From an uncultured delta proteobacterium (lineage in GTDB: Bacteria; Myxococcota_A; Polyangia; Fen-1088): DNA of 64,000 bases. Positions 1 to 64,000 of this stretch are shown here, piece after piece (positions within the stretch are counted from its first letter, which is position 1; every line of letters begins with the position of its first letter). The notes beneath the pieces were generated by a model. That model made no database searches and was not told where the DNA came from. It saw only the letters and a program-made list of their open reading frames with translations. The stretch lies in assembly GCA_963767925.1 (NCBI GenBank), contig CAVYGB010000008.1, positions 1,088,001 through 1,152,000 of the forward strand, given 5' to 3'. Position numbers and translations under genes: made by a program.

Positions 1-1035
1 AAAGAATCGGAGTACGCTACCTACACCCAGATCTTCCCTTACACCGATCGCCTAAACTACGTCTCGCCGATGTTGAACAACGTCGGCTACGCCCTGGCGG
101 TGGAGAAGCTGCTGGGGGTCGAAAAGGCGGTGCCCGAGCGCGCGCAGTACATCCGGGTGATCGTGGGGGAGGTGTCCCGCATCTGCGATCACCTCACCTG
201 CCTGGGCGCGGGGGCCATGGAGCTGGGCGCCTTCGGCCCCTTCCTCTACAACCTCAAGTTCCGGGAGTGGCTGTGGGAGCTCCTCGAGGAGATCTCGGGC
301 GCCCGCCTCACCCACAGCTATCTCCGCATCGGCGGCGTCTCGGGGGACATGCCCGAGGGCTGGGCGGACAAGCTGCGGGACGTCTTCGCCCGCGGCCGGA
401 CGGTGCTGGCCGAGGTCGACAAGCTGCTCACGCGCAACCGGATCTTCCGGGATCGCATGGACGGCATCGGCATCATCACCCGCGAGGACGTGGCCCAATA
501 CGGGCTGACCGGGCCGATGGCCCGCTCGGCCGGGGTGGCCTACGACATCCGCAAGGACCACCCCTACCTGGTCTACGACCGCTTCGACTTCGACGTCCCC
601 GTGGGGTCGGTGGGGGACAACTTCGATCGCTTTGCCGTGCGGGTCGAGGAGATGCACCAGTCCATGCGCATCGTCGAGCAGGCGCTCGATCAGATCCAGC
701 CGGGCCCCACCTTGCTCAACGATCCCCGCATCGTGCTGCCGGCCAAGAGCGAGACCTACAACAGCATCGAGGCCATGATCTCGCACTTCAAGCTGATCAT
801 GGACGGGATCCGGGTCCCCGCCGGAGAGATCTACTCCTTCACCGAAGGGGGCAACGGGGAGCTCGGCTTTTACATCGTGTCCGACGGAACTGGACGACCC
901 TGGAAATGCCGGGTGCGTCCCCCCAGCTTCGCCAATACGGCGATCCTCAACAGGCTGCTGGTCGGTCTGTTCATAGCCGACGTGGTCCCCACCTTCGGCA
1001 TGATCAACATGATCGGTGGGGAGTGTGACCGCTGA
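1..1035 (+). CDS. nuoD: NADH-quinone oxidoreductase subunit D (5' part lies outside the window)
   Basis: Frame is open from base 1 (KESEYATYTQIFPYTDRLNYVSPM). Motifs DRLNY, SGARLT, EGGNGELG, RVRPPSF and C-terminal GECDR match the complex I 49-kDa subunit. Confidence 0.95.
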   Translation, partial: KESEYATYTQIFPYTDRLNYVSPMLNNVGYALAVEKLLGVEKAVPERAQYIRVIVGEVSRICDHLTCLGAGAMELGAFGPFLYNLKFREWLWELLEEISGARLTHSYLRIGGVSGDMPEGWADKLRDVFARGRTVLAEVDKLLTRNRIFRDRMDGIGIITREDVAQYGLTGPMARSAGVAYDIRKDHPYLVYDRFDFDVPVGSVGDNFDRFAVRVEEMHQSMRIVEQALDQIQPGPTLLNDPRIVLPAKSETYNSIEAMISHFKLIMDGIRVPAGEIYSFTEGGNGELGFYIVSDGTGRPWKCRVRPPSFANTAILNRLLVGLFIADVVPTFGMINMIGGECDR

Positions 1036-2678
1036 TGCCCGATCCCAGCCAGAGCTCGACCGCCCCCAAGACCCCGCCACCACCTGCCAGCCCGGCCGCG
1101 CCGGCGCCCGAGACGGTGACGGTGAACATCGACGGACGGGCCCATCAGTTCCCCAAGGGGACCAACCTGCTGGAGGCCTGCAACGAGGTCGGGTGCAACG
1201 TACCCTTCTTCTGCTACCACGAAGGGCTCTCCTCGCCCGCCGTCTGCCGCCAGTGCCTGGTGGAGGTCAAGGGCCAGCCCAAGCCGGTGCCTTCCTGCTA
1301 CACGCCGGTGGCCGACAAGATGGAGGTGAGGACCAACTCGAAGTGGGTGCTGGACATCCGGCGCCAGATGCTCGAGTTCACCCTGCTCAACCACCCCATC
1401 GATTGCCCCATCTGCGACAAGGCGGGTGAGTGCACCCTGCAGAAGCACTACTTCGACTGGGACGCCAAGTTTGCCCGCAACGACGGGATCAAGGTCGAGA
1501 AGGACAAGGTCGTCGACATCGGCCGGCACATCGTCCTCGACCAGGAGCGATGCATCCTCTGCACCCGCTGCATCCGGGTCTGCGACGAGGTGGCCAAGCA
1601 GCCCGAGCTGACGATGGCCAAGCGTGGGGACCACGAGGTGCTCACCACCGCCCCCGGCCGGCGCCTGGACAACCCCTATTCGCTCAACACGGTCGACGTC
1701 TGCCCGGTGGGCGCCTTGACCTCCAAGGACTTCCGCTTCGCCATGCGGGCCTGGGAGCTGATGTCGACCCCCTCGGTGTGCAACGGCTGTGCCACGGGGT
1801 GCAACGTCGAGGTGCACGGATCGCGCAACCAGATCTACCGACTGGTGCCCCGGCAGAACGACGCGGTCAACAAGCACTGGATGTGCGACGAAGGCCGCTT
1901 CACCTACAAGGCCATCAACGACCGCCGGCTGGCCGTCCCCCTTTCGGGGGGCGTGCCGGTGGACTGGGATCGGGCTCTCGAGGACGCCGCCGCCCGCCTG
2001 CGCGCGGTCCGCGAGAAGTCGCCCGGCGGGCTGGGCGTGATCTTCTCGGCCGGGTCGAGCAACGAGGATCTGCACGCCCTGGCTCGCCTGGCCTTCGATA
2101 ACCTGCAGGTCGACCGGGCCTACCTGGTGGGTCGAGGCGAGGGCTGGTTCGACGACATCCTCGTGAGCGCGGACAAGAACCCGAACACGGCTGGCGCCAA
2201 GGCCATCGGCGGCCCCGGGCTCAAGACCGTCTCCGATCTGAGCCGCGACCTGCGCGACGGCGCGCTCTCGGCTTTGCTCGTCGTTGGTGACGAGGGGGTC
2301 CTGCGCGGCGCCGAGCCGGCGGCCTTCCCCTGGGAGCGGCTCGAGGCCCTCATCGTCCTGGCCAGCCACCAGGGCCCGCTGGTGGACGCGGCCCAGGTGG
2401 CCCTGCCCCTGGCGCTCTGGGCAGAGGTCGACGGGACCGTCACCAACCGCACCGGCCGGGTCCAGCGCATGCGCGCCGCCCTCGAGCCGGCCGGCGACGC
2501 CCTGCCGGGCTGGGAGATCCTCTCTCACCTGGCCCACCGCCTGGGCATCGCCATGGACCTCGAGACGGCCAAGAAGGTCTTCCTCGAGGCCCAGCAGAAG
2601 TACCCCTTCATGAAAGGCGCCGAGTGGGGCCGCCCGATGCTGCCGGTGCAGCTCCGGTTCGCCAACACACGAGGCTGA
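1035..2678 (+). CDS. nuoG: NADH-quinone oxidoreductase subunit G-like Fe-S protein (short, 547 aa)
   Basis: 2Fe-2S motif FCYH..CRQC..SC; NHPIDCPICDKAGEC; RCILCTRCIRVC..DVCPVGAL; CNGCATGC..WMCDEGR. TGATG-coupled to nuoD. Confidence 0.88.
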   Translation: MPDPSQSSTAPKTPPPPASPAAPAPETVTVNIDGRAHQFPKGTNLLEACNEVGCNVPFFCYHEGLSSPAVCRQCLVEVKGQPKPVPSCYTPVADKMEVRTNSKWVLDIRRQMLEFTLLNHPIDCPICDKAGECTLQKHYFDWDAKFARNDGIKVEKDKVVDIGRHIVLDQERCILCTRCIRVCDEVAKQPELTMAKRGDHEVLTTAPGRRLDNPYSLNTVDVCPVGALTSKDFRFAMRAWELMSTPSVCNGCATGCNVEVHGSRNQIYRLVPRQNDAVNKHWMCDEGRFTYKAINDRRLAVPLSGGVPVDWDRALEDAAARLRAVREKSPGGLGVIFSAGSSNEDLHALARLAFDNLQVDRAYLVGRGEGWFDDILVSADKNPNTAGAKAIGGPGLKTVSDLSRDLRDGALSALLVVGDEGVLRGAEPAAFPWERLEALIVLASHQGPLVDAAQVALPLALWAEVDGTVTNRTGRVQRMRAALEPAGDALPGWEILSHLAHRLGIAMDLETAKKVFLEAQQKYPFMKGAEWGRPMLPVQLRFANTRG

Positions 2679-2679
2679 G

Positions 2680-3816
2680 ATGGACGCGAACCCGGGACTC
2701 TTCTCTTACGGCCAGCCTGGCTTCTGGGCCGTGGCGGCGGCGATCAAGGTCCTCTACCTGATGCTGGCCATCGGGCCGGGCGTGGCCTCGATCCTCACCT
2801 GGCTCGAGCGGCGCCAGTCCTCGATGATGCAGGACCGGCTGGGACCCAACCGGGCCAACATCGGTCCCTTCCGCGCCTGGGGCATCACCCACTTCCTGGC
2901 CGACGCCCTCAAGTTCCTCTTCAAGGAGGACTTCGTGCCGCCCAAGGCGCACAAGTTCCTCTTCGCGCTGGCCCCCATCTTGGCCCTGGCCCCCGCCCTG
3001 ATCGTGGCGGCCATCTTGCCGTTCGGTCCCCCTCTGTGCTGGGGCCAGCTCCTGGAGGCGGTGCCGCCGGGGCAATGCGCCCAGCCCATCGATCTGCAGA
3101 TCGCCCGGCTCGACGTCGGCATCCTCTTCTACTTTGCCATCGCCTCGCTGTCGGTCTACGGCGCGACCCTGGCGGGCTGGGCCTCGTACAACAAGTGGGC
3201 GCTGATGGGCGGCCTGCGGGCCAGCTCTCAGATGGTCTCTTACGAGGTGACGATGGGCATGGCGGTGCTGGCCATGTTCCTGTTTTACGGGACCCTCGAG
3301 CCGGGGGCGATGGTCGCCCAGCAGGGGGGGCTGCCCTGGGACTGGGGCATCTTCGGGGTGCCTCAGTTCATCGCCTTCGTGCTGTTCCTGACGGCGGCCA
3401 TCGCCGAGACCAAGCGCACCCCCTTCGACATCCCGGAAGGCGAGCCGGAGATCATCGGGTACTTCGTGGAGTATTCGGGCCTCCGCTTCGGCATGTTCTT
3501 CCTCGGGGAGTTCATCGAGATCGTCTTCTCGAGCGCGCTCATGGTGACGATCTTCCTGGGGGGCTGGCACCTTCCTCTGCCGATCGGCGTCGAGCAGCAG
3601 CTCGCGGCGAGCATCCCCAACATCGCCTACGTCCTGATGGTCCACGGCTGGTGGCTGGCCAAGGTCTTCGTGTTCTGCGCCTTCCAGCTCCTGCTGCGCT
3701 GGTCGTTGCCCCGCTTCCGGCCGGATCAGCTCATGCAGCTCGGCTGGCAGCGGCTGCTGCCCATCTCCATCGCCAATGTCCTCATCGCCGCGTCCTGGAT
3801 TCTGCTAACCCAGTAG
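2680..3816 (+). CDS. nuoH: NADH-quinone oxidoreductase subunit H
   Basis: ERR..MQDRLGPNR, ADALKFLFKE, GGLRASSQMVSYE, AETKRTPFDIPEGEPE, EYSG, LPRFRPDQL; polytopic membrane protein. Confidence 0.95.
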   Translation: MDANPGLFSYGQPGFWAVAAAIKVLYLMLAIGPGVASILTWLERRQSSMMQDRLGPNRANIGPFRAWGITHFLADALKFLFKEDFVPPKAHKFLFALAPILALAPALIVAAILPFGPPLCWGQLLEAVPPGQCAQPIDLQIARLDVGILFYFAIASLSVYGATLAGWASYNKWALMGGLRASSQMVSYEVTMGMAVLAMFLFYGTLEPGAMVAQQGGLPWDWGIFGVPQFIAFVLFLTAAIAETKRTPFDIPEGEPEIIGYFVEYSGLRFGMFFLGEFIEIVFSSALMVTIFLGGWHLPLPIGVEQQLAASIPNIAYVLMVHGWWLAKVFVFCAFQLLLRWSLPRFRPDQLMQLGWQRLLPISIANVLIAASWILLTQ

Positions 3817-3834
3817 GGAGTCGAGAACCATCCA

Positions 3835-4479
3835 ATGGCCGTCGGAGTCATAGTCGTCGCCCGCCCGGGGAGCTTCTCCCAGCAGATGTATTTGCCTGCC
3901 ATCGCCGAAGGGCTGGGAGTCACCTTCCGGCACTTCATGAAAAACTGGATCGGGAACATCACCGGGCGGCGTCACAAGACCGATATCGTCACCGTGCAGT
4001 ACCCCGAGGAGAAGGTGCCGTACCCGGCCCGCTTCCGCGGCCTGCACCGGCTCATGTTGCGCGACGATGGGGAGGTGCGGTGTGTGGCCTGCATGATGTG
4101 CCCCACCGTCTGCCCCGCCCACTGCATCACGATCGTGCCCGAGGAGGCCCCGGACGGACGTATCGAGAAGCGTCCCAAGATCTTCGAGATCGACGAGCTT
4201 CGCTGCGTCGTCTGTGGCCTGTGTGCCGAGGCCTGCCCTTGTGACGCCATCCGGATGGACACGATGGAGCACGCCAAGCCGACCTACCGTCGCGCCGACG
4301 CCGTCCTCGACAAGGAGGAGCTGCTCTCGCGCGGCGCCAAGTCCATCGCGGTCCAGGGCGGGGTGGGGGGGTTCTGGCGGGAGAAGCTGAACGGGCAGAG
4401 CCAGACCCCGCCCGAGGGTGCGGTGGTGCCCGCTGGGGCTCCAACCGGGCCCCCCGCCGTCTCCAAAGCGGGCCCTTGA
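3835..4479 (+). CDS. nuoI: NADH-quinone oxidoreductase subunit I (2x[4Fe-4S])
   Basis: TVQYPEEK, RFRGLHRL, CVACMMCPTVCP and CVVCGLCAEACPCDAI. Confidence 0.93.
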   Translation: MAVGVIVVARPGSFSQQMYLPAIAEGLGVTFRHFMKNWIGNITGRRHKTDIVTVQYPEEKVPYPARFRGLHRLMLRDDGEVRCVACMMCPTVCPAHCITIVPEEAPDGRIEKRPKIFEIDELRCVVCGLCAEACPCDAIRMDTMEHAKPTYRRADAVLDKEELLSRGAKSIAVQGGVGGFWREKLNGQSQTPPEGAVVPAGAPTGPPAVSKAGP

Positions 4480-4504
4480 CCGACGGCCAGCGGCCGGCCA
4501 TCAT
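4476..4504 (+). promoter_or_regulatory. Candidate sigma-70 promoter for the 6S-like RNA
   Basis: TTGACC (4476-4481, overlapping the nuoI stop) - 17 bp - CATCAT (4499-4504). The predicted start near 4511 coincides with the 5' end of the long hairpin. Confidence 0.55.
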
Positions 4505-4511
4505 CTCGATC

Positions 4512-4700
4512 GGACCTTCTGCACGGTTCGATTACGGAAGAGATTTTTTTCCCCTACAGGCAATCACCCGGGAGCTGCCTCTGGCCGATGGAATGAGCAC
4601 GCCCGCGAGTCGGGAAGCCCGATGCGGTCATCTTCAGCGGCTCCCCCCTTACTAATCGTAGGGGTTCAAAACTCTCCCGAACGGCCGAGGCGGAAGGTTT
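4512..4700 (+). ncRNA. ssrS: Probable 6S RNA
   Basis: About 190-nt irregular rod: accttctgc(4514-22)/gcggaaggt(4690-98), cccctac(4551-57)/gtagggg(4658-64), gggagctgc(4570-78)/gcggctccc(4637-45), tggccg/cggtca. G-U pairs favour the + strand. Carries 6S-like motifs GGGAGC and GGGTTCAAAAC...AACGGC, followed by a T-rich run. Confidence 0.75.
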
Positions 4701-4751
4701 GTTTTTTGTGAGCGCCGGCGCCTCCTGTCCCCAGGACTGGCCCGCGCTCCG

Positions 4752-5900
4752 CTACCGCGCCCCCAGGGAACGCTTCGATCCGATGGGCGCTCCCTCGGAG
4801 GCGAAGCGGCGCAGGGAGACGTTCATGACCAGCCCCAGGGCGGTCAGGACGGTGAGCAGGCTGGAGCCCCCGTAGCTGATGAGCGGCAGCGTCACGCCGG
4901 CCACCGGCAGCAGGCCGGTGACCATCCCCACGTTGAACAGGATCTGCCAGAACAACATCGCCGCGCAGCCGACGCAGAGGAAGGCCCCGAAGCGGTCGCG
5001 CGCCTCGCGGGCGATCTTCAGGATCCAGAGGATGAGGAACCCGTAGCAGCCGAGCAGGAGGACCCCACCGAGGAAGCCCCACTCCTCGCCCCACAGGGCG
5101 AAGGGGAAGTCGGTCCACAGCGCCGGCAGCGAACCGGCCCGCACCACCGTCGCCCGGAGCAGCCCCTTGCCGGTGAGCTGCCCGGACCCGACCGCGCTCA
5201 TGGCCTGCTGGGGTTGCCAGGCGGTCGCCGGGTCGAGGGCCGGATTGACGAAGGCGATGATCCGGTTGCGCTGGTACTGGTGCAGCCCCCATTCCCACAT
5301 CGGCACCACCGCCAGCAGCGCCGCCACCAGGATGACCAGCCAGGTGCGCAGGCTGAGGCGGGCCGTGAGCAGCACCGTCAGGAACACGAGGGTCAGCACC
5401 AAGGTGGTGCTGAGGTCCGGCTGCGCCGCGACCAGCAGCACCGGGATCGCCGCCAGAACCACCGGGATCAGCAGGTGGCGCAGAGTCCGTTCCTTGACGC
5501 TGGGAGCGTTCTGGAAGTGCTTGGCGAGGGCCACCACCAGCAACACCTTCATGATCTCGGAGGGCTGGATGGTGAGTGGTCCGATGTCGATCCAGCGCTG
5601 GGCGCCCCAGCTCGAGCGTCCCCCGATGAGCACCCAGGCCAGGACGAGCACGCCGACTCCGTAGAAGACGTAGCCCAGCCGCATGAGCCGCCGGTAGTCG
5701 ACCGTGGCGGCCACCAGGAAGACGACCACCCCCAGGGCCAGCCACCAGAGCTGTCGCCCGACGAGCTGGCCTTGCCGGTTCAAGGTGGCGCTGTAGAGGT
5801 TCATCAGGCCGAGCGTCAGCAAGACCAGGGTGCCGATGCTGAGCGGCCAGTCGAACCGGGCCCGCAGCGTCTCCCACCACTTCTGGGCGCCCGCCACCAT
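4752..5900 (-). CDS. rodA: Rod shape-determining protein RodA (SEDS glycosyltransferase)
   Basis: GAQRWI, IQPSEIMK, QPDLST, AVGSGQLTGKG, TDFPFA..EEWGF, GVTLPLISYGGSS; downstream of PBP2. Confidence 0.95.
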   Translation of the reverse strand: MVAGAQKWWETLRARFDWPLSIGTLVLLTLGLMNLYSATLNRQGQLVGRQLWWLALGVVVFLVAATVDYRRLMRLGYVFYGVGVLVLAWVLIGGRSSWGAQRWIDIGPLTIQPSEIMKVLLVVALAKHFQNAPSVKERTLRHLLIPVVLAAIPVLLVAAQPDLSTTLVLTLVFLTVLLTARLSLRTWLVILVAALLAVVPMWEWGLHQYQRNRIIAFVNPALDPATAWQPQQAMSAVGSGQLTGKGLLRATVVRAGSLPALWTDFPFALWGEEWGFLGGVLLLGCYGFLILWILKIAREARDRFGAFLCVGCAAMLFWQILFNVGMVTGLLPVAGVTLPLISYGGSSLLTVLTALGLVMNVSLRRFASEGAPIGSKRSLGAR

Positions 5901-7756
5901 CAGGGATCCTCGGGCAGGGGGGCCAGCACGCTCTCGGCCACCTTCACCGCCACCGGCGCGGCCACGAAGCCGCCGAAGCCTCCGTGCTCGATGACCACCG
6001 CGAAGGCGATCTGGGGGTCGCTGGCCGGGGCGTAGCCGGCGAACCAGGCGTGGTCGGCCTTTTGCCTGCGGGCGGGGGTCCCGTCGCCCGGCCGGGCAAT
6101 CACCATCTCGGTCTGGGCGGTCCCGGTCTTGCCAGCCACCCGGATCCGGGTCGAGCGGGCGGCCCAGGCGGTCCCTCGGGGATCGTTCACCACGCCATCG
6201 AGGGCGGCGCGGAGGGTTGTCAGCGTGGCGGGGCTCAGACCCACTTGCCGGCGCACCCGGGGAGGGAACTGCTCCACCACCTTGCCCTGGGCGCTCTCGA
6301 TCCGCTCCACGATGCGGGGCTGCAAGAGCTGCCCGCCGTTGGCGATGGCCGCGTAGGCCAGGGCCATCTGCATGACGGTCACGCGGGTGTCGCCCTCGCC
6401 GATCACGGTGTTGAGGCTGTGGCCGACCGAGACGTTGCTCCGCCCCTCCAGGCGCTGGAACATCTCCTCGCTGGGGACGACGCCGGGTGAGTCGATGTTG
6501 AGGGCGAGGCCCGTCGCCGCGCCCAGCCCGAAGTCGGTGGCGGAGCGGGTCAGCCGGTTCAGCATGTCGGGGCGCAGCCCGAGCTCGTAGAAGAAGACGT
6601 TACAGCTTGCCACCAGGGCGGCGTGCAGGTCGACCACGCCGTGGGTGTGGGTGCAGCGAAACCGGCGCCGGCCGAGCGCGATCGACCCCAGGCAGCGGGT
6701 CCGGTGGTTGGGCGGCAGGAGGTTCTCCTCGAGGGCGGCGGCCGCCGAGATCACCTTGAAGGTGGACCCCGGGTTGTAGGTGTCGGCCAGGGTCTTGTCC
6801 CGGAAGGGCCGGTAAGGATCGGCCAGCAGGCGGGCCTGCTCGTTGGCGCTGAGGCGTCCCGACATCCGGTTGGGGTCGTAGCTGGGGAGGGAGACGAGGG
6901 CCAGGATGGCACCCGTGTGGACGTCGAGGATGACCACCCCACCCACCCGCTTTCCCTCGAGGGCGCGCTCGACCGCCTGCTGGACGTCGAGGTCGAGGGT
7001 CAAGACGAGGTTGTGGCCGGGGACCGGATCCTCCCGGGCGGGACCCTCGATGAGATCGGAGACGTGGATGCCCGGCAGGGGGCGGTTGCGTCGATCCACA
7101 ACCGTCTTCTCGAAGCCTCGCCGCCCGCGCAGGTACCCTTCGAAGCGGCGTTCCAGCCCGGTCCGGCCGACAAGATCAGCCGGGCGGTAGCCCTCGGACC
7201 GGCGCTTGCGCAGCTCGTCCGCGGTGATCTCGTTGAGGTAACCGATCACGTGGGCGAGGAGCGGCCCGTGGGGATAGCGCCGGCGGGCCTCCGCCCGGAT
7301 GCCGACCCCCGGCAGGTCCATCGCGGTGGCGAGCAGCGCCATCTGTTCGGGCGAGACGTCCTCGGCCAGCGTGATGGTCTCCCTGGGATCGCGGCGGGCC
7401 CGGCTGCGCAGGCGATCCCAGTCGGGCAGGGTGTCGAAGGAGGTGCCCAGCACCCGCCGGGCGGCGGCATAACTCTCCGGCGTCAGCTCGCCGGGGTTGA
7501 CCATGACATCGAAGGAGGGGCGGGTGGTGGCCAGCAGACGGCCCCGGCGGTCCCGGATCTCGCCGCGGAAGGCGGGCAGCCCGATGGTCCGGACCACGCT
7601 CTCCGAGGTGATGCGGTGGAAGGTCTCGCCGAGGACGACCTGCAGGTAAAAGACCCGGCCCACCAGCCCGAACAGGCCGATCGTGACGATGGCGGCGAAC
7701 ACCCGCGTGCGCAGTCGAATCTCGGGCAGCTCCGCGTCCTGACCGGCGATCTCCAT
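5900..7756 (-). CDS. mrdA: Penicillin-binding protein 2
   Basis: N-terminal TM segment, RGEIRDR, GRTGLE, PGSTFK (SxxK), SCN (SxN), AGKTGTAQ (KTG), DHAWF. Confidence 0.95.
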   Translation of the reverse strand: MEIAGQDAELPEIRLRTRVFAAIVTIGLFGLVGRVFYLQVVLGETFHRITSESVVRTIGLPAFRGEIRDRRGRLLATTRPSFDVMVNPGELTPESYAAARRVLGTSFDTLPDWDRLRSRARRDPRETITLAEDVSPEQMALLATAMDLPGVGIRAEARRRYPHGPLLAHVIGYLNEITADELRKRRSEGYRPADLVGRTGLERRFEGYLRGRRGFEKTVVDRRNRPLPGIHVSDLIEGPAREDPVPGHNLVLTLDLDVQQAVERALEGKRVGGVVILDVHTGAILALVSLPSYDPNRMSGRLSANEQARLLADPYRPFRDKTLADTYNPGSTFKVISAAAALEENLLPPNHRTRCLGSIALGRRRFRCTHTHGVVDLHAALVASCNVFFYELGLRPDMLNRLTRSATDFGLGAATGLALNIDSPGVVPSEEMFQRLEGRSNVSVGHSLNTVIGEGDTRVTVMQMALAYAAIANGGQLLQPRIVERIESAQGKVVEQFPPRVRRQVGLSPATLTTLRAALDGVVNDPRGTAWAARSTRIRVAGKTGTAQTEMVIARPGDGTPARRQKADHAWFAGYAPASDPQIAFAVVIEHGGFGGFVAAPVAVKVAESVLAPLPEDP

Positions 7757-7774
7757 GGGCTCAGCGTTCTCCGG

Positions 7775-8326
7775 TCACGGCAGCTCGAGGCCCCCGCTGG
7801 GCTTGCTCCCCCGGGCCACCAGGCCGGCCTCGCCCCGGGCCGCGTCCAGGCGTCCGTCCAGCCGGTCGAGGAGAGCGAGGACCAGCGGCGCCAGCGCGGC
7901 GGTCAGGGCCGCGTCGAGGAGGACGATGCGGAAGCCCCCCGCCGGCGATCCGCTTCCGGCGAGCAGGCGCACGGCCGCAACCAGCAGCCCGCCGGCCAGC
8001 GTGACGATCAGGCCGGTGGCCGTCCGCAGGAAGAACCCCCGCACCGTCAAGCGGGGCCCCAGCAGCGCCGTCGTCAAGGCGAGCACCGAATAGACCAGGG
8101 CGTGGGTCCCCCGGGGCGTCCCCGAGACGAGATCGAACAGATACCCGAGGCAGAAGCCCACCACGACCGAGGAGGAGACCGTCCAGCGGGAGGACAGGCC
8201 GACGTGCATCGCCACCAGCACCCCGAAGGCCGGGGTGGGCAAGCTGACCGGCAGGAGCTGCAGCAGCACGGACTGCACGAGGAGGAGCGCCAGCGCGAAC
8301 GAGAGCGTCAGGAGCGCGCGCATCAC
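7775..8326 (-). CDS. mreD: Rod shape-determining protein MreD
   Basis: Hydrophobic 183-aa protein with GYLFDLVSG..G motif, between mreC and mrdA. Confidence 0.85.
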   Translation of the reverse strand: MMRALLTLSFALALLLVQSVLLQLLPVSLPTPAFGVLVAMHVGLSSRWTVSSSVVVGFCLGYLFDLVSGTPRGTHALVYSVLALTTALLGPRLTVRGFFLRTATGLIVTLAGGLLVAAVRLLAGSGSPAGGFRIVLLDAALTAALAPLVLALLDRLDGRLDAARGEAGLVARGSKPSGGLELP

Positions 8327-9225
8327 CGGTACAGCGAGAGGCCCCGCCCGGGGGGCGCGGGGGACGGGCGGCGCGGGCTCCCTTCCGGGTCGGGCGTCTG
8401 GCCCGGAGCCACAACCACCAGCACCTCCGACAGCCGGGTGAAATCGACGTGGGGCGTGACGTGCACCTCCTGGAACAGCCCGGCCTTGCCCTCGACCACG
8501 TGGCTCACGGTCCCGACCGGGTAGTCGCGGGGGAACTCCCCGACGCCGCTCGTGACGACCGGATCGCCCACCCGGGTTGCCTCACCCCGGGCGACGTATT
8601 GCAGGTCGCAGCGGTAGCCGTTGCTCCCGGCCTTGCCGACGAGGATGCCCCGGGAGCCGGTGCGCGGGAGCAGGACGTGGATGGCCGACGCCGGGTCGAC
8701 CGCGAGCTGCACGTCCGCGACCGAGCCGACGACCCGCTCGAGGCGGCCGACGACACCTTCGTGGGCGATGACCGGCATGCCCCGCTGGACCGCGACGTCG
8801 CCCAGCTCGATCCGGACCCGGGCCACCCGGAAGAAGGGGGAGGCGTCCAGGGCGATGATCCGGGCGGCCACCGTGGCCGGGCTCAACGACTCGCGCAGCG
8901 CCAGCAGGCGCCGCAGGCGCTCGGCCTCGGCGGCGACGCGCCTGGCGTCGGTGAGCTGGGTGCGGAGGCCGAGGTTCTCCTGCCGCAGGGAGCGGTTCTG
9001 CGTCTCCACGTCGACCAGCACCAGGTAACGCACGACGAGCTGGCCAGCGCCATGTGCGGCCCGGGCCAGGGTGGCCTGGGCCGGGCCGATCAGGTGAAGC
9101 AGGCCTCGATCGATGATCCCGAGGTCTCCGGGGTTGCGGGCGCTGTGGCGCACGAGCCCCAGCGCCAGCCCCAGCAGGCCCACCACCACCACCACCTCGC
9201 GCAACCTGTTTCGGGTCCCGGTCAG
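8323..9225 (-). CDS. mreC: Rod shape-determining protein MreC (start uncertain: CTG 9225 or TTG 9204)
   Basis: TM segment plus coiled coil (ENLGLR..RLRRLL), GMPVI..GVVGR, GDPVVTSG..FP..PVG. GGAGG lies 6 nt before an in-frame CTG at 9225. Confidence 0.92.
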   Translation of the reverse strand: MTGTRNRLREVVVVVGLLGLALGLVRHSARNPGDLGIIDRGLLHLIGPAQATLARAAHGAGQLVVRYLVLVDVETQNRSLRQENLGLRTQLTDARRVAAEAERLRRLLALRESLSPATVAARIIALDASPFFRVARVRIELGDVAVQRGMPVIAHEGVVGRLERVVGSVADVQLAVDPASAIHVLLPRTGSRGILVGKAGSNGYRCDLQYVARGEATRVGDPVVTSGVGEFPRDYPVGTVSHVVEGKAGLFQEVHVTPHVDFTRLSEVLVVVAPGQTPDPEGSPRRPSPAPPGRGLSLYR

Positions 9226-9244
9226 AGTCCGCCTCCCGCCCCAG

Positions 9245-10312
<1,068 letters not shown>

Positions 10313-10396
10313 TTAGCGAGGAGCGGAATGCGGTCCGGTGCCAGATTTTCGCCTACATGATCCGGGTCGACGCACAGGCGCGCAGGCCGCTGCACA

Positions 10397-10412
10397 AGGT
10401 AGGAACCTACCT
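10397..10412. promoter_or_regulatory. Perfect inverted repeat AGGTAGG-AA-CCTACCT, candidate operator
   Basis: 7-bp dyad with a 2-nt spacer (too tight for an RNA hairpin loop) in the divergent mreB / ppiD-like intergenic region. Confidence 0.35.
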
Positions 10413-10542
10413 CCCTGCCGCCGGTGCGGTACTCTCCGGCGCCCGCTGGGGCCCTCCGGACGACTTCTCTCGTCGCCCGGTGACCCTGTGCTAGATTCGC
10501 CAGCCCGTCGGGTAACCACTCAGAAACATTTGGAGGCTGCTC

Positions 10543-12189
10543 ATGTTGGAGCAGTTACGTCGCTCCTCTCGCTCGCTCATCATCTACGTCCTGTTCGGCA
10601 TCGTGATTGCCGTCTTCATCGTCAACTTCGGCCCGCAGTCGCAGGGCGGATGCGAGTCATCCGCCGTCACCCAGGCGACCTACGCGGCCAAGGTGAACGG
10701 CGCCACGGTCTCGACCCGCGACTTCCGCTATGCCTTCATCCTGGCCGGAGGGCCCCAGTACCAGCCGGATCGGGCCCGTGAGCTCCGCCTGCGGGAGCGG
10801 GTCCTCGACGAGCTGCTCGAGCGCGAGCTCCTCGTGGCGGAGGCCCAACGCCTGGGCTTCGCCGTGAGCAACGAGGAGGTCGAGGACCTCATCGCCCAGT
10901 CCAAGCTGGTCGGCCTCGGCGGCTTCGAGCAGACGGCGACAGCCATGCAGAAGGATGGGCACTTCGACTACGAGAGCTTCGTCCGCTTCGTGCAGTTCCA
11001 GCTCGGCATGTCGCCGAAGGCGTTCATCGACGAGCAGAAGCGGGAGCTGCTGGCGGCCCGGGTCCGCCACCTGCTGCGCAACGGCGTCAACGTCTCGGAG
11101 CACGAGGTGCAGGGGGAGTTCGATCGGCAGTCCAACCAGGTCAACCTGGAGTACGTGCGCTTCTCCTGGCGGCGCCACGAGGAGTCCATCGAGCTGACGC
11201 AGGCCGAGATCCAGGCCTACGCCAAGGACAACGAGAAGAAGCTCAAGGACCTCTACGACCAGCGCAAGTTCCTCTACGAGAACGCCCCCAAGGAGCGCCG
11301 CCTGCGTCAACTCTTCGTCAAGCTGGACAGCGGCGCGTCCCCCGAGGCCACCACCGCGGCCGAGAAGAAGGCTCAGGCGCTGCTCGAGCGGGTCAAGAAG
11401 GGCGAGGCCTTCGCCGCCGTGGCCCGGGCCGCCTCCGAGGACACCCGCAGCCGGCTGCGCGGCGGGGACGTCGGCTGGCGCCGCCAGGGCGCCACCCCCT
11501 ACGGCGCCGCCCTCGAGGAGAAGGTGTGGGCCGCCAAGGACGGGGAGGTCGTCGGACCCATGAAGGGCAACGACGGCTTCTACGTCCTCCTGGCCGAGGC
11601 GACCCGGGAGGGCAACATCGGCTTCGATCAGGTCCGGCTGGATCTGGCGGAGAACGAGCTGCGGCAGGAGCGGGCCAAGGTGAAGGCCCGGGTCGACGCC
11701 GAAGCCGGGCTTGCCAAGGCCCGGGCGGCCAAGGACAAGACCCTCAAGGACCTCTATCCGTCCCCTGAGGGCGCCGGCGCCCACGGGTCGGACGCCACTC
11801 CCCGGGCCGAGGAGACGGGGCTGTTCGCCCGCCGGGGCACGGTGGTCGAGGGGATCGGGATGGCTCCCGAGCTGGCCAAGGCCGCCTTCGATCTCAAGCC
11901 GGCGGATCCGCTCGCCGGACCCTACGAGGTGACGGGCAGCTACGTGATCGTCCGCCTCAAGGAGAAGAAGGAGCCGGACGCGGCCGAATACGACAAGAAG
12001 AAGGCGGAGCTGCTCTTCCAGGCCTCGATGGTCCGGGGTGAGGAGATCCTGGGCGAGTGGACCCAGCGCCGCTGCGTGGAGGCCAAGGAGGCCAAGCGGA
12101 TCCGCGTCAACACCGACATCCTCCGCTACGACAACACACCGAACGAGCGCATCGCCTACGAACCCTGCTCGCCCCCGTTCCGCTTCTGA
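10543..12189 (+). CDS. PpiD-like membrane-anchored chaperone / parvulin PPIase (SurA N-terminal domain)
   Basis: MLEQLRR..TM anchor, AAKVNG, SurA_N-like helices, rotamase motif FAAVARAASED..SRLRGGDVGW. GGAGG RBS. Confidence 0.85.
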   Translation: MLEQLRRSSRSLIIYVLFGIVIAVFIVNFGPQSQGGCESSAVTQATYAAKVNGATVSTRDFRYAFILAGGPQYQPDRARELRLRERVLDELLERELLVAEAQRLGFAVSNEEVEDLIAQSKLVGLGGFEQTATAMQKDGHFDYESFVRFVQFQLGMSPKAFIDEQKRELLAARVRHLLRNGVNVSEHEVQGEFDRQSNQVNLEYVRFSWRRHEESIELTQAEIQAYAKDNEKKLKDLYDQRKFLYENAPKERRLRQLFVKLDSGASPEATTAAEKKAQALLERVKKGEAFAAVARAASEDTRSRLRGGDVGWRRQGATPYGAALEEKVWAAKDGEVVGPMKGNDGFYVLLAEATREGNIGFDQVRLDLAENELRQERAKVKARVDAEAGLAKARAAKDKTLKDLYPSPEGAGAHGSDATPRAEETGLFARRGTVVEGIGMAPELAKAAFDLKPADPLAGPYEVTGSYVIVRLKEKKEPDAAEYDKKKAELLFQASMVRGEEILGEWTQRRCVEAKEAKRIRVNTDILRYDNTPNERIAYEPCSPPFRF

Positions 12190-12192
12190 CCC

Positions 12193-12885
12193 ATGGACGG
12201 CGCCGGGCAGAGCGGCCAGCAAGGGGCCTCCACTCCGGGAGGCCAGCCGCCTCTGCCCTCGCCCCGTCCGGGCTGGGTGGTGGTCCTGGGAGGACTGATG
12301 ATGCTGTTCGCCTTTCACCTCTTCCTGGGGGGGCTGTCCGCCTTCTCGGGAACCGAGGGCGGACCGGTGGACGGCTCGGCCACGGCACCCGGGGCCGAGG
12401 CGGCCCAGGTCGCGCTCCGGCGGGCGCTCATGCAGGCCTTCGCCCAGGTGGACGCGACGATGATGCGGTCCCATGCGGTGGCCCAGATCGTCCTCGCCAT
12501 CGTCATGTTGTTCGCGGTGTCGGCCATCGCCACCAACGATCGCCGCGGCCGGCCGGCGGCCCTGGCCGCAGCCTGGGTGGGCATCGTCTACCACCTGGGC
12601 AGCGCCCTCTTCTTCGTCTTCGTCGTGCGGGCGGGGCTCCTCGCCAGCGCCCCGACCTGGATCGATCAGGTCGTCGCCCTCACCGGTGGGGCTGACGCCG
12701 GCCGATCGCGCCAGGAGCTGCTAAGCTCGACGAGCACCTTGCTGTTGCTCGTACCCTTGACCGTGTCCGCTCTGGGAGTCGGCTTCAGCCTGATCGTCAT
12801 GCGCTTCTTCGGCGGTCCCCGGGGGCGGGCCTTTTATGGGGTGGTGGCGCTGGACGGACCGAGCCAGCCGCAGCCGAGGGGCTGA
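12193..12885 (+). CDS. Hypothetical membrane protein (about 4 TM segments)
   Basis: 230-aa ORF with four hydrophobic stretches, 3 nt from both neighbours. Confidence 0.7.
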   Translation: MDGAGQSGQQGASTPGGQPPLPSPRPGWVVVLGGLMMLFAFHLFLGGLSAFSGTEGGPVDGSATAPGAEAAQVALRRALMQAFAQVDATMMRSHAVAQIVLAIVMLFAVSAIATNDRRGRPAALAAAWVGIVYHLGSALFFVFVVRAGLLASAPTWIDQVVALTGGADAGRSRQELLSSTSTLLLLVPLTVSALGVGFSLIVMRFFGGPRGRAFYGVVALDGPSQPQPRG

Positions 12886-12888
12886 GGC

Positions 12889-15800
12889 GTGCCCCAGCCC
12901 TCGCTGCGCTTCACGCTCAGCTTCGTCGAAGGCAACGGAGTCCTGCAGCTCGAGGACCGCCCGCTGGCGGTGGGTGGCCTGGCCGAGCGCCTGGCCCTCG
13001 ACATCCCCGGTCTGAAGTTCCCCTTCGACCTCTCGGGGGGCCTGGCCCGCTTCCAGAACCGCCACAGCCGCCTGCGCGAGCTGGTTCTCTCCTTCACCGG
13101 CGCCGAGATCGCCCGCATCGTCGCCGGGGCGCCCCTGGCCGACTTCGGCATCCACGATCCGATCCTCGAGCTGTCGGCGGGCGGTGTGCGGCTGGGCGGG
13201 CAGGCCCGGGTGGGCGGGTGCGCGGCCGACTTCACCGCCCGGGCGACCTTGCGCCCGCTGCCCCTGGCCCGCCTGGCGGTCTGCTTCGACGACCTCCGGC
13301 TGTATGGCTTCTTGCCCGTCCCGGCCCCCCTGCTCGCCCGGGCGGTGTTCTCTGCGCTGGTAGCGCGAGGGACGGCGAGCTGGGCGACGGGGGCCTTCCA
13401 GGCGGCGAGCGCGACCCGCCTCGAGCTGGCGGCCCTCGAGCTGTCGCTGTTCCCGCTGCTGCCGGCCAACGGCTGGCGCCTGCCCGAACAGCGCCAGGTG
13501 CGGCTGCAGTCGGTCGAGGTCGGACCCGGCGGGGTGCACCTCCACTTCCTGCGCACGCCAGCCGGGGCGCCGGTCGAGCCGGAGAGCCCGGGCGTCGTGT
13601 CCGACTTCGCCGAGGCCGAGGCGGCGATCCTGAGCGGGGATCTCTCGTTCGCCCGGGCCGCCTATCAGCAGGCGCACGCCCGGGCGCCCGCAGACGAGCT
13701 GCCCCGTCAGCGGCTGCTGCAGCTCCTGGCCGCGTCGGCCGACCTGTCGCCCGAGCTCGAGCGAGCCGCGGAGGAGATGGCCGCGACGACGCCGGATCAT
13801 CCGGCTGTCCTGCTAGCCCAGGCGCAGGTCGCCAGCCAGCGGGGCCAGCCGGCCCAGGCCGCCCGGGTCTACCTGCGCGCCGCCGAGCTGGCCGAGGCGG
13901 CGGGCGAGACCCTCGACGCCGCCTGTGCCCGGGGTGCCGCTGCCGAGCAGCAGCAGCGGGCCGGACAGGGCCCGGCCTCCACCTCGGAGCTCGAACGGGC
14001 CCACGCGCTCCGCCCGGACCATCGCGGGATCCTGGGGGCCTTGCGGCGGCGGTTCCAGGTCGAGGCGCGCTGGGACGACCTGCTACGGATCCTCTGGCAG
14101 CAGGCGGCAGCCGCGACAGATCCGATCGAGCGGGCCGCCCTGCTCTCGGCCAGCGGGCTGGTCCTGCTCGACCCGCTGGGGAAGGCCGACCTGGCGCGGG
14201 AGCGGTTCGACCAGGCCAGGCACCTCCACGGCGAGGACGCCGGAGCCTGGGAGGGGGTCGGCCGGCTCGAGGCGGGGCAGGGGAATCGACAGGCTGCCCT
14301 GGCCTCTCTGGACCAGGCCGCGCGGCGGTACGCCCGCGCGGAGGACCGGGCCGGGCAGGCCCGGGTGGAGGTGGCGCTCGGTCGCTTGCAGGAAGCGGCC
14401 GGGGCCCGGGACGAGGCGCTGGTCCGTTTCCGGCGGGCGGCCGAGATCGACGGGGGGGCGCCCGAGGCGATCCTGGCGGGGGCCGCCCTGCTGGACCAGC
14501 AGGGGCGTTTGCCCGAGGCCGTCGACCTGATTCGCGAGGCGCTCGCGCGTGCGACCGAGCCGCCGGACCGGGTGCGCCTGTATCGGCGGCTGGCTACTCT
14601 GGAGCAGGGGGGGCGCCGGGACCCGTTGGCGGCCGTGCGCTGGCTCGAGGAGGCCCTGCGCGAAGCGCCGGCCGACGTGGGGGCGCTGGAAGATCTGGCC
14701 CGTATCCTCGACCGCGAGGGGGAGCCCGGGCGGCTGGAGCCCTTCTTGCGACGGGCGGCGGCCGCCGCCAGACCCGGCCCCCAGCGGCAGCAGGTCGGTC
14801 GCCTGTGCGAGGAGCGCGGCCGGGCGAGCGGATCGAGCAGCCTTCGGACGGAGGGCCTGGCGCTCCTGGCCGCCGAAGGGGGGCGGGCGGGGGCCGAGCA
14901 GGCGCTGGCGCTGGCCGACCTCGGCGACAGCCTCGAGAGCGGGACGGTGCTCCGGCGGGCCGCCGACGCCATCGAGACGCTGCTGGCGGCGGAGGGGACG
15001 ACGGGGGCGGATCCTTTGCCACTGGCCCGGCTGGCGAACCGGCTGGCCAGCCTGCGCCTCCGGGAAGGCGACCGGACGGCCTCGGAGAAGCTGTCGCACC
15101 GGGCGCTCGACAGCTATCCCGACCCGGACGCCGCCGGGCAGGCCTGGCAGACCATCGTCCGCTGCGCGCTCGAGCGCGGGGACGTAACCGCCACCCGGGC
15201 TGGGCTGGCGGGATGGGCCGAGGACGGCCGGGTGGCCGATGCGCCCACCGCCCGGGCCGGCCGGCTGGCCGAGGCGGGCGCCCTCGAACGCGAGCGCCTG
15301 GGCTCGGCTGCCCTGGCCGCCTCCCTGTTCGAACGCGCGCTGGCCCTCGATCCCGAGAACCGGGCCGCCCTGCAGGGCCTGGCCGCCGCCCTCGAGGAGC
15401 GGCAGCAGTGGCCCCGCCTCGAGGAGCTGCTGCAGCAGATCCTGGCCCACGAGACCGATCCGGAGGTGGTGCGCGACCTGCGGCATCGCCTGGCCGAGAC
15501 GCTGGTGCGGCAAAGCGGGCGGGGCCAGGAGGCCACCCGCATCTACGAGTCGCTGCAGGCGCAAGACGCCGACGACCTGCGGGCTAGCCTGGGGCTGGGC
15601 CGGGCCCTCTGGCAGAGCGGGCGCCTCGAGCAGAGTGTCAAGCAGTTCGGCAAGGTGCTGGTAGCCGAAGACCGCAGTGCGTGGGCCGCCGAGGCGCACC
15701 TGCGGCTGGCCCAGGCCGCCCGGCTGTTCGGGGAGGTCGAGAAGGCCGAGCGCCACCTGCAGCAGGCCACCCGAGCCGAGCCCGAGCAGGGCGCCCCCGC

Positions 15801-17580
15801 CGAGGTCCTCGTCGAGGTGCTCGAGTCGTTCGGACAGACCGACGAGCTCGTGGATCTGCTGCAGCGCCGGCGGGCCGGCGCCACCAACCCGCGCCTGGCC
15901 CAGGAGCTCGCGCGCGCGCTGGGCGGCGTGCTCGAGCGGGTCGGCCGGGCCGACGATGCGGTCGCCGTCTACCGCAGCCTCCTCGCGGCCTCGCCCGACG
16001 ACGTCGAGTCGCTGCAGCGGCTGGCCGAGATCTTCCGGCGGGACGCGCGCCCCGAAGAGCTGCTGCCGCCGCTCGAGCACCTGCTGCAGCTCGCCAGCCA
16101 GCACGGCGAAACCGGCGACATCGACGTCGAGGCCATCGGGCTCGAGCTGATGGGGCTGCTCGAGGAGACCGGGGCCGAGAGCGACCGGGTCGAGGCGTTG
16201 CTCCGGCAGGTGCTGGCGGTCCGCCCGGACTCGACCCATGTCCTGCAGGCCCTCCTGCAGCGGCTCGAGCGGCAGCCTGGCCGCCTGCCCGAGGCGTTTG
16301 CCACCCTCGCGCTCCTGCACCGCCAGAACCTGAAGACCGCCCGCGGGCTCGCGCTCGATCAGCCGCTGGTGGCCATGGCGGCGAGCCCGGGGCTGGACCA
16401 GGGGCTGGCCCGGTCGGTGCTGGAAGAGGCGGCGGTCGCCCAGGGTGGGGGAGGTGAGCTCGTGGATGCCCTCGTCGGGCTCTACCGGCGCATGCCGGGC
16501 GAGGCCGACCGGGTCGACAAGCTTCGGGGGCTGCTGCAGCGGATGCCGGGCCTGGCCGGACCCTCCCGGGTGCGGATCCACCTCGCCCTGGCCGCCGGGG
16601 CCGAGGGCCGGAGCGACTGGGCGACCGCCGCCGCCGAGCTGGGTCAGGCCCTCGCCTTCGAGGGCCTGACGGCCCGGCGGGCCAATCACCTCGCCGCCCG
16701 GGCCCGCATCGGCCTGATGATCGGCGACCTCCCGGCCGGCCGGAGCGACCTGCAGGCGGCGCTGGACGCCGCGCCGGATCATCCGGACGCGCTCTTGCAG
16801 CTCGCCGACCTCTGTGAGACCGACGAGGACTGGCGAGCCGCGCTCGGCTTGCTGGACCGGCTGGCCGCGGCGGCCGGCGGGGAGGCCCTGGTCTCCCGCG
16901 AGCGCCTGGCCTTCCGGCGGGCCATGGCCGCCCTGCGGGCCGACGATCCGGGCCGGGCGGCCGCCGGGTTCGAGGAGGTGCTGGCCATCGACCCCGACCA
17001 CGTCCACGCGCGCGAGATGCTGGTCGAGGTCCACCAGCGCGCTGGCAACCTGGAAGGCGCCCGGGGGGAGCTCGAGCGGCTCACCGCCGCCCACCCCGAG
17101 CGGACCGCCTCCTGGACCGCGCTGGGAGAGCTTTACGAGCGATCGGGCCTTCACCGCGAGGCGGCCGACGCGCTCGGGGGCCTGGCCCGGAGCCTGGCCG
17201 AGCCGCGGCCCCGGGCGGAGACGCTGCTGCGGCGGGGAGACCTGCTGCGCGACCGACTGGCCGACGTGGGTGCCGCCCAGGACGCCTACCTGCTGGCTCA
17301 CGACGCGGATCCGAGCTTTCTCCAGCCCGCGGTCCGGCTCATCGAGAGCCGCTGGCGGGCGGGGCACCTCGGCGCCGAGGCGCTGGCCGATCGGGTGATC
17401 GAGCTCGCGCGCCAGGCTGGCGATCCGGGGGCCCTGGCCCAGGCCCTCGCCCTGCTGGCCGAGGCGGACGACGGCGCGTTGCTGCGCGCGCTGCGGCCCG
17501 TGCTGGGGCGGCGGGCCACCGATGGTTCCCGGGACGAAGCAGCGGACGCCGTTCGCCAGTGGCTCTCCACGCGTTCGTGA
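12889..17580 (+). CDS. Giant TPR-repeat protein (1563 aa) with a distinct N-terminal beta-rich domain
   Basis: Many TPR-like units (ALALDPENRAALQGLA, LLAASPDDVESLQRLA, VLAIDPDHVHAREML); GAGG RBS before GTG; no signal peptide. Confidence 0.85.
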   Translation: MPQPSLRFTLSFVEGNGVLQLEDRPLAVGGLAERLALDIPGLKFPFDLSGGLARFQNRHSRLRELVLSFTGAEIARIVAGAPLADFGIHDPILELSAGGVRLGGQARVGGCAADFTARATLRPLPLARLAVCFDDLRLYGFLPVPAPLLARAVFSALVARGTASWATGAFQAASATRLELAALELSLFPLLPANGWRLPEQRQVRLQSVEVGPGGVHLHFLRTPAGAPVEPESPGVVSDFAEAEAAILSGDLSFARAAYQQAHARAPADELPRQRLLQLLAASADLSPELERAAEEMAATTPDHPAVLLAQAQVASQRGQPAQAARVYLRAAELAEAAGETLDAACARGAAAEQQQRAGQGPASTSELERAHALRPDHRGILGALRRRFQVEARWDDLLRILWQQAAAATDPIERAALLSASGLVLLDPLGKADLARERFDQARHLHGEDAGAWEGVGRLEAGQGNRQAALASLDQAARRYARAEDRAGQARVEVALGRLQEAAGARDEALVRFRRAAEIDGGAPEAILAGAALLDQQGRLPEAVDLIREALARATEPPDRVRLYRRLATLEQGGRRDPLAAVRWLEEALREAPADVGALEDLARILDREGEPGRLEPFLRRAAAAARPGPQRQQVGRLCEERGRASGSSSLRTEGLALLAAEGGRAGAEQALALADLGDSLESGTVLRRAADAIETLLAAEGTTGADPLPLARLANRLASLRLREGDRTASEKLSHRALDSYPDPDAAGQAWQTIVRCALERGDVTATRAGLAGWAEDGRVADAPTARAGRLAEAGALERERLGSAALAASLFERALALDPENRAALQGLAAALEERQQWPRLEELLQQILAHETDPEVVRDLRHRLAETLVRQSGRGQEATRIYESLQAQDADDLRASLGLGRALWQSGRLEQSVKQFGKVLVAEDRSAWAAEAHLRLAQAARLFGEVEKAERHLQQATRAEPEQGAPAEVLVEVLESFGQTDELVDLLQRRRAGATNPRLAQELARALGGVLERVGRADDAVAVYRSLLAASPDDVESLQRLAEIFRRDARPEELLPPLEHLLQLASQHGETGDIDVEAIGLELMGLLEETGAESDRVEALLRQVLAVRPDSTHVLQALLQRLERQPGRLPEAFATLALLHRQNLKTARGLALDQPLVAMAASPGLDQGLARSVLEEAAVAQGGGGELVDALVGLYRRMPGEADRVDKLRGLLQRMPGLAGPSRVRIHLALAAGAEGRSDWATAAAELGQALAFEGLTARRANHLAARARIGLMIGDLPAGRSDLQAALDAAPDHPDALLQLADLCETDEDWRAALGLLDRLAAAAGGEALVSRERLAFRRAMAALRADDPGRAAAGFEEVLAIDPDHVHAREMLVEVHQRAGNLEGARGELERLTAAHPERTASWTALGELYERSGLHREAADALGGLARSLAEPRPRAETLLRRGDLLRDRLADVGAAQDAYLLAHDADPSFLQPAVRLIESRWRAGHLGAEALADRVIELARQAGDPGALAQALALLAEADDGALLRALRPVLGRRATDGSRDEAADAVRQWLSTRS

Positions 17581-18611
17581 CCGCGCTGGGGGTCGAGCCG
17601 GCCCTCGCGAGCGAGCTGGGGCGGTCGGTCGCCCCCGGCCCCCGCTGGCCGGCGGTCTTCACCGCCGGGGCGCCGCTCGTCGGGCAGGACCCGGTCTTCG
17701 CTCTGCAGCAGCTACCCGCGGCTTCCCACGTCCAGGCCGATTCGGTGCAGGCGCTGGCCGAGGCGGCCTTCGGCTGCGTGGCCGGCCGCCTGGAGGCGGA
17801 GGCGAGGCCCTTCACGCTGCACGCCTACGTGCCCGAGCCGCGGGCCTACCGGACGCTGGCCGGGCGGGCCGCCCTGCTGGGCAAGGCCTTCCTGGAGCTC
17901 CTGCGCGATCGCCGCAGGCGCCTCCTGCGCAGCTACCTGCCCTGGGCCGAGGTCCCGGCGTTCGAGGGGGTCGACCTGGTCCAGCTCGCGCTCGTCGGGC
18001 GCGGCTCGCTGCTCGTATCGGTGGCCCGACCGACCCGGCTGCGGGGCGGAGGACTCGATCTGGCCCCCTGGCCCGGTGGGCGGGCGCCGGTCCCCGACGA
18101 TCGCCGGGCGCCGTCCCGGGCTTACCGCAAGCTGCGGGAGGCGTTCGCCTGGATGGGGGTGGCTCCCGGCGAAGGAGACGTCTGCGTCGACCTGGGAGGC
18201 GCCCCCGGCGGCTGGGCCTGGACCGCCCTCCAGAACGGGGCCCGGGTGGTGGCCGTCGACCGGGCGGCGCTGCAGGCCCCGGCGGCGGGGCACCCCGGAC
18301 TCACCGCCCAGACCGGGGATGCCTTCTCGTACCGGCCGCCCGGTCCCGTCGATTGGTTGATGTGCGACGTGATCTGCCGGCCCGAACGGACGGCGGACCT
18401 GTGCGAGACCTGGATGACTTCGGGCTGGTGCCGGCGGCTCGTCGCCACCCTCAAGCTCAAGGGGCGGGACGACGACCAGCAGCTCCTGGCCATTCGCAAG
18501 CGTCTGGCCCGGGCTGGCTGGCCCTATCTCCGCTTCAAGCACCTCGCCAACCACAACAACGAGGTCGCCATCCTCGCCCGACGCGACGAGGAGGCGACCG
18601 CCCAGATCTAG
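17559..18611 (+). CDS. rlmM: RlmM-like (FtsJ family) SAM-dependent rRNA 2'-O-methyltransferase
   Basis: APSRAYRKLREA, VDLGGAPGGW, VVAVD, GDAFSYRP, WLMCDVI, TLKL, HL..NNNE. Confidence 0.75.
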   Translation: MALHAFVTALGVEPALASELGRSVAPGPRWPAVFTAGAPLVGQDPVFALQQLPAASHVQADSVQALAEAAFGCVAGRLEAEARPFTLHAYVPEPRAYRTLAGRAALLGKAFLELLRDRRRRLLRSYLPWAEVPAFEGVDLVQLALVGRGSLLVSVARPTRLRGGGLDLAPWPGGRAPVPDDRRAPSRAYRKLREAFAWMGVAPGEGDVCVDLGGAPGGWAWTALQNGARVVAVDRAALQAPAAGHPGLTAQTGDAFSYRPPGPVDWLMCDVICRPERTADLCETWMTSGWCRRLVATLKLKGRDDDQQLLAIRKRLARAGWPYLRFKHLANHNNEVAILARRDEEATAQI

Positions 18612-18656
18612 CCCGGTGGGCTGGCCGACCGCTGGTCGACCCCTGGGCCCGTCCGC

Positions 18657-19721
18657 TCAGGCGATCGTGACCGACCGGTCCAGGTACACGTCCTGGATCG
18701 CCTGGAGGAGCTGGGCGCCGTCCTTGAGGGTCTTCTGGAAGGCCTTCCGACCGGAGATCAGCCCCATGCCCCCGGCGCGCTTGTTGATCACCGCGGTCTT
18801 GACCGCCTCGGCCAGATCGCCAGCGCCCTTGGACTCGCCGCCGCTGTTGATGAGGCCGGCCCGGCCCATGTAGCAGTTGAGGATCTGGTAGCGGGTGAGA
18901 TCGATCGGGTGGTCGCTGGCCAGCTCGTTGTAGATCCGGTCGTCGGTCTTCCCGTAGGGGTTCTCCTTCGAGGAGAGCGCCTTGTAGCCCCCGTTGTTGG
19001 TGGGGAGCTTCTGCTTGATGATGTCCGCCTCGATGGTGACGCCGAGGTGGTTGGCCTGCCCCGTGAGGTCGGCCGAGGTGTGGTAGTCCTTGTCCTTCTT
19101 GAAGGCCGGGTTGCGGGTGTAACACCAGAGGATGGTGGCCAGCCCGAGCTGGTGGGCGGCGTGGAAGGCCTGGCTCACCTCGACGATCTGCCGGGTCGAC
19201 TCCGGGGAGCCGAAGTAGATGGTCGCGCCCACCGCCACCGCGCCCATGTCGGCCGCCTGCTTGACCTGCCCGAACATGATCTGGTCGAACTTGTTGGGGT
19301 AAGTGAGAAACTCGTTGTGGTTCACCTTCACCACGAAGGGGATCTTGTGGGCGTATTTGCGGGCGACCGCGCCCAGCACGCCGAGGGTCGAGGCGACCGC
19401 GTTGCAGCCACCCTCGATGGCCAGCTTCACGATGTTCTCCGGATCGAAGTAGTCGGGGTTGGGGGCGAACGACGCGCCGGCCGAGTGCTCGATGCCCTGG
19501 TCGACGGGGAGGATGGAGACGTACCCCGTCCCGGACAGGCGGCCCTGGGAAAAGAGCTGCTGCAAGCTGCGCAACACCGGCGTCGGGCGGTCGCTCACCG
19601 AGAACACGCGATCGACGAAGTCCGGCCCGGGGAGGTGGAGGCGTTCGGCCGAGACCTTGGCCTTGTAGCCGAGCAGGGTTTCGCCATCGGCACCAAGAAG
19701 CTGCTTCACATCGATACTCAT
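18657..19721 (-). CDS. fbaB: Class I fructose-bisphosphate aldolase (DhnA type)
   Basis: [67 protein letters not shown]. Confidence 0.95.
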
Positions 19722-19757
19722 GGTCTCGTTTCTCCTTTATCCCGCGGGAAACGCTCT

Positions 19758-19786
19758 TCATTACGCGGGTGGGGCGGCGCAGTCAA
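19758..19786 (-). promoter_or_regulatory. Candidate sigma-70 promoter of fbaB
   Basis: Minus strand TTGACT - 17 bp - TAATGA. Confidence 0.45.
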
Positions 19787-19853
19787 TCGACCCACCATCG
19801 GTGTTTCATCCTGAAAACTTGACGCGGTCCCCTGCAAGCCGTCAGACTTAGGG

Positions 19854-20273
19854 ATGACCCGCGTCAGGAGCTGGATGGTGGTTGGGCTGGTGGGCGCGAC
19901 GGCCGGGATCGCCTGTCAGAAGCCCACGGTCTGTCCGGTGGGCTGGGACGAGAGCGCGGTCGGGGACCAGGCGCTGTGGTGCCGCAGCCCGGACGGGAAG
20001 GAAGCGACGTATTTCCAGCTCCACCCCGGCACCCGGCGCAAGCGGCAGAGCTGCCCCTTCGTCGGCGGGGTCCTGCAGGGCGAGTTCCAGGCCTGGCATC
20101 CCGATGGCCGGAGCTGGCTGACCGGCCGCTTCCAGGACGGCGCGCTGGCCGGCAAGTGGCAGCAGTGGAGCGAAACCGGGAGCAAGGTCGCCGACGGCGA
20201 ATACCGCGACGGCAAGCTCATCGTCGGCGCGCCCGTGGCGATCGCCGCCGCCTGCGACAGCATCAAACCCTGA
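19854..20273 (+). CDS. Small lipoprotein with MORN-variant (YwqK-like) repeats
   Basis: Lipobox GIAC; repeats G.LQGEFQAWHPDG / G.LAGKWQQWSETG / GEYRDGK. TTGACG-18-CAGACT immediately upstream. Confidence 0.7.
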   Translation: MTRVRSWMVVGLVGATAGIACQKPTVCPVGWDESAVGDQALWCRSPDGKEATYFQLHPGTRRKRQSCPFVGGVLQGEFQAWHPDGRSWLTGRFQDGALAGKWQQWSETGSKVADGEYRDGKLIVGAPVAIAAACDSIKP

Positions 20274-20277
20274 CCGG

Positions 20278-22471
20278 TCAGCGCCGGGCGCGGGCGGGGT
20301 GGGGCCGTTCGACCCCCAGGCGGTCGGCCAGGGCCTCCAGCCCGGTAGGGGCGGCGTGCCGCCCGCGGGCGGCTTGCAGCCCCATCCACACCCATTCCTC
20401 GGTCCGCCGCCGGGCCTCGTCGTGGACCGCCTCCGGCACCACGCCGAGCATGTCGCCCACCGCCTGGATGGCCTCGGGCTCGGCCTCGGCGGCCGGGTGT
20501 TCGAGCAACCTGCGCAGCAGGTCGCCGAAAGCCGGGCGGAGCCCGGGGGCGACCGTCAGGCCTGCGCCGCCGCTCACCCGGGCCAGCTCGAGCGCCCGCA
20601 GGCATTCCCGGCCGCTCACCCGGAGGGCGAGGGCCAGCCGGGCCAGCAGGGCGAACACGATCGGCTCGCGGGCCTCTTCGGGCAGGGCCTTCAGCGTGAG
20701 GTGGGTGCGGCCCACCCGGCATTGCACCGAGAGCGGACCGTGGGTCGAGGCCTGGTAGGCGAGGGTCTCGACCTCGCCCGTGCGCAGCCGTTTCACCTCG
20801 GCGCGGCCACGCACCTGGGCCGGCTTCCGCCCGGCGAGGGCCGGACGGTCGATGGCGAACCCCGGCAAGCTGGCGTGTCCGGCCTTCGAGCCGGCCCCCG
20901 CCACCTCGGCCATGGCCAGCGCCGCGAGGGCGTGGGCCGAGCTGGTGCGGTGCTGGGCCATGCGCCGGAACACGTCGGCCCCGGTGCCGGCCTGGGGGAT
21001 GTTGCTGCGGGCCAGGGCCAGTCGATCCAGCACCGGCTCGAGGGGAGCCTTTTCCCCGAGGTCCTTCCATAGATCGAGGGCGTAGGCGGCCTGGCGGATC
21101 ACCAGGGCGGCCTCGACGCCGGCGACGTCGTCGAAGAACCAGCCGCAGCTCGCGTACATCAGCAGGCTCGCCCGCTGCATCTCGAGGAGGAGGCTGGCCC
21201 GCCGGCGCGCCGCCCGGTTGCCTCCCCGCAAGGAGGCGCGGCCATGACGAGCCAGGAAGGCCAGCCGCTGCTCGGGCGCCGCCTCGAGCACGGCCCCGAA
21301 GTCGTCCCGGAGCTTCCAGGGATCGGCGAACAGCTCTCCGCCGTGTGCTTCGAAGAGAGCGGCGGCCCGCCCGCGCAGGTCGTCGAGCGCCTCCCGCAGG
21401 GGGGCCCGCCAGGCCTGGGTCCAGCCGCTCTCCGAGCGCGAGACCATGGCGCAGCCGCAGTCGCGCTGCCAGCGGCCCAGGCCGTGGGGGCAGCTCCAGG
21501 CGGTGCCCTCGCCGCCCGGTCCCTTGGCCAGCTCCGCCTCCCACTGGGGAGGCTCGTCCCGCAGGTAGGCGGCCAGGTTCGTCACCTCCAGCCCCCGGCT
21601 GGCCGCGCTCACCGCCGCCACGTGGGCCAGGGTCAGGTCGGCGAACTTCTTGTGGTGTCCGTAGAGCTCGCCGTCGGAGGCGGCCAGCACCAGCCGGCGC
21701 GTCGCCACGCTCGAGCGGGCGGCGCTGGCCGAGACGGCGGCGAGGTAGGACTCGCTGTCCCGGGTGGCCGTCCCGAAGGCCAGCTCGCGCGACAGCGGGC
21801 CGTCGAACACCGCCAGCGCCAGGGAGCGGCCCGAGCCGTCTCCGTGCACGAAGCGGTAGGCCCGACCGGTGTCGACGGTGTCGCGGGTGACGGGTTTCCA
21901 GGCCCCCCCCGGCGGGCGCACCGCCGCGATCTGCTCGGGCGCCACGATGGTGTAGCTCAGCCCGGCCTCGATGAGGGCCTCCAGCGTGGGGGCGTCGGCC
22001 GCCGTCTCTGGGCAGCCAGATGCCGTCGGCGGGCCGGCCAAAGCGCCGCTCGAAGTCGTGCAGGCCCCAGCGGATCTGGGTGCGCCGATCGCGCGGCTCA
22101 CACAGCGGGGTGATGGGGTGGCCCCAGACCTGGGCCAGGGCGCCGCCCGCGCCGAGCTGCCGGCGCTGCTCCTCGTCGCCGGCGCGCATCTGCTGGCTGG
22201 TGATGGGATCGGTGACGTCGATCCAGCGGGCCAGGGTGGGGCCCACGTTGAACGACAGGTGCCTGTAGTTGTTGACCAGCGCCTGGATGCGCCCGCCCGC
22301 CCCGTACACCCGGGCGAAGGCGTTGGCCCGGTAGGACTCGGAGAGGATGCGTTCGTTCCAGTCGTGGTAAGGGGCGGCGCTGGGCTCCCGGGAGACGGCG
22401 TCGGTCCAGGGGTTCTCCCGGGGCGGCTGATAGAAGTGGCCGTGCACCACCAGCGCGATTGGGGCCGTCAC
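20278..22471 (-). pseudogene. GH57 / DUF3536 glycoside hydrolase interrupted by a +1 frameshift (pseudogene or sequencing error)
   Basis: N-terminus HGHFYQPPRENPW..GIWLP is in one frame. ETAAD..DGELYGHH..TAWSCPHG..MYASCGWFFDD is in another. One extra base near 22009; the repaired product is about 730 aa. Confidence 0.88.
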
Positions 22472-22490
22472 GTGATCTCCGCCGGCCGTC

Positions 22491-23747
22491 TCACAGGTCG
22501 CGCGAGCGCGTGACCAGCGTGTCGCGCGCCTTGGCCACCACCGTGATACCGCCGTCGCTCACGTGGTGGCGGATGGCATCCCGCGCGAGGTCGTGGCCGA
22601 TGTGGTCGCCATCGGCCACCCGGACGTTCTTGTCGATGATGGCCCGCTGGATGCGCGCCCGCCGCCCAACGTGGACGTTGTCGAGCAGGATGGAGTCGCG
22701 GATCTCCGAGCCCTCGCCCACGAACACGTTGCGGCCCAGGAGGGAGTCCTTCACGAAACCACCGGCGATGATGCAGCCGCCGGCGATGATCGACTGCAGC
22801 ACCATGCCCCGGCGTTCGGGGTCGTCGAACACCAGCTTGGAAGGTGGGTCGGGGTAGTTGGCGCTGAGAATGGGCCACTCCCAGTTGTAGAGGTTGAAGT
22901 GGGGCACCACGTTCTTGAGGTCGAGGTTGGCCTCATAATAGGCCTCGATCGTCCCCACGTCCCGCCAATACGCATGTTCACCAGCGTCGGTGACGCCGGG
23001 GATTCGATTCTGGCTGAAGTCGTAGGCGTATACCCGACCGCTCTTGAGCATTTCCGGGAGGATGTTGCGCCCGAAATCGTGGTGGGATTCGGCCTCGGCG
23101 TCCCGGAGCAGGGCGGCCGCCAGCGGCCCCGGCGCGAACACGTAGTTCCCCATCGAGGCCAGGCAGCGGGTGGGGTCCCCCGGCATGGTGAAGATGTCGC
23201 GGTCGGGCTTCTCCTGGAACCCGGTGATGCGGCCGTCCGGCTCGGTCTTTACCACCCCGAAGCTCGAGGCCTCGCTGACCGGGGTGGGGATACAGGCCAC
23301 CGTCCCGAGCGCGTTCCGATCGATGTGAAAGTCGACCATCTGGCGGACGTTCATCTTGTAGACGTGGTCCGCCCCGAACACGAGGACCAGGTCGGGCCGG
23401 TAGTCCTCCACCATCTGGAAGTTCTGGTAGACGGAGTCGGCGGTGCCCCGGTACCAGGACTCACCGATCCGCATCTGGGCGGGGACCACGGTGACGAAGT
23501 CCGAGTAGGAGTTGCGCATGCTCCAGGTGCGCTGGATGTGCTCCACCAGGGACTGGGCCTTGTACTGGGTGAGCACGTAAATTGCGCGGATTCCGGAGTT
23601 GACCAGGTTCGAGAGCACGAAGTCGATGATTCGGTAGCGCGCACCGAAGGGCACCGCGGGCTTCGCGCGTTCGAGCGTCAGGGGGTAGAGCCGGGCTCCG
23701 CGCCCGCCGGCCATCACGAGGGCCAGGAGGCGTGTTTGAGGATCCAT
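22491..23747 (-). CDS. glgC: Glucose-1-phosphate adenylyltransferase
   Basis: MAGGRGARLYPLT..RAKPAVPFG, WYRGTAD, FGADHVYKM, ASMGNY, HDFG, YWRDVGT. Start moved to ATG 23747. Confidence 0.96.
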   Translation of the reverse strand: MDPQTRLLALVMAGGRGARLYPLTLERAKPAVPFGARYRIIDFVLSNLVNSGIRAIYVLTQYKAQSLVEHIQRTWSMRNSYSDFVTVVPAQMRIGESWYRGTADSVYQNFQMVEDYRPDLVLVFGADHVYKMNVRQMVDFHIDRNALGTVACIPTPVSEASSFGVVKTEPDGRITGFQEKPDRDIFTMPGDPTRCLASMGNYVFAPGPLAAALLRDAEAESHHDFGRNILPEMLKSGRVYAYDFSQNRIPGVTDAGEHAYWRDVGTIEAYYEANLDLKNVVPHFNLYNWEWPILSANYPDPPSKLVFDDPERRGMVLQSIIAGGCIIAGGFVKDSLLGRNVFVGEGSEIRDSILLDNVHVGRRARIQRAIIDKNVRVADGDHIGHDLARDAIRHHVSDGGITVVAKARDTLVTRSRDL

Positions 23748-23907
23748 CGAAGTCGCCCAGTATACCGTGGTGTGTCCCGCGGAAGAAATGTGCTCTCGCA
23801 TCTCCTTTCGCGCCGGGGGAGCTTCGGAAATTTTTGGGAGATTTGATCGTCGCATCGAATGGCTTCGGCTTCTCGAATGGCAGGCGTGCAAGTACAATCC
23901 TCGGTGC

Positions 23908-26052
23908 ATGTCTCCCGAGGATCGCTTCGAACGCCAGCTCAGCGAACTGGCGATGAACCTGTGGTGGTCGTGGCATCCGGACTCGATCAAGCTGTTTCGT
24001 GACCTGGATCCAGAGGGTTTCCGGGCCTCGAAACACAACGCGCTCCGCGTGGTCAAGTCCCTCACGCCCGAGCGGATCGCCGTCCTGGCCAAGGACGCCG
24101 TCCTGCGGGCCCGGGTCGATCGGGCCCACCGCGAGTTCCGCGCATACATGTCCCCCCAGGCGGTGACCTGGGCGTCGACTCAGGCCGCGCCCCTCCGGGT
24201 GAGACCCGTGGCCTACCTGTCGGCGGAGTTCGGCCTGCACGAGTCGCTGCCCATCTACAGCGGCGGCCTGGGCGTGCTCGCGGGCGACCACCTCAAGACC
24301 GCCTCCGACCTCGGCCTGCCCATGGTGGGCGTGGGGCTGTTCTACCGGGAGTCCTACTTCCGGCAGCAGATCGACCGGGAGGGACACCAGCACGCGGAAT
24401 ACACCGACTTCCCCATGGAGTACTTCCCGGCCACCCTGCTGCGGACGGCAGAGGGGGAGCCCCTGCTGATCGAGGTCCCCCTCGCCACCGAGAAGCTGTT
24501 CACCCAGGTCTGGCAGATCAGCGTGGGGCGCACCCCCCTCCTGCTGCTCGACACCGACGTGCCCCAGAACTCCACCGAGAACCGGGAGCTGGCCGCCCGC
24601 CTCTATTTCGGCGACCAGCGGGTCCGCATCCGGCAGGAGCTGCTGCTCGGGGTGGGCGGCATCCGGGCCATGCGGGCGGCGGGCATCAACTGGAGCCTCC
24701 TTCACCTCAACGAGGGCCACAGCGCCTTCGCCACCCTGGAGTTCACCCGCCTGCGCATGGAGGCCACCGGGGCCAGCTTCTGGGTCGCCGCCCAGGAGGT
24801 GGCGCAGTCCTCGGTGTTCACCACCCACACCCCGGTCGACGCCGGCCACGACCGGTTCCCGCCCGAGCTCGTCGACGAGCACCTCGAGCCGCTGCGCCGC
24901 TCGCTCGGCATCACCCGGGAGGAGTTCCTGGGCCTGGGCCGCATCCGCCCCGCCGATCCGCGCGAGGCCCTCTGCATGACGGTGCTCGCGTTCAAGATGT
25001 CCCGCTACGCCAACGCCGTCTCCAACCTGCACGCCCGGGTCACCCGCAAATCCTGGCAGGTGCTCTGGCCCCACCACCGGGAGGACGAGGTGCCGATCGG
25101 GCACATCACCAACGGGGTGCACGTCCGCACCTGGGTGGCGCCCGCCATGCAGGAGCTCTACCGCCACCACATCGGCCCCCACTGGGTCGAGAGCCTGACC
25201 GACCCGACCATGTGGGCCCGCATCGAGAAGGTCTACGACGCCGAGCTGTGGGAGACCCACCGCACCCTGCGGGCCAGCCTGGTCCAGTTCGTTCGCCGCG
25301 AGCTGGGCGTCCAGCGCCGGCGCGACGGCTACAGCGACGAGCTGATGGCCGCGGCGCAGGAGGCGCTCGATCCGGACGCCCTCACCATCGGGTTCGCCCG
25401 TCGGTTCGCCACCTACAAACGGGCCAACATGATCTTCCGGGACCACGATCGGCTGCGCCGGCTGCTGCTCGATTCCAAGCGGCCGGTCCAGCTCATCTTC
25501 TCGGGCAAGGCCCACCCGGCCGACCGCCCCGGGCAGGAGATCCTGCGCACCGTCTTCCAGGCTTCGCTGTCCTCCGAGCTGCGCCACCGCATCGTCTTCA
25601 TCGAGGATTACGACATCAACATCGCCCGCCACCTGGTGCAGGGGGTGGACCTGTGGCTCAACACCCCCCGGCGCCCCCAGGAGGCGAGCGGCACCAGCGG
25701 GCAGAAGGTCCTCCTCAACGGCGGGCTCAACCTCTCGGTCCTCGATGGCTGGTGGGCGGAGGCCTACGACGGGCTCAACGGCTTCGCCATCGGCGACGTG
25801 ACCACCCACGTCTCACCCGAGGAGCAGGATCGGCGGGACGGCGAGTCCCTCTTCCGCACCCTCGAGGAGCAGGTGGTGCCGCTCTACTACCAGCGCGACG
25901 AATACGGGGTGCCGCGGGGCTGGGTGGCACGCATGAAGCAGTCGCTGCGCACCCTGGGCTGGCGCTTCAACACCGATCGGATGTTGATGGACTACGTCCG
26001 CGAGTGTTACCTGCCAGCCGCCGGGACGACGAGCTGCGCGATGCCGAAGTGA
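23908..26052 (+). CDS. glgP: Alpha-glucan (glycogen) phosphorylase
   Basis: NLWWSW, EFGLHESLPIYSGGLG, HLNEGH, FARRFATYKR, GKAHPAD, EASGTSGQK (PLP lysine). Start moved to ATG 23908. Confidence 0.95.
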   Translation: MSPEDRFERQLSELAMNLWWSWHPDSIKLFRDLDPEGFRASKHNALRVVKSLTPERIAVLAKDAVLRARVDRAHREFRAYMSPQAVTWASTQAAPLRVRPVAYLSAEFGLHESLPIYSGGLGVLAGDHLKTASDLGLPMVGVGLFYRESYFRQQIDREGHQHAEYTDFPMEYFPATLLRTAEGEPLLIEVPLATEKLFTQVWQISVGRTPLLLLDTDVPQNSTENRELAARLYFGDQRVRIRQELLLGVGGIRAMRAAGINWSLLHLNEGHSAFATLEFTRLRMEATGASFWVAAQEVAQSSVFTTHTPVDAGHDRFPPELVDEHLEPLRRSLGITREEFLGLGRIRPADPREALCMTVLAFKMSRYANAVSNLHARVTRKSWQVLWPHHREDEVPIGHITNGVHVRTWVAPAMQELYRHHIGPHWVESLTDPTMWARIEKVYDAELWETHRTLRASLVQFVRRELGVQRRRDGYSDELMAAAQEALDPDALTIGFARRFATYKRANMIFRDHDRLRRLLLDSKRPVQLIFSGKAHPADRPGQEILRTVFQASLSSELRHRIVFIEDYDINIARHLVQGVDLWLNTPRRPQEASGTSGQKVLLNGGLNLSVLDGWWAEAYDGLNGFAIGDVTTHVSPEEQDRRDGESLFRTLEEQVVPLYYQRDEYGVPRGWVARMKQSLRTLGWRFNTDRMLMDYVRECYLPAAGTTSCAMPK

Positions 26053-26064
26053 CCACCGGTTGAC

Positions 26065-26598
26065 TCACGACGGGCGGGCGAGGGCTCGCCGCCGGGGGAA
26101 CAGACAGCTCCGCATCTGCTCGACCGGCACGTCGAATCGGCGGGCCAGCTCGGCGAGCACGAGCGGCGCCAGGCGTCCTTCGGGCGGGCGGGCGAAGGCC
26201 TCGACGAGGGCCCCGTCGAGCGCTTCCCCGGCCAGGAGCTCGGCCCGCGCCACAACCTCCGCCCCGACCGTGGCCCGGGCCGCCCGCCCGCGCCGGACCG
26301 TGGGGTCACCCTTGACCAGCAGGGCGGCGGTCATGAGGCGGTGGAAGGCCGCGATCCAGCCCATCCACGGCTCGGATGGCCCGCCCTCCGCGGCCAGCCG
26401 GGCGGCCCGCGCCCGCCGCAGGAGCTCGGCGGGTCCCAGCGTGTCGAGCTCCCGCAGCGAACCGGGGAAGCGCCGGGCGAGCTGGCGCAGCTCCTCCCGG
26501 GTGGCCTCCGGGCCTCCGCCGTCGCGCCGGGTGCGCAGGTGCACCAGGGCGTCGTACTTGTCTGCGAGCGCCAAGAGCTCGGCCGAGATCGGCGCCAT
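26065..26598 (-). CDS. Hypothetical protein (177 aa)
   Basis: Fills the gap between glgP and the cupredoxin gene. TATACT 6 nt before the ATG; GC-rich third codon positions. Confidence 0.65.
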   Translation of the reverse strand: MAPISAELLALADKYDALVHLRTRRDGGGPEATREELRQLARRFPGSLRELDTLGPAELLRRARAARLAAEGGPSEPWMGWIAAFHRLMTAALLVKGDPTVRRGRAARATVGAEVVARAELLAGEALDGALVEAFARPPEGRLAPLVLAELARRFDVPVEQMRSCLFPRRRALARPS

Positions 26599-26619
26599 CG
26601 ATGTAGTATACCGACCGTC

Positions 26620-27042
26620 ATGAGCAAGCTCCGGGTCCACGTTCTGGTGGCTCTCGTCCTCGCCGTGGGGGCGTGCAAGAAGAATCAGCCGGCGGCGCCG
26701 CCCCCGTCCCCCGCGCCCGCGGCCGAGCCCGCCCCGCCTGCCCAGCCCCCGGCCCCCGCGGTGCCGTCGGCGTCGGGCAAGGTCGAGATGACCATCACGG
26801 AGGAGGGGTTCGTGCCGAGCCGCATCCTGGCGAAGGCTGGCCAGCCCCTGATCCTCGCCATCACCCGGAAGGCCGAGCGGACCTGCGCCACCGAGATCCT
26901 GTTTCACGGCCAGGAGGGCAAGACCGACCTGCCCCTCAACAAGACGGTCGAGGTGACCTACGTGCCCAAGTCGAGCGGACCGGTCAAGTTCGGCTGCGCG
27001 ATGGGCATGATGATCGGCGGCGTGATCGAGGTCAGCCCGTGA
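26620..27042 (+). CDS. Cupredoxin-domain lipoprotein (CupA-like)
   Basis: Lipobox VGAC, Pro/Ala linker, GFVPSRI.AKAGQP, C..TEI and FGCAMGMM Cys/Met copper motif. Confidence 0.8.
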   Translation: MSKLRVHVLVALVLAVGACKKNQPAAPPPSPAPAAEPAPPAQPPAPAVPSASGKVEMTITEEGFVPSRILAKAGQPLILAITRKAERTCATEILFHGQEGKTDLPLNKTVEVTYVPKSSGPVKFGCAMGMMIGGVIEVSP

Positions 27043-28402
27043 CCCGCCCCGACGCCCGGTAAGCGTCGGCCAGCAGCTCGATCGGGTGCTGGACCCGGAT
27101 GGGCAGGCCGGCCGCCCGCAGGCCGCCTCCGATCTGGAGGAGGCAGCCGGGGTTTCCGCTCGTCACGACGCTGGCCCCGCTGCGCTGGATGGCGGCGATC
27201 TTCCGATCGCCTATGCGGCCGGAGAGGGCCGGCTCGAGCAGGGAGTAGATCCCCGCGCTGCCGCAGCAGGCATCCGCCTCCTCGAGCGGCACCAGCGTGA
27301 GGCCGGGAACGCTGCGCAGCAGGCGCCGGGGGGCCTCGCTCACCTTCTGGGCGTGCAGCAGGTGGCAAGGCTCGTCGTAGGCCACCTTGCCGGTGATGGC
27401 CCCCGGGCCGGCGGGCGGCGCGAAGCCGATCTCACACAGGAACTCCGACACGTCCCGGATCCGGGCGCCGAAGGCGGCCGCTTCGGGGTCTCCGAGCAGC
27501 TCGCCGTAGTGACGGAGCTCGGCGCTGCAGCCGGCCGCGTTCGAGACGATGGCGTCGTAGCCACGCCCGGCGAACAGCCGCACGTTGTGGCGAGCCAGGT
27601 CCCGGGCCTGCTCCCGCGCGCCGTTGTGGATGTGCAGGGCTCCGCAGCAGCCCTCGTCGTCCAGCACCTCCACCTCGCACCCGTTTTCGGTGAGGACCCG
27701 GACCGTCGCCTCGTTGACCCCCGCAAAGAGCTGATCGGCCAGACAGCCGGTCACCAGCGCCACCTTGCGCCGCTGCTCGCCGCGGGCGGGAAAGACGTAC
27801 GCCTGGCGATCCCGGCGATGGGCCGGACTGTTCTGGGCCCGGAACGATCGCCGGGGCACGGGCGGCGCCTGCCGGGCCGCAGCCGCCAGGGCCCGGGGCA
27901 GGAGCTTGCGGCTGGCCAGCCAGCCGCCCAGTCGGGTGATCCGGCTGACCTCGAGGAGCCAGAGCAGCTTGAAAAGCAGCCCCTGGGCCAGGCGCGAGGG
28001 CAGTAGCACCGTGAACCCCAGCCAGCGCCCCAGCCGGGCCAACGCCCCCCGCTGCCGCACCGGCTCGAGCACCGTGCGCGTGTGCTCGAGGATGTTGCCG
28101 TACTCCACCCCGGAGGGGCAGGCCGTCTCGCAGGCCCGGCAGTCGAGGCACTGGTCCAGGTGGCGCAGGACCTGAGGGGAGGGGGCGATCTTGTTCTCCA
28201 GGAGTCCCCGCATGAGGTAGATGCGCCCTCGCGGCGAATCCATCTCCACCCGCAGCTCGCGGTAGGTCGGGCAGGCCTCCAGGCAGAGCCCACAGTGCAC
28301 ACAGGTGGCGACCTTCTCGAAAGAAGGCGCCCCCGGGGTGTCGAAGCCGAGGACCTTCAGAGCCGCAGGCGGCCGGGGTTCAAGATGCCGTTCGGATCCC
28401 AT
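27032..28402 (-). CDS. glcF: Glycolate oxidase Fe-S subunit
   Basis: CVHCGLCLEACPTY, SPRGRI, CLDCRACETACPSGV, two CCG domains (CCGALH, CCGSAG), NPGC. Start is ATG 28402 or CTG 28360. Confidence 0.88.
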   Translation of the reverse strand: MGSERHLEPRPPAALKVLGFDTPGAPSFEKVATCVHCGLCLEACPTYRELRVEMDSPRGRIYLMRGLLENKIAPSPQVLRHLDQCLDCRACETACPSGVEYGNILEHTRTVLEPVRQRGALARLGRWLGFTVLLPSRLAQGLLFKLLWLLEVSRITRLGGWLASRKLLPRALAAAARQAPPVPRRSFRAQNSPAHRRDRQAYVFPARGEQRRKVALVTGCLADQLFAGVNEATVRVLTENGCEVEVLDDEGCCGALHIHNGAREQARDLARHNVRLFAGRGYDAIVSNAAGCSAELRHYGELLGDPEAAAFGARIRDVSEFLCEIGFAPPAGPGAITGKVAYDEPCHLLHAQKVSEAPRRLLRSVPGLTLVPLEEADACCGSAGIYSLLEPALSGRIGDRKIAAIQRSGASVVTSGNPGCLLQIGGGLRAAGLPIRVQHPIELLADAYRASGRVTG

Positions 28403-29592
28403 GCTTCCTTGATGCTGCGACCGAGCCCATGGCTGCTGCCGCCCCAGGGGAGCGTTTCGCGGCCGGAGATGCCCAGGGGGGCCGCCTCGACAACGACGTA
28501 CCCGCGGCGGGCGCGAGCCCGGGTCTCCCAGTCCGCCAGCCGGGCGTTGAGCTCGGGGATGGGGGCGCGGGGCAGGCGGACGCGGGCCAGACCGGTGCCG
28601 GCCTGGCAGAAGACCGCGCGCGCGCCGACGCCCTCGAGATCGAAGCCCGCGAGCAGGCCGGGCAGGTCGTGCGGGCGGGCGCCGACCCGGATCGTGATCT
28701 GATCGGCGGCGCGGGCTGGCGCGTCCCGGAAGGCTTGCCACAGCCGCTCGGCGGCGCCGCCCTCCAGCAGGACCGCCTCCGCTGCCCGGGCCCGGAAGGC
28801 CTCCAGGTCGCGGACATGCCGATCGAACGCCGCCGCCGACCCCTCGAAGCCGACGATGGCGACCGCCGGGGTGCCCGGGAGCTCGGGGACCGAGGTCCGG
28901 AGGGCCGCCATGGCCCCCCCGTCGAGCCCCTCGAGCGCCACCGGGCGCAAGGCCGTGGCCCGCAGCTCGAGCAGGAGCGAGAGCGCGGCCGACAGGCAGT
29001 CCTGACCGAGGAGAAGGGCACCGAGCCGGGCCGGGCGGGTGCTGACCTTGAAGTGGGCCTCCACGATGACGCCGAGCACGCCCATGGCCCCGACCTGGGG
29101 GCGGTGCAGGTCGAACCCGCTCACGTTCTTGACCACCCGGCCACCCGAGCGGGTGACCTGGCCGCTGATCCCCACGCTGTGCAGCCCCAGCAGGTGATCT
29201 TTGATCGTTCCGTACCCAAGCCGGCGCGGCCCTGAGCTGGCGGTGGCGAGCACCCCGCCGACGGTAGCGTTGGCGTAAGGCGGGTCGATGGGGAGCCACT
29301 GGCGGTGTTCGGCCAGGGTTCGCTGCAGGTCCACCAGGCGCGTGCCAGCCCGCACGCTCACGACCATGTCCGCGGGATCGTAGGCGGTGATCTGCGACAG
29401 GCGCCGCATCGACAGCCGCCGGACCCGCTCTGGCGCCGCCGGTCCGTGGTGCCGCTTGGTGCCGTTGCCCTCGCAGAGCAGCGGCTGCCGGCGTGACGCG
29501 CACTCGCGCACCAGCTCGCCCAGCTCGTCTTCGCTGGCCGGCGCCAGGGCCGAGCCAGCGGGGGAGATCCCGGACGCGGGGGTGACCGACAT
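28357..29592 (-). CDS. glcE: Glycolate oxidase FAD-binding subunit
   Basis: YDPADMVVSVRAGT, ATVGG, SGGRVVKNVSGFDL, WDPNGILNPGR; TGATG-coupled to glcD. Confidence 0.85.
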   Translation of the reverse strand: MSVTPASGISPAGSALAPASEDELGELVRECASRRQPLLCEGNGTKRHHGPAAPERVRRLSMRRLSQITAYDPADMVVSVRAGTRLVDLQRTLAEHRQWLPIDPPYANATVGGVLATASSGPRRLGYGTIKDHLLGLHSVGISGQVTRSGGRVVKNVSGFDLHRPQVGAMGVLGVIVEAHFKVSTRPARLGALLLGQDCLSAALSLLLELRATALRPVALEGLDGGAMAALRTSVPELPGTPAVAIVGFEGSAAAFDRHVRDLEAFRARAAEAVLLEGGAAERLWQAFRDAPARAADQITIRVGARPHDLPGLLAGFDLEGVGARAVFCQAGTGLARVRLPRAPIPELNARLADWETRARARRGYVVVEAAPLGISGRETLPWGGSSHGLGRSIKEAWDPNGILNPGRLRL

Positions 29593-31112
29593 CAGTGACC
29601 CAGGGGCACCTTGCGGCCGCTGCCCGGACCGGGCTCCAGGCAGCGCCCCGGCGAGGGGATCACCTTGCCGGGGTTGCACAGGCCGCGCGGGTTGAAGACG
29701 TCGCGCAGCCGCCGCATCTCGGCCAGGCTGGCCTCGTCGAACAGCCGATCCATGTAGCCGATCTTCTCGAGGCCGATGCCGTGTTCACCTGACAGCGCCC
29801 CGCCGACCGAGATGACGAGCTTGAGGATCCCGTCCCCCGCCGCCTTGACCCGGGCCAGGACACCCGGCTGGCGCTCGTCGTACAGCACCACCGGGTGGAG
29901 GTTGCCGTCGCCAGCGTGAAAGACGTTTGCGATGGTGACCTGGTGCTCCTCGGCCAGACGGGCGATCTCGGCCAGCACCTCGGGCAGCCGCGTCCGGGGG
30001 ATGACCCCGTCGTGGGTGTAGTAGTTGGGAGCCAGCCGGCCCAGCGCCCCGAAGGCCTGCTTGCGGCCCTTCCACAGCTTGGCCCGCTCGGCATCGTCCC
30101 GGGCCAGACGCACCTCGCGCGCACCCGCTGCCCGGCATCCGGCGAGGACGGCGTCGGCCTGCTCGGGCAGCTCGTCCTCCAGCCCGTCGACCTCGATCAG
30201 CAGGACCGCCGCCGCGTCGAGCGGAAAGCCGGCCTGGATGTAAGCCTCCACCGCCCGGAGCGTGACCTGGTCGATGAGCTCGATGGCCGCCGGCGTGATG
30301 CCCCGCTGCAGGATCTCGGTCACCGCCCGGCAGGCGTCGGCCACCCGGTCGAACACGGCCAGCGCGGTCCGGACTCCCTCGGGCACCGGGGTGAGCCGCA
30401 CGAGGATCCTCGTCGCGATGCCGAAGGTCCCCTCCGAGCCAACGAAGGCAGACACCAGATCCAGCCCGGGCTGATCGGGCGCCGCCCCACCGAGCTCGAC
30501 CAGGCCGCCATCGGGCAGGACGACCTCCAGGGCCAGGACGTGGTTGGTTGTTACGCCGTATTTGAGGGTGTGGGGGCCGCCGGAGTTCTCCGCCACGTTG
30601 CCGCCGATGGTGCAGGCGTTCTGGCTGGAGGGGTCGGGGGCGTAATGAAGGCCGTGGGCCGCCACCGCCCGGGAGAGGTGGGCGTTGACCACCCCGGGGC
30701 CGACCCAGGCCTGCCGGTTGGGCAGGTCGATCTCGTGGATCTGGTTCAGGCGGGCGGTCGAGATGAGGACGCTGTCGACCGCGACCGCCCCGCCCGACAG
30801 GCCGGTGCCGGCGCCCCGGGCCAGGAAGGGGACCCCCTGGGCGGCGCAGATCTTCACGACGGCGACCACCTCCTCGGTGGTGGCGGGGAAGGTCACCGCC
30901 AGGGGCAGCCCGCGATCGAGGGTCTGGCCGTCGCACTCGTAGGCGAACAGGTCCTCGCTGCCGAGCACCACCCGATCGGCCGGGAGCAGGCGCTGGAGCT
31001 GGGCGCGCACGGCCAGCTTCGCCGCCGCGGGCACGGCGGCGGCGACATCGGCCAGCTCGGAGCCGGAGGCTCCGGGCGGCGGCAGGGCCGGCTGGCTGGC
31101 TCGCTGTTTCAT
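29592..31112 (-). CDS. glcD: Glycolate oxidase subunit D (FAD-linked oxidase)
   Basis: RGAGTGLSGG, APDPSSQ.ACTIGGNVAENSGG, GSEGTFG, HAGDGNLHP, GEHGIG, NPGK. Confidence 0.9.
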   Translation of the reverse strand: MKQRASQPALPPPGASGSELADVAAAVPAAAKLAVRAQLQRLLPADRVVLGSEDLFAYECDGQTLDRGLPLAVTFPATTEEVVAVVKICAAQGVPFLARGAGTGLSGGAVAVDSVLISTARLNQIHEIDLPNRQAWVGPGVVNAHLSRAVAAHGLHYAPDPSSQNACTIGGNVAENSGGPHTLKYGVTTNHVLALEVVLPDGGLVELGGAAPDQPGLDLVSAFVGSEGTFGIATRILVRLTPVPEGVRTALAVFDRVADACRAVTEILQRGITPAAIELIDQVTLRAVEAYIQAGFPLDAAAVLLIEVDGLEDELPEQADAVLAGCRAAGAREVRLARDDAERAKLWKGRKQAFGALGRLAPNYYTHDGVIPRTRLPEVLAEIARLAEEHQVTIANVFHAGDGNLHPVVLYDERQPGVLARVKAAGDGILKLVISVGGALSGEHGIGLEKIGYMDRLFDEASLAEMRRLRDVFNPRGLCNPGKVIPSPGRCLEPGPGSGRKVPLGH

Positions 31113-31220
31113 GGGCTCACGCAGAGCGGCGTCGGTGGCGACGCGGCCTGGGACCCTCTAGCAGGCTCACCTGGGGCGGCGCAAATCTCTCGGAACCCGG
31201 CCGGCGGCGCCAGAACGCGC

Positions 31221-32186
31221 TCAGCTCGGCTGCGGCAGCTCGACCCGCAGGTGGGTGCGGCGGGTGAACCAGACCAGCGCCACCAGGCCGATCACGACGG
31301 CAAACCAGAGCGTGCACAGGCGGGTGACGAAGGTGGCGGCGGTGGCCGTTCCCCGGCCGATGCCGGTCCCCAGCTTGACGAGCAGGGCGAGCATGCCGGC
31401 CTCGGTGACGCCGAGGCCGCCGGGGAGGAAGGAGAGGGCCCCGGCGATGGTCATCGTGGCATAGATGAAGGTCGCGGCCTGGTGCTCGATGTGGGCGCCG
31501 GGGAACCCGCGCACCACGATCCAGAAGGCCAGGCACTCGAGGTACCAGCTCACCACCGAGAGCAGGAGCGCCAGGCCGAGCGGCGCCGGGCGCAGCAGGC
31601 TGGCGGTGCTCTCGTAGAACTCGCCGAGCTTGCCCGACAGCCGGGACAGGCCAGGCACCCGCACGAGCAGCCGGATCGCCCCCCGGGCCAGCGGCTCGAC
31701 CGTGACCACCACCAGCCCGAGCACGATGACGATCGCCGCCGCGACGAGGAAGCCCCGGTCCACCTCGAAGGTGAAGGCCCCCACCGCCGCCAGCACGAGC
31801 AGGCCGGCCAGGTCGGTGAGGCGTTCGGCCAGCACGATGGGGGCCGTACGGGCTGCCGGGATGCCCCGGGACTGGCGCAGGAGGAGCGCCTTGACCGCCT
31901 CGCCGAGCTTGCCCGGGGTGACGGTGAGGGCGAACCCGCCCAGGAACACCAGCAGGCTCTCGCCCGCCGGCACGGTCAGCCCCAGCACCCGGAGGTAGTA
32001 GTGCCAGCGGACGAACCGCACCAGGTAGTTGGCCGCGGCCAGCCCGAGCGCCGCCAGGGCGGCGCCGGGAGCGAAGCCAGCGAGAGCCTCCCCGACCTTC
32101 CCGGCGTCGGCCCAGATCGAGAAGCCGACGTAGACCGCAACCCCCACCGCCACGCCGATGAGGACGCGGGTGAGGAGCCCCTTCAC
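31221..32186 (-). CDS. Lysylphosphatidylglycerol-synthase TM-domain (flippase-like, UPF0104) protein
   Basis: [29 protein letters not shown]; overlaps the typA stop. Confidence 0.8.
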
Positions 32187-34051
32187 GCCTCGACGCCCGC
32201 GTCGCGCAGCTTCTCGACCCGTTTGCGTTCGTTGTGGTCGAGCACCCGCTTGCGCAGGCGGATCGCCTTGGGCGTGACCTCCACCAGCTCGTCTTCGTTG
32301 ATGAACTCGAGCGCCGCCTCGAGGGACAGGTCCCGGGGCGGGGTCAGGAACAGCTTCTCGTCGGCCGCCGTGGTGCGGATGTTGGTGAGCTTCTTGGACT
32401 TGGAAGGGTTGACGACGAGGTCGTTGTCGCGCGAGTGCATGCCGACGATCTGGCCGCCGTAGACCTTGATCCCCGGACCGAGGAAGAGGGCGCCGCGCTC
32501 CTGCAGGGAGAAGAGGGCGTAGGTGTTGGTCTCCCCGTTCTCCTGGGCGATGATCACCCCGTTGGGCCGGGGCTTGATGGCCCCCGCGTAGGGCCCGTAG
32601 TGGCTGAAGTTGTGGTGCAACACCCCGGTGCCCCGGGTGCCGGTGAGGAACTGCGAGCGGTAGCCGATGAGGCCCCGGGCCGGACAGATGTACTCCAGCC
32701 TGGTACGGCCGGTGCCGGCCGGCTGCATGTCCTGCATGCGCCCGCCCCGGCGACCCAGCTCCTCGATGACGGTGCCGGCGAAGGCCTCGTCGAGGTCGAT
32801 CACCACCTCCTCGTAGGGCTCCATCTTCTCGCCGTTGGCGCCCTCCTTGAAGATCACCTGCGGCTGGGAGACCGCCATCTCGTAGCCCTCCCGGCGCATG
32901 GTCTCGATCAGCACCGACAGGTGCAGCTCACCCCGCCCCAGCACCTCGAAGGTGTCGGGCGTCTCCGTCTCCTTGACCCGCAGGGCGACGTTGGATTTGA
33001 TCTCCTTGTACAGCCGCTCGCGCAGGTTTCGCGAGGTCACGTAGCGCCCCTCGGTTCCCGAGAAGGGGCTGCTGTTGGCCATGAACTGCATCTGCACGGT
33101 GGGCTCCTCGATCTCGAGGAGCGGCAGCACCTGCGGTCGGGCCACCTCGGTGACGGTTTCGCCCACCGTCAGGTCGTGCATGCCCGTCACGGCGCAGATG
33201 TCGCCGGCGGCCACCTCGGCCAGCTCGAACCGCTTGAGCGACTGGTAGCCGAGCAGCTTGGCCACCCGGAAGTCTTCCCGCTTGCCGTCGCGGTGGATGC
33301 ACAGGGCCCGGTCGCCCTGGCGCAGGCGCCCCGAGAGCACCCGGCCGATTCCCACGTAGCCCAGGTAGTCGTCGTAGTCGAGGGTGACGACGTGCATGGC
33401 AAAAGGGGCGTCCCGATCGGCCACCGGCGGCGGCACCTTCTCCACCACCAGGTCGAGCAGGGGGCCGAGGTCGGTGCGTTCGTCGGTGAGCTTCCGGACC
33501 GCGAAGCCCTCCCGGCCCGAGGCATAGATGACCGGGAAGTCGAGCTGCTCATCGGTGGCGCCGAGCGCGACGAACAGGTCGAAGGTGTCGTTGACCGCGG
33601 CCTCCGGGTCGCAGCCGGCGCGGTCGATCTTGTTCACCACCAGGATCGGACGCAGGCCCAGGGCCAGCGCCTTGCGGGTGACGAAGCGGGTCTGGGGCAT
33701 GGGCCCCTCGAAGGCGTCCACCAGCAGGAGGACCGAGTCGACCATCTTGAGCACCCGCTCGACCTCGCCGCCGAAGTCGGCGTGGCCAGGGGTATCCACG
33801 ATGTTGATACGGGTCCCCTTCCAGGTGATGGCGGTGAACTTCGCCAGGATAGTGATTCCGCGCTCGCGCTCCAGATCGTTCGAGTCCATCGCGCAGTCCG
33901 CGACCACCTCGCCCGGGCGGAACGAACCTGCCTGTCGAAGGAAGCCATCGACGAGCGTCGTCTTTCCGTGATCGACGTGGGCAATGATCGCGATGTTGCG
34001 CACGTCGTCGCGGGCGACGGGGGAAGGGATCTGGGACGGCATCTGGGTCAT
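32183..34051 (-). CDS. typA: Translational GTPase TypA/BipA
   Basis: [65 protein letters not shown]. Confidence 0.97.
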
Positions 34052-34182
34052 AGGAGGCGGGAGGTGTACCACGGCCCGGTGGTTGCGTCAGCGCGACCAG
34101 ACGCAGCATCGTCGCGCTCGGCAGAAATCTTGAGCTTTTTCGCCATCCGCTGCGCCGAGCCTCGTAGAGGTATGCTGTCCGC

Positions 34183-35091
34183 GTGAGTCAGCCGGCGGAC
34201 GCCCTCGATCCCACCCTGGCGGCGCTCGATCCGACCGAGCGGGCCTTCGTGCTGGGCTCGACGGTGCTCGGGCTGGGGCCGGAGAACGCGGCCGTCCTGG
34301 CGGGGCCCGCGGGCGAGCGTTGCGCTGCTGCGCTGCGGACGCTGGCCAAGGTCCCCCGCGACCAGAAGGCCGGCCGCATCGGCCAGCTCGCGCGCGAGCT
34401 GGGCGCGGCCTTTCCTCCTGCGGTCGAGATCGTGCACCCGAGCTGGCTGCCCAAGGCCCTGGCCGCCGAGCCCTCCGATCTCTTGCCCGCCCTGGTAGTG
34501 GGAGCCTCGCCCTCGGTCCGGCAGGCGGTTGGTGAGGTGATGCAGTCCCGCCGCGCCGAGGGGGAGCTGGCCAACCCGGCCACGCTCTCGCCCGAGCTCG
34601 CCGCCGAGCTACGACGGGTGGTCTTTGCCTCGCTGAGGCATGTCTTCGCTGCCTGCCAGGGGCCCCTGGCGGCGGTGCTCGAGCGCACCGGCCCGGGTGC
34701 CCTCCAGGAGGTGCGGCGCCTGGGCGCGCGGTCGCTGGGGGCCTCGCTGGCCGGCTCTCCGCACGAGGTGCTGGCGCGGGCCATGGCGGTGGTGGGCGGG
34801 AGCTTCGCCGGGGATCTTCGCCAGTCCGCCGAGGCGGCTGACCCCGCCGCCCGCCGGGAAGGGGAGGCCGACGTCAAGGCCGCCGCCGCGGACGCGGCCG
34901 CCACCTCCGAGGAGCGGCTCGAGCGGATCGGCCACCGGGCGATGCTCCGGCTGGCGCGGGCCCAGGACGACGAGGTCAAGCGGGCGGTGGCCCTGCGGTT
35001 GCCCCGCGAGCTGGGCAAACACCTCCTCGGCACGGGAGCGGCGGCCGAGGGGGCGCAGGGGGGACGGCGAGGAGCGGGCGACAGGCCATGA
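34183..35091 (+). CDS. Hypothetical protein, putative SctK-like sorting-platform component
   Basis: Directly upstream of sctL/fliH and sctN/fliI. Helical Ala/Leu-rich protein with a VHPSWL motif reminiscent of SctK-position proteins. The function is inferred. Confidence 0.5.
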   Translation: MSQPADALDPTLAALDPTERAFVLGSTVLGLGPENAAVLAGPAGERCAAALRTLAKVPRDQKAGRIGQLARELGAAFPPAVEIVHPSWLPKALAAEPSDLLPALVVGASPSVRQAVGEVMQSRRAEGELANPATLSPELAAELRRVVFASLRHVFAACQGPLAAVLERTGPGALQEVRRLGARSLGASLAGSPHEVLARAMAVVGGSFAGDLRQSAEAADPAARREGEADVKAAAADAAATSEERLERIGHRAMLRLARAQDDEVKRAVALRLPRELGKHLLGTGAAAEGAQGGRRGAGDRP

Positions 35092-35104
35092 GCAGGAGCG
35101 GGAC

Positions 35105-35692
35105 ATGGGTCGTTTGATGAAAGGCAAGGGGTACGTCGTGCCCCGGGTGGTGATGGGCGCACGCGAGCAGGCGGATCTCCTGCTCGCAGCGGCCCAGTCG
35201 GCCGCCGAGGAGGACCGCCGTCGCGGCTACGAGCAAGGGCTGACCGAGGGGCGCGAGGCCGCCCTCGCGGAGATGACCGAGATCCTGGTGCGGGCCCAGC
35301 AAGAGGCCGACGAGCTGCGCACCGCCAGCAAGGAGGCCGCCATCCCCATCGCCCGTCGCATGGCCGAGCGGATCGTGGGGCGAGCCCTCGAGCTGCACCC
35401 CAGCTTGATCGGCGACATCGCCGCCCAGGCGCTGGCCGCCAGCCGGGCCCGGTCCGGCCTGGTGACCTTGCGGGTGCACCCCGTCGACCTCGTGGCCCTC
35501 GAGCAGGAGCGCCCGCGCCTGGCGGCGCGCCTCGGTGGCGCCCTCGATCTGCAGCTCGTGGCCGACGAGGCCATCGTCCAGGGCGGTTGTATCGTCGAGA
35601 CCACCTCGGGCCGGCTGGACGCCCGCCTCGACCGCCAGCTCGACGCCATCGAAAAGGCCCTCGGGCAAAAGATGAGCGGCTCCCGTTCATGA
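35105..35692 (+). CDS. FliH/SctL family stator protein
   Basis: RRGYEQGLTEGR repeat, IARRMAERIVG, LRVHPVD, ADEAIVQGGCIVETTSGRLDARLDRQL; AGGAG RBS. Confidence 0.9.
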   Translation: MGRLMKGKGYVVPRVVMGAREQADLLLAAAQSAAEEDRRRGYEQGLTEGREAALAEMTEILVRAQQEADELRTASKEAAIPIARRMAERIVGRALELHPSLIGDIAAQALAASRARSGLVTLRVHPVDLVALEQERPRLAARLGGALDLQLVADEAIVQGGCIVETTSGRLDARLDRQLDAIEKALGQKMSGSRS

Positions 35693-35704
35693 GAGGATGA
35701 GACC

Positions 35705-37027
35705 GTGGCAGGCGAAAGGCAGGCTCCGCTGATCGAGCTCGGGGAAGCGCTGGCGGCGCTCGACGAGATAAATCCCCTGCGCATCTCCGGCCGGGTGACC
35801 GAGGTGACCGGTCTGGTGGTCCGGGCCCTGGTCCCGGGCATCCGCATGGGCGAGATGGTGATCATCGAGTGCACCCCGCGTCTGCGGGCCGAGGTGGTGG
35901 GTTTTCGCGGCGACGAGGCGGTCCTGATGCCGCTCGGAGATCTCAGCGGGGTGGGGCCAGACGCCGCGGTCAGCCCGCTGGGCCGACCGCTCTCGATCCG
36001 GATGGGGGAGGGGGTGCTCGGGCGGGTGCTCGACGGCCTGGGTGAGCCGATGGACGGCCTCGGGCCTCTCGCCGGTCCTACCCAGGACTGGGCGGTCGAC
36101 CGAGCGGCGCCCGATCCCCTCCGCCGCCGCCGGGTCGATCGCCCCCTGACCCTCGGCGTGCGGGCCATCGATTCGTTGCTCACCGTGGGGGAGGGCCAAA
36201 GGGTGGGCGTCTTCGCCGGCTCCGGCGTCGGCAAGTCGACCCTCATGGGCCAGATCGCTCGCAACACGGAGGCCGACGTCAACGTCATCTGCCTGGTCGG
36301 CGAGCGTGGTCGCGAGGTCGTCGAGTTCATCGAGGACTCGCTCGGCGCCGAAGGGCGAGCCCGCTCGGTCGTGATCTGCGCCACCAGCGACGTGCCCAGC
36401 CTGGTCCGGCTCAAGTCGACCTTCGTCGCCACCTCGGTGGCAGAGTGGTTCCGCGACCGGGGCTTGCGGGTCCTGCTGATGATGGACTCGGTTACCCGGT
36501 TCGCCCGGGCCCAGCGCGAGGTCGGGCTGGCCGCCGGGGAGCCACCCGCGCGGCAGGGCTACCCGCCCAGCGTGTTCGCCATCATGCCCCGCCTGCTCGA
36601 GCGAACCGGCAACTCCGAGCTGGGATCGATCACGGCGCTCTACACCGTGCTGGTCTCCGGCGGCGACATGGAGGAGCCCATCGCCGACGAGGTGCGCGGT
36701 ATCCTCGACGGCCACATTATCCTGTCGCGCGACCTCGGCGCTCGCAACCACTGGCCGGCCATCGACGTCCTGCCCTCGCTGTCCCGGGTCATGCCGCTGG
36801 TCACCGACGCCGAGCACCGCAAGGCAGCCGGGCGCATGCGCGAGCTGATGGCCACCTACGAGCGCCAGCGCGACCTGATCCTGCTGGGCGCCTACCAGAA
36901 GGGCAGCGACCCACGCACCGACGAGGCCATCGCCAAGATCGACGTCATCAACGCCTTTTTGCGCCAGGGCGTCCAGGAGAACACCCCCTTTGCCGAGACC
37001 CGCCAGCGGCTGATCTCGCTGGTCTGA
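35705..37027 (+). CDS. FliI/SctN family type III export ATPase
   Basis: Walker A GVFAGSGVGKST, VGERGREV, LMMDSVTRFARAQRE, GEPPARQGYPPSVF, ILDGHIILSR. Confidence 0.95.
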   Translation: MAGERQAPLIELGEALAALDEINPLRISGRVTEVTGLVVRALVPGIRMGEMVIIECTPRLRAEVVGFRGDEAVLMPLGDLSGVGPDAAVSPLGRPLSIRMGEGVLGRVLDGLGEPMDGLGPLAGPTQDWAVDRAAPDPLRRRRVDRPLTLGVRAIDSLLTVGEGQRVGVFAGSGVGKSTLMGQIARNTEADVNVICLVGERGREVVEFIEDSLGAEGRARSVVICATSDVPSLVRLKSTFVATSVAEWFRDRGLRVLLMMDSVTRFARAQREVGLAAGEPPARQGYPPSVFAIMPRLLERTGNSELGSITALYTVLVSGGDMEEPIADEVRGILDGHIILSRDLGARNHWPAIDVLPSLSRVMPLVTDAEHRKAAGRMRELMATYERQRDLILLGAYQKGSDPRTDEAIAKIDVINAFLRQGVQENTPFAETRQRLISLV

Positions 37028-37047
37028 CGGGACCGAGGAGAATCGAG

Positions 37048-37392
37048 ATGACCGACTGCCTGTTCTGCAAGCTGCGCGACGGCGGCCTCCCCGCCCAGAT
37101 CACCTACCGCGACGACGACGTCCTCGCCTTCAAGGACATCAAGTCCCAGGCTCCGCTGCACGAGCTCGTGATCCCGACCCGGCACGTCAGCAGCCTCGCC
37201 ACCGCCAAGCCCGAAGACGCCGCCATCCTCGGCAAGCTCATGCTGGTGGCGGCCGAGCGGGCCCGCGACGCCGGATACGACGACAGCGGCTTCCGGGTGG
37301 TCATGAACTCCGGGGCCGACGCCGGCCAGACCGTCTTTCACGTGCACCTGCACGTGCTGGCCGGCCGCCGCCTGGGCTGGCCCCCCGGGTAG
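37048..37392 (+). CDS. hinT: Histidine triad (HIT) nucleotide-binding protein
   Basis: DCLFCK, AFKDI..QAPLH.LVIP, AGQTVFHVHLHVLAGR..WPPG; GAGGAG RBS. Confidence 0.92.
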   Translation: MTDCLFCKLRDGGLPAQITYRDDDVLAFKDIKSQAPLHELVIPTRHVSSLATAKPEDAAILGKLMLVAAERARDAGYDDSGFRVVMNSGADAGQTVFHVHLHVLAGRRLGWPPG

Positions 37393-37416
37393 CTGGCAGG
37401 GCCGGCCCGGCCGGCC

Positions 37417-38394
37417 TCACAGCCGGACTTCGACCAGGGTCTTCTTGCGCAGCTCGCTGAGGTAGATCTTGGTCTGACGCTCCATCTCCTTCTGACGGAG
37501 CTGCAGGCGGAGCTGCTCCTTGACGTCGGCCAGGGGCTTGACGTCGGCGGCGCGGCGGTCGACCAGCTTGATCACGTGAAAGCCCTGGTTGCCGCGCACC
37601 GGACCGCCGATCTCGCCGACGCCCATGGAGAACACCAGCTCCTCCACCGGCTTGGGCAGCCCCATCTCCTTGCCGAAGTAGCCGAGGTCGCCACCTTCGG
37701 CCCGGGTGGCCCGGTCCTCCGATAGCTCCTTGGCCAGGGTGGCGAAGTCCTCCCCGGCCCGGGCCCGGGCCAGGATCTTGCGGGCGTACTCCTCGCGCTC
37801 GAGGACCTTGGCCGCGTCGGCGTTTTCGGGGATGGCGACGAAGATGTGGCTGACCTTGACGTTGTCGTTCTTGCCCGACTTCATGTTCCGCTCGTAGTAG
37901 CTCTCGACGTCGTTGTCGCTGACCTGGATCTTCGAGCCCACGGCGATGTTGATGACCCGGTAGCGCAGGATCTCCTTGCGGGTGTTCTGCCGGTAGGAGG
38001 CCAGGCTCATCCCCTGGCGTCGCAGCTCGTCGGCGAGCTGGGTGTCGCTGAGGCTGTAGTCCTTCTTGATCTGCTCGATCGAGCGGTCGACCTCCTCGCT
38101 GCTGACCGAGAGCTTGAGCTCGTTGGCCTGCTGGAGCAGCAGGTGCTCGTCGACGATCCGCTCGAGCACCTCCCGGCGGAGGGCGGACGTCCGCTGCTTG
38201 CGCTGGTTGGCGTCGGGCAGGGCCGCGATCTCCTCGAGGAAGGGCCGCGACCGTTCGTTGACCTCGCTCTCCAAGACGACCTCGTCACCCACCAGGGCGA
38301 CGATGCGTTCGACGATCCGGGCCTGGGCCGCGGTCGAGGAGGCGGCGGCGACGAGCGCCGCCGCCAGTGGAAGCAGATACTGGCGTTTGCTCAT
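37417..38394 (-). CDS. surA: SurA-like periplasmic chaperone / PPIase
   Basis: Signal peptide (AQA), IVERIVALVGDEVVLESE, VSHIF, FATLAKELSED..EGGDLG, GFHVIKL. Confidence 0.85.
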   Translation of the reverse strand: MSKRQYLLPLAAALVAAASSTAAQARIVERIVALVGDEVVLESEVNERSRPFLEEIAALPDANQRKQRTSALRREVLERIVDEHLLLQQANELKLSVSSEEVDRSIEQIKKDYSLSDTQLADELRRQGMSLASYRQNTRKEILRYRVINIAVGSKIQVSDNDVESYYERNMKSGKNDNVKVSHIFVAIPENADAAKVLEREEYARKILARARAGEDFATLAKELSEDRATRAEGGDLGYFGKEMGLPKPVEELVFSMGVGEIGGPVRGNQGFHVIKLVDRRAADVKPLADVKEQLRLQLRQKEMERQTKIYLSELRKKTLVEVRL

Positions 38395-39302
38395 GGTGGG
38401 CTCTTGATGTCCTTCAGCTTGTCTTCGAAAACCTCGATTTTGACCCGTCCCCGCATCTCCTGCACCCATTCCTCGACTTTCTGCCCCCGCCGCTCCTGGT
38501 GCAGGCGGGTCCTGACCTGCCGCTTCACCTCCTCGAAGGGACGGAGGAACCCGGCCCGCCTTTGCGTCAGCCTGAGGATGTGAAACCCCTTTTCGGTCTC
38601 GACCGGGTCGGAGACGTCACCGATCTGCCGGAGAGCATGAGCGGCGTCGACCACGGGCCGGGGCGGCTCGGGGCTGTCGCGCTCCAGGAAGGTCAGGTCG
38701 CCGCCGCGTTGCTTCGAGTCCTCGTCCCGGGAGTGACGCTCGACGAGGCCCCGGAAGCCCTTCTCGTCGCGCGCCCCCAGGGCCCGGGCCTCCTGGACCA
38801 GGCGGGCGGCGCTCTCCCGATCCTTGACCAGGATCTGGCTCACCCGGACCGCCTCCTTCTGGGTGAACAGGTCGGCGTGGCTCCGGTAGTAGGGCTCGAG
38901 GTCGGCCTCCGGGATGTCCTCCGCCTTGAAGGTCGCGTCCAGCTCCTTGGCGATCATCTCCTCGATCGAGCGCTGCTTGACGAAGCGGACCACGTCGGGG
39001 TCCCGCCGGTAGCCCCGCTTGTCGGCCTCCATCGCCATCACCTCGAAGCGGATGAGGTTCTGCAGGAACTCCTTGCGCCGCTCTGGCGACCGGTAGCGGG
39101 CCTGGGCGTAGGGGGACTGGCGCCCGAGGTGCCGTTCGAAGTCGCTGCGGGTGATGGCCTTCCCGTCGATACGGGCCACCACCTCGGCCTCGTCCTGGCT
39201 CCCCGGCCCGCGCGCCGATCCCCCCGACCCTGCTTCCGTGCGGTCACAGGCGATCAGCAGGCCGAGCCCGAAGCCGATCCGTGCCGCGCACCCTGGGCGC
39301 AT
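38391..39302 (-). CDS. Parvulin-type PPIase lipoprotein (PpiC/PrsA-like)
   Basis: Lipobox LIAC, VVARIDGKAIT, VRVSQILV, HSRDEDSKQRGGDL, SDPVETEKGFHIL; overlaps the surA start. Confidence 0.85.
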   Translation of the reverse strand: MRPGCAARIGFGLGLLIACDRTEAGSGGSARGPGSQDEAEVVARIDGKAITRSDFERHLGRQSPYAQARYRSPERRKEFLQNLIRFEVMAMEADKRGYRRDPDVVRFVKQRSIEEMIAKELDATFKAEDIPEADLEPYYRSHADLFTQKEAVRVSQILVKDRESAARLVQEARALGARDEKGFRGLVERHSRDEDSKQRGGDLTFLERDSPEPPRPVVDAAHALRQIGDVSDPVETEKGFHILRLTQRRAGFLRPFEEVKRQVRTRLHQERRGQKVEEWVQEMRGRVKIEVFEDKLKDIKSPP

Positions 39303-39443
39303 GGTCTCTAGATGACATGGTCGGCCCGCTGCCCGCAAGCGTGCGGGTTCACCTGCGACCCCGCCCCACACGACCGTCCTCTCCTGGGCCACCCCTTTGC
39401 TTCGATCGACCTGGGCGGTCCAGGTAGCGTAATTTAATAGGAC

Positions 39444-40541
39444 ATGGCACTGAGGTTGGGGGAGCTGCTCATGTCCCGGGGGTTGCTGACGTCCGAGCAG
39501 CTCGCGCAGGCCTTGCACGGCCAGAGCATCTTCGGTGGACGTCTGGGAACCAACCTCGTGGAGATGGGCTTCGTCACCGAGGAGCAGATCGCGGCCAGCC
39601 TGAGCCAGCAGCTCGGTCTGCCCTGCGCGCGCCCGCAATGGGTGGCGGCCATTCCCCGCGAGGTCATAAGCTGCATGTCCCGGGACATCGCCGAGCGGTA
39701 CCGGGTCATCCCCCTCAAGAAAGAGGGGCGAGAGCTGCACGTTGGGCTGGCCGATCCCCAGAACCTCGAGCGGGTGGACGAGCTGAGCTTCGCCACCGGC
39801 TGCCCCTTGCGCGCCTTCGTCATCACCGAGGTGACCCTGAACTACGCGCTCGAGCGGTATTACGGCATCCGGCGCGAGGTCCGCTACCTCAAGCTGGCCG
39901 GCGCCGAGTCGGCCGAGATGCGCCTCACCACCATCGCCGAGAGCGTCGACCATCGGATGGGCATGGCCACCCCGACGCCGGCGACGGCGGCCCACGCCCC
40001 GGCCGGTTCCGCGCTGGCGGCTCCCGGCACCCATGTCGCCCAGGCGCTCGCCGACACGCCCAACTCCGACCTCGTCGAGCGGCTGGCCAGCGTGATGTCC
40101 GACACCGACTTCCTGGAGATCGTGTTCGCCTTTCTGATCCGGCTGTTCGACGACGTCGCCATCCTGGTGCCGCGGGGCGAGTCGGTCCAGGGCATCATGA
40201 TCGGCAACGGGACCGCCCGCCGCCCCTACGCCAGCGCCCTGCACGCGCCCTGCGGGCCCGGCACCTTGCTGGGGGAGGTGGTCAGCAAGGCCCAGATCGC
40301 CTACCGGGCCGAGCTCACCGACGACGGCCTGCTCGCCTTCTGTCACGCGGCCGGCATCCGCGCGGCCCGCATCGCCGTCATCCCCATCTTCGACAACCGG
40401 GCGCCCGTGCTGATCGCGCTCGGGCAGGGGATGGAGCAGCCGATCCTCGTCGAATACATCGACCAGATCCGGACCTTCCTGGCCAAGGCCTCGAGCGCCT
40501 TCCAGATCATCGCCCTGCGCAAGCAGATCCTCGCGCGCTGA
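39444..40541 (+). CDS. Stand-alone MshEN (T2SSE_N) domain protein without an ATPase domain
   Basis: Tandem RLGELLMSRGLLTSEQLAQALHGQ / RLGTNLVEMGFVTEEQIAASLSQQ, then AERYRVIP..ADP. No Walker A motif in the C-terminal half. Confidence 0.85.
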   Translation: MALRLGELLMSRGLLTSEQLAQALHGQSIFGGRLGTNLVEMGFVTEEQIAASLSQQLGLPCARPQWVAAIPREVISCMSRDIAERYRVIPLKKEGRELHVGLADPQNLERVDELSFATGCPLRAFVITEVTLNYALERYYGIRREVRYLKLAGAESAEMRLTTIAESVDHRMGMATPTPATAAHAPAGSALAAPGTHVAQALADTPNSDLVERLASVMSDTDFLEIVFAFLIRLFDDVAILVPRGESVQGIMIGNGTARRPYASALHAPCGPGTLLGEVVSKAQIAYRAELTDDGLLAFCHAAGIRAARIAVIPIFDNRAPVLIALGQGMEQPILVEYIDQIRTFLAKASSAFQIIALRKQILAR

Positions 40542-40565
40542 CCGGTCCGGACGCGCCGCGGCCGA

Positions 40566-43500
40566 CTACCGGCAGGCCAGGACCTGCTGCAGCCGCTTGC
40601 GGCTCGCGGCCAGGCGATCGTCCTTTTCCCGGTCGTCGAAGGTGTAGGCCAGCCGCATGTCGGGCGTGAGCTTCCAGCGGCTCCCCTTGTCCTGGACGAG
40701 GCGCATGATCTTGGCAGGGGCCAGGCTCGCCTCGGTCCCCAGGCTCAAAACCAGCCGGGTGGGGCCCAGGTCGTAGGCCTGGGCGCCCATCTTCCGCAGC
40801 AGGGTCTTCTGAGCCATGACCTCTCCCAGGAGAAGCGCCTCCTCGGGCAGCGCCCCGTAGCGGTCTTCGATCTCTGCCAGGGTCGCCCGAACGTCGTCCT
40901 CGTCGCCGGCCTGGGCGAGCCGCCGGTAGAAGTCCAGGCGCTGCCCGGTGTCGGGCACGTAGTCGTCGGGCAGGAAGGCGGGAACGTCCACCGAAACCTC
41001 GGGGTCCTGCTCGCGCTGGATCGGTTGACCCTGCAGCTCGGCCACCGCCTCCTCGAGGATGCGCACGTAGGTGTCGAACCCCACCGCCGCCACCAGGCCA
41101 TGCTGGCGTTCACCCAGCAGATCCCCCGCCCCCCGGATCTCGAGGTCGTGGGTCGCGATCTGGAAGCCGGCCCCCAGCTCGGTGAAGCGCTGCAAGGCCG
41201 CCAGGCGCTGCTTGGCCTCGGCGGAGAGGGCCGACTCGGCCGGCACCACCAGGTAACAGAAGGCCCGCTCCCGGGCCCGTCCGATGCGGCCCCGGAGCTG
41301 ATAGAGCTGGGCCAGCCCGAAGCGCTCGGCCTGGTTGACGATCATCGTGTTGGCCCGGGGGATGTCCAGCCCCGACTCGATGATTGTGGTCGAGCACAAC
41401 ACGTCGTAGCGGCCGTCGACGAAGTCGTACATGACCTTCTCGAGCTCCCCCTCCGCCATTTGCCCGTGAGCCATTGCGACGCGGGCGCTGGGCACCAGGG
41501 CCTCGATCTTCTTGCACCACTCGGCCAGGTCCTGCACCCGGCTATGCACGAAGAACACCTGGCCCCCCCGGGCCAGCTCCTTGGTGATCGCCTCGGTCAG
41601 GAGGGCGGGGTCCCAGTGGCAGAGGAAGGTCCGGATGGCGAGCCGGTCGGCCGGCGGGGTGGCGATGATCGAGATCTCGCGCAGGCCGCTCATCGCCATC
41701 TGCATGGTGCGAGGGATGGGGGTGGCGGTCAGGGTCAACACGTCGAGCTGCGAGCGCAGCTCCTTGAGCCGCTCCTTGTGGGTGACCCCGAAGCGCTGCT
41801 CTTCGTCAATGACACAGAGCCCGAGGTTCTTCCAGCGGACGTCCCGGGACAGGACCCGGTGGGTCCCGATGACCACGTCGAGCGAGCCGTCGGCCACCGC
41901 CGCCACCGTCCGCTTCTGATCCTTGGGGCTGCGGAAGCGGGACAGCGAGCCGACCCGCACCGGGAAGTCCCGCAACCGTTCGGAGAAGGTCACGAAGTGC
42001 TGCTCGGCCAGCACGGTGGTGGGGGCCAGCACCGCCACCTGGAACCCGCCGAGCACGGCCAGCAGGGTGGCGCGCAGGGCTACCTCGGTCTTGCCGTAGC
42101 CGACATCGCCGCAGATGAGCCGATCCATCGGCGTGTCGGCCTGCATGTCGGCCAGCACCGCCTCGATGGCCTTCTCCTGATCGGCCGTCTCCTCGAAGGG
42201 GAAGGTCTCCTCGAACTCGCGAAACACCAGGTCGGGCGGGGCGAAGGCGTGGCCGGGCAGGGCGCGCCGCTGGGCATAGAGCTGCAGGAGCTGCTCGGCC
42301 ACCTTGCGGGCCTCCAGCGAGACGCGCCGCCGTTTCTCCTGCCAGGTCTTGCCGCCCAGCTTGTCGAGGCGGGCCACGTCGCCCGGTCCGCCCACGTAGC
42401 GGCGGACCATGCCGATGCGGTACACCGGCACGTACACGCTGCCCCCGTCGTATTCGAGGTGCAGGAAGTCCTGCGCCACCCCTCGCACCTCGAGCTTCCG
42501 GAGCCCACGGTAGCGGCCCACCCCGTGCTCTTCGTGGACCGCCAGGTCCCCCTCCGAGATCTCGCCGAGGTCCCCCAGGCCGGGAGTCCGGGAGGGGCGG
42601 CTCTCACGCTGGGCTCGGGCCCCGAAGATCTCCGCCTCCGCGATGAGGGCCAGCCGATCGGCGGGCAGGCGGAAGCCGTGGGCCAGCGACCCCACCACCA
42701 CGCTGAGCCGGGGTCCGCTGTCCGCCTCCGCGAGCAAGGCGTCGACAGTCGTCGGGCTGGGCTGCCCGGCCGGGGCCAGTGTGGGCTCCAGCCCGAGCGC
42801 GGTGAGCAGGCCGGCCAGCCGATCGGCGTGGGTCCGGTTGCCCGCCACCAGGACGACCTTCATGCCCTCGTCGACGAACCGGTCCAGCCGGGCCCGCAGG
42901 GCCTGACCGAGCTGGGTGCCGGCCCCCGCCGCGGCGTCGTCCGCCTTGCGCCGCTCGGCGAGCTCGGCGCGCAGGCTCGTGTTCGAGTCGGCCGAGACGC
43001 GCACCGCCAGCTCGGCCGGGTCGGCCTCGACCGGGAGATCGAGGGGGCGCAGCTCCACCCGGGCCCGCGGGGTCAGCTCTTCCCGGGCCTGCTCGACGTC
43101 GAGGAAGAACTCGGCGGGGGCCAGCGCCAGGCGGTGTTCGGCTCGCCTCCGTTCGGCCCCCTCGCGCAGCCGGCTGGCGTTGCGCCGCAGCTCTTCCCAG
43201 ATGGCCTCCGGGTCCTCGACGACGAACAGCGCCTCGGGGGGCAGGTACTCGAGGGCGCTGACCATGTCGCGATGGAAGACCGGGGCCAGCGACTCGACCC
43301 CGAAGAAGTCCTCCCCGGCGTCGAGTTGCTCGAGCAGGTGGCGGATCTGGCTCGAGGGGACCGAGGCGGCATCGGCCGCCGCCAGGATGCGCGCTCGGGG
43401 CTCGGCCCCCTCGGTGACGATGGTCTCGCGAACGGGATGCAGGCGGGCTTCGCTCAGCTTGCGCAGGGTACGCTGGGTGCTGGCGTCGAACAGCCGGACC

Positions 43501-44162
43501 GACTCCAGCTCGTCGCCGTCCAGCTCGAGCCGCAGGGGGTGCCGGTACACCGGGGGATAGACGTCGAGCACGGCCCCCCGCACCGCGAACGACCCGGGAT
43601 CCTCGACCACCTGGACCCGGGTGTAGCCGGCCCGGACCAGGCGGCCGATGAGGGCCTCCCGCTCGAGCCGCGTCCCGGCCCGGACCTCGAAGCAGAGCTT
43701 CTCGAACTCGCTCCGCCGGAGCACGCGGCGCCACAGCCCGGCCGCCGACACGACGAGGATGGCGGGTGGCCGTCCCCCGGCGAGCTGGGACAGCACGGCC
43801 ATGCGCCGCATGATGGTCCGGCGCTCGGGCTGGATCTCCGCGTAAGGCGAGCTGTCCAGCGCGGGGAGGAGCTCGACCCGGGCCGGCACCAGGGGGTCCT
43901 CGCTCGTCGCCTTGTGGGGGAGGAAAAATCCCACGTCCGCGACCCGGGCCTCGGCCAGCCGCTCGTCGGCCACCAGGTACACGAGGGTCGTCCGGCGTCC
44001 GCTGCCAGACAGGTGCCCGGCGATGGCCGCCCCCAGCGCGCCATCGGCGCCGACCACGCGCGCCAGGCGCGAGCCGCGCCCCAGCGCGGCCTGCAAGCTG
44101 CGCAGGGTCTCGCGCAGGCCGAGCTGCGGAGGTGGGTGCGATACCGGTGCCGGGGCGGACAT
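40566..44162 (-). CDS. mfd: Transcription-repair coupling factor
   Basis: PGSFAVRG..D, VHEEHGVGRY (CarD-like RID), CGDVGYGKTEVA, DEEQRFGV, TATPIPRT, QLRGRIGR, HDLEIRGAG. Confidence 0.97.
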   Translation of the reverse strand: MSAPAPVSHPPPQLGLRETLRSLQAALGRGSRLARVVGADGALGAAIAGHLSGSGRRTTLVYLVADERLAEARVADVGFFLPHKATSEDPLVPARVELLPALDSSPYAEIQPERRTIMRRMAVLSQLAGGRPPAILVVSAAGLWRRVLRRSEFEKLCFEVRAGTRLEREALIGRLVRAGYTRVQVVEDPGSFAVRGAVLDVYPPVYRHPLRLELDGDELESVRLFDASTQRTLRKLSEARLHPVRETIVTEGAEPRARILAAADAASVPSSQIRHLLEQLDAGEDFFGVESLAPVFHRDMVSALEYLPPEALFVVEDPEAIWEELRRNASRLREGAERRRAEHRLALAPAEFFLDVEQAREELTPRARVELRPLDLPVEADPAELAVRVSADSNTSLRAELAERRKADDAAAGAGTQLGQALRARLDRFVDEGMKVVLVAGNRTHADRLAGLLTALGLEPTLAPAGQPSPTTVDALLAEADSGPRLSVVVGSLAHGFRLPADRLALIAEAEIFGARAQRESRPSRTPGLGDLGEISEGDLAVHEEHGVGRYRGLRKLEVRGVAQDFLHLEYDGGSVYVPVYRIGMVRRYVGGPGDVARLDKLGGKTWQEKRRRVSLEARKVAEQLLQLYAQRRALPGHAFAPPDLVFREFEETFPFEETADQEKAIEAVLADMQADTPMDRLICGDVGYGKTEVALRATLLAVLGGFQVAVLAPTTVLAEQHFVTFSERLRDFPVRVGSLSRFRSPKDQKRTVAAVADGSLDVVIGTHRVLSRDVRWKNLGLCVIDEEQRFGVTHKERLKELRSQLDVLTLTATPIPRTMQMAMSGLREISIIATPPADRLAIRTFLCHWDPALLTEAITKELARGGQVFFVHSRVQDLAEWCKKIEALVPSARVAMAHGQMAEGELEKVMYDFVDGRYDVLCSTTIIESGLDIPRANTMIVNQAERFGLAQLYQLRGRIGRARERAFCYLVVPAESALSAEAKQRLAALQRFTELGAGFQIATHDLEIRGAGDLLGERQHGLVAAVGFDTYVRILEEAVAELQGQPIQREQDPEVSVDVPAFLPDDYVPDTGQRLDFYRRLAQAGDEDDVRATLAEIEDRYGALPEEALLLGEVMAQKTLLRKMGAQAYDLGPTRLVLSLGTEASLAPAKIMRLVQDKGSRWKLTPDMRLAYTFDDREKDDRLAASRKRLQQVLACR

Positions 44163-44229
44163 TGGGCTGGGCTTTTTACCTCACGTCGGGCGGGCGAGCC
44201 GACGCCGCGTTGCCTTCGCGGTGGGCGTG

Positions 44230-44258
44230 TTGACCCCCCCTGCCGGGCGGGCTATCGT
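44230..44258 (+). promoter_or_regulatory. Candidate sigma-70 promoter of the IPT/TIG lipoprotein
   Basis: TTGACC - 17 bp - TATCGT. Confidence 0.55.
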
Positions 44259-44283
44259 CCAGTCCTCGGAAGGGGCCAGCCAC

Positions 44284-44718
44284 ATGAAAATTTTGCCGTC
44301 ATTGTCGGTGTTTGCGGTGATGCTGTCGCTGGCCGCCTGCCAGAGCAAGGGCCAGCTCACGATCGACGAGGTCGAGCCCAACACGGGGATAACGCCCGGC
44401 GGGGACCAGGTCGTCATCAAGGGCGCTGGCTTCGAGCCGGGCAAGACCCAGGTCGAGGTGCGCTTCGGCCGGGCCAAGGCCGACCAGGTCAGCATCACCT
44501 CGGCCGGCACCATCGTGGTGGTGACCCCGCCCGGGGACAAGGGGCCGGTCGATGTCACGCTGATGTTCGACCACGGCCCCCAGTTCAAGATCCCCCAGGG
44601 CTTCCGCTACGTCCCGACCACGACCGCGGACGACGTGCGCAAGGCGTTCTACTCGAACACCCCGCCCGGCACAAAGGCCGGCCAGACCAACACCGCCACG
44701 ACTCCGCCGCCCAAATAG
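44284..44718 (+). CDS. IPT/TIG-domain lipoprotein
   Basis: Lipobox LAAC; IDEVEPNTG..GGDQVVIKGAGF..VRFG..IVVVTPPG..GPVDV..FRY. Confidence 0.85.
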   Translation: MKILPSLSVFAVMLSLAACQSKGQLTIDEVEPNTGITPGGDQVVIKGAGFEPGKTQVEVRFGRAKADQVSITSAGTIVVVTPPGDKGPVDVTLMFDHGPQFKIPQGFRYVPTTTADDVRKAFYSNTPPGTKAGQTNTATTPPPK

Positions 44719-44758
44719 GGTCAGCGAGGCGGGCGGGGGGCGCGGGCAGCGCCGTCGA

Positions 44759-45934
44759 TCAGCGGAACGACGCCCGGAAGAGCTGCTGCCCCATGAGCAG
44801 CAGGCTCCCCGAGGGGATCACCCGGTTGCCCCGGATGCGGAAGAAGGTGCCGTTGGAGGATCCCAGATCGGAGAGGAAGACCTCGCTGTTGCGCAGCGTG
44901 ATCTGGGCGTGGGTGCCCGAGACGTAACCGTCCTCGGGAAACAGGATGTCTCCGCGCTCCCGCCCCAGCACGACGGCCTCGTCGAACAGGGGGAAGGCCG
45001 GGCCGTCGACGTCGCGGCCCACGATCACCGACACCCGCCCCCAGAAGCCCGGATTCGGGGTCCCGATGATCTCGGTCCCGTCTTCGAGCGGCACCGGCGC
45101 CGAGATGGCATCGAAGCGGAGCAACTCCTGACCGATGCGCAGGATGTCCCCCGACTCGAGCTTCTCCTCGTGCGTGATCTTGATGAAGACCCCGTTGAGG
45201 CTGCGCAGGTCCCGGACGACGAGCCCCTCGGCGGTGAAGGTGAACTCCGCGTGGCGCGGTGACAGGTAAGGGTCGGCATCGAACAGGGACCCCTGTCCGC
45301 GGCCGATCAGGTTCTCCGCCTCGTGCAGCGGATGGACCCCCCCTTCGGTCCCGTCGGGACGGATGAGGGTCAGGTGGCCACGGGGGGCCGGCCGGGCCGA
45401 GGGGACGCCCGAAGCCATGTACATGGTGCGGGCGGCCGAGACGGCGCCGCCGGCGGCAGGTTTCATGCGCTGGCCACAGGACCCGCAGAAGGCGTAGGTG
45501 GAGACCACCATCTTCCCGCAGGAGGGGCAGGCGATCATGTCTCGCGCTCCCACCGTTCCGCTGCCCGCGCCATCGGTCAGGGGCTGGATGGGGGCCGGTG
45601 ACAGCGGGCCGGGGGAGGGGGTGGGTGTGAGGATCGACCCGCTCACCCCGCCCGGGCGCTTGGAGACCCCCGAGGGGGTCGGCTGAAAGACCGCCTGGGC
45701 GCCGGGGATGCCGGCCGGAACCGGGGGCAACACGGGCGCGGGGCCCATCCCGGCGGTCAGCGCGGGGCCGGGCGACGGTGGGGTCTTGGTGCGGACCGGG
45801 CCGGTCGGCTCGCCAGGCGGAGCGGCGCCGACCGCCGGCGGGGGCGCCGCGGGAGCCTCGAGCTTGGCGCCGCACCCCAGGCAGAACTTGTAGTGTTTCT
45901 GGTTCTCTTTTCCGCAGCGGGCACAGGTGATCAC
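44759..45934 (-). CDS. Double Zn-ribbon + Pro-rich linker + tandem FHA protein
   Basis: CARCG..FCLGCG; CPSCG..FCGSCG; FHA1 IGR..SPRH..NG; FHA2 LGR..SGTH..SSNGT. Confidence 0.88.
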   Translation of the reverse strand: MITCARCGKENQKHYKFCLGCGAKLEAPAAPPPAVGAAPPGEPTGPVRTKTPPSPGPALTAGMGPAPVLPPVPAGIPGAQAVFQPTPSGVSKRPGGVSGSILTPTPSPGPLSPAPIQPLTDGAGSGTVGARDMIACPSCGKMVVSTYAFCGSCGQRMKPAAGGAVSAARTMYMASGVPSARPAPRGHLTLIRPDGTEGGVHPLHEAENLIGRGQGSLFDADPYLSPRHAEFTFTAEGLVVRDLRSLNGVFIKITHEEKLESGDILRIGQELLRFDAISAPVPLEDGTEIIGTPNPGFWGRVSVIVGRDVDGPAFPLFDEAVVLGRERGDILFPEDGYVSGTHAQITLRNSEVFLSDLGSSNGTFFRIRGNRVIPSGSLLLMGQQLFRASFR

Positions 45935-45965
45935 GACGTACTCCCAGGCGTTGTGTCAGCGTGTG

Positions 45966-46952
45966 TCATGCGACCTCCACGCGCAAGAGCTGCTGGCCGA
46001 TGAAGACGAAGTCGCCGTTCACCAGGGGCGCCTCCTCCGCGATCCGGATGAAGGTGCCGTTCTTCGATCCGAGGTCCGTCAGGGTGAACAGCCCGTCGGC
46101 CCCGATCCCCACCTGGGCGTGCCGGCCCGAGATGAACGGATCGTCGGGGAAGTTGACGTCGCTGCCCTCGCGCCCGATCGAGATGGTGTCGCCCCGCGCG
46201 CGGTAGATGATCCCGATGCCCCCGCCCCGCAGGCGCTGGGTCAGTCGCATCTTGGAGGCGCGCCGGGGGCTCGCGTAGTAGTAGGTGCCCTCGGCGTCGG
46301 GCTGGGGGCCGAAGTCGGGGGCCGAAGCCTCCACCTGGAGGAGCTGCTCGCCGACCAGGAACAGGCCCCCCGATTCGATGGGGACGGCGTTGCGGATGCG
46401 GACGAAGACTCCGTTTGTCGACCCTTCGTCGCGAACCAAGAGCTTGCCGTCGCGGTAGATGAAGTTGGCGTGCCGGGGCGACAGGAGGGCGTCTTCCGGG
46501 AACAGGATGGCCCCTTCGACCCGTCCGACCAGGTGCTCGTTCCCGTTGAGCTGGTAGCTGATGCCGTCGCCGTTGTCCCCCTTGACCAGGACCAGCTTGG
46601 CCTTGCTCTGCTGCTGTAGGCCCGAGAAGTACATGGTCTTGCTGGGACCGGTGGGAGGCGCGGGGTCCGCCGCGGCCAGCCGGGCGCCACACTTGCCGCA
46701 GAAGCGGTCGTCGACCGGCACCGGGTTGCTGCAGCCTGGGCAGTTCTTCATCGACATCGAGGCCTCCATGCGGGCAGCGCCCTCCCCTGGGTTACCTCCC
46801 CCGCGAGGCTCGATGGGGTGGACCGGCGCTTTGGACCCGGCGCCCGCCACGGCGACTCCATTCCAGCCGAGAGCCGCCCCGCAAGCGGGGCATCGGGCAA
46901 CTCCGAGATCCGTCAGTGCATCGCACTGGGGACAAACGAATCCGACGGGCAT
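45966..46952 (-). CDS. Double Zn-ribbon + tandem FHA protein (paralogue of its neighbour)
   Basis: CPQC..CPACG; CPGC..FCGKCG; FHA1 VGR..SPRH..STNG; FHA2 IGR..SGRH..SKNGT. Confidence 0.88.
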   Translation of the reverse strand: MPVGFVCPQCDALTDLGVARCPACGAALGWNGVAVAGAGSKAPVHPIEPRGGGNPGEGAARMEASMSMKNCPGCSNPVPVDDRFCGKCGARLAAADPAPPTGPSKTMYFSGLQQQSKAKLVLVKGDNGDGISYQLNGNEHLVGRVEGAILFPEDALLSPRHANFIYRDGKLLVRDEGSTNGVFVRIRNAVPIESGGLFLVGEQLLQVEASAPDFGPQPDAEGTYYYASPRRASKMRLTQRLRGGGIGIIYRARGDTISIGREGSDVNFPDDPFISGRHAQVGIGADGLFTLTDLGSKNGTFIRIAEEAPLVNGDFVFIGQQLLRVEVA

Positions 46953-46960
46953 CCGATTCG

Positions 46961-46988
46961 ATCATGCTCTTGGGCTCGGACCTGTCAA
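46961..46988 (-). promoter_or_regulatory. Candidate sigma-70 promoter of the FHA gene pair
   Basis: Minus strand TTGACA - 16 bp - CATGAT, 8 nt before the ATG at 46952. Confidence 0.55.
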
Positions 46989-47057
46989 TAAGAACGGCAA
47001 GGTTATTGCCTGATGGGAGCCCAAGAACGGACGCAACGGACGCCTTCACCTTCACCT

Positions 47058-50000
47058 TCACCCGCCGCCCGGACGGGGGCGCGCTGTCGCTGGACCGACT
47101 GCGGGACCGACATTGTCCGCCGGGCGGCTCCCGGCCGACGCTCGCCGGGCGGCCGCCCGGACCAGCGGGCTCGGGTCTTCGAGCGCGGGCCGCAGCAGCG
47201 GATCGGGTGGCTGACCGGCCAGGCCCAGGGCCTCCACCGTGGCCAGCCGGACCGACCATGCGGGGTGGGCGAGGAGCCGGGGCGCCTGCTGCCACAGCCG
47301 CTGGCTGTCGAGCGCCGTCCACTGTCCCCGGCTCCGGAGGGCGGCCAGCGCCTGCAGGGCCACCTGAGCCGGATCGAGGCCCTCGAGGTCGGCGGCGCCG
47401 CTCGCCTGGGCGGGACCGCGCCCGGCCGCCTCCCGGAGCGCGGAGACGATGTGGGTGCTCGTGATCCGGCCGTCCTGCAGGCGGGTCGCCAGCCGCAACG
47501 CCCTCAGTCGCACAACGGTGTCCGGGTCGGTCAGCAGCCGGCCGAGCGACTCCCGCAGCCGGGCGGCCAGCGCCGCCCGCGGTCCAGCCAGCCCGCCGCT
47601 GGCGGCGCTGCCGTCGAGCGTGACGAGCGCGCGCCGCCGGTCCTCGACCCGTCCCCGCAGGGCAGCCTCGAACAGCTCGGCGATCTCGCCGGCGTGCTCG
47701 ACGAAGAGGCCCTCCACCTCGACCTCGGCGTCGCGGGGCAGGGCACACAGCTCGTCGAGCAGGGGGCCCGGATCCAGGCGGTCCCCCCGGATCGAGGGCG
47801 CGTCGTCGGGGATGGCCGCCTCGGAGGCGTGGGTGGCGAGGGCGAGGGCGGCGACCTCCTGGCTCTGGCCGCCACCGAGCAGGGCGCGCCGCCAGAGCCC
47901 CGCGAGCGCGCTCCGTTCCCGCAACACACCCACCGCACAGGCGGCCGAACGGGCCAGCAGGGGGTCGGAGGCGTCGAGCAACGGGAGCAAGGTCCCGTCG
48001 GGATCCGGCGCCCGCGCCATCGCCAGCCCCACGAGGGCCGCCCGGCGGGCGTCGACCGGGCGGCTCGCATCGAGGGCCATGCTGCGCAGGGCCTGGCTGG
48101 CGCTGCCGGTCCCGAGCCGCCCGAGCCCGAGCGCCGCGAAGGCGGCCACCTCGCCGCGGGGATCCCGGGTCGCCGTCCGCAGGCTCGCTTCCGCCTCGAC
48201 CATCTCGAGTCGGCCGAGCGCCCACACCGCCGCCGCCCGCAGCCGGGCCTCCGGGTGGACGCTCAGCTCCAGCAGCCGGGCGAGGGCCGGGCGCGCCTTC
48301 AAACGGCCGAGCGCGACGAGCGCCGCGACCGCCACCCGCTCGGCCTGGGCGGTGTCGACCAGGTCGCTCGCGTCGGCCCGGGGGTCCCCGGCCACCGGGA
48401 CCGCCTCTGGCTCGGGGTCCCGGTCCACCTCGAGCAGCCGGAGCAGGGCCGGCAAGACGTCCCGATTTCCTGCCATCCCAGCCAGCTCGATGACGGCCGG
48501 ATCCGGCGCTCCGTCGGGGTCGATCAAGACGGCGATGAGCGGGCGGCTCGCCCCACCCGCCAGATCCAGCCAGCGCGCGCGGGCCCCCTCGTCGCGGCCG
48601 GCCCGGCGGTAGAGCGCGGGCAGGACGCGGCGGTACACCTCGACGACGAGGCGGCGCTCGCCCGCGCTGGCCGCGACCGGCTCGGCCGCCAGCCGTTCGA
48701 GCAGGTCGGGCAGCTCTCCCGCGTATTCCGCGATGTCGAGCTCCCGCGCGATCAGATCGGCCCGGGTTTCTGGATCCGAGCTGTTCCGCCCGGCGGCGCG
48801 CAGCACATCGAGGGCCTCCGCCGCCTGCCCCCGCCGCACCAGGAGGTCGGCGGCCGAGAGGGCGGCCTTGGCCGAGGCCGGCTCACCGAGCGCAGCCCGG
48901 AGGCTCTCCAGCGCCAGGTCGGGCTGGCCGGCCCGGTCCTGCAGCTCGGCCGCTCGGAGCAGCACCTCGGGCGCCCGCCTGGCCAGCTCGACCGCCCGGG
49001 AGGCGGCGGCCATGGCCGCCTGGTCCTCGTAGCGCTCCAAACGGATCTCGGCGATCTGCAGCAGCGCCTCGGGGGCCCGGGCCGGGACCTGGTCGGCGAA
49101 GCGCTCCAGCCAGGTCACCGCCCGGTCGGTCTGGCGGGACTGGCGCAGCAGCCGCACGAGCATGAGCACCAGCTCGGCGTCCCCCGGTGCGGACCCGCAG
49201 GCCGCGGTGAGGGTCTGGACCGCCTCGGCCGGCGCCTGCAGCTTGAGCTGCAGCTCCGCCAGGAAAAGCGCCGCCTCGCGGTCCTCGGGGTGCCGACCGA
49301 CCCGGTCCTTGAGCAGGACGGTCTCTGCCCGCAACCGCTCGCGGCCCTCCCGGGCCAGCAGGTTGACGATGCGCGCCCGCGCCTCCCGGCGCTCGTGGCT
49401 GCGCTGCGGGCCCAGGCTCTTTTGCAGGACCGACCGCCACTCCGAGACGGCCGCGGACAGCTCCCGCTTCTTCTCCAGGATGCGGGCGAGCGTCCGGTGG
49501 TGGGCCGGCTCGGCGGGCTCGAGCCGCTGCGCCGCGCGGGCCAGCGGCAGGGCCTCGTCGAGCAGGTCGTGGTCGCCCAGCAGCTCGGCCAGACGGGCGT
49601 GGGCGGCCGCGGGTGGCTTGACCACCCGGAGCAGGCCCTGCCAGGTGCGGCGGGCCAGCTCGCGCCGGCCGGACTGGAAGTGGGCCTCCCCCAGGCCGAC
49701 GATGGCCCGCTCGTCGCGGGGGTCGAGCGCGAACAGGGCGTCCCAGCAGGCCAGCACCCGCTCCCCCTCGTTCCAGCGCGAGGCCAGATCCGCCAGCCGG
49801 ACCAGCGCGGGGGGCGAGCGCCGCAGCCGCCGGAGGGCCTGATCGAACCGCCGCTGGGCGTCCTGGCGCTGCCCGCGGCGGTACTTGCGCTCGATCATCT
49901 CGAGGACCGTGTCGGTGTCGACGCCCAGGCGGGCGACGCTGGCCTCGTAGACGCGGGCCACCTCGTCGTCGCGGCCCAGGCGATCGAGCAAGGCCACCAG

Positions 50001-51053
50001 CTTCCGGGTATGGAGACCGTGGCCCGGCTCCTGCCGGTGAAGCGCCTCCCAGGCCCGCGCGGCGCCCGGATAGTCGCCCAGCTCCTCGCGCAGCTCGGCC
50101 AGCGCCTGCCAGGCGGGCACCTGGTCGATGCGGCTACCACCGGTGGTCCGGGCAGCCAGCCAGGGCTCGAGATCGACCCCCCGGCCGCGCCGGAGGGCCA
50201 GCCGCACCACCTGACGATAGAGCTCGAGCCGCTCGGAGGGGGGCGCCGACCGGCGCTCGATCGCGGCGCGCAGGATCTTCTCCGCCGCCTCGGGGTCGCC
50301 GGCCGCTTCGCGCAAGGCGGCCGCCTGCAGCGCCAGTCTGGTTCGCCGGCTGCCGCCGAGCCCGGAGCGGGCCAGGAGCTGCTCGACCGCGTCCGCGCCC
50401 TCGGCGGCATGTCCACCCCGGCCCAGCGCCCGGGCCAGCGCCAGCACCAGCGCGGGGTCGCCGGGCCGCGCGGCCAGCAGGTGTCGACGGACCTCGATCT
50501 CGATCGCGGCCAGGCCGAGGCGATCGGCCAGCGCGGCTGTCCGCTGCAGGAGGTCCCGGCGGCGCCCGGGCGAGCGCTCCCGCGCCGCCGCCGCCTGGTA
50601 ATCCCGCACAGCAGGAGTCAACTGCCCCAGGTGCTCAAGCGCACGCGCCCGCCCCAGCAAGGGGGCCGCCGCTGCGGGGTCGAGCGAGACGGCCCGGTCG
50701 AACTCTGGCCGGGCCTGCCCGGGACGCCCGGCGGCCAGGAGCAACTGGGCGTGCGCCAGCACGGCCGGGTAGGGGGCGCCTGTCGCGCGCGCCGCCGTGC
50801 CGGTGCGCTCGAGGAGGCGCTCGGTCTCCAGCGCGCCGGCTCCCCGGATCACCGCGGCGGCCAGGCCCGGATCATCCGGGCGTGCCCGCAAGGCTCGGAG
50901 CGCCTGCTCGCGCTGCGCCCGAGGCTGGTCCCGCTTGACCTGCCAGTCGGCGGCGACCGCGGGAGCGGCGAGCGCCAGCGATAGAAACCCGCAGCCGGCG
51001 ACCACCCGCAGCCACCGCGCCAGAGCCGGCCTCGCGGCTGCTAGGGGGCGCAT
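47058..51053 (-). CDS. Exported TPR + HEAT repeat protein (about 1330 aa)
   Basis: Signal peptide ending AVA-A; N-terminal TPRs (ALFALDPRDERAIVGLGE); C-terminal HEAT/PBS repeats (RLRAAAVWALGRL, DPSPLVRAAA). The start overlaps the anti-sigma gene. Confidence 0.85.
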   Translation of the reverse strand: MRPLAAARPALARWLRVVAGCGFLSLALAAPAVAADWQVKRDQPRAQREQALRALRARPDDPGLAAAVIRGAGALETERLLERTGTAARATGAPYPAVLAHAQLLLAAGRPGQARPEFDRAVSLDPAAAAPLLGRARALEHLGQLTPAVRDYQAAAARERSPGRRRDLLQRTAALADRLGLAAIEIEVRRHLLAARPGDPALVLALARALGRGGHAAEGADAVEQLLARSGLGGSRRTRLALQAAALREAAGDPEAAEKILRAAIERRSAPPSERLELYRQVVRLALRRGRGVDLEPWLAARTTGGSRIDQVPAWQALAELREELGDYPGAARAWEALHRQEPGHGLHTRKLVALLDRLGRDDEVARVYEASVARLGVDTDTVLEMIERKYRRGQRQDAQRRFDQALRRLRRSPPALVRLADLASRWNEGERVLACWDALFALDPRDERAIVGLGEAHFQSGRRELARRTWQGLLRVVKPPAAAHARLAELLGDHDLLDEALPLARAAQRLEPAEPAHHRTLARILEKKRELSAAVSEWRSVLQKSLGPQRSHERREARARIVNLLAREGRERLRAETVLLKDRVGRHPEDREAALFLAELQLKLQAPAEAVQTLTAACGSAPGDAELVLMLVRLLRQSRQTDRAVTWLERFADQVPARAPEALLQIAEIRLERYEDQAAMAAASRAVELARRAPEVLLRAAELQDRAGQPDLALESLRAALGEPASAKAALSAADLLVRRGQAAEALDVLRAAGRNSSDPETRADLIARELDIAEYAGELPDLLERLAAEPVAASAGERRLVVEVYRRVLPALYRRAGRDEGARARWLDLAGGASRPLIAVLIDPDGAPDPAVIELAGMAGNRDVLPALLRLLEVDRDPEPEAVPVAGDPRADASDLVDTAQAERVAVAALVALGRLKARPALARLLELSVHPEARLRAAAVWALGRLEMVEAEASLRTATRDPRGEVAAFAALGLGRLGTGSASQALRSMALDASRPVDARRAALVGLAMARAPDPDGTLLPLLDASDPLLARSAACAVGVLRERSALAGLWRRALLGGGQSQEVAALALATHASEAAIPDDAPSIRGDRLDPGPLLDELCALPRDAEVEVEGLFVEHAGEIAELFEAALRGRVEDRRRALVTLDGSAASGGLAGPRAALAARLRESLGRLLTDPDTVVRLRALRLATRLQDGRITSTHIVSALREAAGRGPAQASGAADLEGLDPAQVALQALAALRSRGQWTALDSQRLWQQAPRLLAHPAWSVRLATVEALGLAGQPPDPLLRPALEDPSPLVRAAARRASAGSRPADNVGPAVGPATARPRPGGG

Positions 51054-51274
51054 CGGCTGCGCAGGTAGACGCGAACCGCCTCCTTGACCTGCGCCGGCAT
51101 CTCGAGGGCCAGCGCCTGCCGCGAGATCTCGGGGGTGCGGCGGTAAGTCTCGAAAAACGTGACACAGGGGGCGCACACCGAGAGATGGCGCTGGAACCGT
51201 CCTTGCTCCTCTTCGGGGAGGACTCCCTCCAGGTATTCGAGGCAGAAATCCAGCACGTCCTGGCAGCCGATCAT
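51041..51274 (-). CDS. Zinc-binding anti-sigma factor-like protein (zf-HC2/ZAS, 77 aa)
   Basis: C..V...C.EYLEG.L..E...F..HLSVCAPC (HxxxCxxC); GAGGA RBS. Confidence 0.8.
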   Translation of the reverse strand: MIGCQDVLDFCLEYLEGVLPEEEQGRFQRHLSVCAPCVTFFETYRRTPEISRQALALEMPAQVKEAVRVYLRSRCAP

Positions 51275-51345
51275 GTCCTCACTCCCGAAGCCGGGCCGAA
51301 ATATAACCGACGTGAACGAATTCCGCACAACCTGGGGCGGCGATG

Positions 51346-51353
51346 GCCGATAA
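51346..51353 (+). promoter_or_regulatory. Sigma-28 (FliA/WhiG)-type -10 element GCCGATAA
   Basis: Exact consensus 8 nt before ATG 51362. The -35 position (15 nt upstream) reads ACAA, a partial match to TAAA. Confidence 0.5.
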
Positions 51354-51361
51354 AGCCCTCC

Positions 51362-52189
51362 ATGGTGCAGCGAATCGCAGGGAAGGACTCCGCCTCCAGC
51401 GCTTCGGATGCTCAGGGCCCGAAGCGTCAAGAGGAGCGTGCCCCGGCGGACCGCGCCGCCAAGTTCCGCGACATGCTCGGCCCCGGAGCTCAGCGCGAAG
51501 CCGCCGGGCAGGAGCGGGCCAAGAACGCCGGCCGTGCTGGGGCCGAGGGTGCGCCCGGGGCGGCGGGCGCGACCGCGGGCACGAAGCCGAACGGCGCCGG
51601 CCAGGCTGACCCAGGCGGCGCCGGGGCAACCGGTCGGTCCGGACCGGGTACGCCCGCCGAGGTCGCCGCAGCCGCCAGGGACTTGCAGGCTGCCCTGGAC
51701 GAGATCGGAGTGAAGGCCACCCAGGTGCGCGGCGGGGGCGGCAAGGCGGGCGGCGAAGACGCTGGCGGAGAGGCCGCCGCTCTCGGCGCCCAGCTCGCCA
51801 GCGCCATGGGCGCCCCTTCCTGGGGGCGGCCGGAGGGGCCGACCCGGGTCGAGGCCGCCGGCCGGATGATGCCCGCCGAGATGGAGGGCATGGAGAAGAT
51901 GCACAGGCTCCTCATCGGCCAGGGGCCGCAGGGAGCCGAGGCTCGGCTGTCGATCACCGACGGTCCGCTGGCCGGGGCGCAGATCCACCTCAAGACCGGC
52001 CCGGGCGGGGTCCAGGCCGCTGTCTCGACCAGCACCGAATCGTCGCGCCAGACCCTGGTCTCGGCGATGGAAGAGGTCGCCCGCCGCATGAAGGACAAGG
52101 GCCACCGCCTGAGCGTTCAGCAGGCTCCACCGCCCACCCGTCCCGAGCACTCCGGCTGGCCACCCGACCAGGGGGGACAGACTCCCTGA
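51362..52189 (+). CDS. FliK/SctP-like length-control protein
   Basis: Long Gly/Ala low-complexity N-terminal region. The C-terminal domain ARLSITDGPLAGAQIHL..GGVQAAV...SRQTL..AMEEVARRMKDKG fits the T3S4/FliK_C pattern. Lies before sctQ. Confidence 0.65.
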   Translation: MVQRIAGKDSASSASDAQGPKRQEERAPADRAAKFRDMLGPGAQREAAGQERAKNAGRAGAEGAPGAAGATAGTKPNGAGQADPGGAGATGRSGPGTPAEVAAAARDLQAALDEIGVKATQVRGGGGKAGGEDAGGEAAALGAQLASAMGAPSWGRPEGPTRVEAAGRMMPAEMEGMEKMHRLLIGQGPQGAEARLSITDGPLAGAQIHLKTGPGGVQAAVSTSTESSRQTLVSAMEEVARRMKDKGHRLSVQQAPPPTRPEHSGWPPDQGGQTP

Positions 52190-52218
52190 CCGGCGGAGAC
52201 CGTCGGAGAGCGGGCTGA

Positions 52219-53301
52219 ATGGCCAGGCAGGTCAAGGCCTTCGCCTACGAGGGATTACCCACCGTGCCCGCGATGTCCGTGGCCAACGCCCGATCGCTGG
52301 CCCGGGCCCTGGCCGCGAGCGGCGGCTTCGGGACGATCAACGCGCGTGGGCTCGGCCGCCTGCAGCTCGCGGTCGAGCGGGTGGATGTCAGCCCGTGGAA
52401 GGGCGATCCGGGAGCGCACCCCTCGCCCGAGACCGGCTTCATGCTCGTCCGGGTCGACGGTACGTTCGGCTGCGTGACGGTGGAGCGCTTCTTCGCCCTG
52501 GGCCTCGTGCGGATGGTTCTGGGGGCGCCCGCGCCGCCGGTGTTGCGGCCGCTGAGCCCTTCGGAGCGGGGCGTGCTGGGGGCCATCGTGGCCGCGGTGC
52601 TGGCCTCGACCGGAGGGAGCACGCGGGTCTCGCTCGAACGGCCGCGGCCCCCCGAGGGGGAATACGTCGGGTTGAACCTGCTGGCGCGCACGTCGACCCT
52701 GTCTGGCGGCGCCTTGCTGGAGCTCCCGGTGAGCTGGTTGCCGGCCCGGGCCGGCCCGCTGTCCGCGGATGCGAGCTGGCTGCTCGAGACCGTCCTCGTG
52801 ATCGAGGCCGGCAGGACCTCGCTGCCAGGCGGCGCTTTTGCGACCGCCGAGGTTGGCGACGTGGTGGTTTTTGAGGGAGTATCTGCCCTTCGTGATGACT
52901 CCCCGTGGCCTTGCGAGCTGCGCCTCGGTCCCAACCGAGCCCCGGCGCTGCTGGTATCCAGTGGAGAGCTGCGCCTCGAGGCAGCCTTCGTCCTCGGCCC
53001 GCAACCGGCGGCAGAGTCCGACATGAGCGACGAGCAGGATCCCCGCGCGGAGGGCTTCGCGCCGGAAGCCGCGGCGGTGCTGGCCTCGGCCCCGGTCGAG
53101 ATCGTGGCCGAGCTAGGCCGGATTGCCCTGCGAGGGGACGAGGTGCTCGGCTTGACCAGCGGCTCGGTGCTGCCGCTCGGTCCCCGCCGGCGGGACCTGG
53201 TCACCTTGCGGGTGGGGGGCCGGATCTGGGCCCGGGGCGAGCTGGTTCACATCGAAGAGGAGCTCGGCGTTCGCATCACCGAGGTCCTCCGACCGCGCTA
53301 G
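52219..53301 (+). CDS. SctQ / FliM-FliN family C-ring protein
   Basis: C-terminal SpoA domain PVEIVAELGRI.L...EVL.L..GSVLPL...V.LRVGG...ARGELV.IEEELGVRITE, plus a degenerate upstream SpoA (EAGRTSL..GDVV). Confidence 0.85.
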   Translation: MARQVKAFAYEGLPTVPAMSVANARSLARALAASGGFGTINARGLGRLQLAVERVDVSPWKGDPGAHPSPETGFMLVRVDGTFGCVTVERFFALGLVRMVLGAPAPPVLRPLSPSERGVLGAIVAAVLASTGGSTRVSLERPRPPEGEYVGLNLLARTSTLSGGALLELPVSWLPARAGPLSADASWLLETVLVIEAGRTSLPGGAFATAEVGDVVVFEGVSALRDDSPWPCELRLGPNRAPALLVSSGELRLEAAFVLGPQPAAESDMSDEQDPRAEGFAPEAAAVLASAPVEIVAELGRIALRGDEVLGLTSGSVLPLGPRRRDLVTLRVGGRIWARGELVHIEEELGVRITEVLRPR

Positions 53302-54683
53302 GCCGGCGCAGGTACCGGGCTCAGGACGGTGGCGGCGGGCGCCTCCGGGGGGGGCTGGCTCAGGGTCTCGAACAGGACGGCCGCGCTGCTCCACCTTGGG
53401 GCGTTGCGCATGAGCGAGGCGGGTAAGGCCGACCAGAGATCACTCTGGGCGCGAAGGCCGAGGGCCCGTCGGAGCGTGCCCAGGAGCTCGAAGGAGCTGC
53501 CCGCGCCGTAAAGCAGCCCGGTCCCGGTTGCCGATCCGGGGTCGAAGTCGACGAGGAAGTCGGCGAAGGCACCGGCATCGGGGGCCAGGGGAAGGGTCCC
53601 GTAGCGGAGGCTGAGCCCGGCGCTACGGCCGGTCAGCTCGTTTTCGCTGCAGAGCAGGAGGGCGTCGGCGGCCGCCAGCAGCTCCCGCCGGGCCAGCGGG
53701 TCCCCGTCGGTCACCACGGCGATCTTTCCCGGGTTCTGGATGGCAAGCAGCTTGGCCTTCTCGTTGAGAGCCCGGTCGGTCCCCGCGGTCAGGATGACCG
53801 AGACGTCGAGGCCCGAGAGCTGGGAGAGCGCCGCGATCACGGCCCCGGATTCCGGCCCTGGCTCGAGGGGCAAGGTTGCCACCAGCAACGTGCGGGGCCC
53901 GACCGCCAGGGACAGGCGCCGGGCGAGCGCCTTCCGGCATTCGGTCTTGCCGGCGGCGGTGTTCTCGGCCGAGTAGTGGAAGGAGACGGCCGGGTCGCTC
54001 TGGGGGTCGTGGGGCGCGTCGTCGCAGCCCATCTTGACCACCGCGATGGGTTGATCCGAGGCGAGCGCGGTCAGCGCCGGGTGCTGGGCCAGGGCCGCAG
54101 CCGCGGTGGGGCTGGGCACCACCATGGCGTCTGACGAGATGATGCCGCGGGCGAGCAGGGAGCGCCCGGCGCCCAGGTCGTCGACCTCGGCCAGGGCAGC
54201 GACCTCCTCCTGAGGAAGCGGTTCGCCGGCCTGACCCTCCGGCACGACGAAGATCCGACGCGGGCTGTTCGGCCCCGTGATGGCGGAGAGCGCGCCTGCG
54301 GCGGTCTCGCCCCAGCCGACGACGAGCGACGGCCGGAAGAGCCCATCGGCAGCGAGAGCCGCGGCGGCGCTGCCGAGCAGCGCCGCTGTCCGCCCCCGCG
54401 ACCCGGGCTCTACCGCCAGGACGAACAGATGCGCCGCGCTCCCCGACGCCCGTCCTTCATAAAGTGGTACGGCCAGCGGTTGCCCGCCGACCGAGACGTT
54501 GACCGTACGCAGACGCCGAGCCAGACCGGGCTGGCTCGCCGCCTGCTCCGGCGTTGCCTGCGACAGGACGCAGACCCGCCGGTTGGAAGAGGCGAAGGCG
54601 GCGGCCAGGCCCGTGGCACCGGCTGCCGCTGCGCCTTCGGCCAGCGGGGCGATCGCTTCGGCGACGATGACGTAATCGGACAT
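53298..54683 (-). CDS. Degenerate glycogen-synthase (GT5)-like protein
   Basis: GlgA-like spacing of landmarks (AIAP.A, ARGI..SD....S, DP..DP..HYSA...GK..C..AL, ADALL..S.NE..G..LRYG..P...G...D), but KTGGL and RL..QKG are absent. Confidence 0.7.
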   Translation of the reverse strand: MSDYVIVAEAIAPLAEGAAAAGATGLAAAFASSNRRVCVLSQATPEQAASQPGLARRLRTVNVSVGGQPLAVPLYEGRASGSAAHLFVLAVEPGSRGRTAALLGSAAAALAADGLFRPSLVVGWGETAAGALSAITGPNSPRRIFVVPEGQAGEPLPQEEVAALAEVDDLGAGRSLLARGIISSDAMVVPSPTAAAALAQHPALTALASDQPIAVVKMGCDDAPHDPQSDPAVSFHYSAENTAAGKTECRKALARRLSLAVGPRTLLVATLPLEPGPESGAVIAALSQLSGLDVSVILTAGTDRALNEKAKLLAIQNPGKIAVVTDGDPLARRELLAAADALLLCSENELTGRSAGLSLRYGTLPLAPDAGAFADFLVDFDPGSATGTGLLYGAGSSFELLGTLRRALGLRAQSDLWSALPASLMRNAPRWSSAAVLFETLSQPPPEAPAATVLSPVPAPA

Positions 54684-54828
54684 GTTACAGCCGACCAGTA
54701 CCTCGAGCGCACCGGCCTTGGCTAGCGATAACGGACGTATTCAGGCGGGAGCGGCTATCTCTCTCGAGTGGGGTGAGCCACCCGGAAGTGGGCTGCGCCC
54801 GCCTGACGCGTCTGGGCCGCTGGGGGGA

Positions 54829-55032
54829 CTATTCGTTGGCGCCCCGTTCATCTTCCTCGCCGGGGAACTCGTTCACCGACGGGTACTTCATGATCTCCTT
54901 GCGAGAGATCTTCCACGCCTTCTGCACTATCCAGGAAAGCGAGCGATCCTGACGCGTCGCCTCCTCCTGAATCTCCTTAAGCATTTCCTCAGGAAAATAG
55001 AGACTCTGTTTCCTCTTGTCGGAACCAGCCAT
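54829..55032 (-). CDS. cdbA: CdbA-type c-di-GMP-binding ribbon-helix-helix nucleoid protein (TIGR04563 family, 67 aa)
   Basis: MAGSDKRKQSLYFPEEMLKEIQEEATRQDRSLSWIVQKAWK matches my recollection of the myxobacterial CdbA/CdbB family. Confidence 0.85.
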   Translation of the reverse strand: MAGSDKRKQSLYFPEEMLKEIQEEATRQDRSLSWIVQKAWKISRKEIMKYPSVNEFPGEEDERGANE

Positions 55033-55592
55033 GAAGCCCCCCCGGTGGTGGTGGAATGCGCTTTGGGGTGCAGGCATCTACGTGTGTACTGCCCACACTG
55101 TCAAGGTCTGCGGCATCATATCACCCACCTGGCGATCCTTGATACCTTTTTCTACACAGGCTTCGTTGCCGAGGGCGTGAAGTCTTGGTGAAGGCCTCTG
55201 TCAGGGGCCTCGGATGGTGCGCGGTTTCCCCGCATTTTTTGCGGTTTTCGCCTGGTTCCTTGCTCTTGGTTCCTTGGTCCGGGCCTGGTTTTTCGTCACG
55301 AGGCTCTGGCGAATTTTTTCGCGATCTTTCGTCAGTCGCGTGCAGTCGCCTGGTGCGCCTGGGTCCTCCTGCTCACGGGGTTTGCATCCGGGGGTGCTCT
55401 CGGCTAGCGGCGACGCCGGCGGCCGGCGGCGGTCGTGAAACGCTGCTCGGTCCAGTCTGGACACGGGTCGTCGAGCGGGCATTTTTGGCGACCGAGGTCG
55501 GTTATCGACCCTTGAGGCTTGGACTTTGGCGGCGGCAAAGGCTGCGGTAGACTCGCCCGACACCACGGGTTAACCTCGGAAAAAGGGGCCTT

Positions 55593-55970
55593 ATGGAAGG
55601 GTCAGGACTCAAGAAGAAGGATCTCAAGCGGTTTCGGGAAGTCTTGCTAGCGAGGAAAAGGGAGATTCTGCGCAACGCCCAGCGGACCCTGAGTGAGGAC
55701 ATGACGCTGGAGACGGACGACCTGCCCGACGAGATGGACCTGGCGTCCTCCGAGTACCTCCAGTCCTTCACCTTTCGCCTCAGGGGCCGAGAGAAGACCT
55801 TCCTCCAGAAGATCGATCACGCCCTTGGCCGGATCGACGATGGGAGCTTCGGGCTCTGCGAACAGTGCGGGGAGCCGATCTCCCTGAAGCGCCTTGAGGC
55901 GCGCCTCGAGACCACGCTCTGCATCCGCTGCAAAGAGGATCAGGAGCGCATGGAAAAGGCGTACGGCTGA
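55593..55970 (+). CDS. dksA: DksA / TraR C4 zinc-finger RNA polymerase regulator
   Basis: Coiled-coil tip PDEMDLAS (DxxDxA), RGREK..L.KI..AL, CEQCGEPI..RL..TTLCIRCK. Confidence 0.9.
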   Translation: MEGSGLKKKDLKRFREVLLARKREILRNAQRTLSEDMTLETDDLPDEMDLASSEYLQSFTFRLRGREKTFLQKIDHALGRIDDGSFGLCEQCGEPISLKRLEARLETTLCIRCKEDQERMEKAYG

Positions 55971-55993
55971 CGGATCCGGGCGGCTCCCGTCAG
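55967..55993. terminator. Hairpin joining the convergent stops of dksA and the ligase-like gene
   Basis: ctgacgg...ccgtcag 7-bp stem containing both stop codons; no U-tract. Confidence 0.3.
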
Positions 55994-57468
55994 ATCGACT
56001 CGCAGAACTCGATCTGACGGGGGACCTTGTGCGGGGCCAGGCTCCGCGCGCAGTGGTCGATCAGGTCGTCGGCGCGGCAGCCGGGGGCGGCCACCACCCG
56101 GGCGACCATCGTCGGGTTCCCGGCCTCGTCGATGGACAGCCGGGCCTCGGCCTCCCGGACCTTGGCGAAGGACTCCAGGCAGCCCGCCACCTCGCCCAGG
56201 GCCACCCGCTTGCCGTCGATCTTCACCAGGTCGTCCTCGCGTCCCCTGAGGATCAGGCGGCCTGCCCGGTCCTGATAGCCCAGATCCCCGGTGTGGAACC
56301 ATCCCTCCGGATCGGAGCTGCCGATCGGGACGGTGCCGGCCCGGAGAGGAACCCGCACCGGGGGCACGAACTGGCGGCTGGTCCCGCTGGAGCGCACCCA
56401 GATCGGCTGCGGGGTGTCGGGACCGGCGGCCGGGCCCCCGTCGCCCGGTCCGAGCCGGATCTCCACACCCTCGAGCGGCTTGCCCACCGCCGCCGGCTCC
56501 TTCCCTGATTTTTCCAGGGTGATCGGTCCGGTCTCGGTCGCGTGGTAGCAGGAGAGGAGCCGGACCCGGAAGCGTTCGTAGAACGAGTCGGCCAGCGCGG
56601 TGGGCAGGGGGGACCCCGAGCTGAGGAACCGCGCCTTCTTGACCTGCAGCGGTTTGACCGCCACCTCGCGGGCCAGCCCGCCGAACAGCGGCGGGCTCCC
56701 CGGAAAGACGTCGATTCGCTCGTCCCGCAAGAGCTTGGTCAGCCGCTTGCTCGAGACCTCGTCTTCGAGATACATGGTGGCGCCACACAGGAACGGCGCC
56801 AGCATCCCGACGTCGAGGCCGAAGCTGTGGTGCAGGGGGGCCGCATCGAGCACCCGCTCCTCGGGCCGGAGCTCGAGGGCCGCCGCCAAGGTCTCGGCGA
56901 TCGCCTGCAGCTCCCCTTCCGAGCGGACGATCCCCTTGGGATCCCCCCCCGCATCGCCCGTGAAGAGCACCATCGAGGGGGTCACGCCGTCTTCCAGCTC
57001 GGGGGCCGGGCGGCGGTAGAGATGGACGTTCAGCAGCGTGCCCTGCAACCGGCGCCGGCCTTCGGGCTGGACCCGGCTGAGGTTCTTGCGGCCGTCCGCC
57101 CGTGCGGGCGAGGCCGGGGCGGGGGTGGGCGCGTCCCCGCCGTGGGGCCGGGTGACCAGGGCCCGCAGGGGTGCGGCCTCCAGGATCATGTCGAGCTCCC
57201 GGCTGGCGGTGGTTGGATCGAGGGGGACCAGCACCGCCTCCAGCTTGGAGCAGGCAGCGGCCAGGATGACGAACTCGGGAACGTTGCCCAGCATGACCCC
57301 CACCCAGGTACCAGGGACGACACCGACCGAGGCCAGCTCCTGCGCGCGACGGTCTGCCCGATGGGCCAGCCCCCGCCACGACAGATAGGTGTCCCGATAT
57401 ACCAGCGCCGTGCCGCCACCCCCCTGGTCCTTGATGATCCGTTGCAGCCAATCGTACAGGAGCGGCAT
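55990..57468 (-). CDS. ANL-superfamily (acyl-CoA ligase-like) protein with degenerate catalytic motifs
   Basis: [11 protein letters not shown] (A3-like), [33 protein letters not shown]. Ends at [13 protein letters not shown] without the terminal catalytic Lys motif. Confidence 0.8.
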
Positions 57469-57732
57469 TGGGGTGCAGCGCGGAGGTTCGCGTCGGGCAG
57501 TCTAACGGTCAGAGGTGGTCCCCACAAGCGAAGGGCATTGGTCCCTCGCGTTGCAGAGCCCGCCGCGAGCGCCTCCCAGGTCCCGGGGAGCAGGTCCGCC
57601 GAGCGGGTCGAGGAGCGTGGATTGCACCCATTGGGCCACAAGGTGGGCGGATATGCACCGCAGACGTGTATGCTCTGCCGCGTCCCTGTCTTTACGCGGC
57701 GTCTTTCCTGCCATAACCTTGGAGAGCGTCCC

Positions 57733-58650
57733 TTGGCTAAAACACCTCCTCGCCGCGAGACCGCCGAGTCGGATCACGTCCGCGCCAAGACGGTCGTCAC
57801 GAGCATTAGCAAGATCACCGACCGGGCGCCGGGGAAGGAAGCGTGCCTGGTCGTGATCTACGGAAACGACCTGGGCAAGAAGTACAACCTCGACGCGGCC
57901 ACCCTGGTGCTCGGTCGCTCTTCCAAGTGCGACATCCAGATCGACCAGGAGTCGGTCTCGCGTGCCCACTCGAAGATCATCAACACCGGCAAGTCGATCC
58001 GCATCCGCGACCTGGGTTCGACGAACGGCACCTACGTCAACGACGAGCCGATCGAGGAGCGGGTGCTCGGCGACGGCGACCTGATCAAGATCGGCCGGAC
58101 CATCTTCAAGTTCCTCTCGGGCGGCAACATCGAGCGCGCTTACCACGAGGAGATCTACCGCCTCACCACCATCGATGGTCTGACCCAGATCTACAACAAG
58201 CGGTATTTCCTGGAGACGCTCGAGCGGGAGATCGCCCGCTCCAGCCGCTACCGGCGCGACATGTCCCTGGTGCTGTTCGACATCGACCACTTCAAGAAGA
58301 TCAACGACACCTTCGGGCACCTGGCGGGGGATCAGGTGCTCAAGGTCCTGGCCTCCACGGTGAAGACCAAGATCCGGCGTGAGGACCTCTTCGCCCGCTA
58401 CGGCGGAGAGGAGTTCGCCATCGTCCTGCCCGAGATCGACGGGTACAACGCCCATCAGTTCGCGGAGAAGGTGCGGCGGATCGTCGAGACCACCGAGTTC
58501 ACCTTCGAGGACACCCGCATCCCCGTCACCATCTCGATGGGGGTGGCCACCCTGGACGCCGAGACCGCCGACTCGGCCGCACTCATCAAGCGCGCCGACG
58601 ATCGCCTGTACGAGGCGAAAAAAGGCGGCCGCAACTGTGTGCGCGGCTAG
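57733..58650 (+). CDS. FHA-GGDEF diguanylate cyclase
   Basis: TTG start after [47 protein letters not shown]-site, RYGGEEF. Confidence 0.92.
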
Positions 58651-58682
58651 TTCGAAGACGGTGCGCTGACAGCGGCTAGCGG

Positions 58683-59657
58683 CTAGCAGGCGCCCAGCAC
58701 TTCGGCGAGGGAGGGCAGGCCGGCCCGGGCTCCCAGGCTGCGGCAGGAGAGCCCGGCGGCGGCGTTGGCGAAGGGCAGCGCGTCCTCGAGGGCCCAGCCG
58801 GCGGCGGTGGCGTAGGCGAAGGCCCCGCAGAACACGTCGCCCGCGCCGGTCCGGTCGGCGACCGGCACGTCGAGGGGGTCTTGCTGCACCAGCTTGTCGC
58901 CCTCGAGGGCCATGGCCCCCTCGGGGCCCAGGGTGATGACGGCGACCCGGGGACCGAGGCGGGTGATCTCGCGCAGGCTGCTCTCGATCTGGTCGGAGGG
59001 GGCGATCTCGCTGGCGAACCGCTCCGACCCGATGACCACGTCGGCCAGCGAGAGCAGCTCGCCCATCCCGCCCCCCAGGTGACCGGCGTTGAGCAGAACG
59101 GGGATCTTCTTGGCCCGGGCCTTCTCGGCCAGGGCCGCCTGCAGGGCCGGCTGGTAGCCGTCGAGGCAAAGCAGGGAGCACCCCACCAGCAGCCGGGGGG
59201 GCAGGTCCCGGGTCTCGAGGGCGGTGGTGCTGCCACCGGTGCACAACATGCGCTGCCGGCGGGTGAACTCGTCCATCTCGACGATGGAGACCGGCGAGAG
59301 CTTCTGCTGCTCGATCTGGACCAGCGAGGTGTCGACGCCAACGTCGGACAGCCCGCTGAGGATGAACCGGCCGAAGTGGTCGTCACCGACCCGCCCGAAG
59401 AAGCGGGCGTTGGCCCCCAGCAGGGCGATGGTGGCGAGGGCCGTGCCGGTGGCGCCTCCCCCTTGCATGCTGAAGACGCTCAGCTCGACCCGCCGCTCGT
59501 CGAGGCGGGGCGCCACGCAAATGAGCTCCACGGTGGCCTGACCCACCCCCACCACCACGCCCCGGGGCGCCGGCCGGGCGCGGCCCCGCCTCGGTGCCGG
59601 CTTGCGGGTTCGAGGACTGGGCGAGCGGGCCGGGCGGCGCGGGCGACGCGCGAGCAT
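58683..59657 (-). CDS. PfkB-family carbohydrate kinase
   Basis: GGGATGTA, GRVGDDHFG, ITLGPEG, DRTGAGDVF, FANAAA. Confidence 0.88.
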   Translation of the reverse strand: MLARRPRRPARSPSPRTRKPAPRRGRARPAPRGVVVGVGQATVELICVAPRLDERRVELSVFSMQGGGATGTALATIALLGANARFFGRVGDDHFGRFILSGLSDVGVDTSLVQIEQQKLSPVSIVEMDEFTRRQRMLCTGGSTTALETRDLPPRLLVGCSLLCLDGYQPALQAALAEKARAKKIPVLLNAGHLGGGMGELLSLADVVIGSERFASEIAPSDQIESSLREITRLGPRVAVITLGPEGAMALEGDKLVQQDPLDVPVADRTGAGDVFCGAFAYATAAGWALEDALPFANAAAGLSCRSLGARAGLPSLAEVLGAC

Positions 59658-59670
59658 CGGGACAATCGTA

Positions 59671-62600
59671 TCACCTCGCAGAGGCCGGGAGGAGTGGTTG
59701 GCCCGCCGCCTCCTGCGCGGCGATGTACCGTTCGAGCGCGGCGACCGCCTTGCCGTAGGTGACGCTCGCGTAATGTGCGCGGCCCAGATAGTAGAGGACC
59801 GCGGGCCGCTTGGCGACGAAGGCGGGATCGTCGGCGAGCGGCTTGAGCTGCTCGACCGCATCGCCGTAGAGCTCGGCCTTGTAGTGCAGAAAGCCCGAGA
59901 CGAGGGTGAAGTCCTGGCCCAGCTGGCCCCAGACGTCCTCGGGCCAGGCCTCGAGGACCTTGTAGGCGGTTGCGTAGCGGCGGCCGGCCATCAGGGCCTG
60001 GACCTCCGCGTACTCGCGGCGAATGCGCTCGCCGTGCCGTTCGGCCAGCCGGGCGGGCGGCGACGGCGGCGCGAGGTCAGCGGCGGGCGCCAGGGGGATC
60101 TCGGGGTCCCGGTCTTCGCGGGTGTCGACGAGATCGATCAGCAGACGCGCCCGGTCCGCCTCGGGGCCTCCCCCGCTGGCCCGCGCGGCCATCGCCCAGG
60201 CCTGCGCCTCCCGGATCTTGCCGTGCGACAGGAGGCTGCGGGACAGCAGGCCGCGCGCCGCGGCCTCCGTCTCCTGATAGCCGGAGACCAGGCCGCTCAG
60301 CCGTCCGTAGGGCCAGCGCGGTCCGTAGACCCGGGCCAGGTAGGGCTCGAAGCGCGAGTAGCCGAGGAGGTCGCGGGGTGCGTTGAACTCGATGCGGGCG
60401 TTGTCGTCGGTGTTGAGCTGGGCTCCCGCGGAGAAGGACTCCACCTCTTCGGGCGCGAGCAAGAGGTGGGCGAAGACGTCGTGGGCGGTCGCCAGGCCGG
60501 CCCGGCGGGCCTCCGCCCCGGTTGTCGGATCGGCCAGGCGGCGTTCGACCCGCTGCCGATCGAGGGTCAGGGGGCGGTTGCTCGCGATGAGGATCGTGTC
60601 AGACGAGAGGTCCTCGGGAGAGAAGACGAGGACGTGGCGGAACTCCTCGCGCAGGGTCCGGTAGATCGATTTGACGTTCCAGGGCGCCAGCTCGTAGAGC
60701 TGCGCCCACTGGCAGAAGATCCCATCGGGCGCCAGGCGGGCCTTGACCGCCTGGAAGTACTCCCGGGTAAAGAGGTTCGAGACGCCGGTGATCCAGGGGT
60801 TGGAGGGCTGGCTCACGATCACGTCGAAGGGGTCGCGCCGCTGGGTGAGGAAGTTCCGGCCGTCGCCCACCCGGGCCCGGACCTTGGGGTTGACCAGGGG
60901 CCGGTGGTTGACGTGATCGAAGAAGCGGGAGGCCCGGTAGATGGCCGGCTCGAGCTCCACAACCTCGAGCGAGGCGATCGGGAACTGGGTGATCGATCCG
61001 GCGGTCGCGCCCGAGCCGAAGCCGATCAGCGCCACCCGGGGCGGCCGCGTCCGCTCGTCGTGGGGATAGAGCAGCAGGGGCAGCAGCCCCACGCTGATCT
61101 GGGTCGGCATGTCGGCCTCGCTGGAGGCGTCGACCTTGCCGTTGTTCTTGAGGGAGTAGGTCTTGCCCCAGCGGTCGACCGACACGGTGGTGGCCACCCC
61201 GTCCTCGTAGAACACCAGCTCCGGCTTGTCCCAGCCGCGGCGCTGGGCCCGCCGCTCGATGTAGTCCTTGGCGATCGAGACCCGGAAGAAGCCCACCGAG
61301 AAGTTGGTCAGGTTCCAGCGTGGCAAGAGCAGGCCGGTCACGGCGAAGGCCACCGCCAGGCCCGTGCCGGCCAGCCGTTGTAGGCGGGGCAGGGCGGGGG
61401 CCACCAGGAAGAGCAGGCCGGCCAGGAGCAGCCCGGTGAGGACGGCGGCGTAGATCCCCCGCTGCAGCCCGAGCAGGGGCAACACCACGAAGCCCGACAG
61501 GAAAGACCCGGTGATGGCCCCGAGCGTGTTGATCCCGTAGGCCCGCCCCAGGTCGGTCCCCACGCGATCGAAGTCGGAAGCGACGATGCGGATGGTGAGG
61601 GGAAACACCCCGCCCATGAGGAGGGTCGCCGGCAGCACGGTGACGCAGGCGGCGACGAACTGGCAAATCTGGATGGCGTCGACCCCGGCGCGGGTCGAGG
61701 AGACCAGCCAGGCGAACACGAAGGGCAGCTCGTCGGTGATGAGGTAGGAGAAGCCGACTGCCACCGCGATGCCGAGGTGCAGGCAGGCCAGCGCCCGCAC
61801 CGGATGGGCGGCCCGATCGGCCACCCGGCCGAAGATCGCCGAGCCGCCTCCCAGCCCCACCAGGAAGGCCAGGAGGATGAGGGTGAAGGAGAAGATGGAG
61901 GAGCCCAGCACCACCGCCAGAGCCCGGGTCCAGAGCACCTGCAGGGTCATCGCCGTGAGCCCCGAGAGGGCGAAGCCGGCGAGCACCAGGCGGCGGGCGG
62001 CGCGGGTGGGCCGAACGGCTGCCACCCGCAGGCGGGGCTCGATCTCCAGCCCGAGCTGCTCGGCCAGGGCGTCGAGGGTGGGGCGTTGCTGGACGCGGGC
62101 CAGCAGGGGGCGGGCCAGCAGCACCACCGCCGCCAGGGTCAGGTTGATCCCCGCGGCGGTGAAGTTGGTGAGCCGCACGCCCAGCCCGGGGAGGAAGACG
62201 AACCCGGCGAGGAAGGCGCCCGCGACCGCCCCGAAGAGGTTGAGCGCGTAGAGCGACCCGAGCTGCGACCCCAGGCCCCCCATCTGACCCGGGCGGGACA
62301 CCAGGTATCGCCCCAGGAGCGGCAGGGTGGCCCCCATGAGGGTGGTGGGGAGCAGGAGCAAGACGGCCGACGCCAGAAAGCGCAGGGTGGAGAGGAGGGC
62401 GTAGTTCCAGCCACCGGCCGCCCCGGCCGGCGCGGCGTCGCCGAACGTCGTCCACAGCCAGGTGTTCAGGGCGGGGTAGCGGACCAGAACCAGCGGGAGC
62501 GCCAGGGCGTACAGGCCCACGCCCAGCTCCGCCAGGGCATAGGCGCGCAGCGGGTCGCGAATCCGGTCCGAGGCCCTGCCGGCCAGCGCCGAGCCGAGGC

Positions 62601-62805
62601 CGAGGCCACCCATGTAGGCGGTGAGGACGGTCGAGATGGCCAGAGTCGTCGACCCGAACACCAGGGTGAGACCCCGGGTCCAGACCATCTCGAACATCAG
62701 GCCTGACGCCCCCGAGAGAAAGAAACAGGCCAGCGCAAGGGCCCGGAGGGGGTGCCCCGAGACCGGTGAGCCAGTGGCCGATCCAGTGGTAGCGAGCGGT
62801 GGCAT
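59671..62805 (-). CDS. Fused multi-TM / spermidine-synthase-like methyltransferase with a C-terminal TPR
   Basis: FFLSGASGLMFE..W.R duplicated TM module; IGFGSGAT, VVELEP, GDGRNFL, FDVIVSQPSNPW, LFTREYF, NTDDN; C-terminal TPR. Confidence 0.88.
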   Translation of the reverse strand: MPPLATTGSATGSPVSGHPLRALALACFFLSGASGLMFEMVWTRGLTLVFGSTTLAISTVLTAYMGGLGLGSALAGRASDRIRDPLRAYALAELGVGLYALALPLVLVRYPALNTWLWTTFGDAAPAGAAGGWNYALLSTLRFLASAVLLLLPTTLMGATLPLLGRYLVSRPGQMGGLGSQLGSLYALNLFGAVAGAFLAGFVFLPGLGVRLTNFTAAGINLTLAAVVLLARPLLARVQQRPTLDALAEQLGLEIEPRLRVAAVRPTRAARRLVLAGFALSGLTAMTLQVLWTRALAVVLGSSIFSFTLILLAFLVGLGGGSAIFGRVADRAAHPVRALACLHLGIAVAVGFSYLITDELPFVFAWLVSSTRAGVDAIQICQFVAACVTVLPATLLMGGVFPLTIRIVASDFDRVGTDLGRAYGINTLGAITGSFLSGFVVLPLLGLQRGIYAAVLTGLLLAGLLFLVAPALPRLQRLAGTGLAVAFAVTGLLLPRWNLTNFSVGFFRVSIAKDYIERRAQRRGWDKPELVFYEDGVATTVSVDRWGKTYSLKNNGKVDASSEADMPTQISVGLLPLLLYPHDERTRPPRVALIGFGSGATAGSITQFPIASLEVVELEPAIYRASRFFDHVNHRPLVNPKVRARVGDGRNFLTQRRDPFDVIVSQPSNPWITGVSNLFTREYFQAVKARLAPDGIFCQWAQLYELAPWNVKSIYRTLREEFRHVLVFSPEDLSSDTILIASNRPLTLDRQRVERRLADPTTGAEARRAGLATAHDVFAHLLLAPEEVESFSAGAQLNTDDNARIEFNAPRDLLGYSRFEPYLARVYGPRWPYGRLSGLVSGYQETEAAARGLLSRSLLSHGKIREAQAWAMAARASGGGPEADRARLLIDLVDTREDRDPEIPLAPAADLAPPSPPARLAERHGERIRREYAEVQALMAGRRYATAYKVLEAWPEDVWGQLGQDFTLVSGFLHYKAELYGDAVEQLKPLADDPAFVAKRPAVLYYLGRAHYASVTYGKAVAALERYIAAQEAAGQPLLPASAR

Positions 62806-62919
62806 GAGATCGCGATCCGTTGGCAGGGCTCAAGGAGCCGTCAACCGCGCCGATCAGGAGCCTGAGGCGTGGTGTCGAACCCCGCACCGGCTACGCGATG
62901 GTGGTATAGTAGAGTTTTC

Positions 62920-63657
62920 ATGCGATACGGCATCCTCTCCGACACACACGCCAACATCGAGGCTCTGGAATCGGTGTTCAAGGCCCTCGAGAGCGAGTCC
63001 ATCGATCGCTACGTGTGTCTCGGCGATACGGTCGGTTACGGGGCCAGTCCCAACGAGGCCTGCGCGCTGATGCGCAAGAAGGTCGCGTTCGCGATCCTCG
63101 GCAACCACGACGCCGCCGTGGCCGGCCGCATGGACTATTCCTACTACTACTACGCCGCCCGACACGCCCTCGACAAGCACGCCCAGATCCTCGACCGTGA
63201 GAACATGGCCTGGCTCAAGGAGCTGCCCTACGAGGTGCGCGAGCACGAGGTCCTCTTTTGCCACGGTTCACCCATCAACGCGCAGGAGTTCGACTACATC
63301 TTCGCGCGCGACCAGGCAGCCCGCTGTCTGAGCATCTGGGACACGATTCCCCGCCTCACCGTGATCGGGCACTCCCACCTCTGCAAGTCGTTCGCCCTCA
63401 ACCCCGAGCACCCGGGCGCGCAGGAGGTGGTGTCCCTCAAGTTCCAGCTCCGGCCCGGCTGGAAATACATCGTCAGCGTCGGATCGGTGGGGCAGCCGCG
63501 CGACTTCGATCCGCGGGCCAGCTACACCATCTTCGACACCGAGACCGCCACCTTCGAGTTCAAGCGGGTCGAATACGACGTGAAGGCCGCCGCCAGCAAG
63601 ATCCTCTCGTCCGACCTGGAGCCGAACTTCGGCACCCGGCTATTTCTCGGCATCTGA
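62920..63657 (+). CDS. Metallophosphoesterase (YfcE/PrpA-like)
   Basis: SDTHAN, LGDTVGYG, GNHD, CHGSP, GHSH, VGSVGQPRD. Confidence 0.9.
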   Translation: MRYGILSDTHANIEALESVFKALESESIDRYVCLGDTVGYGASPNEACALMRKKVAFAILGNHDAAVAGRMDYSYYYYAARHALDKHAQILDRENMAWLKELPYEVREHEVLFCHGSPINAQEFDYIFARDQAARCLSIWDTIPRLTVIGHSHLCKSFALNPEHPGAQEVVSLKFQLRPGWKYIVSVGSVGQPRDFDPRASYTIFDTETATFEFKRVEYDVKAAASKILSSDLEPNFGTRLFLGI

Positions 63658-64000
63658 GGCGGTCGGGGCGGGCAGGGCCACCTCCGCGCCGGTGGCGCGG
63701 GACAGGCTGGCCGCCGCCATGTTGAGATCGAAGATGGCCTGCAGGGCCCGGATGCGGAACTGAAACGAGGCCACCAGGGCGTCGGCGAAGTCCTTGGCCT
63801 CGGCCAGGCCGGTCGCGAAGTTCGCCCCCACTGCGGTGATCCAGGCCTTGGCCGCCCGCTCGCCCTTGCGGACCGCCGCGAGCCGCTTCGTCGCCTCCCG
63901 CAGGCTGGCGTGGGCCCGCTCGACCTCGAAGCCGATGCCCCCTATCGCCTCGCGCCGCCGGTGGATCGTCTCCTCGGCGTCGGCGCGGAGCTGGGCCGCG
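63640..64000 (-). CDS. TolC-family outer-membrane efflux protein, C-terminal fragment
   Basis: Frame is open to the window edge: ..EVERAHASLREA..AA......NFATGL....DFADA....ALQAIFDLNMAAASLSRATG, a typical OEP C-terminus. Confidence 0.7.
   Translation of the reverse strand, partial: AAQLRADAEETIHRRREAIGGIGFEVERAHASLREATKRLAAVRKGERAAKAWITAVGANFATGLAEAKDFADALVASFQFRIRALQAIFDLNMAAASLSRATGAEVALPAPTASDAEK

Follow-up and report, generated by a model that had tools for sequence, protein, structure and literature searches.

Does a set of type III secretion system (T3SS)-like genes that lies in two short runs among housekeeping genes encode a machine confined to the cytoplasm, or the cytoplasmic half of a larger machine? 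The preliminary description of the window (the whole 64-kb stretch of DNA analyzed here) favored the first answer and regarded the locus as a candidate undescribed system. We consider it probable that the two runs supply the cytoplasmic portion of a needle-less T3SS of the Myxococcota type, of the kind called T3SS* in M. xanthus, belonging to a Polyangia-like lineage and split after sctN; its membrane parts would be encoded elsewhere, and a part in predation is suggested by analogy.

Two mini-operons among housekeeping genes

Both mini-operons lie on the plus strand, the first (34183-37027) comprising genes for an adaptor protein, SctL and SctN, and the second (51362-53301) genes for an SctP/FliK-like protein and SctQ, with about 14 kb of housekeeping genes between them. 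The genes and coordinates given for both in the preliminary description proved real, with only small corrections, and its picture of a T3SS-like sorting-platform and ATPase set in two mini-operons amid housekeeping genes is supported. All six ORFs are intact and have coding-type GC3 values of 0.87-0.91 (0.89 for the adaptor). Pfam scans place surA, mfd, two FHA proteins and TPR/HEAT proteins between the mini-operons, as had been stated; that list had left out a HIT (histidine triad) gene, a second PPIase (38391-39440, minus strand), an MshEN c-di-GMP-binding protein (39444-40541, plus strand) and a small TIG-domain gene (about 44.2-44.7 kb).

The HIT gene (37048-37392, plus strand; PF01230 HIT, 8.9e-25) starts 20 nt 3' of sctN and is probably co-transcribed with it. 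The same gene is found 3' of sctN in a relative's locus, L005 (PF01230, 9.6e-27), and in both places it fills the slot normally held by SctO/FliJ; its membership of the T3SS-like system is uncertain. Both FHA proteins carry FHA and Yop-YscD_cpl domains, and an identification of the pair as SctD was rejected, as they have neither a hydrophobic segment (maximum Kyte-Doolittle 19-mer 1.09-1.14) nor a periplasmic part. An FHA-GGDEF cyclase also lies near the T3SS-like genes.

The ATPase and its sorting-platform partners

The third gene (35705-37027, plus strand) encodes a 440-aa T3SS ATPase of the SctN type (PF00006, 9.8e-85; PF18269 T3SS_ATPase_C, 1.3e-28; TIGR02546), whose Walker A and B motifs and catalytic motifs are intact. 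Judged from its sequence it is a non-flagellar enzyme, since it passes the TIGR02546 SctN equivalog of NCBIfam (611.2 bits, cutoff 604.75), stays below the cutoffs of three FliI clade models (580.6, 553.5 and 512.7 bits against 629.8, 619.1 and 587.45), is 55-56% identical to AscN/YscN as against 49% to E. coli FliI, and lies outside the FliI clade (support 99/97) in a tree. In this SctN/FliI phylogeny, which the preliminary description had proposed, the ATPase forms a separate group that also lies outside the sampled injectisome SctN references; the branching order of the group is poorly supported (47/67), and branches within the clade of the window ATPase are short. An identification as flagellar FliI was rejected on the model scores and the tree position. 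The enzyme had been described as intermediate on the strength of two motifs, a view that we abandon: FAGSGVGKS and GEPPA..GYPPSVF both occur in E. coli FliI, so they do not separate flagellar from injectisome ATPases.

SctL, the 195-aa SctL/FliH stator protein that tethers the ATPase, is encoded at 35105-35692 (plus strand) and matches PF02108 FliH at 1.1e-18, or 2.4e-19 for the trimmed ORF. The ORF start at 34640 is overlong; the true start is the ATG at 35105, which is preceded by AGGAG and lies 13 nt past the stop of the adaptor gene, and 12 nt separate sctL from sctN. The NCBIfam SctL/FliH models match the protein with scores under their cutoffs.

The second mini-operon opens with a 275-aa protein of the SctP/FliK class (51362-52189, plus strand), whose start agrees with the database's own 275-aa call. 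A Gly/Ala/Pro-rich linker, of low complexity and variable length, leads into a C-terminal domain of T3S4 type, which is conserved and spans about residues 180-250. The earlier FliK/SctP-like call holds at the family level, at which sequence comparison assigns the protein to the T3S4 class: among the 23 family members listed, which include the window's own and range from 204 to 366 aa, 21 match the Pfam family Flg_hook at E≤1 (best 8.9e-05); taken alone, that of the window reaches E = 0.013 and 15.8 bits, under the 29.8 cutoff. An hhalign comparison with a two-sequence FliK profile gave E = 0.016 over 68 columns of the FliK C-terminal domain, and the top named Atlas clusters were Flg_hook (0.91), HpaP (0.89) and SPAN (0.89). 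The AF2 model has four strands and a helix at the C-terminus (pLDDT 76-89), and a Foldseek search with the protein gave no conclusive match. The partner of SctP is SctU of the export gate, as that of FliK is FlhB, so the retention of an SctP-type switch protein implies an SctU partner.

SctQ (360 aa; 52219-53301, plus strand) is a sorting-platform protein with a C-terminal SpoA (FliN-type) domain (PF01052, 1.3e-18). It scores 91 bits on TIGR02551 SpaO_YscQ, under the cutoff of 100.8, and far less on the FliN (43 bits) and FliM (24 bits) models; 104 proteins were matched at E≤0.001, one of them 100% identical and several from named Polyangia. A shorter product, SctQ-C (residues 269-360; 53023-53301, plus strand), may be translated from an internal start and would hold the SpoA domain only. 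Its candidate start, Met269, is kept in 47 of 55 aligned homologues (Val in 4) within an otherwise variable linker, other internal methionines being conserved in just 3-13 of the 55; no clear ribosome-binding site was seen upstream of Met269. This conservation suggests that SctQ-C is made from an internal start.

The protein encoded upstream of sctL, in the SctK/FliG position (302 aa; 34183-35091, plus strand), belongs to no named family: it has no Pfam or NCBIfam match at E≤10, and 159 matching representatives at E≤1e-3. Its AF2 model is all-helical, with 20 helices (pLDDT 92.8, pTM 0.84). SctK (YscK or OrgA-MxiK) was rejected as its identity, as none of 79 family members has an SctK family match in Pfam or NCBIfam and no SctK structure is among the 49 Foldseek rows listed. 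Such similarity signals as there are point weakly to FliG. The top match of a PDB profile search was FliG 3hjl (E = 0.22), Foldseek ranked FliG or C-ring chains 2, 5, 6, 8 and 18 (all E≥0.66), hhalign comparisons with FliG were non-significant (E = 0.77 and 0.29), and all 10 of 10 named Atlas clusters were FliG families (best 0.92, with a recognition value under the method's reliability mark). Pfam found no FliG_N, FliG_M or FliG_C domain on the adaptor itself, and FliG_C is matched by 1 of 79 family members (E = 0.074). One of its unnamed Atlas look-alike clusters has Chlamydiota as the commonest phylum.

Injectisome adaptors bind the N-terminal domain of SctQ, and the same docking is predicted here. 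A complex model of adaptor and SctQ scored 0.77 against 0.00 for the best of 3 controls. Of 157 solved complexes 116 attain the mark set for this score, as do 2 of 215 mismatched pairs; contacts agreed to at least 92% between runs, and partner pLDDT was at least 76. The predicted interface includes the invariant SctQ residues E116 and G118 and the nearly invariant G21 of the adaptor. The label SctK-like thus stands for gene position and for predicted binding to SctQ, while the family match is lacking and the weak signals are those of FliG. This predicted docking and the conserved internal methionine of SctQ are what is new here.

Conservation around mfd

Five loci from relatives (L001-L005), extending up to 10 kb either side of mfd, were compared with the window, the synteny comparison having been proposed at the outset. 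Four of them repeat the arrangement around mfd, the order being glgA-like, sctQ, FHA, FHA, mfd, surA in L001-L003 and FHA, mfd, surA, HIT, sctN, sctL, adaptor in L005; L004 is too short to show it. Mfd is 62-64% identical to that of the window in these four loci and 66% in L004. SctQ, beside the glgA-like gene in L001-L003, is 31-34% identical, and no P-like gene was seen next to it there. In L005, SctL is 54% identical over 111 aa and the adaptor homologue, at the same position, 31% over 117 aa. Pairs linked by equal longest-contig values, which are soft evidence, number 10 for the P-like protein with SctQ and 5 for SctN with SctQ. Wherever a relative's locus covers the stretch beside mfd, the FHA pair is there as well, which makes its position uninformative about a link to sctQ.

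By these sequence comparisons the genes are conserved, non-decaying and under purifying selection, since SctN is 72-94% identical to the 120 relatives listed and, in L005, closer to its window counterpart (71%) than Mfd is (64%), branches in the window's tree clade are short and ORFs are intact. The split layout likewise appears ancient, with both halves fixed in the housekeeping neighborhood around mfd.

Membrane parts, known systems and competing explanations

Pfam scans of 18, 19, 6 and 19 ORFs (three ORFs scanned twice) found no family of SctRSTUV, SctJ/FliF, SctC, FliJ, needle, rod, hook or flagellin in the window, as the preliminary description had it, though very small or divergent proteins could escape such scans. 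No secretin, needle or translocon gene was found in the 64 kb, SctO/FliJ was not found in the window, and no membrane component is among the 35 ORFs scanned from L001-L005. A window that lacks membrane parts does not imply a genome that lacks them, since 64 kb is about 2% of the 3.3-Mb contig. For four Polyangia bins of the order Palsa-1104, tables of PMC11821767 place sctL next to sctN and list homologues of sctV and sctR far off by gene number; two of the four also have sctQ, and one has sctJ. These entries are that paper's BLAST hits, some of which could be flagellar. Its printed row for MXAN_2463 gives, by our count, SctV homologues in 39 of 46 bins, and PMC11509652 states that Polyangia genomes carry multiple copies of sctV and sctR. 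From these other Polyangia we infer that the export gate and ring are encoded elsewhere in the source genome.

The closest likeness is to the M. xanthus T3SS* (MXAN_2434-2464; the 'long' Myxo NF-T3SS of Abby and Rocha, 2012), which has the same cytoplasmic parts in the same order. Table S5 of PMC11821767 gives MXAN_2440-2445 as FliG-like, SctL, SctN, SctO, SctP (Flg_hook) and SctQ, an order kept across the two mini-operons without SctO and with a split after sctN. The locus is thus the counterpart of a described system by gene order and annotation, myxobacterial in type as had been supposed, and no longer a candidate undescribed one. Both systems have a non-flagellar ATPase and a host in Myxococcota, and no secretin, needle or translocon gene was seen near the window genes. 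The two differ in that the T3SS* genes form one contiguous cluster in which SctI, J, O, R, S, U, V and D are also encoded (as given in PMC10433427 and PMC11821767), whereas the window block is cut after sctN by about 14 kb of housekeeping genes, has the HIT gene in the sctO slot and has no membrane part found within 64 kb.

Other systems share less with the locus. Chlamydial T3SSs have a secretin, needle and translocon and inject eukaryotic cells; nothing of the sort was seen in the window. The chlamydial NF-T3SS is like the locus in that its core genes are dispersed, with unrelated genes around them (PMC3459982), and the adaptor's Atlas cluster in which Chlamydiota is commonest is a further point of likeness. 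The SctK-SctQ-SctL-SctN platform of Yersinia, Salmonella and Shigella has the same expected parts (ATPase, SctL stator, SctQ with SctQ-C, adaptor), but here the adaptor has no SctK family match and SctQ and SctL fall under the injectisome equivalog cutoffs. The flagellar FliG-FliH-FliI and FliK-FliM/N sets are alike in gene order, in the families FliH, SpoA/FliN_C and Flg_hook and in the weak FliG-like signals of the adaptor, but unlike in that the ATPase is outside FliI, the adaptor lacks FliG_N/M/C, and rod, hook, filament and stator genes are absent.

In the split T3SS* reading, an ancestral block FliG-like/SctL/SctN/(SctO)/SctP/SctQ would have been cut after sctN and its halves fixed around mfd. 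SctN would be the ATPase of the machine, with SctQ tethered to it via SctL and probably teamed with internally initiated SctQ-C; the helical adaptor, seated on the N-terminal domain of SctQ, would connect the platform with a ring in the inner membrane and an export gate whose genes (SctRSTUV, SctJ/D) lie elsewhere in the genome, and the SctP-like protein would change the substrate class by acting on SctU. If M. xanthus is a guide, the machine would export proteins across the inner membrane and probably cooperate with a Tad/Kil-type pilus to lyse prey on contact; a predation role for the window system is pure analogy.

A truly cytoplasm-only, repurposed sorting platform that has lost its export gate and, say, unfolds proteins or delivers them to a different envelope machine would account for the absence of export-gate and ring genes from the window and the relatives' 35 ORFs, for the fixation of both halves amid housekeeping genes and for the HIT gene in the sctO slot of the window and L005. 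We nonetheless judge this reading, which the preliminary description preferred, unlikely: a T3S4-type SctP, whose known partner is the export-gate protein SctU, is kept and conserved, Polyangia bins with the same adjacent L-N pair list sctV and sctR homologues elsewhere (PMC11821767), PMC11509652 reports both genes in Polyangia genomes, and the window is a small part of its contig. Somewhat easier to credit, though still improbable, is a complete scattered machine with another role, such as exporting cargo to the periplasm or to outer-membrane vesicles, or serving development or the remodelling of the envelope, with a possible tie to the neighboring c-di-GMP and FHA signalling genes. The window shows no link to Tad/Kil genes, the MshEN c-di-GMP receptor, both FHA proteins and the FHA-GGDEF cyclase lie close by, and Abby and Rocha argue that secretion by Myxo-type systems may stop short of the cell exterior (PMC3459982); however, the sole experimental data for this kind of system, from M. 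xanthus, concern prey lysis with the Kil pilus (as reported in PMC10433427 and PMC12075869), and the nearby genes may be mere neighbors, the FHA pair being constant beside mfd.

We give little credence to a part or leftover of a flagellar export apparatus (FliG-FliH-FliI, FliK-FliN/M). The order FliG-like, FliH, FliI is that of fliG-fliH-fliI in E. coli and Ralstonia, the Pfam families carry flagellar names (FliH, FliMN_C, Flg_hook) and some sources call SctQ relatives FliN or FliM, but the ATPase scores and tree position, the SctQ preference for SpaO_YscQ and the lack of FliG domains on the adaptor all argue against it, as does the absence of flagellar structural genes from the window and the relatives' loci. 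Least credible of all is a lost T3SS whose remnants are decaying as selection relaxes. The block is fragmented, SctO is absent and divergence is fast in the adaptor (L005) and SctQ (L001-L003), but the six ORFs are intact with coding-type GC3, SctN has diverged less than Mfd from its L005 counterpart, each protein has many relatives, the adaptor is modelled with confidence, and both partners conserve their residues at the predicted interface.

Two operons of cytoplasmic secretion genes

Genes in the window, whose G+C content is about 70%, were called by third-position G+C, and the calls were then checked with Pfam and NCBIfam models. The first mini-operon contains a 302-aa ORF without a named family, here called the adaptor (34183-35091, + strand); sctL/fliH (+), whose true start is the ATG at 35105, preceded by AGGAG, and which matches PF02108 at 1.1e-18 as the overlong ORF and at 2.4e-19 as the trimmed one; sctN (35705-37027, +; PF00006 9.8e-85, PF18269 1.3e-28, TIGR02546 611.2 bits with a cutoff of 604.75); and a HIT-family gene (37048-37392, +; PF01230 8.9e-25) that the preliminary description had overlooked. 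Because these genes are separated, in order, by 13, 12 and 20 nt, they are probably carried on a single transcript. A scan of 33900-37600 for promoters and terminators yielded no promoter-like sites and one terminator-like site against 0.9 expected, which is uninformative. The position after sctN is normally occupied by sctO/fliJ. We rejected the small gene found there as SctO, since it belongs to the HIT family both in the window and in a relative's locus (L005, 11883-12227, -), and no FliJ family was matched by any ORF scanned.

The second mini-operon consists of an SctP/FliK-like gene (51362-52189, +; 275 aa), whose start agrees with the database's own gene call, and, 29 nt beyond it, sctQ (52219-53301, +; PF01052 1.3e-18). 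On the NCBIfam models, SctQ scores 91 bits for TIGR02551 (SpaO_YscQ), under the cutoff of 100.8 and far over its scores of 43 bits for FliN and 24 bits for FliM. The operons are separated by surA and another PPIase gene, a gene for a c-di-GMP-binding protein of the MshEN type, mfd, a short TIG-domain gene, and the genes of two zinc-ribbon/double-FHA proteins and of a TPR/HEAT protein of 1372 aa. When ORFs of the window were scanned against Pfam in sets of 18, 19, 6 and 19 (three ORFs scanned twice), none matched a family of the export gate, ring, secretin, needle, rod, hook or flagellin, or FliJ. The gene calls and scans confirm the initial observation of two mini-operons without membrane parts in the window.

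Several neighboring genes are described here for completeness. The MshEN-type protein (39444-40541, +) matches NF053729 (3.7e-19) and PF05157 (5.4e-17), its C-terminal half having no family match, and an FHA-GGDEF diguanylate cyclase lies about 4.5 kb past sctQ (about 57.8-58.65 kb, +, within the ORF 56509-58647; GGDEF 1.6e-48, FHA 2.1e-19), giving a c-di-GMP theme around the module. The TPR/HEAT gene (47058-51176, -) is divergent from the SctP/FliK-like gene and its product has a signal-like N-terminal hydrophobic segment; a long antisense ORF there (47013-50984, +) has no Pfam match and is probably spurious. Elsewhere, a TPR-rich protein of 1564 aa (12886-17580, +) has very high first-position G+C and is overlapped by a long antisense ORF, and the ORFs at 12190-12885, 17715-18656, 19815-20273 and 27026-28003 have no Pfam match.

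The ATPase had been called intermediate between flagellar and injectisome types on the basis of two motifs, an argument that fails because both motifs are found in E. coli FliI. SctN passes the SctN equivalog cutoff and falls under the cutoffs of three FliI clade models in NCBIfam; its identity is 55-56% with AscN/YscN, 54-55% with SctN of Ralstonia and of the Desulfovibrio type, and 49% with E. coli FliI. We built a phylogeny of 26 rows (IQ-TREE, LG+C20) from the window ATPase with 12 relatives, seven annotated SctN, four annotated FliI and two F1-beta outgroups; with no M. xanthus or chlamydial sequence among the rows, membership in the 'Myxo' group is outside its scope. The FliI references form a clade (99/97) that excludes the window ATPase. 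The window ATPase group has support of 85/36, the branching of the three groups is poorly supported (47/67), and branches are long for the rows of Shigella and Pantoea. These sequence comparisons put the ATPase on the non-flagellar side.

The adaptor, SctQ and the SctP-type protein

The adaptor matches no SctK or FliG family in Pfam or NCBIfam. Its predicted structure is confident (20 helices, pLDDT 92.8, pTM 0.84), and the weak signals that it gives all point toward FliG. The best match of a PDB profile search was FliG (3hjl, E = 0.22, not significant), and Foldseek placed FliG or C-ring chains at ranks 2, 5, 6, 8 and 18 (E at least 0.66), with nothing at E <= 0.001. In the Atlas of protein clusters, all ten named clusters were FliG families (the best, from Myxococcota, at 0.92), with a recognition value under the reliability mark. 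Alignment by hhalign to FliG, as the single E. coli sequence or a two-sequence profile, was not significant; such two-sequence reference profiles improved hhalign for FliK only and not for FliG. Among the unnamed look-alike clusters in the Atlas, the three best are those of Myxococcota, Planctomycetota and Chlamydiota. The latter two are PVC-group phyla, which hints at a wider adaptor family. Scattered T3SS loci are described for Chlamydiales in PMC3459982.

Structure prediction, which the preliminary description had also proposed, was run on the pair of adaptor and SctQ (alignments of 79 and 55 rows, respectively) and predicted binding, with a complex score of 0.77 (runs of 0.75, 0.77 and 0.78) against 0.00 for the best of three controls; the 0.77 mark is attained by 116/157 solved complexes and 2/215 mismatched pairs. 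The runs agreed in at least 92% of contacts, with partner pLDDT of at least 76. The predicted interface places adaptor residues 16-43, 69-79 and 142-146 on SctQ residues 43-45, 75-77 and 97-140, and holds the invariant SctQ E116 and G118 and the nearly invariant adaptor G21. The model thus supports binding of the adaptor to SctQ. Solved FliG-FliM complexes exist, and part of the prediction could be the model's memory of them; the adaptor/SctQ pair has no detectable sequence similarity to those complexes. We refer to the 302-aa protein as an adaptor in the SctK/FliG position. Of its earlier label as SctK-like, the position in the operon and the predicted SctQ binding stand, and membership in the SctK family, which neither Pfam nor NCBIfam matches, does not.

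SctQ carries an internal methionine, Met269, that is conserved in 47/55 homologues and sits immediately ahead of the SpoA domain, in a linker that is variable; the remaining internal methionines are kept in only 3-13 of the 55. Injectisomes have internally initiated SctQ-C. By this analogy Met269 is a candidate internal start that may give SctQ-C, and no clear ribosome-binding site was seen upstream of it.

The identification of the SctP/FliK-like protein was borne out at the level of its family. Homologues of 204-366 aa combine a low-complexity linker of varying length with a strongly conserved C-terminal block, and 21 of 23 family members match Flg_hook in Pfam at E <= 1 (best 8.9e-05), with HpaP matched by two; the window protein alone is sub-threshold for Flg_hook (0.013). 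Against a FliK profile made from two sequences, the family profile aligned over 68 columns of the C-terminal domain (hhalign E = 0.016), the alignment to the single E. coli FliK not being significant (0.21), and the three best named Atlas clusters for residues 165-275 are FliK (0.91), HpaP (0.89) and SpaN (0.89). AlphaFold models the C-terminal block as four strands and a helix (pLDDT 76-89). A PDB profile search gave no match, and Foldseek of the model against the PDB, dominated by the disordered linker, was uninformative (FliK_C 2rrl at rank 39, E = 0.47). We accept the protein as a member of the SctP/FliK class with a T3S4-type C-terminal domain.

Conservation of the split layout around mfd

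The preliminary description had named decay under relaxed selection as a finding that would refute its reading. The genes are instead conserved and belong to populated families: SctN is 72-94% identical to relatives among the 120 matches listed, the three named ones being Polyangia bins; the adaptor family has 159 representatives at E <= 1e-3; and 104 SctQ proteins (E <= 0.001, one 100% identical) and 23 SctP/FliK-like proteins (one being the window's own) were listed. Equal 'longest_contig' values (10 pairs for SctP/FliK-like and SctQ, five for SctN and SctQ) are soft evidence of shared contigs.

To examine gene order, we searched genome contigs, in a collection lacking the window's genome, with Mfd, taking 10-kb flanks chosen to span both operons. 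This gave eight loci, five from relatives (L001-L005; Mfd 62-66% identical) and three distant. L001-L003 contain dksA, a glgA-like gene, sctQ, the two FHA genes, mfd and surA, and stop short of the expected position of sctN; L005 contains an FHA gene, mfd, a PPIase gene, surA, gnd, two more genes, the HIT gene, sctN, sctL and the adaptor gene; L004 is too short to show the layout. With these gene sets beside mfd in L001-L003 and L005, the split arrangement is old. The L005 proteins are 71% (SctN), 54% (SctL) and 64% (Mfd) identical to those of the window, the adaptor reaching 31% along 117 aa, and SctQ is 31-34% identical in L001-L003; by these values, the adaptor and SctQ evolve fast and SctN is better conserved than Mfd. 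No counterpart of the SctP/FliK-like gene or of the TPR/HEAT gene was found by tblastn in L001-L003 or the covered part of L005.

In the window, sctQ is followed by a glgA-like glycosyltransferase (53298-54683, -), which scores far under the cutoffs of the GlgA NCBIfam models and has no Pfam match, and by dksA (55551-55967, +). Both adjoin sctQ in relatives too (e.g. L002, 3101-5279), so synteny reaches past the module. Relatives vary in their insertions next to mfd, which include a kinase-TIR protein and a DDE transposase in L001 (19628-23570) and a PIN/Phd toxin-antitoxin pair in L002 (13612-14294), where a Ser/Thr kinase with TPR and PEGA domains also occurs. The FHA genes of L001 are in pieces over several frames, which suggests assembly indels.

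Relation to the needle-less system of Myxococcus xanthus

M. xanthus has a needle-less T3SS (T3SS*, MXAN_2434-2464) whose cluster, as described in PMC10433427 and PMC12075869, holds SctD, J, I, Q, RSTUV, N and L, lacks secretin, needle and translocon, and is required along with the Kil/Tad pilus for prey lysis. Following the FliG-like MXAN_2440 and the SctL MXAN_2441, Table S5 of PMC11821767 gives MXAN_2442 as SctN, MXAN_2443 as SctO, MXAN_2444 as SctP with a Flg_hook domain and MXAN_2445 as SctQ. The window has the identical gene order, except that its block is cut after sctN and shows no SctO, and it is therefore probably a counterpart of a described system rather than, as first proposed, an undescribed one. 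Abby and Rocha give 'Myxo' loci, described in Cystobacterineae, a basal position within the non-flagellar T3SS (PMC3459982). The literature searched, which did not include the primary T3SS* paper, yielded no text on the split layout or on T3SS* parts in Polyangia; what it offers on them is confined to the supplementary homologue tables of PMC11821767 and one sentence of PMC11509652.

The window covers about 2% of its 3.3-Mb contig, too little to judge the earlier reading of the module as cytoplasm-only, but indirect evidence makes that reading improbable. Homologues of SctV (MXAN_2463) are listed for 39/46 Myxococcota bins, by our count of the printed row in Table S5 of PMC11821767. In the same tables, four Polyangia bins of the order Palsa-1104 have sctL and sctN with adjacent gene numbers, and sctV and sctR at distances of hundreds to thousands of genes from them, as are sctQ (two of the bins) and sctJ (one bin); in bin G1_1643 the numbers are L/N 04204/04203, Q 04072, V 03036 and R 01664. 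These tables are that paper's BLAST results, and its text does not mention the pattern. A sentence of PMC11509652 describes sctV and sctR as multi-copy in Myxococcia and Polyangia genomes. Finally, a conserved SctP-type switch protein implies an SctU partner.

The best explanation, and one we consider fairly likely, is that the window holds the cytoplasmic half of a scattered, needle-less T3SS of the Myxococcota type. The dispersed arrangement and T3SS-like gene identities of the original interpretation are thereby retained. We regard as improbable the alternative that the platform came away from the ancestral cluster and was rewired, in which FHA proteins would take over from SctD's cytoplasmic FHA domain in docking the FliG-like adaptor, c-di-GMP would gate platform assembly through the MshEN receptor and the FHA-GGDEF cyclase, and, at the extreme, the platform would serve a machine other than the T3SS export gate. 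The two FHA proteins (44759-45934 and 45966-46952, both -) score 45.4 and 37.1 bits for Yop-YscD_cpl (gathering cutoff 33.2) and adjoin mfd in every relative's locus spanning that stretch (mfd-sctQ interval in L001-L003, about 6.8-9.4 kb; 3-899 in L005); being soluble, without a transmembrane segment, they were rejected as SctD itself. The same improbable alternative would, in addition, make the adaptor family a living intermediate from FliG to SctK. Myxo-type T3SS are thought to derive from the intermediate between flagellum and injectisome.

For a scattered needle-less T3SS, the new elements are modest: a split layout among housekeeping genes that a Polyangia-like lineage has kept, a HIT gene in the sctO slot, a predicted adaptor-SctQ interface and a conserved candidate internal start in SctQ. 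Polyangia keep the platform genes under strong constraint even with the cluster broken up, extending the reach of the system past the Cystobacterineae/Myxococcia in which it has been described and indicating that tight clustering is not required for keeping it. Through its confident fold and its predicted interface with SctQ, the adaptor family gives a way into the relationship between SctK-type adaptors and FliG, and a conserved SctP-type 'ruler/switch' in a reputedly needle-less system raises the question of what is measured or switched. Tools that depend on gene clusters, TXSScan among them, and module calls by KEGG will tend to score such genomes as T3SS-less or degenerate. A survey by KEGG annotation and MacSyFinder found T3SS mainly in nine Myxococcales genomes (PMC10196010), as expected if scattered sets are under-called.
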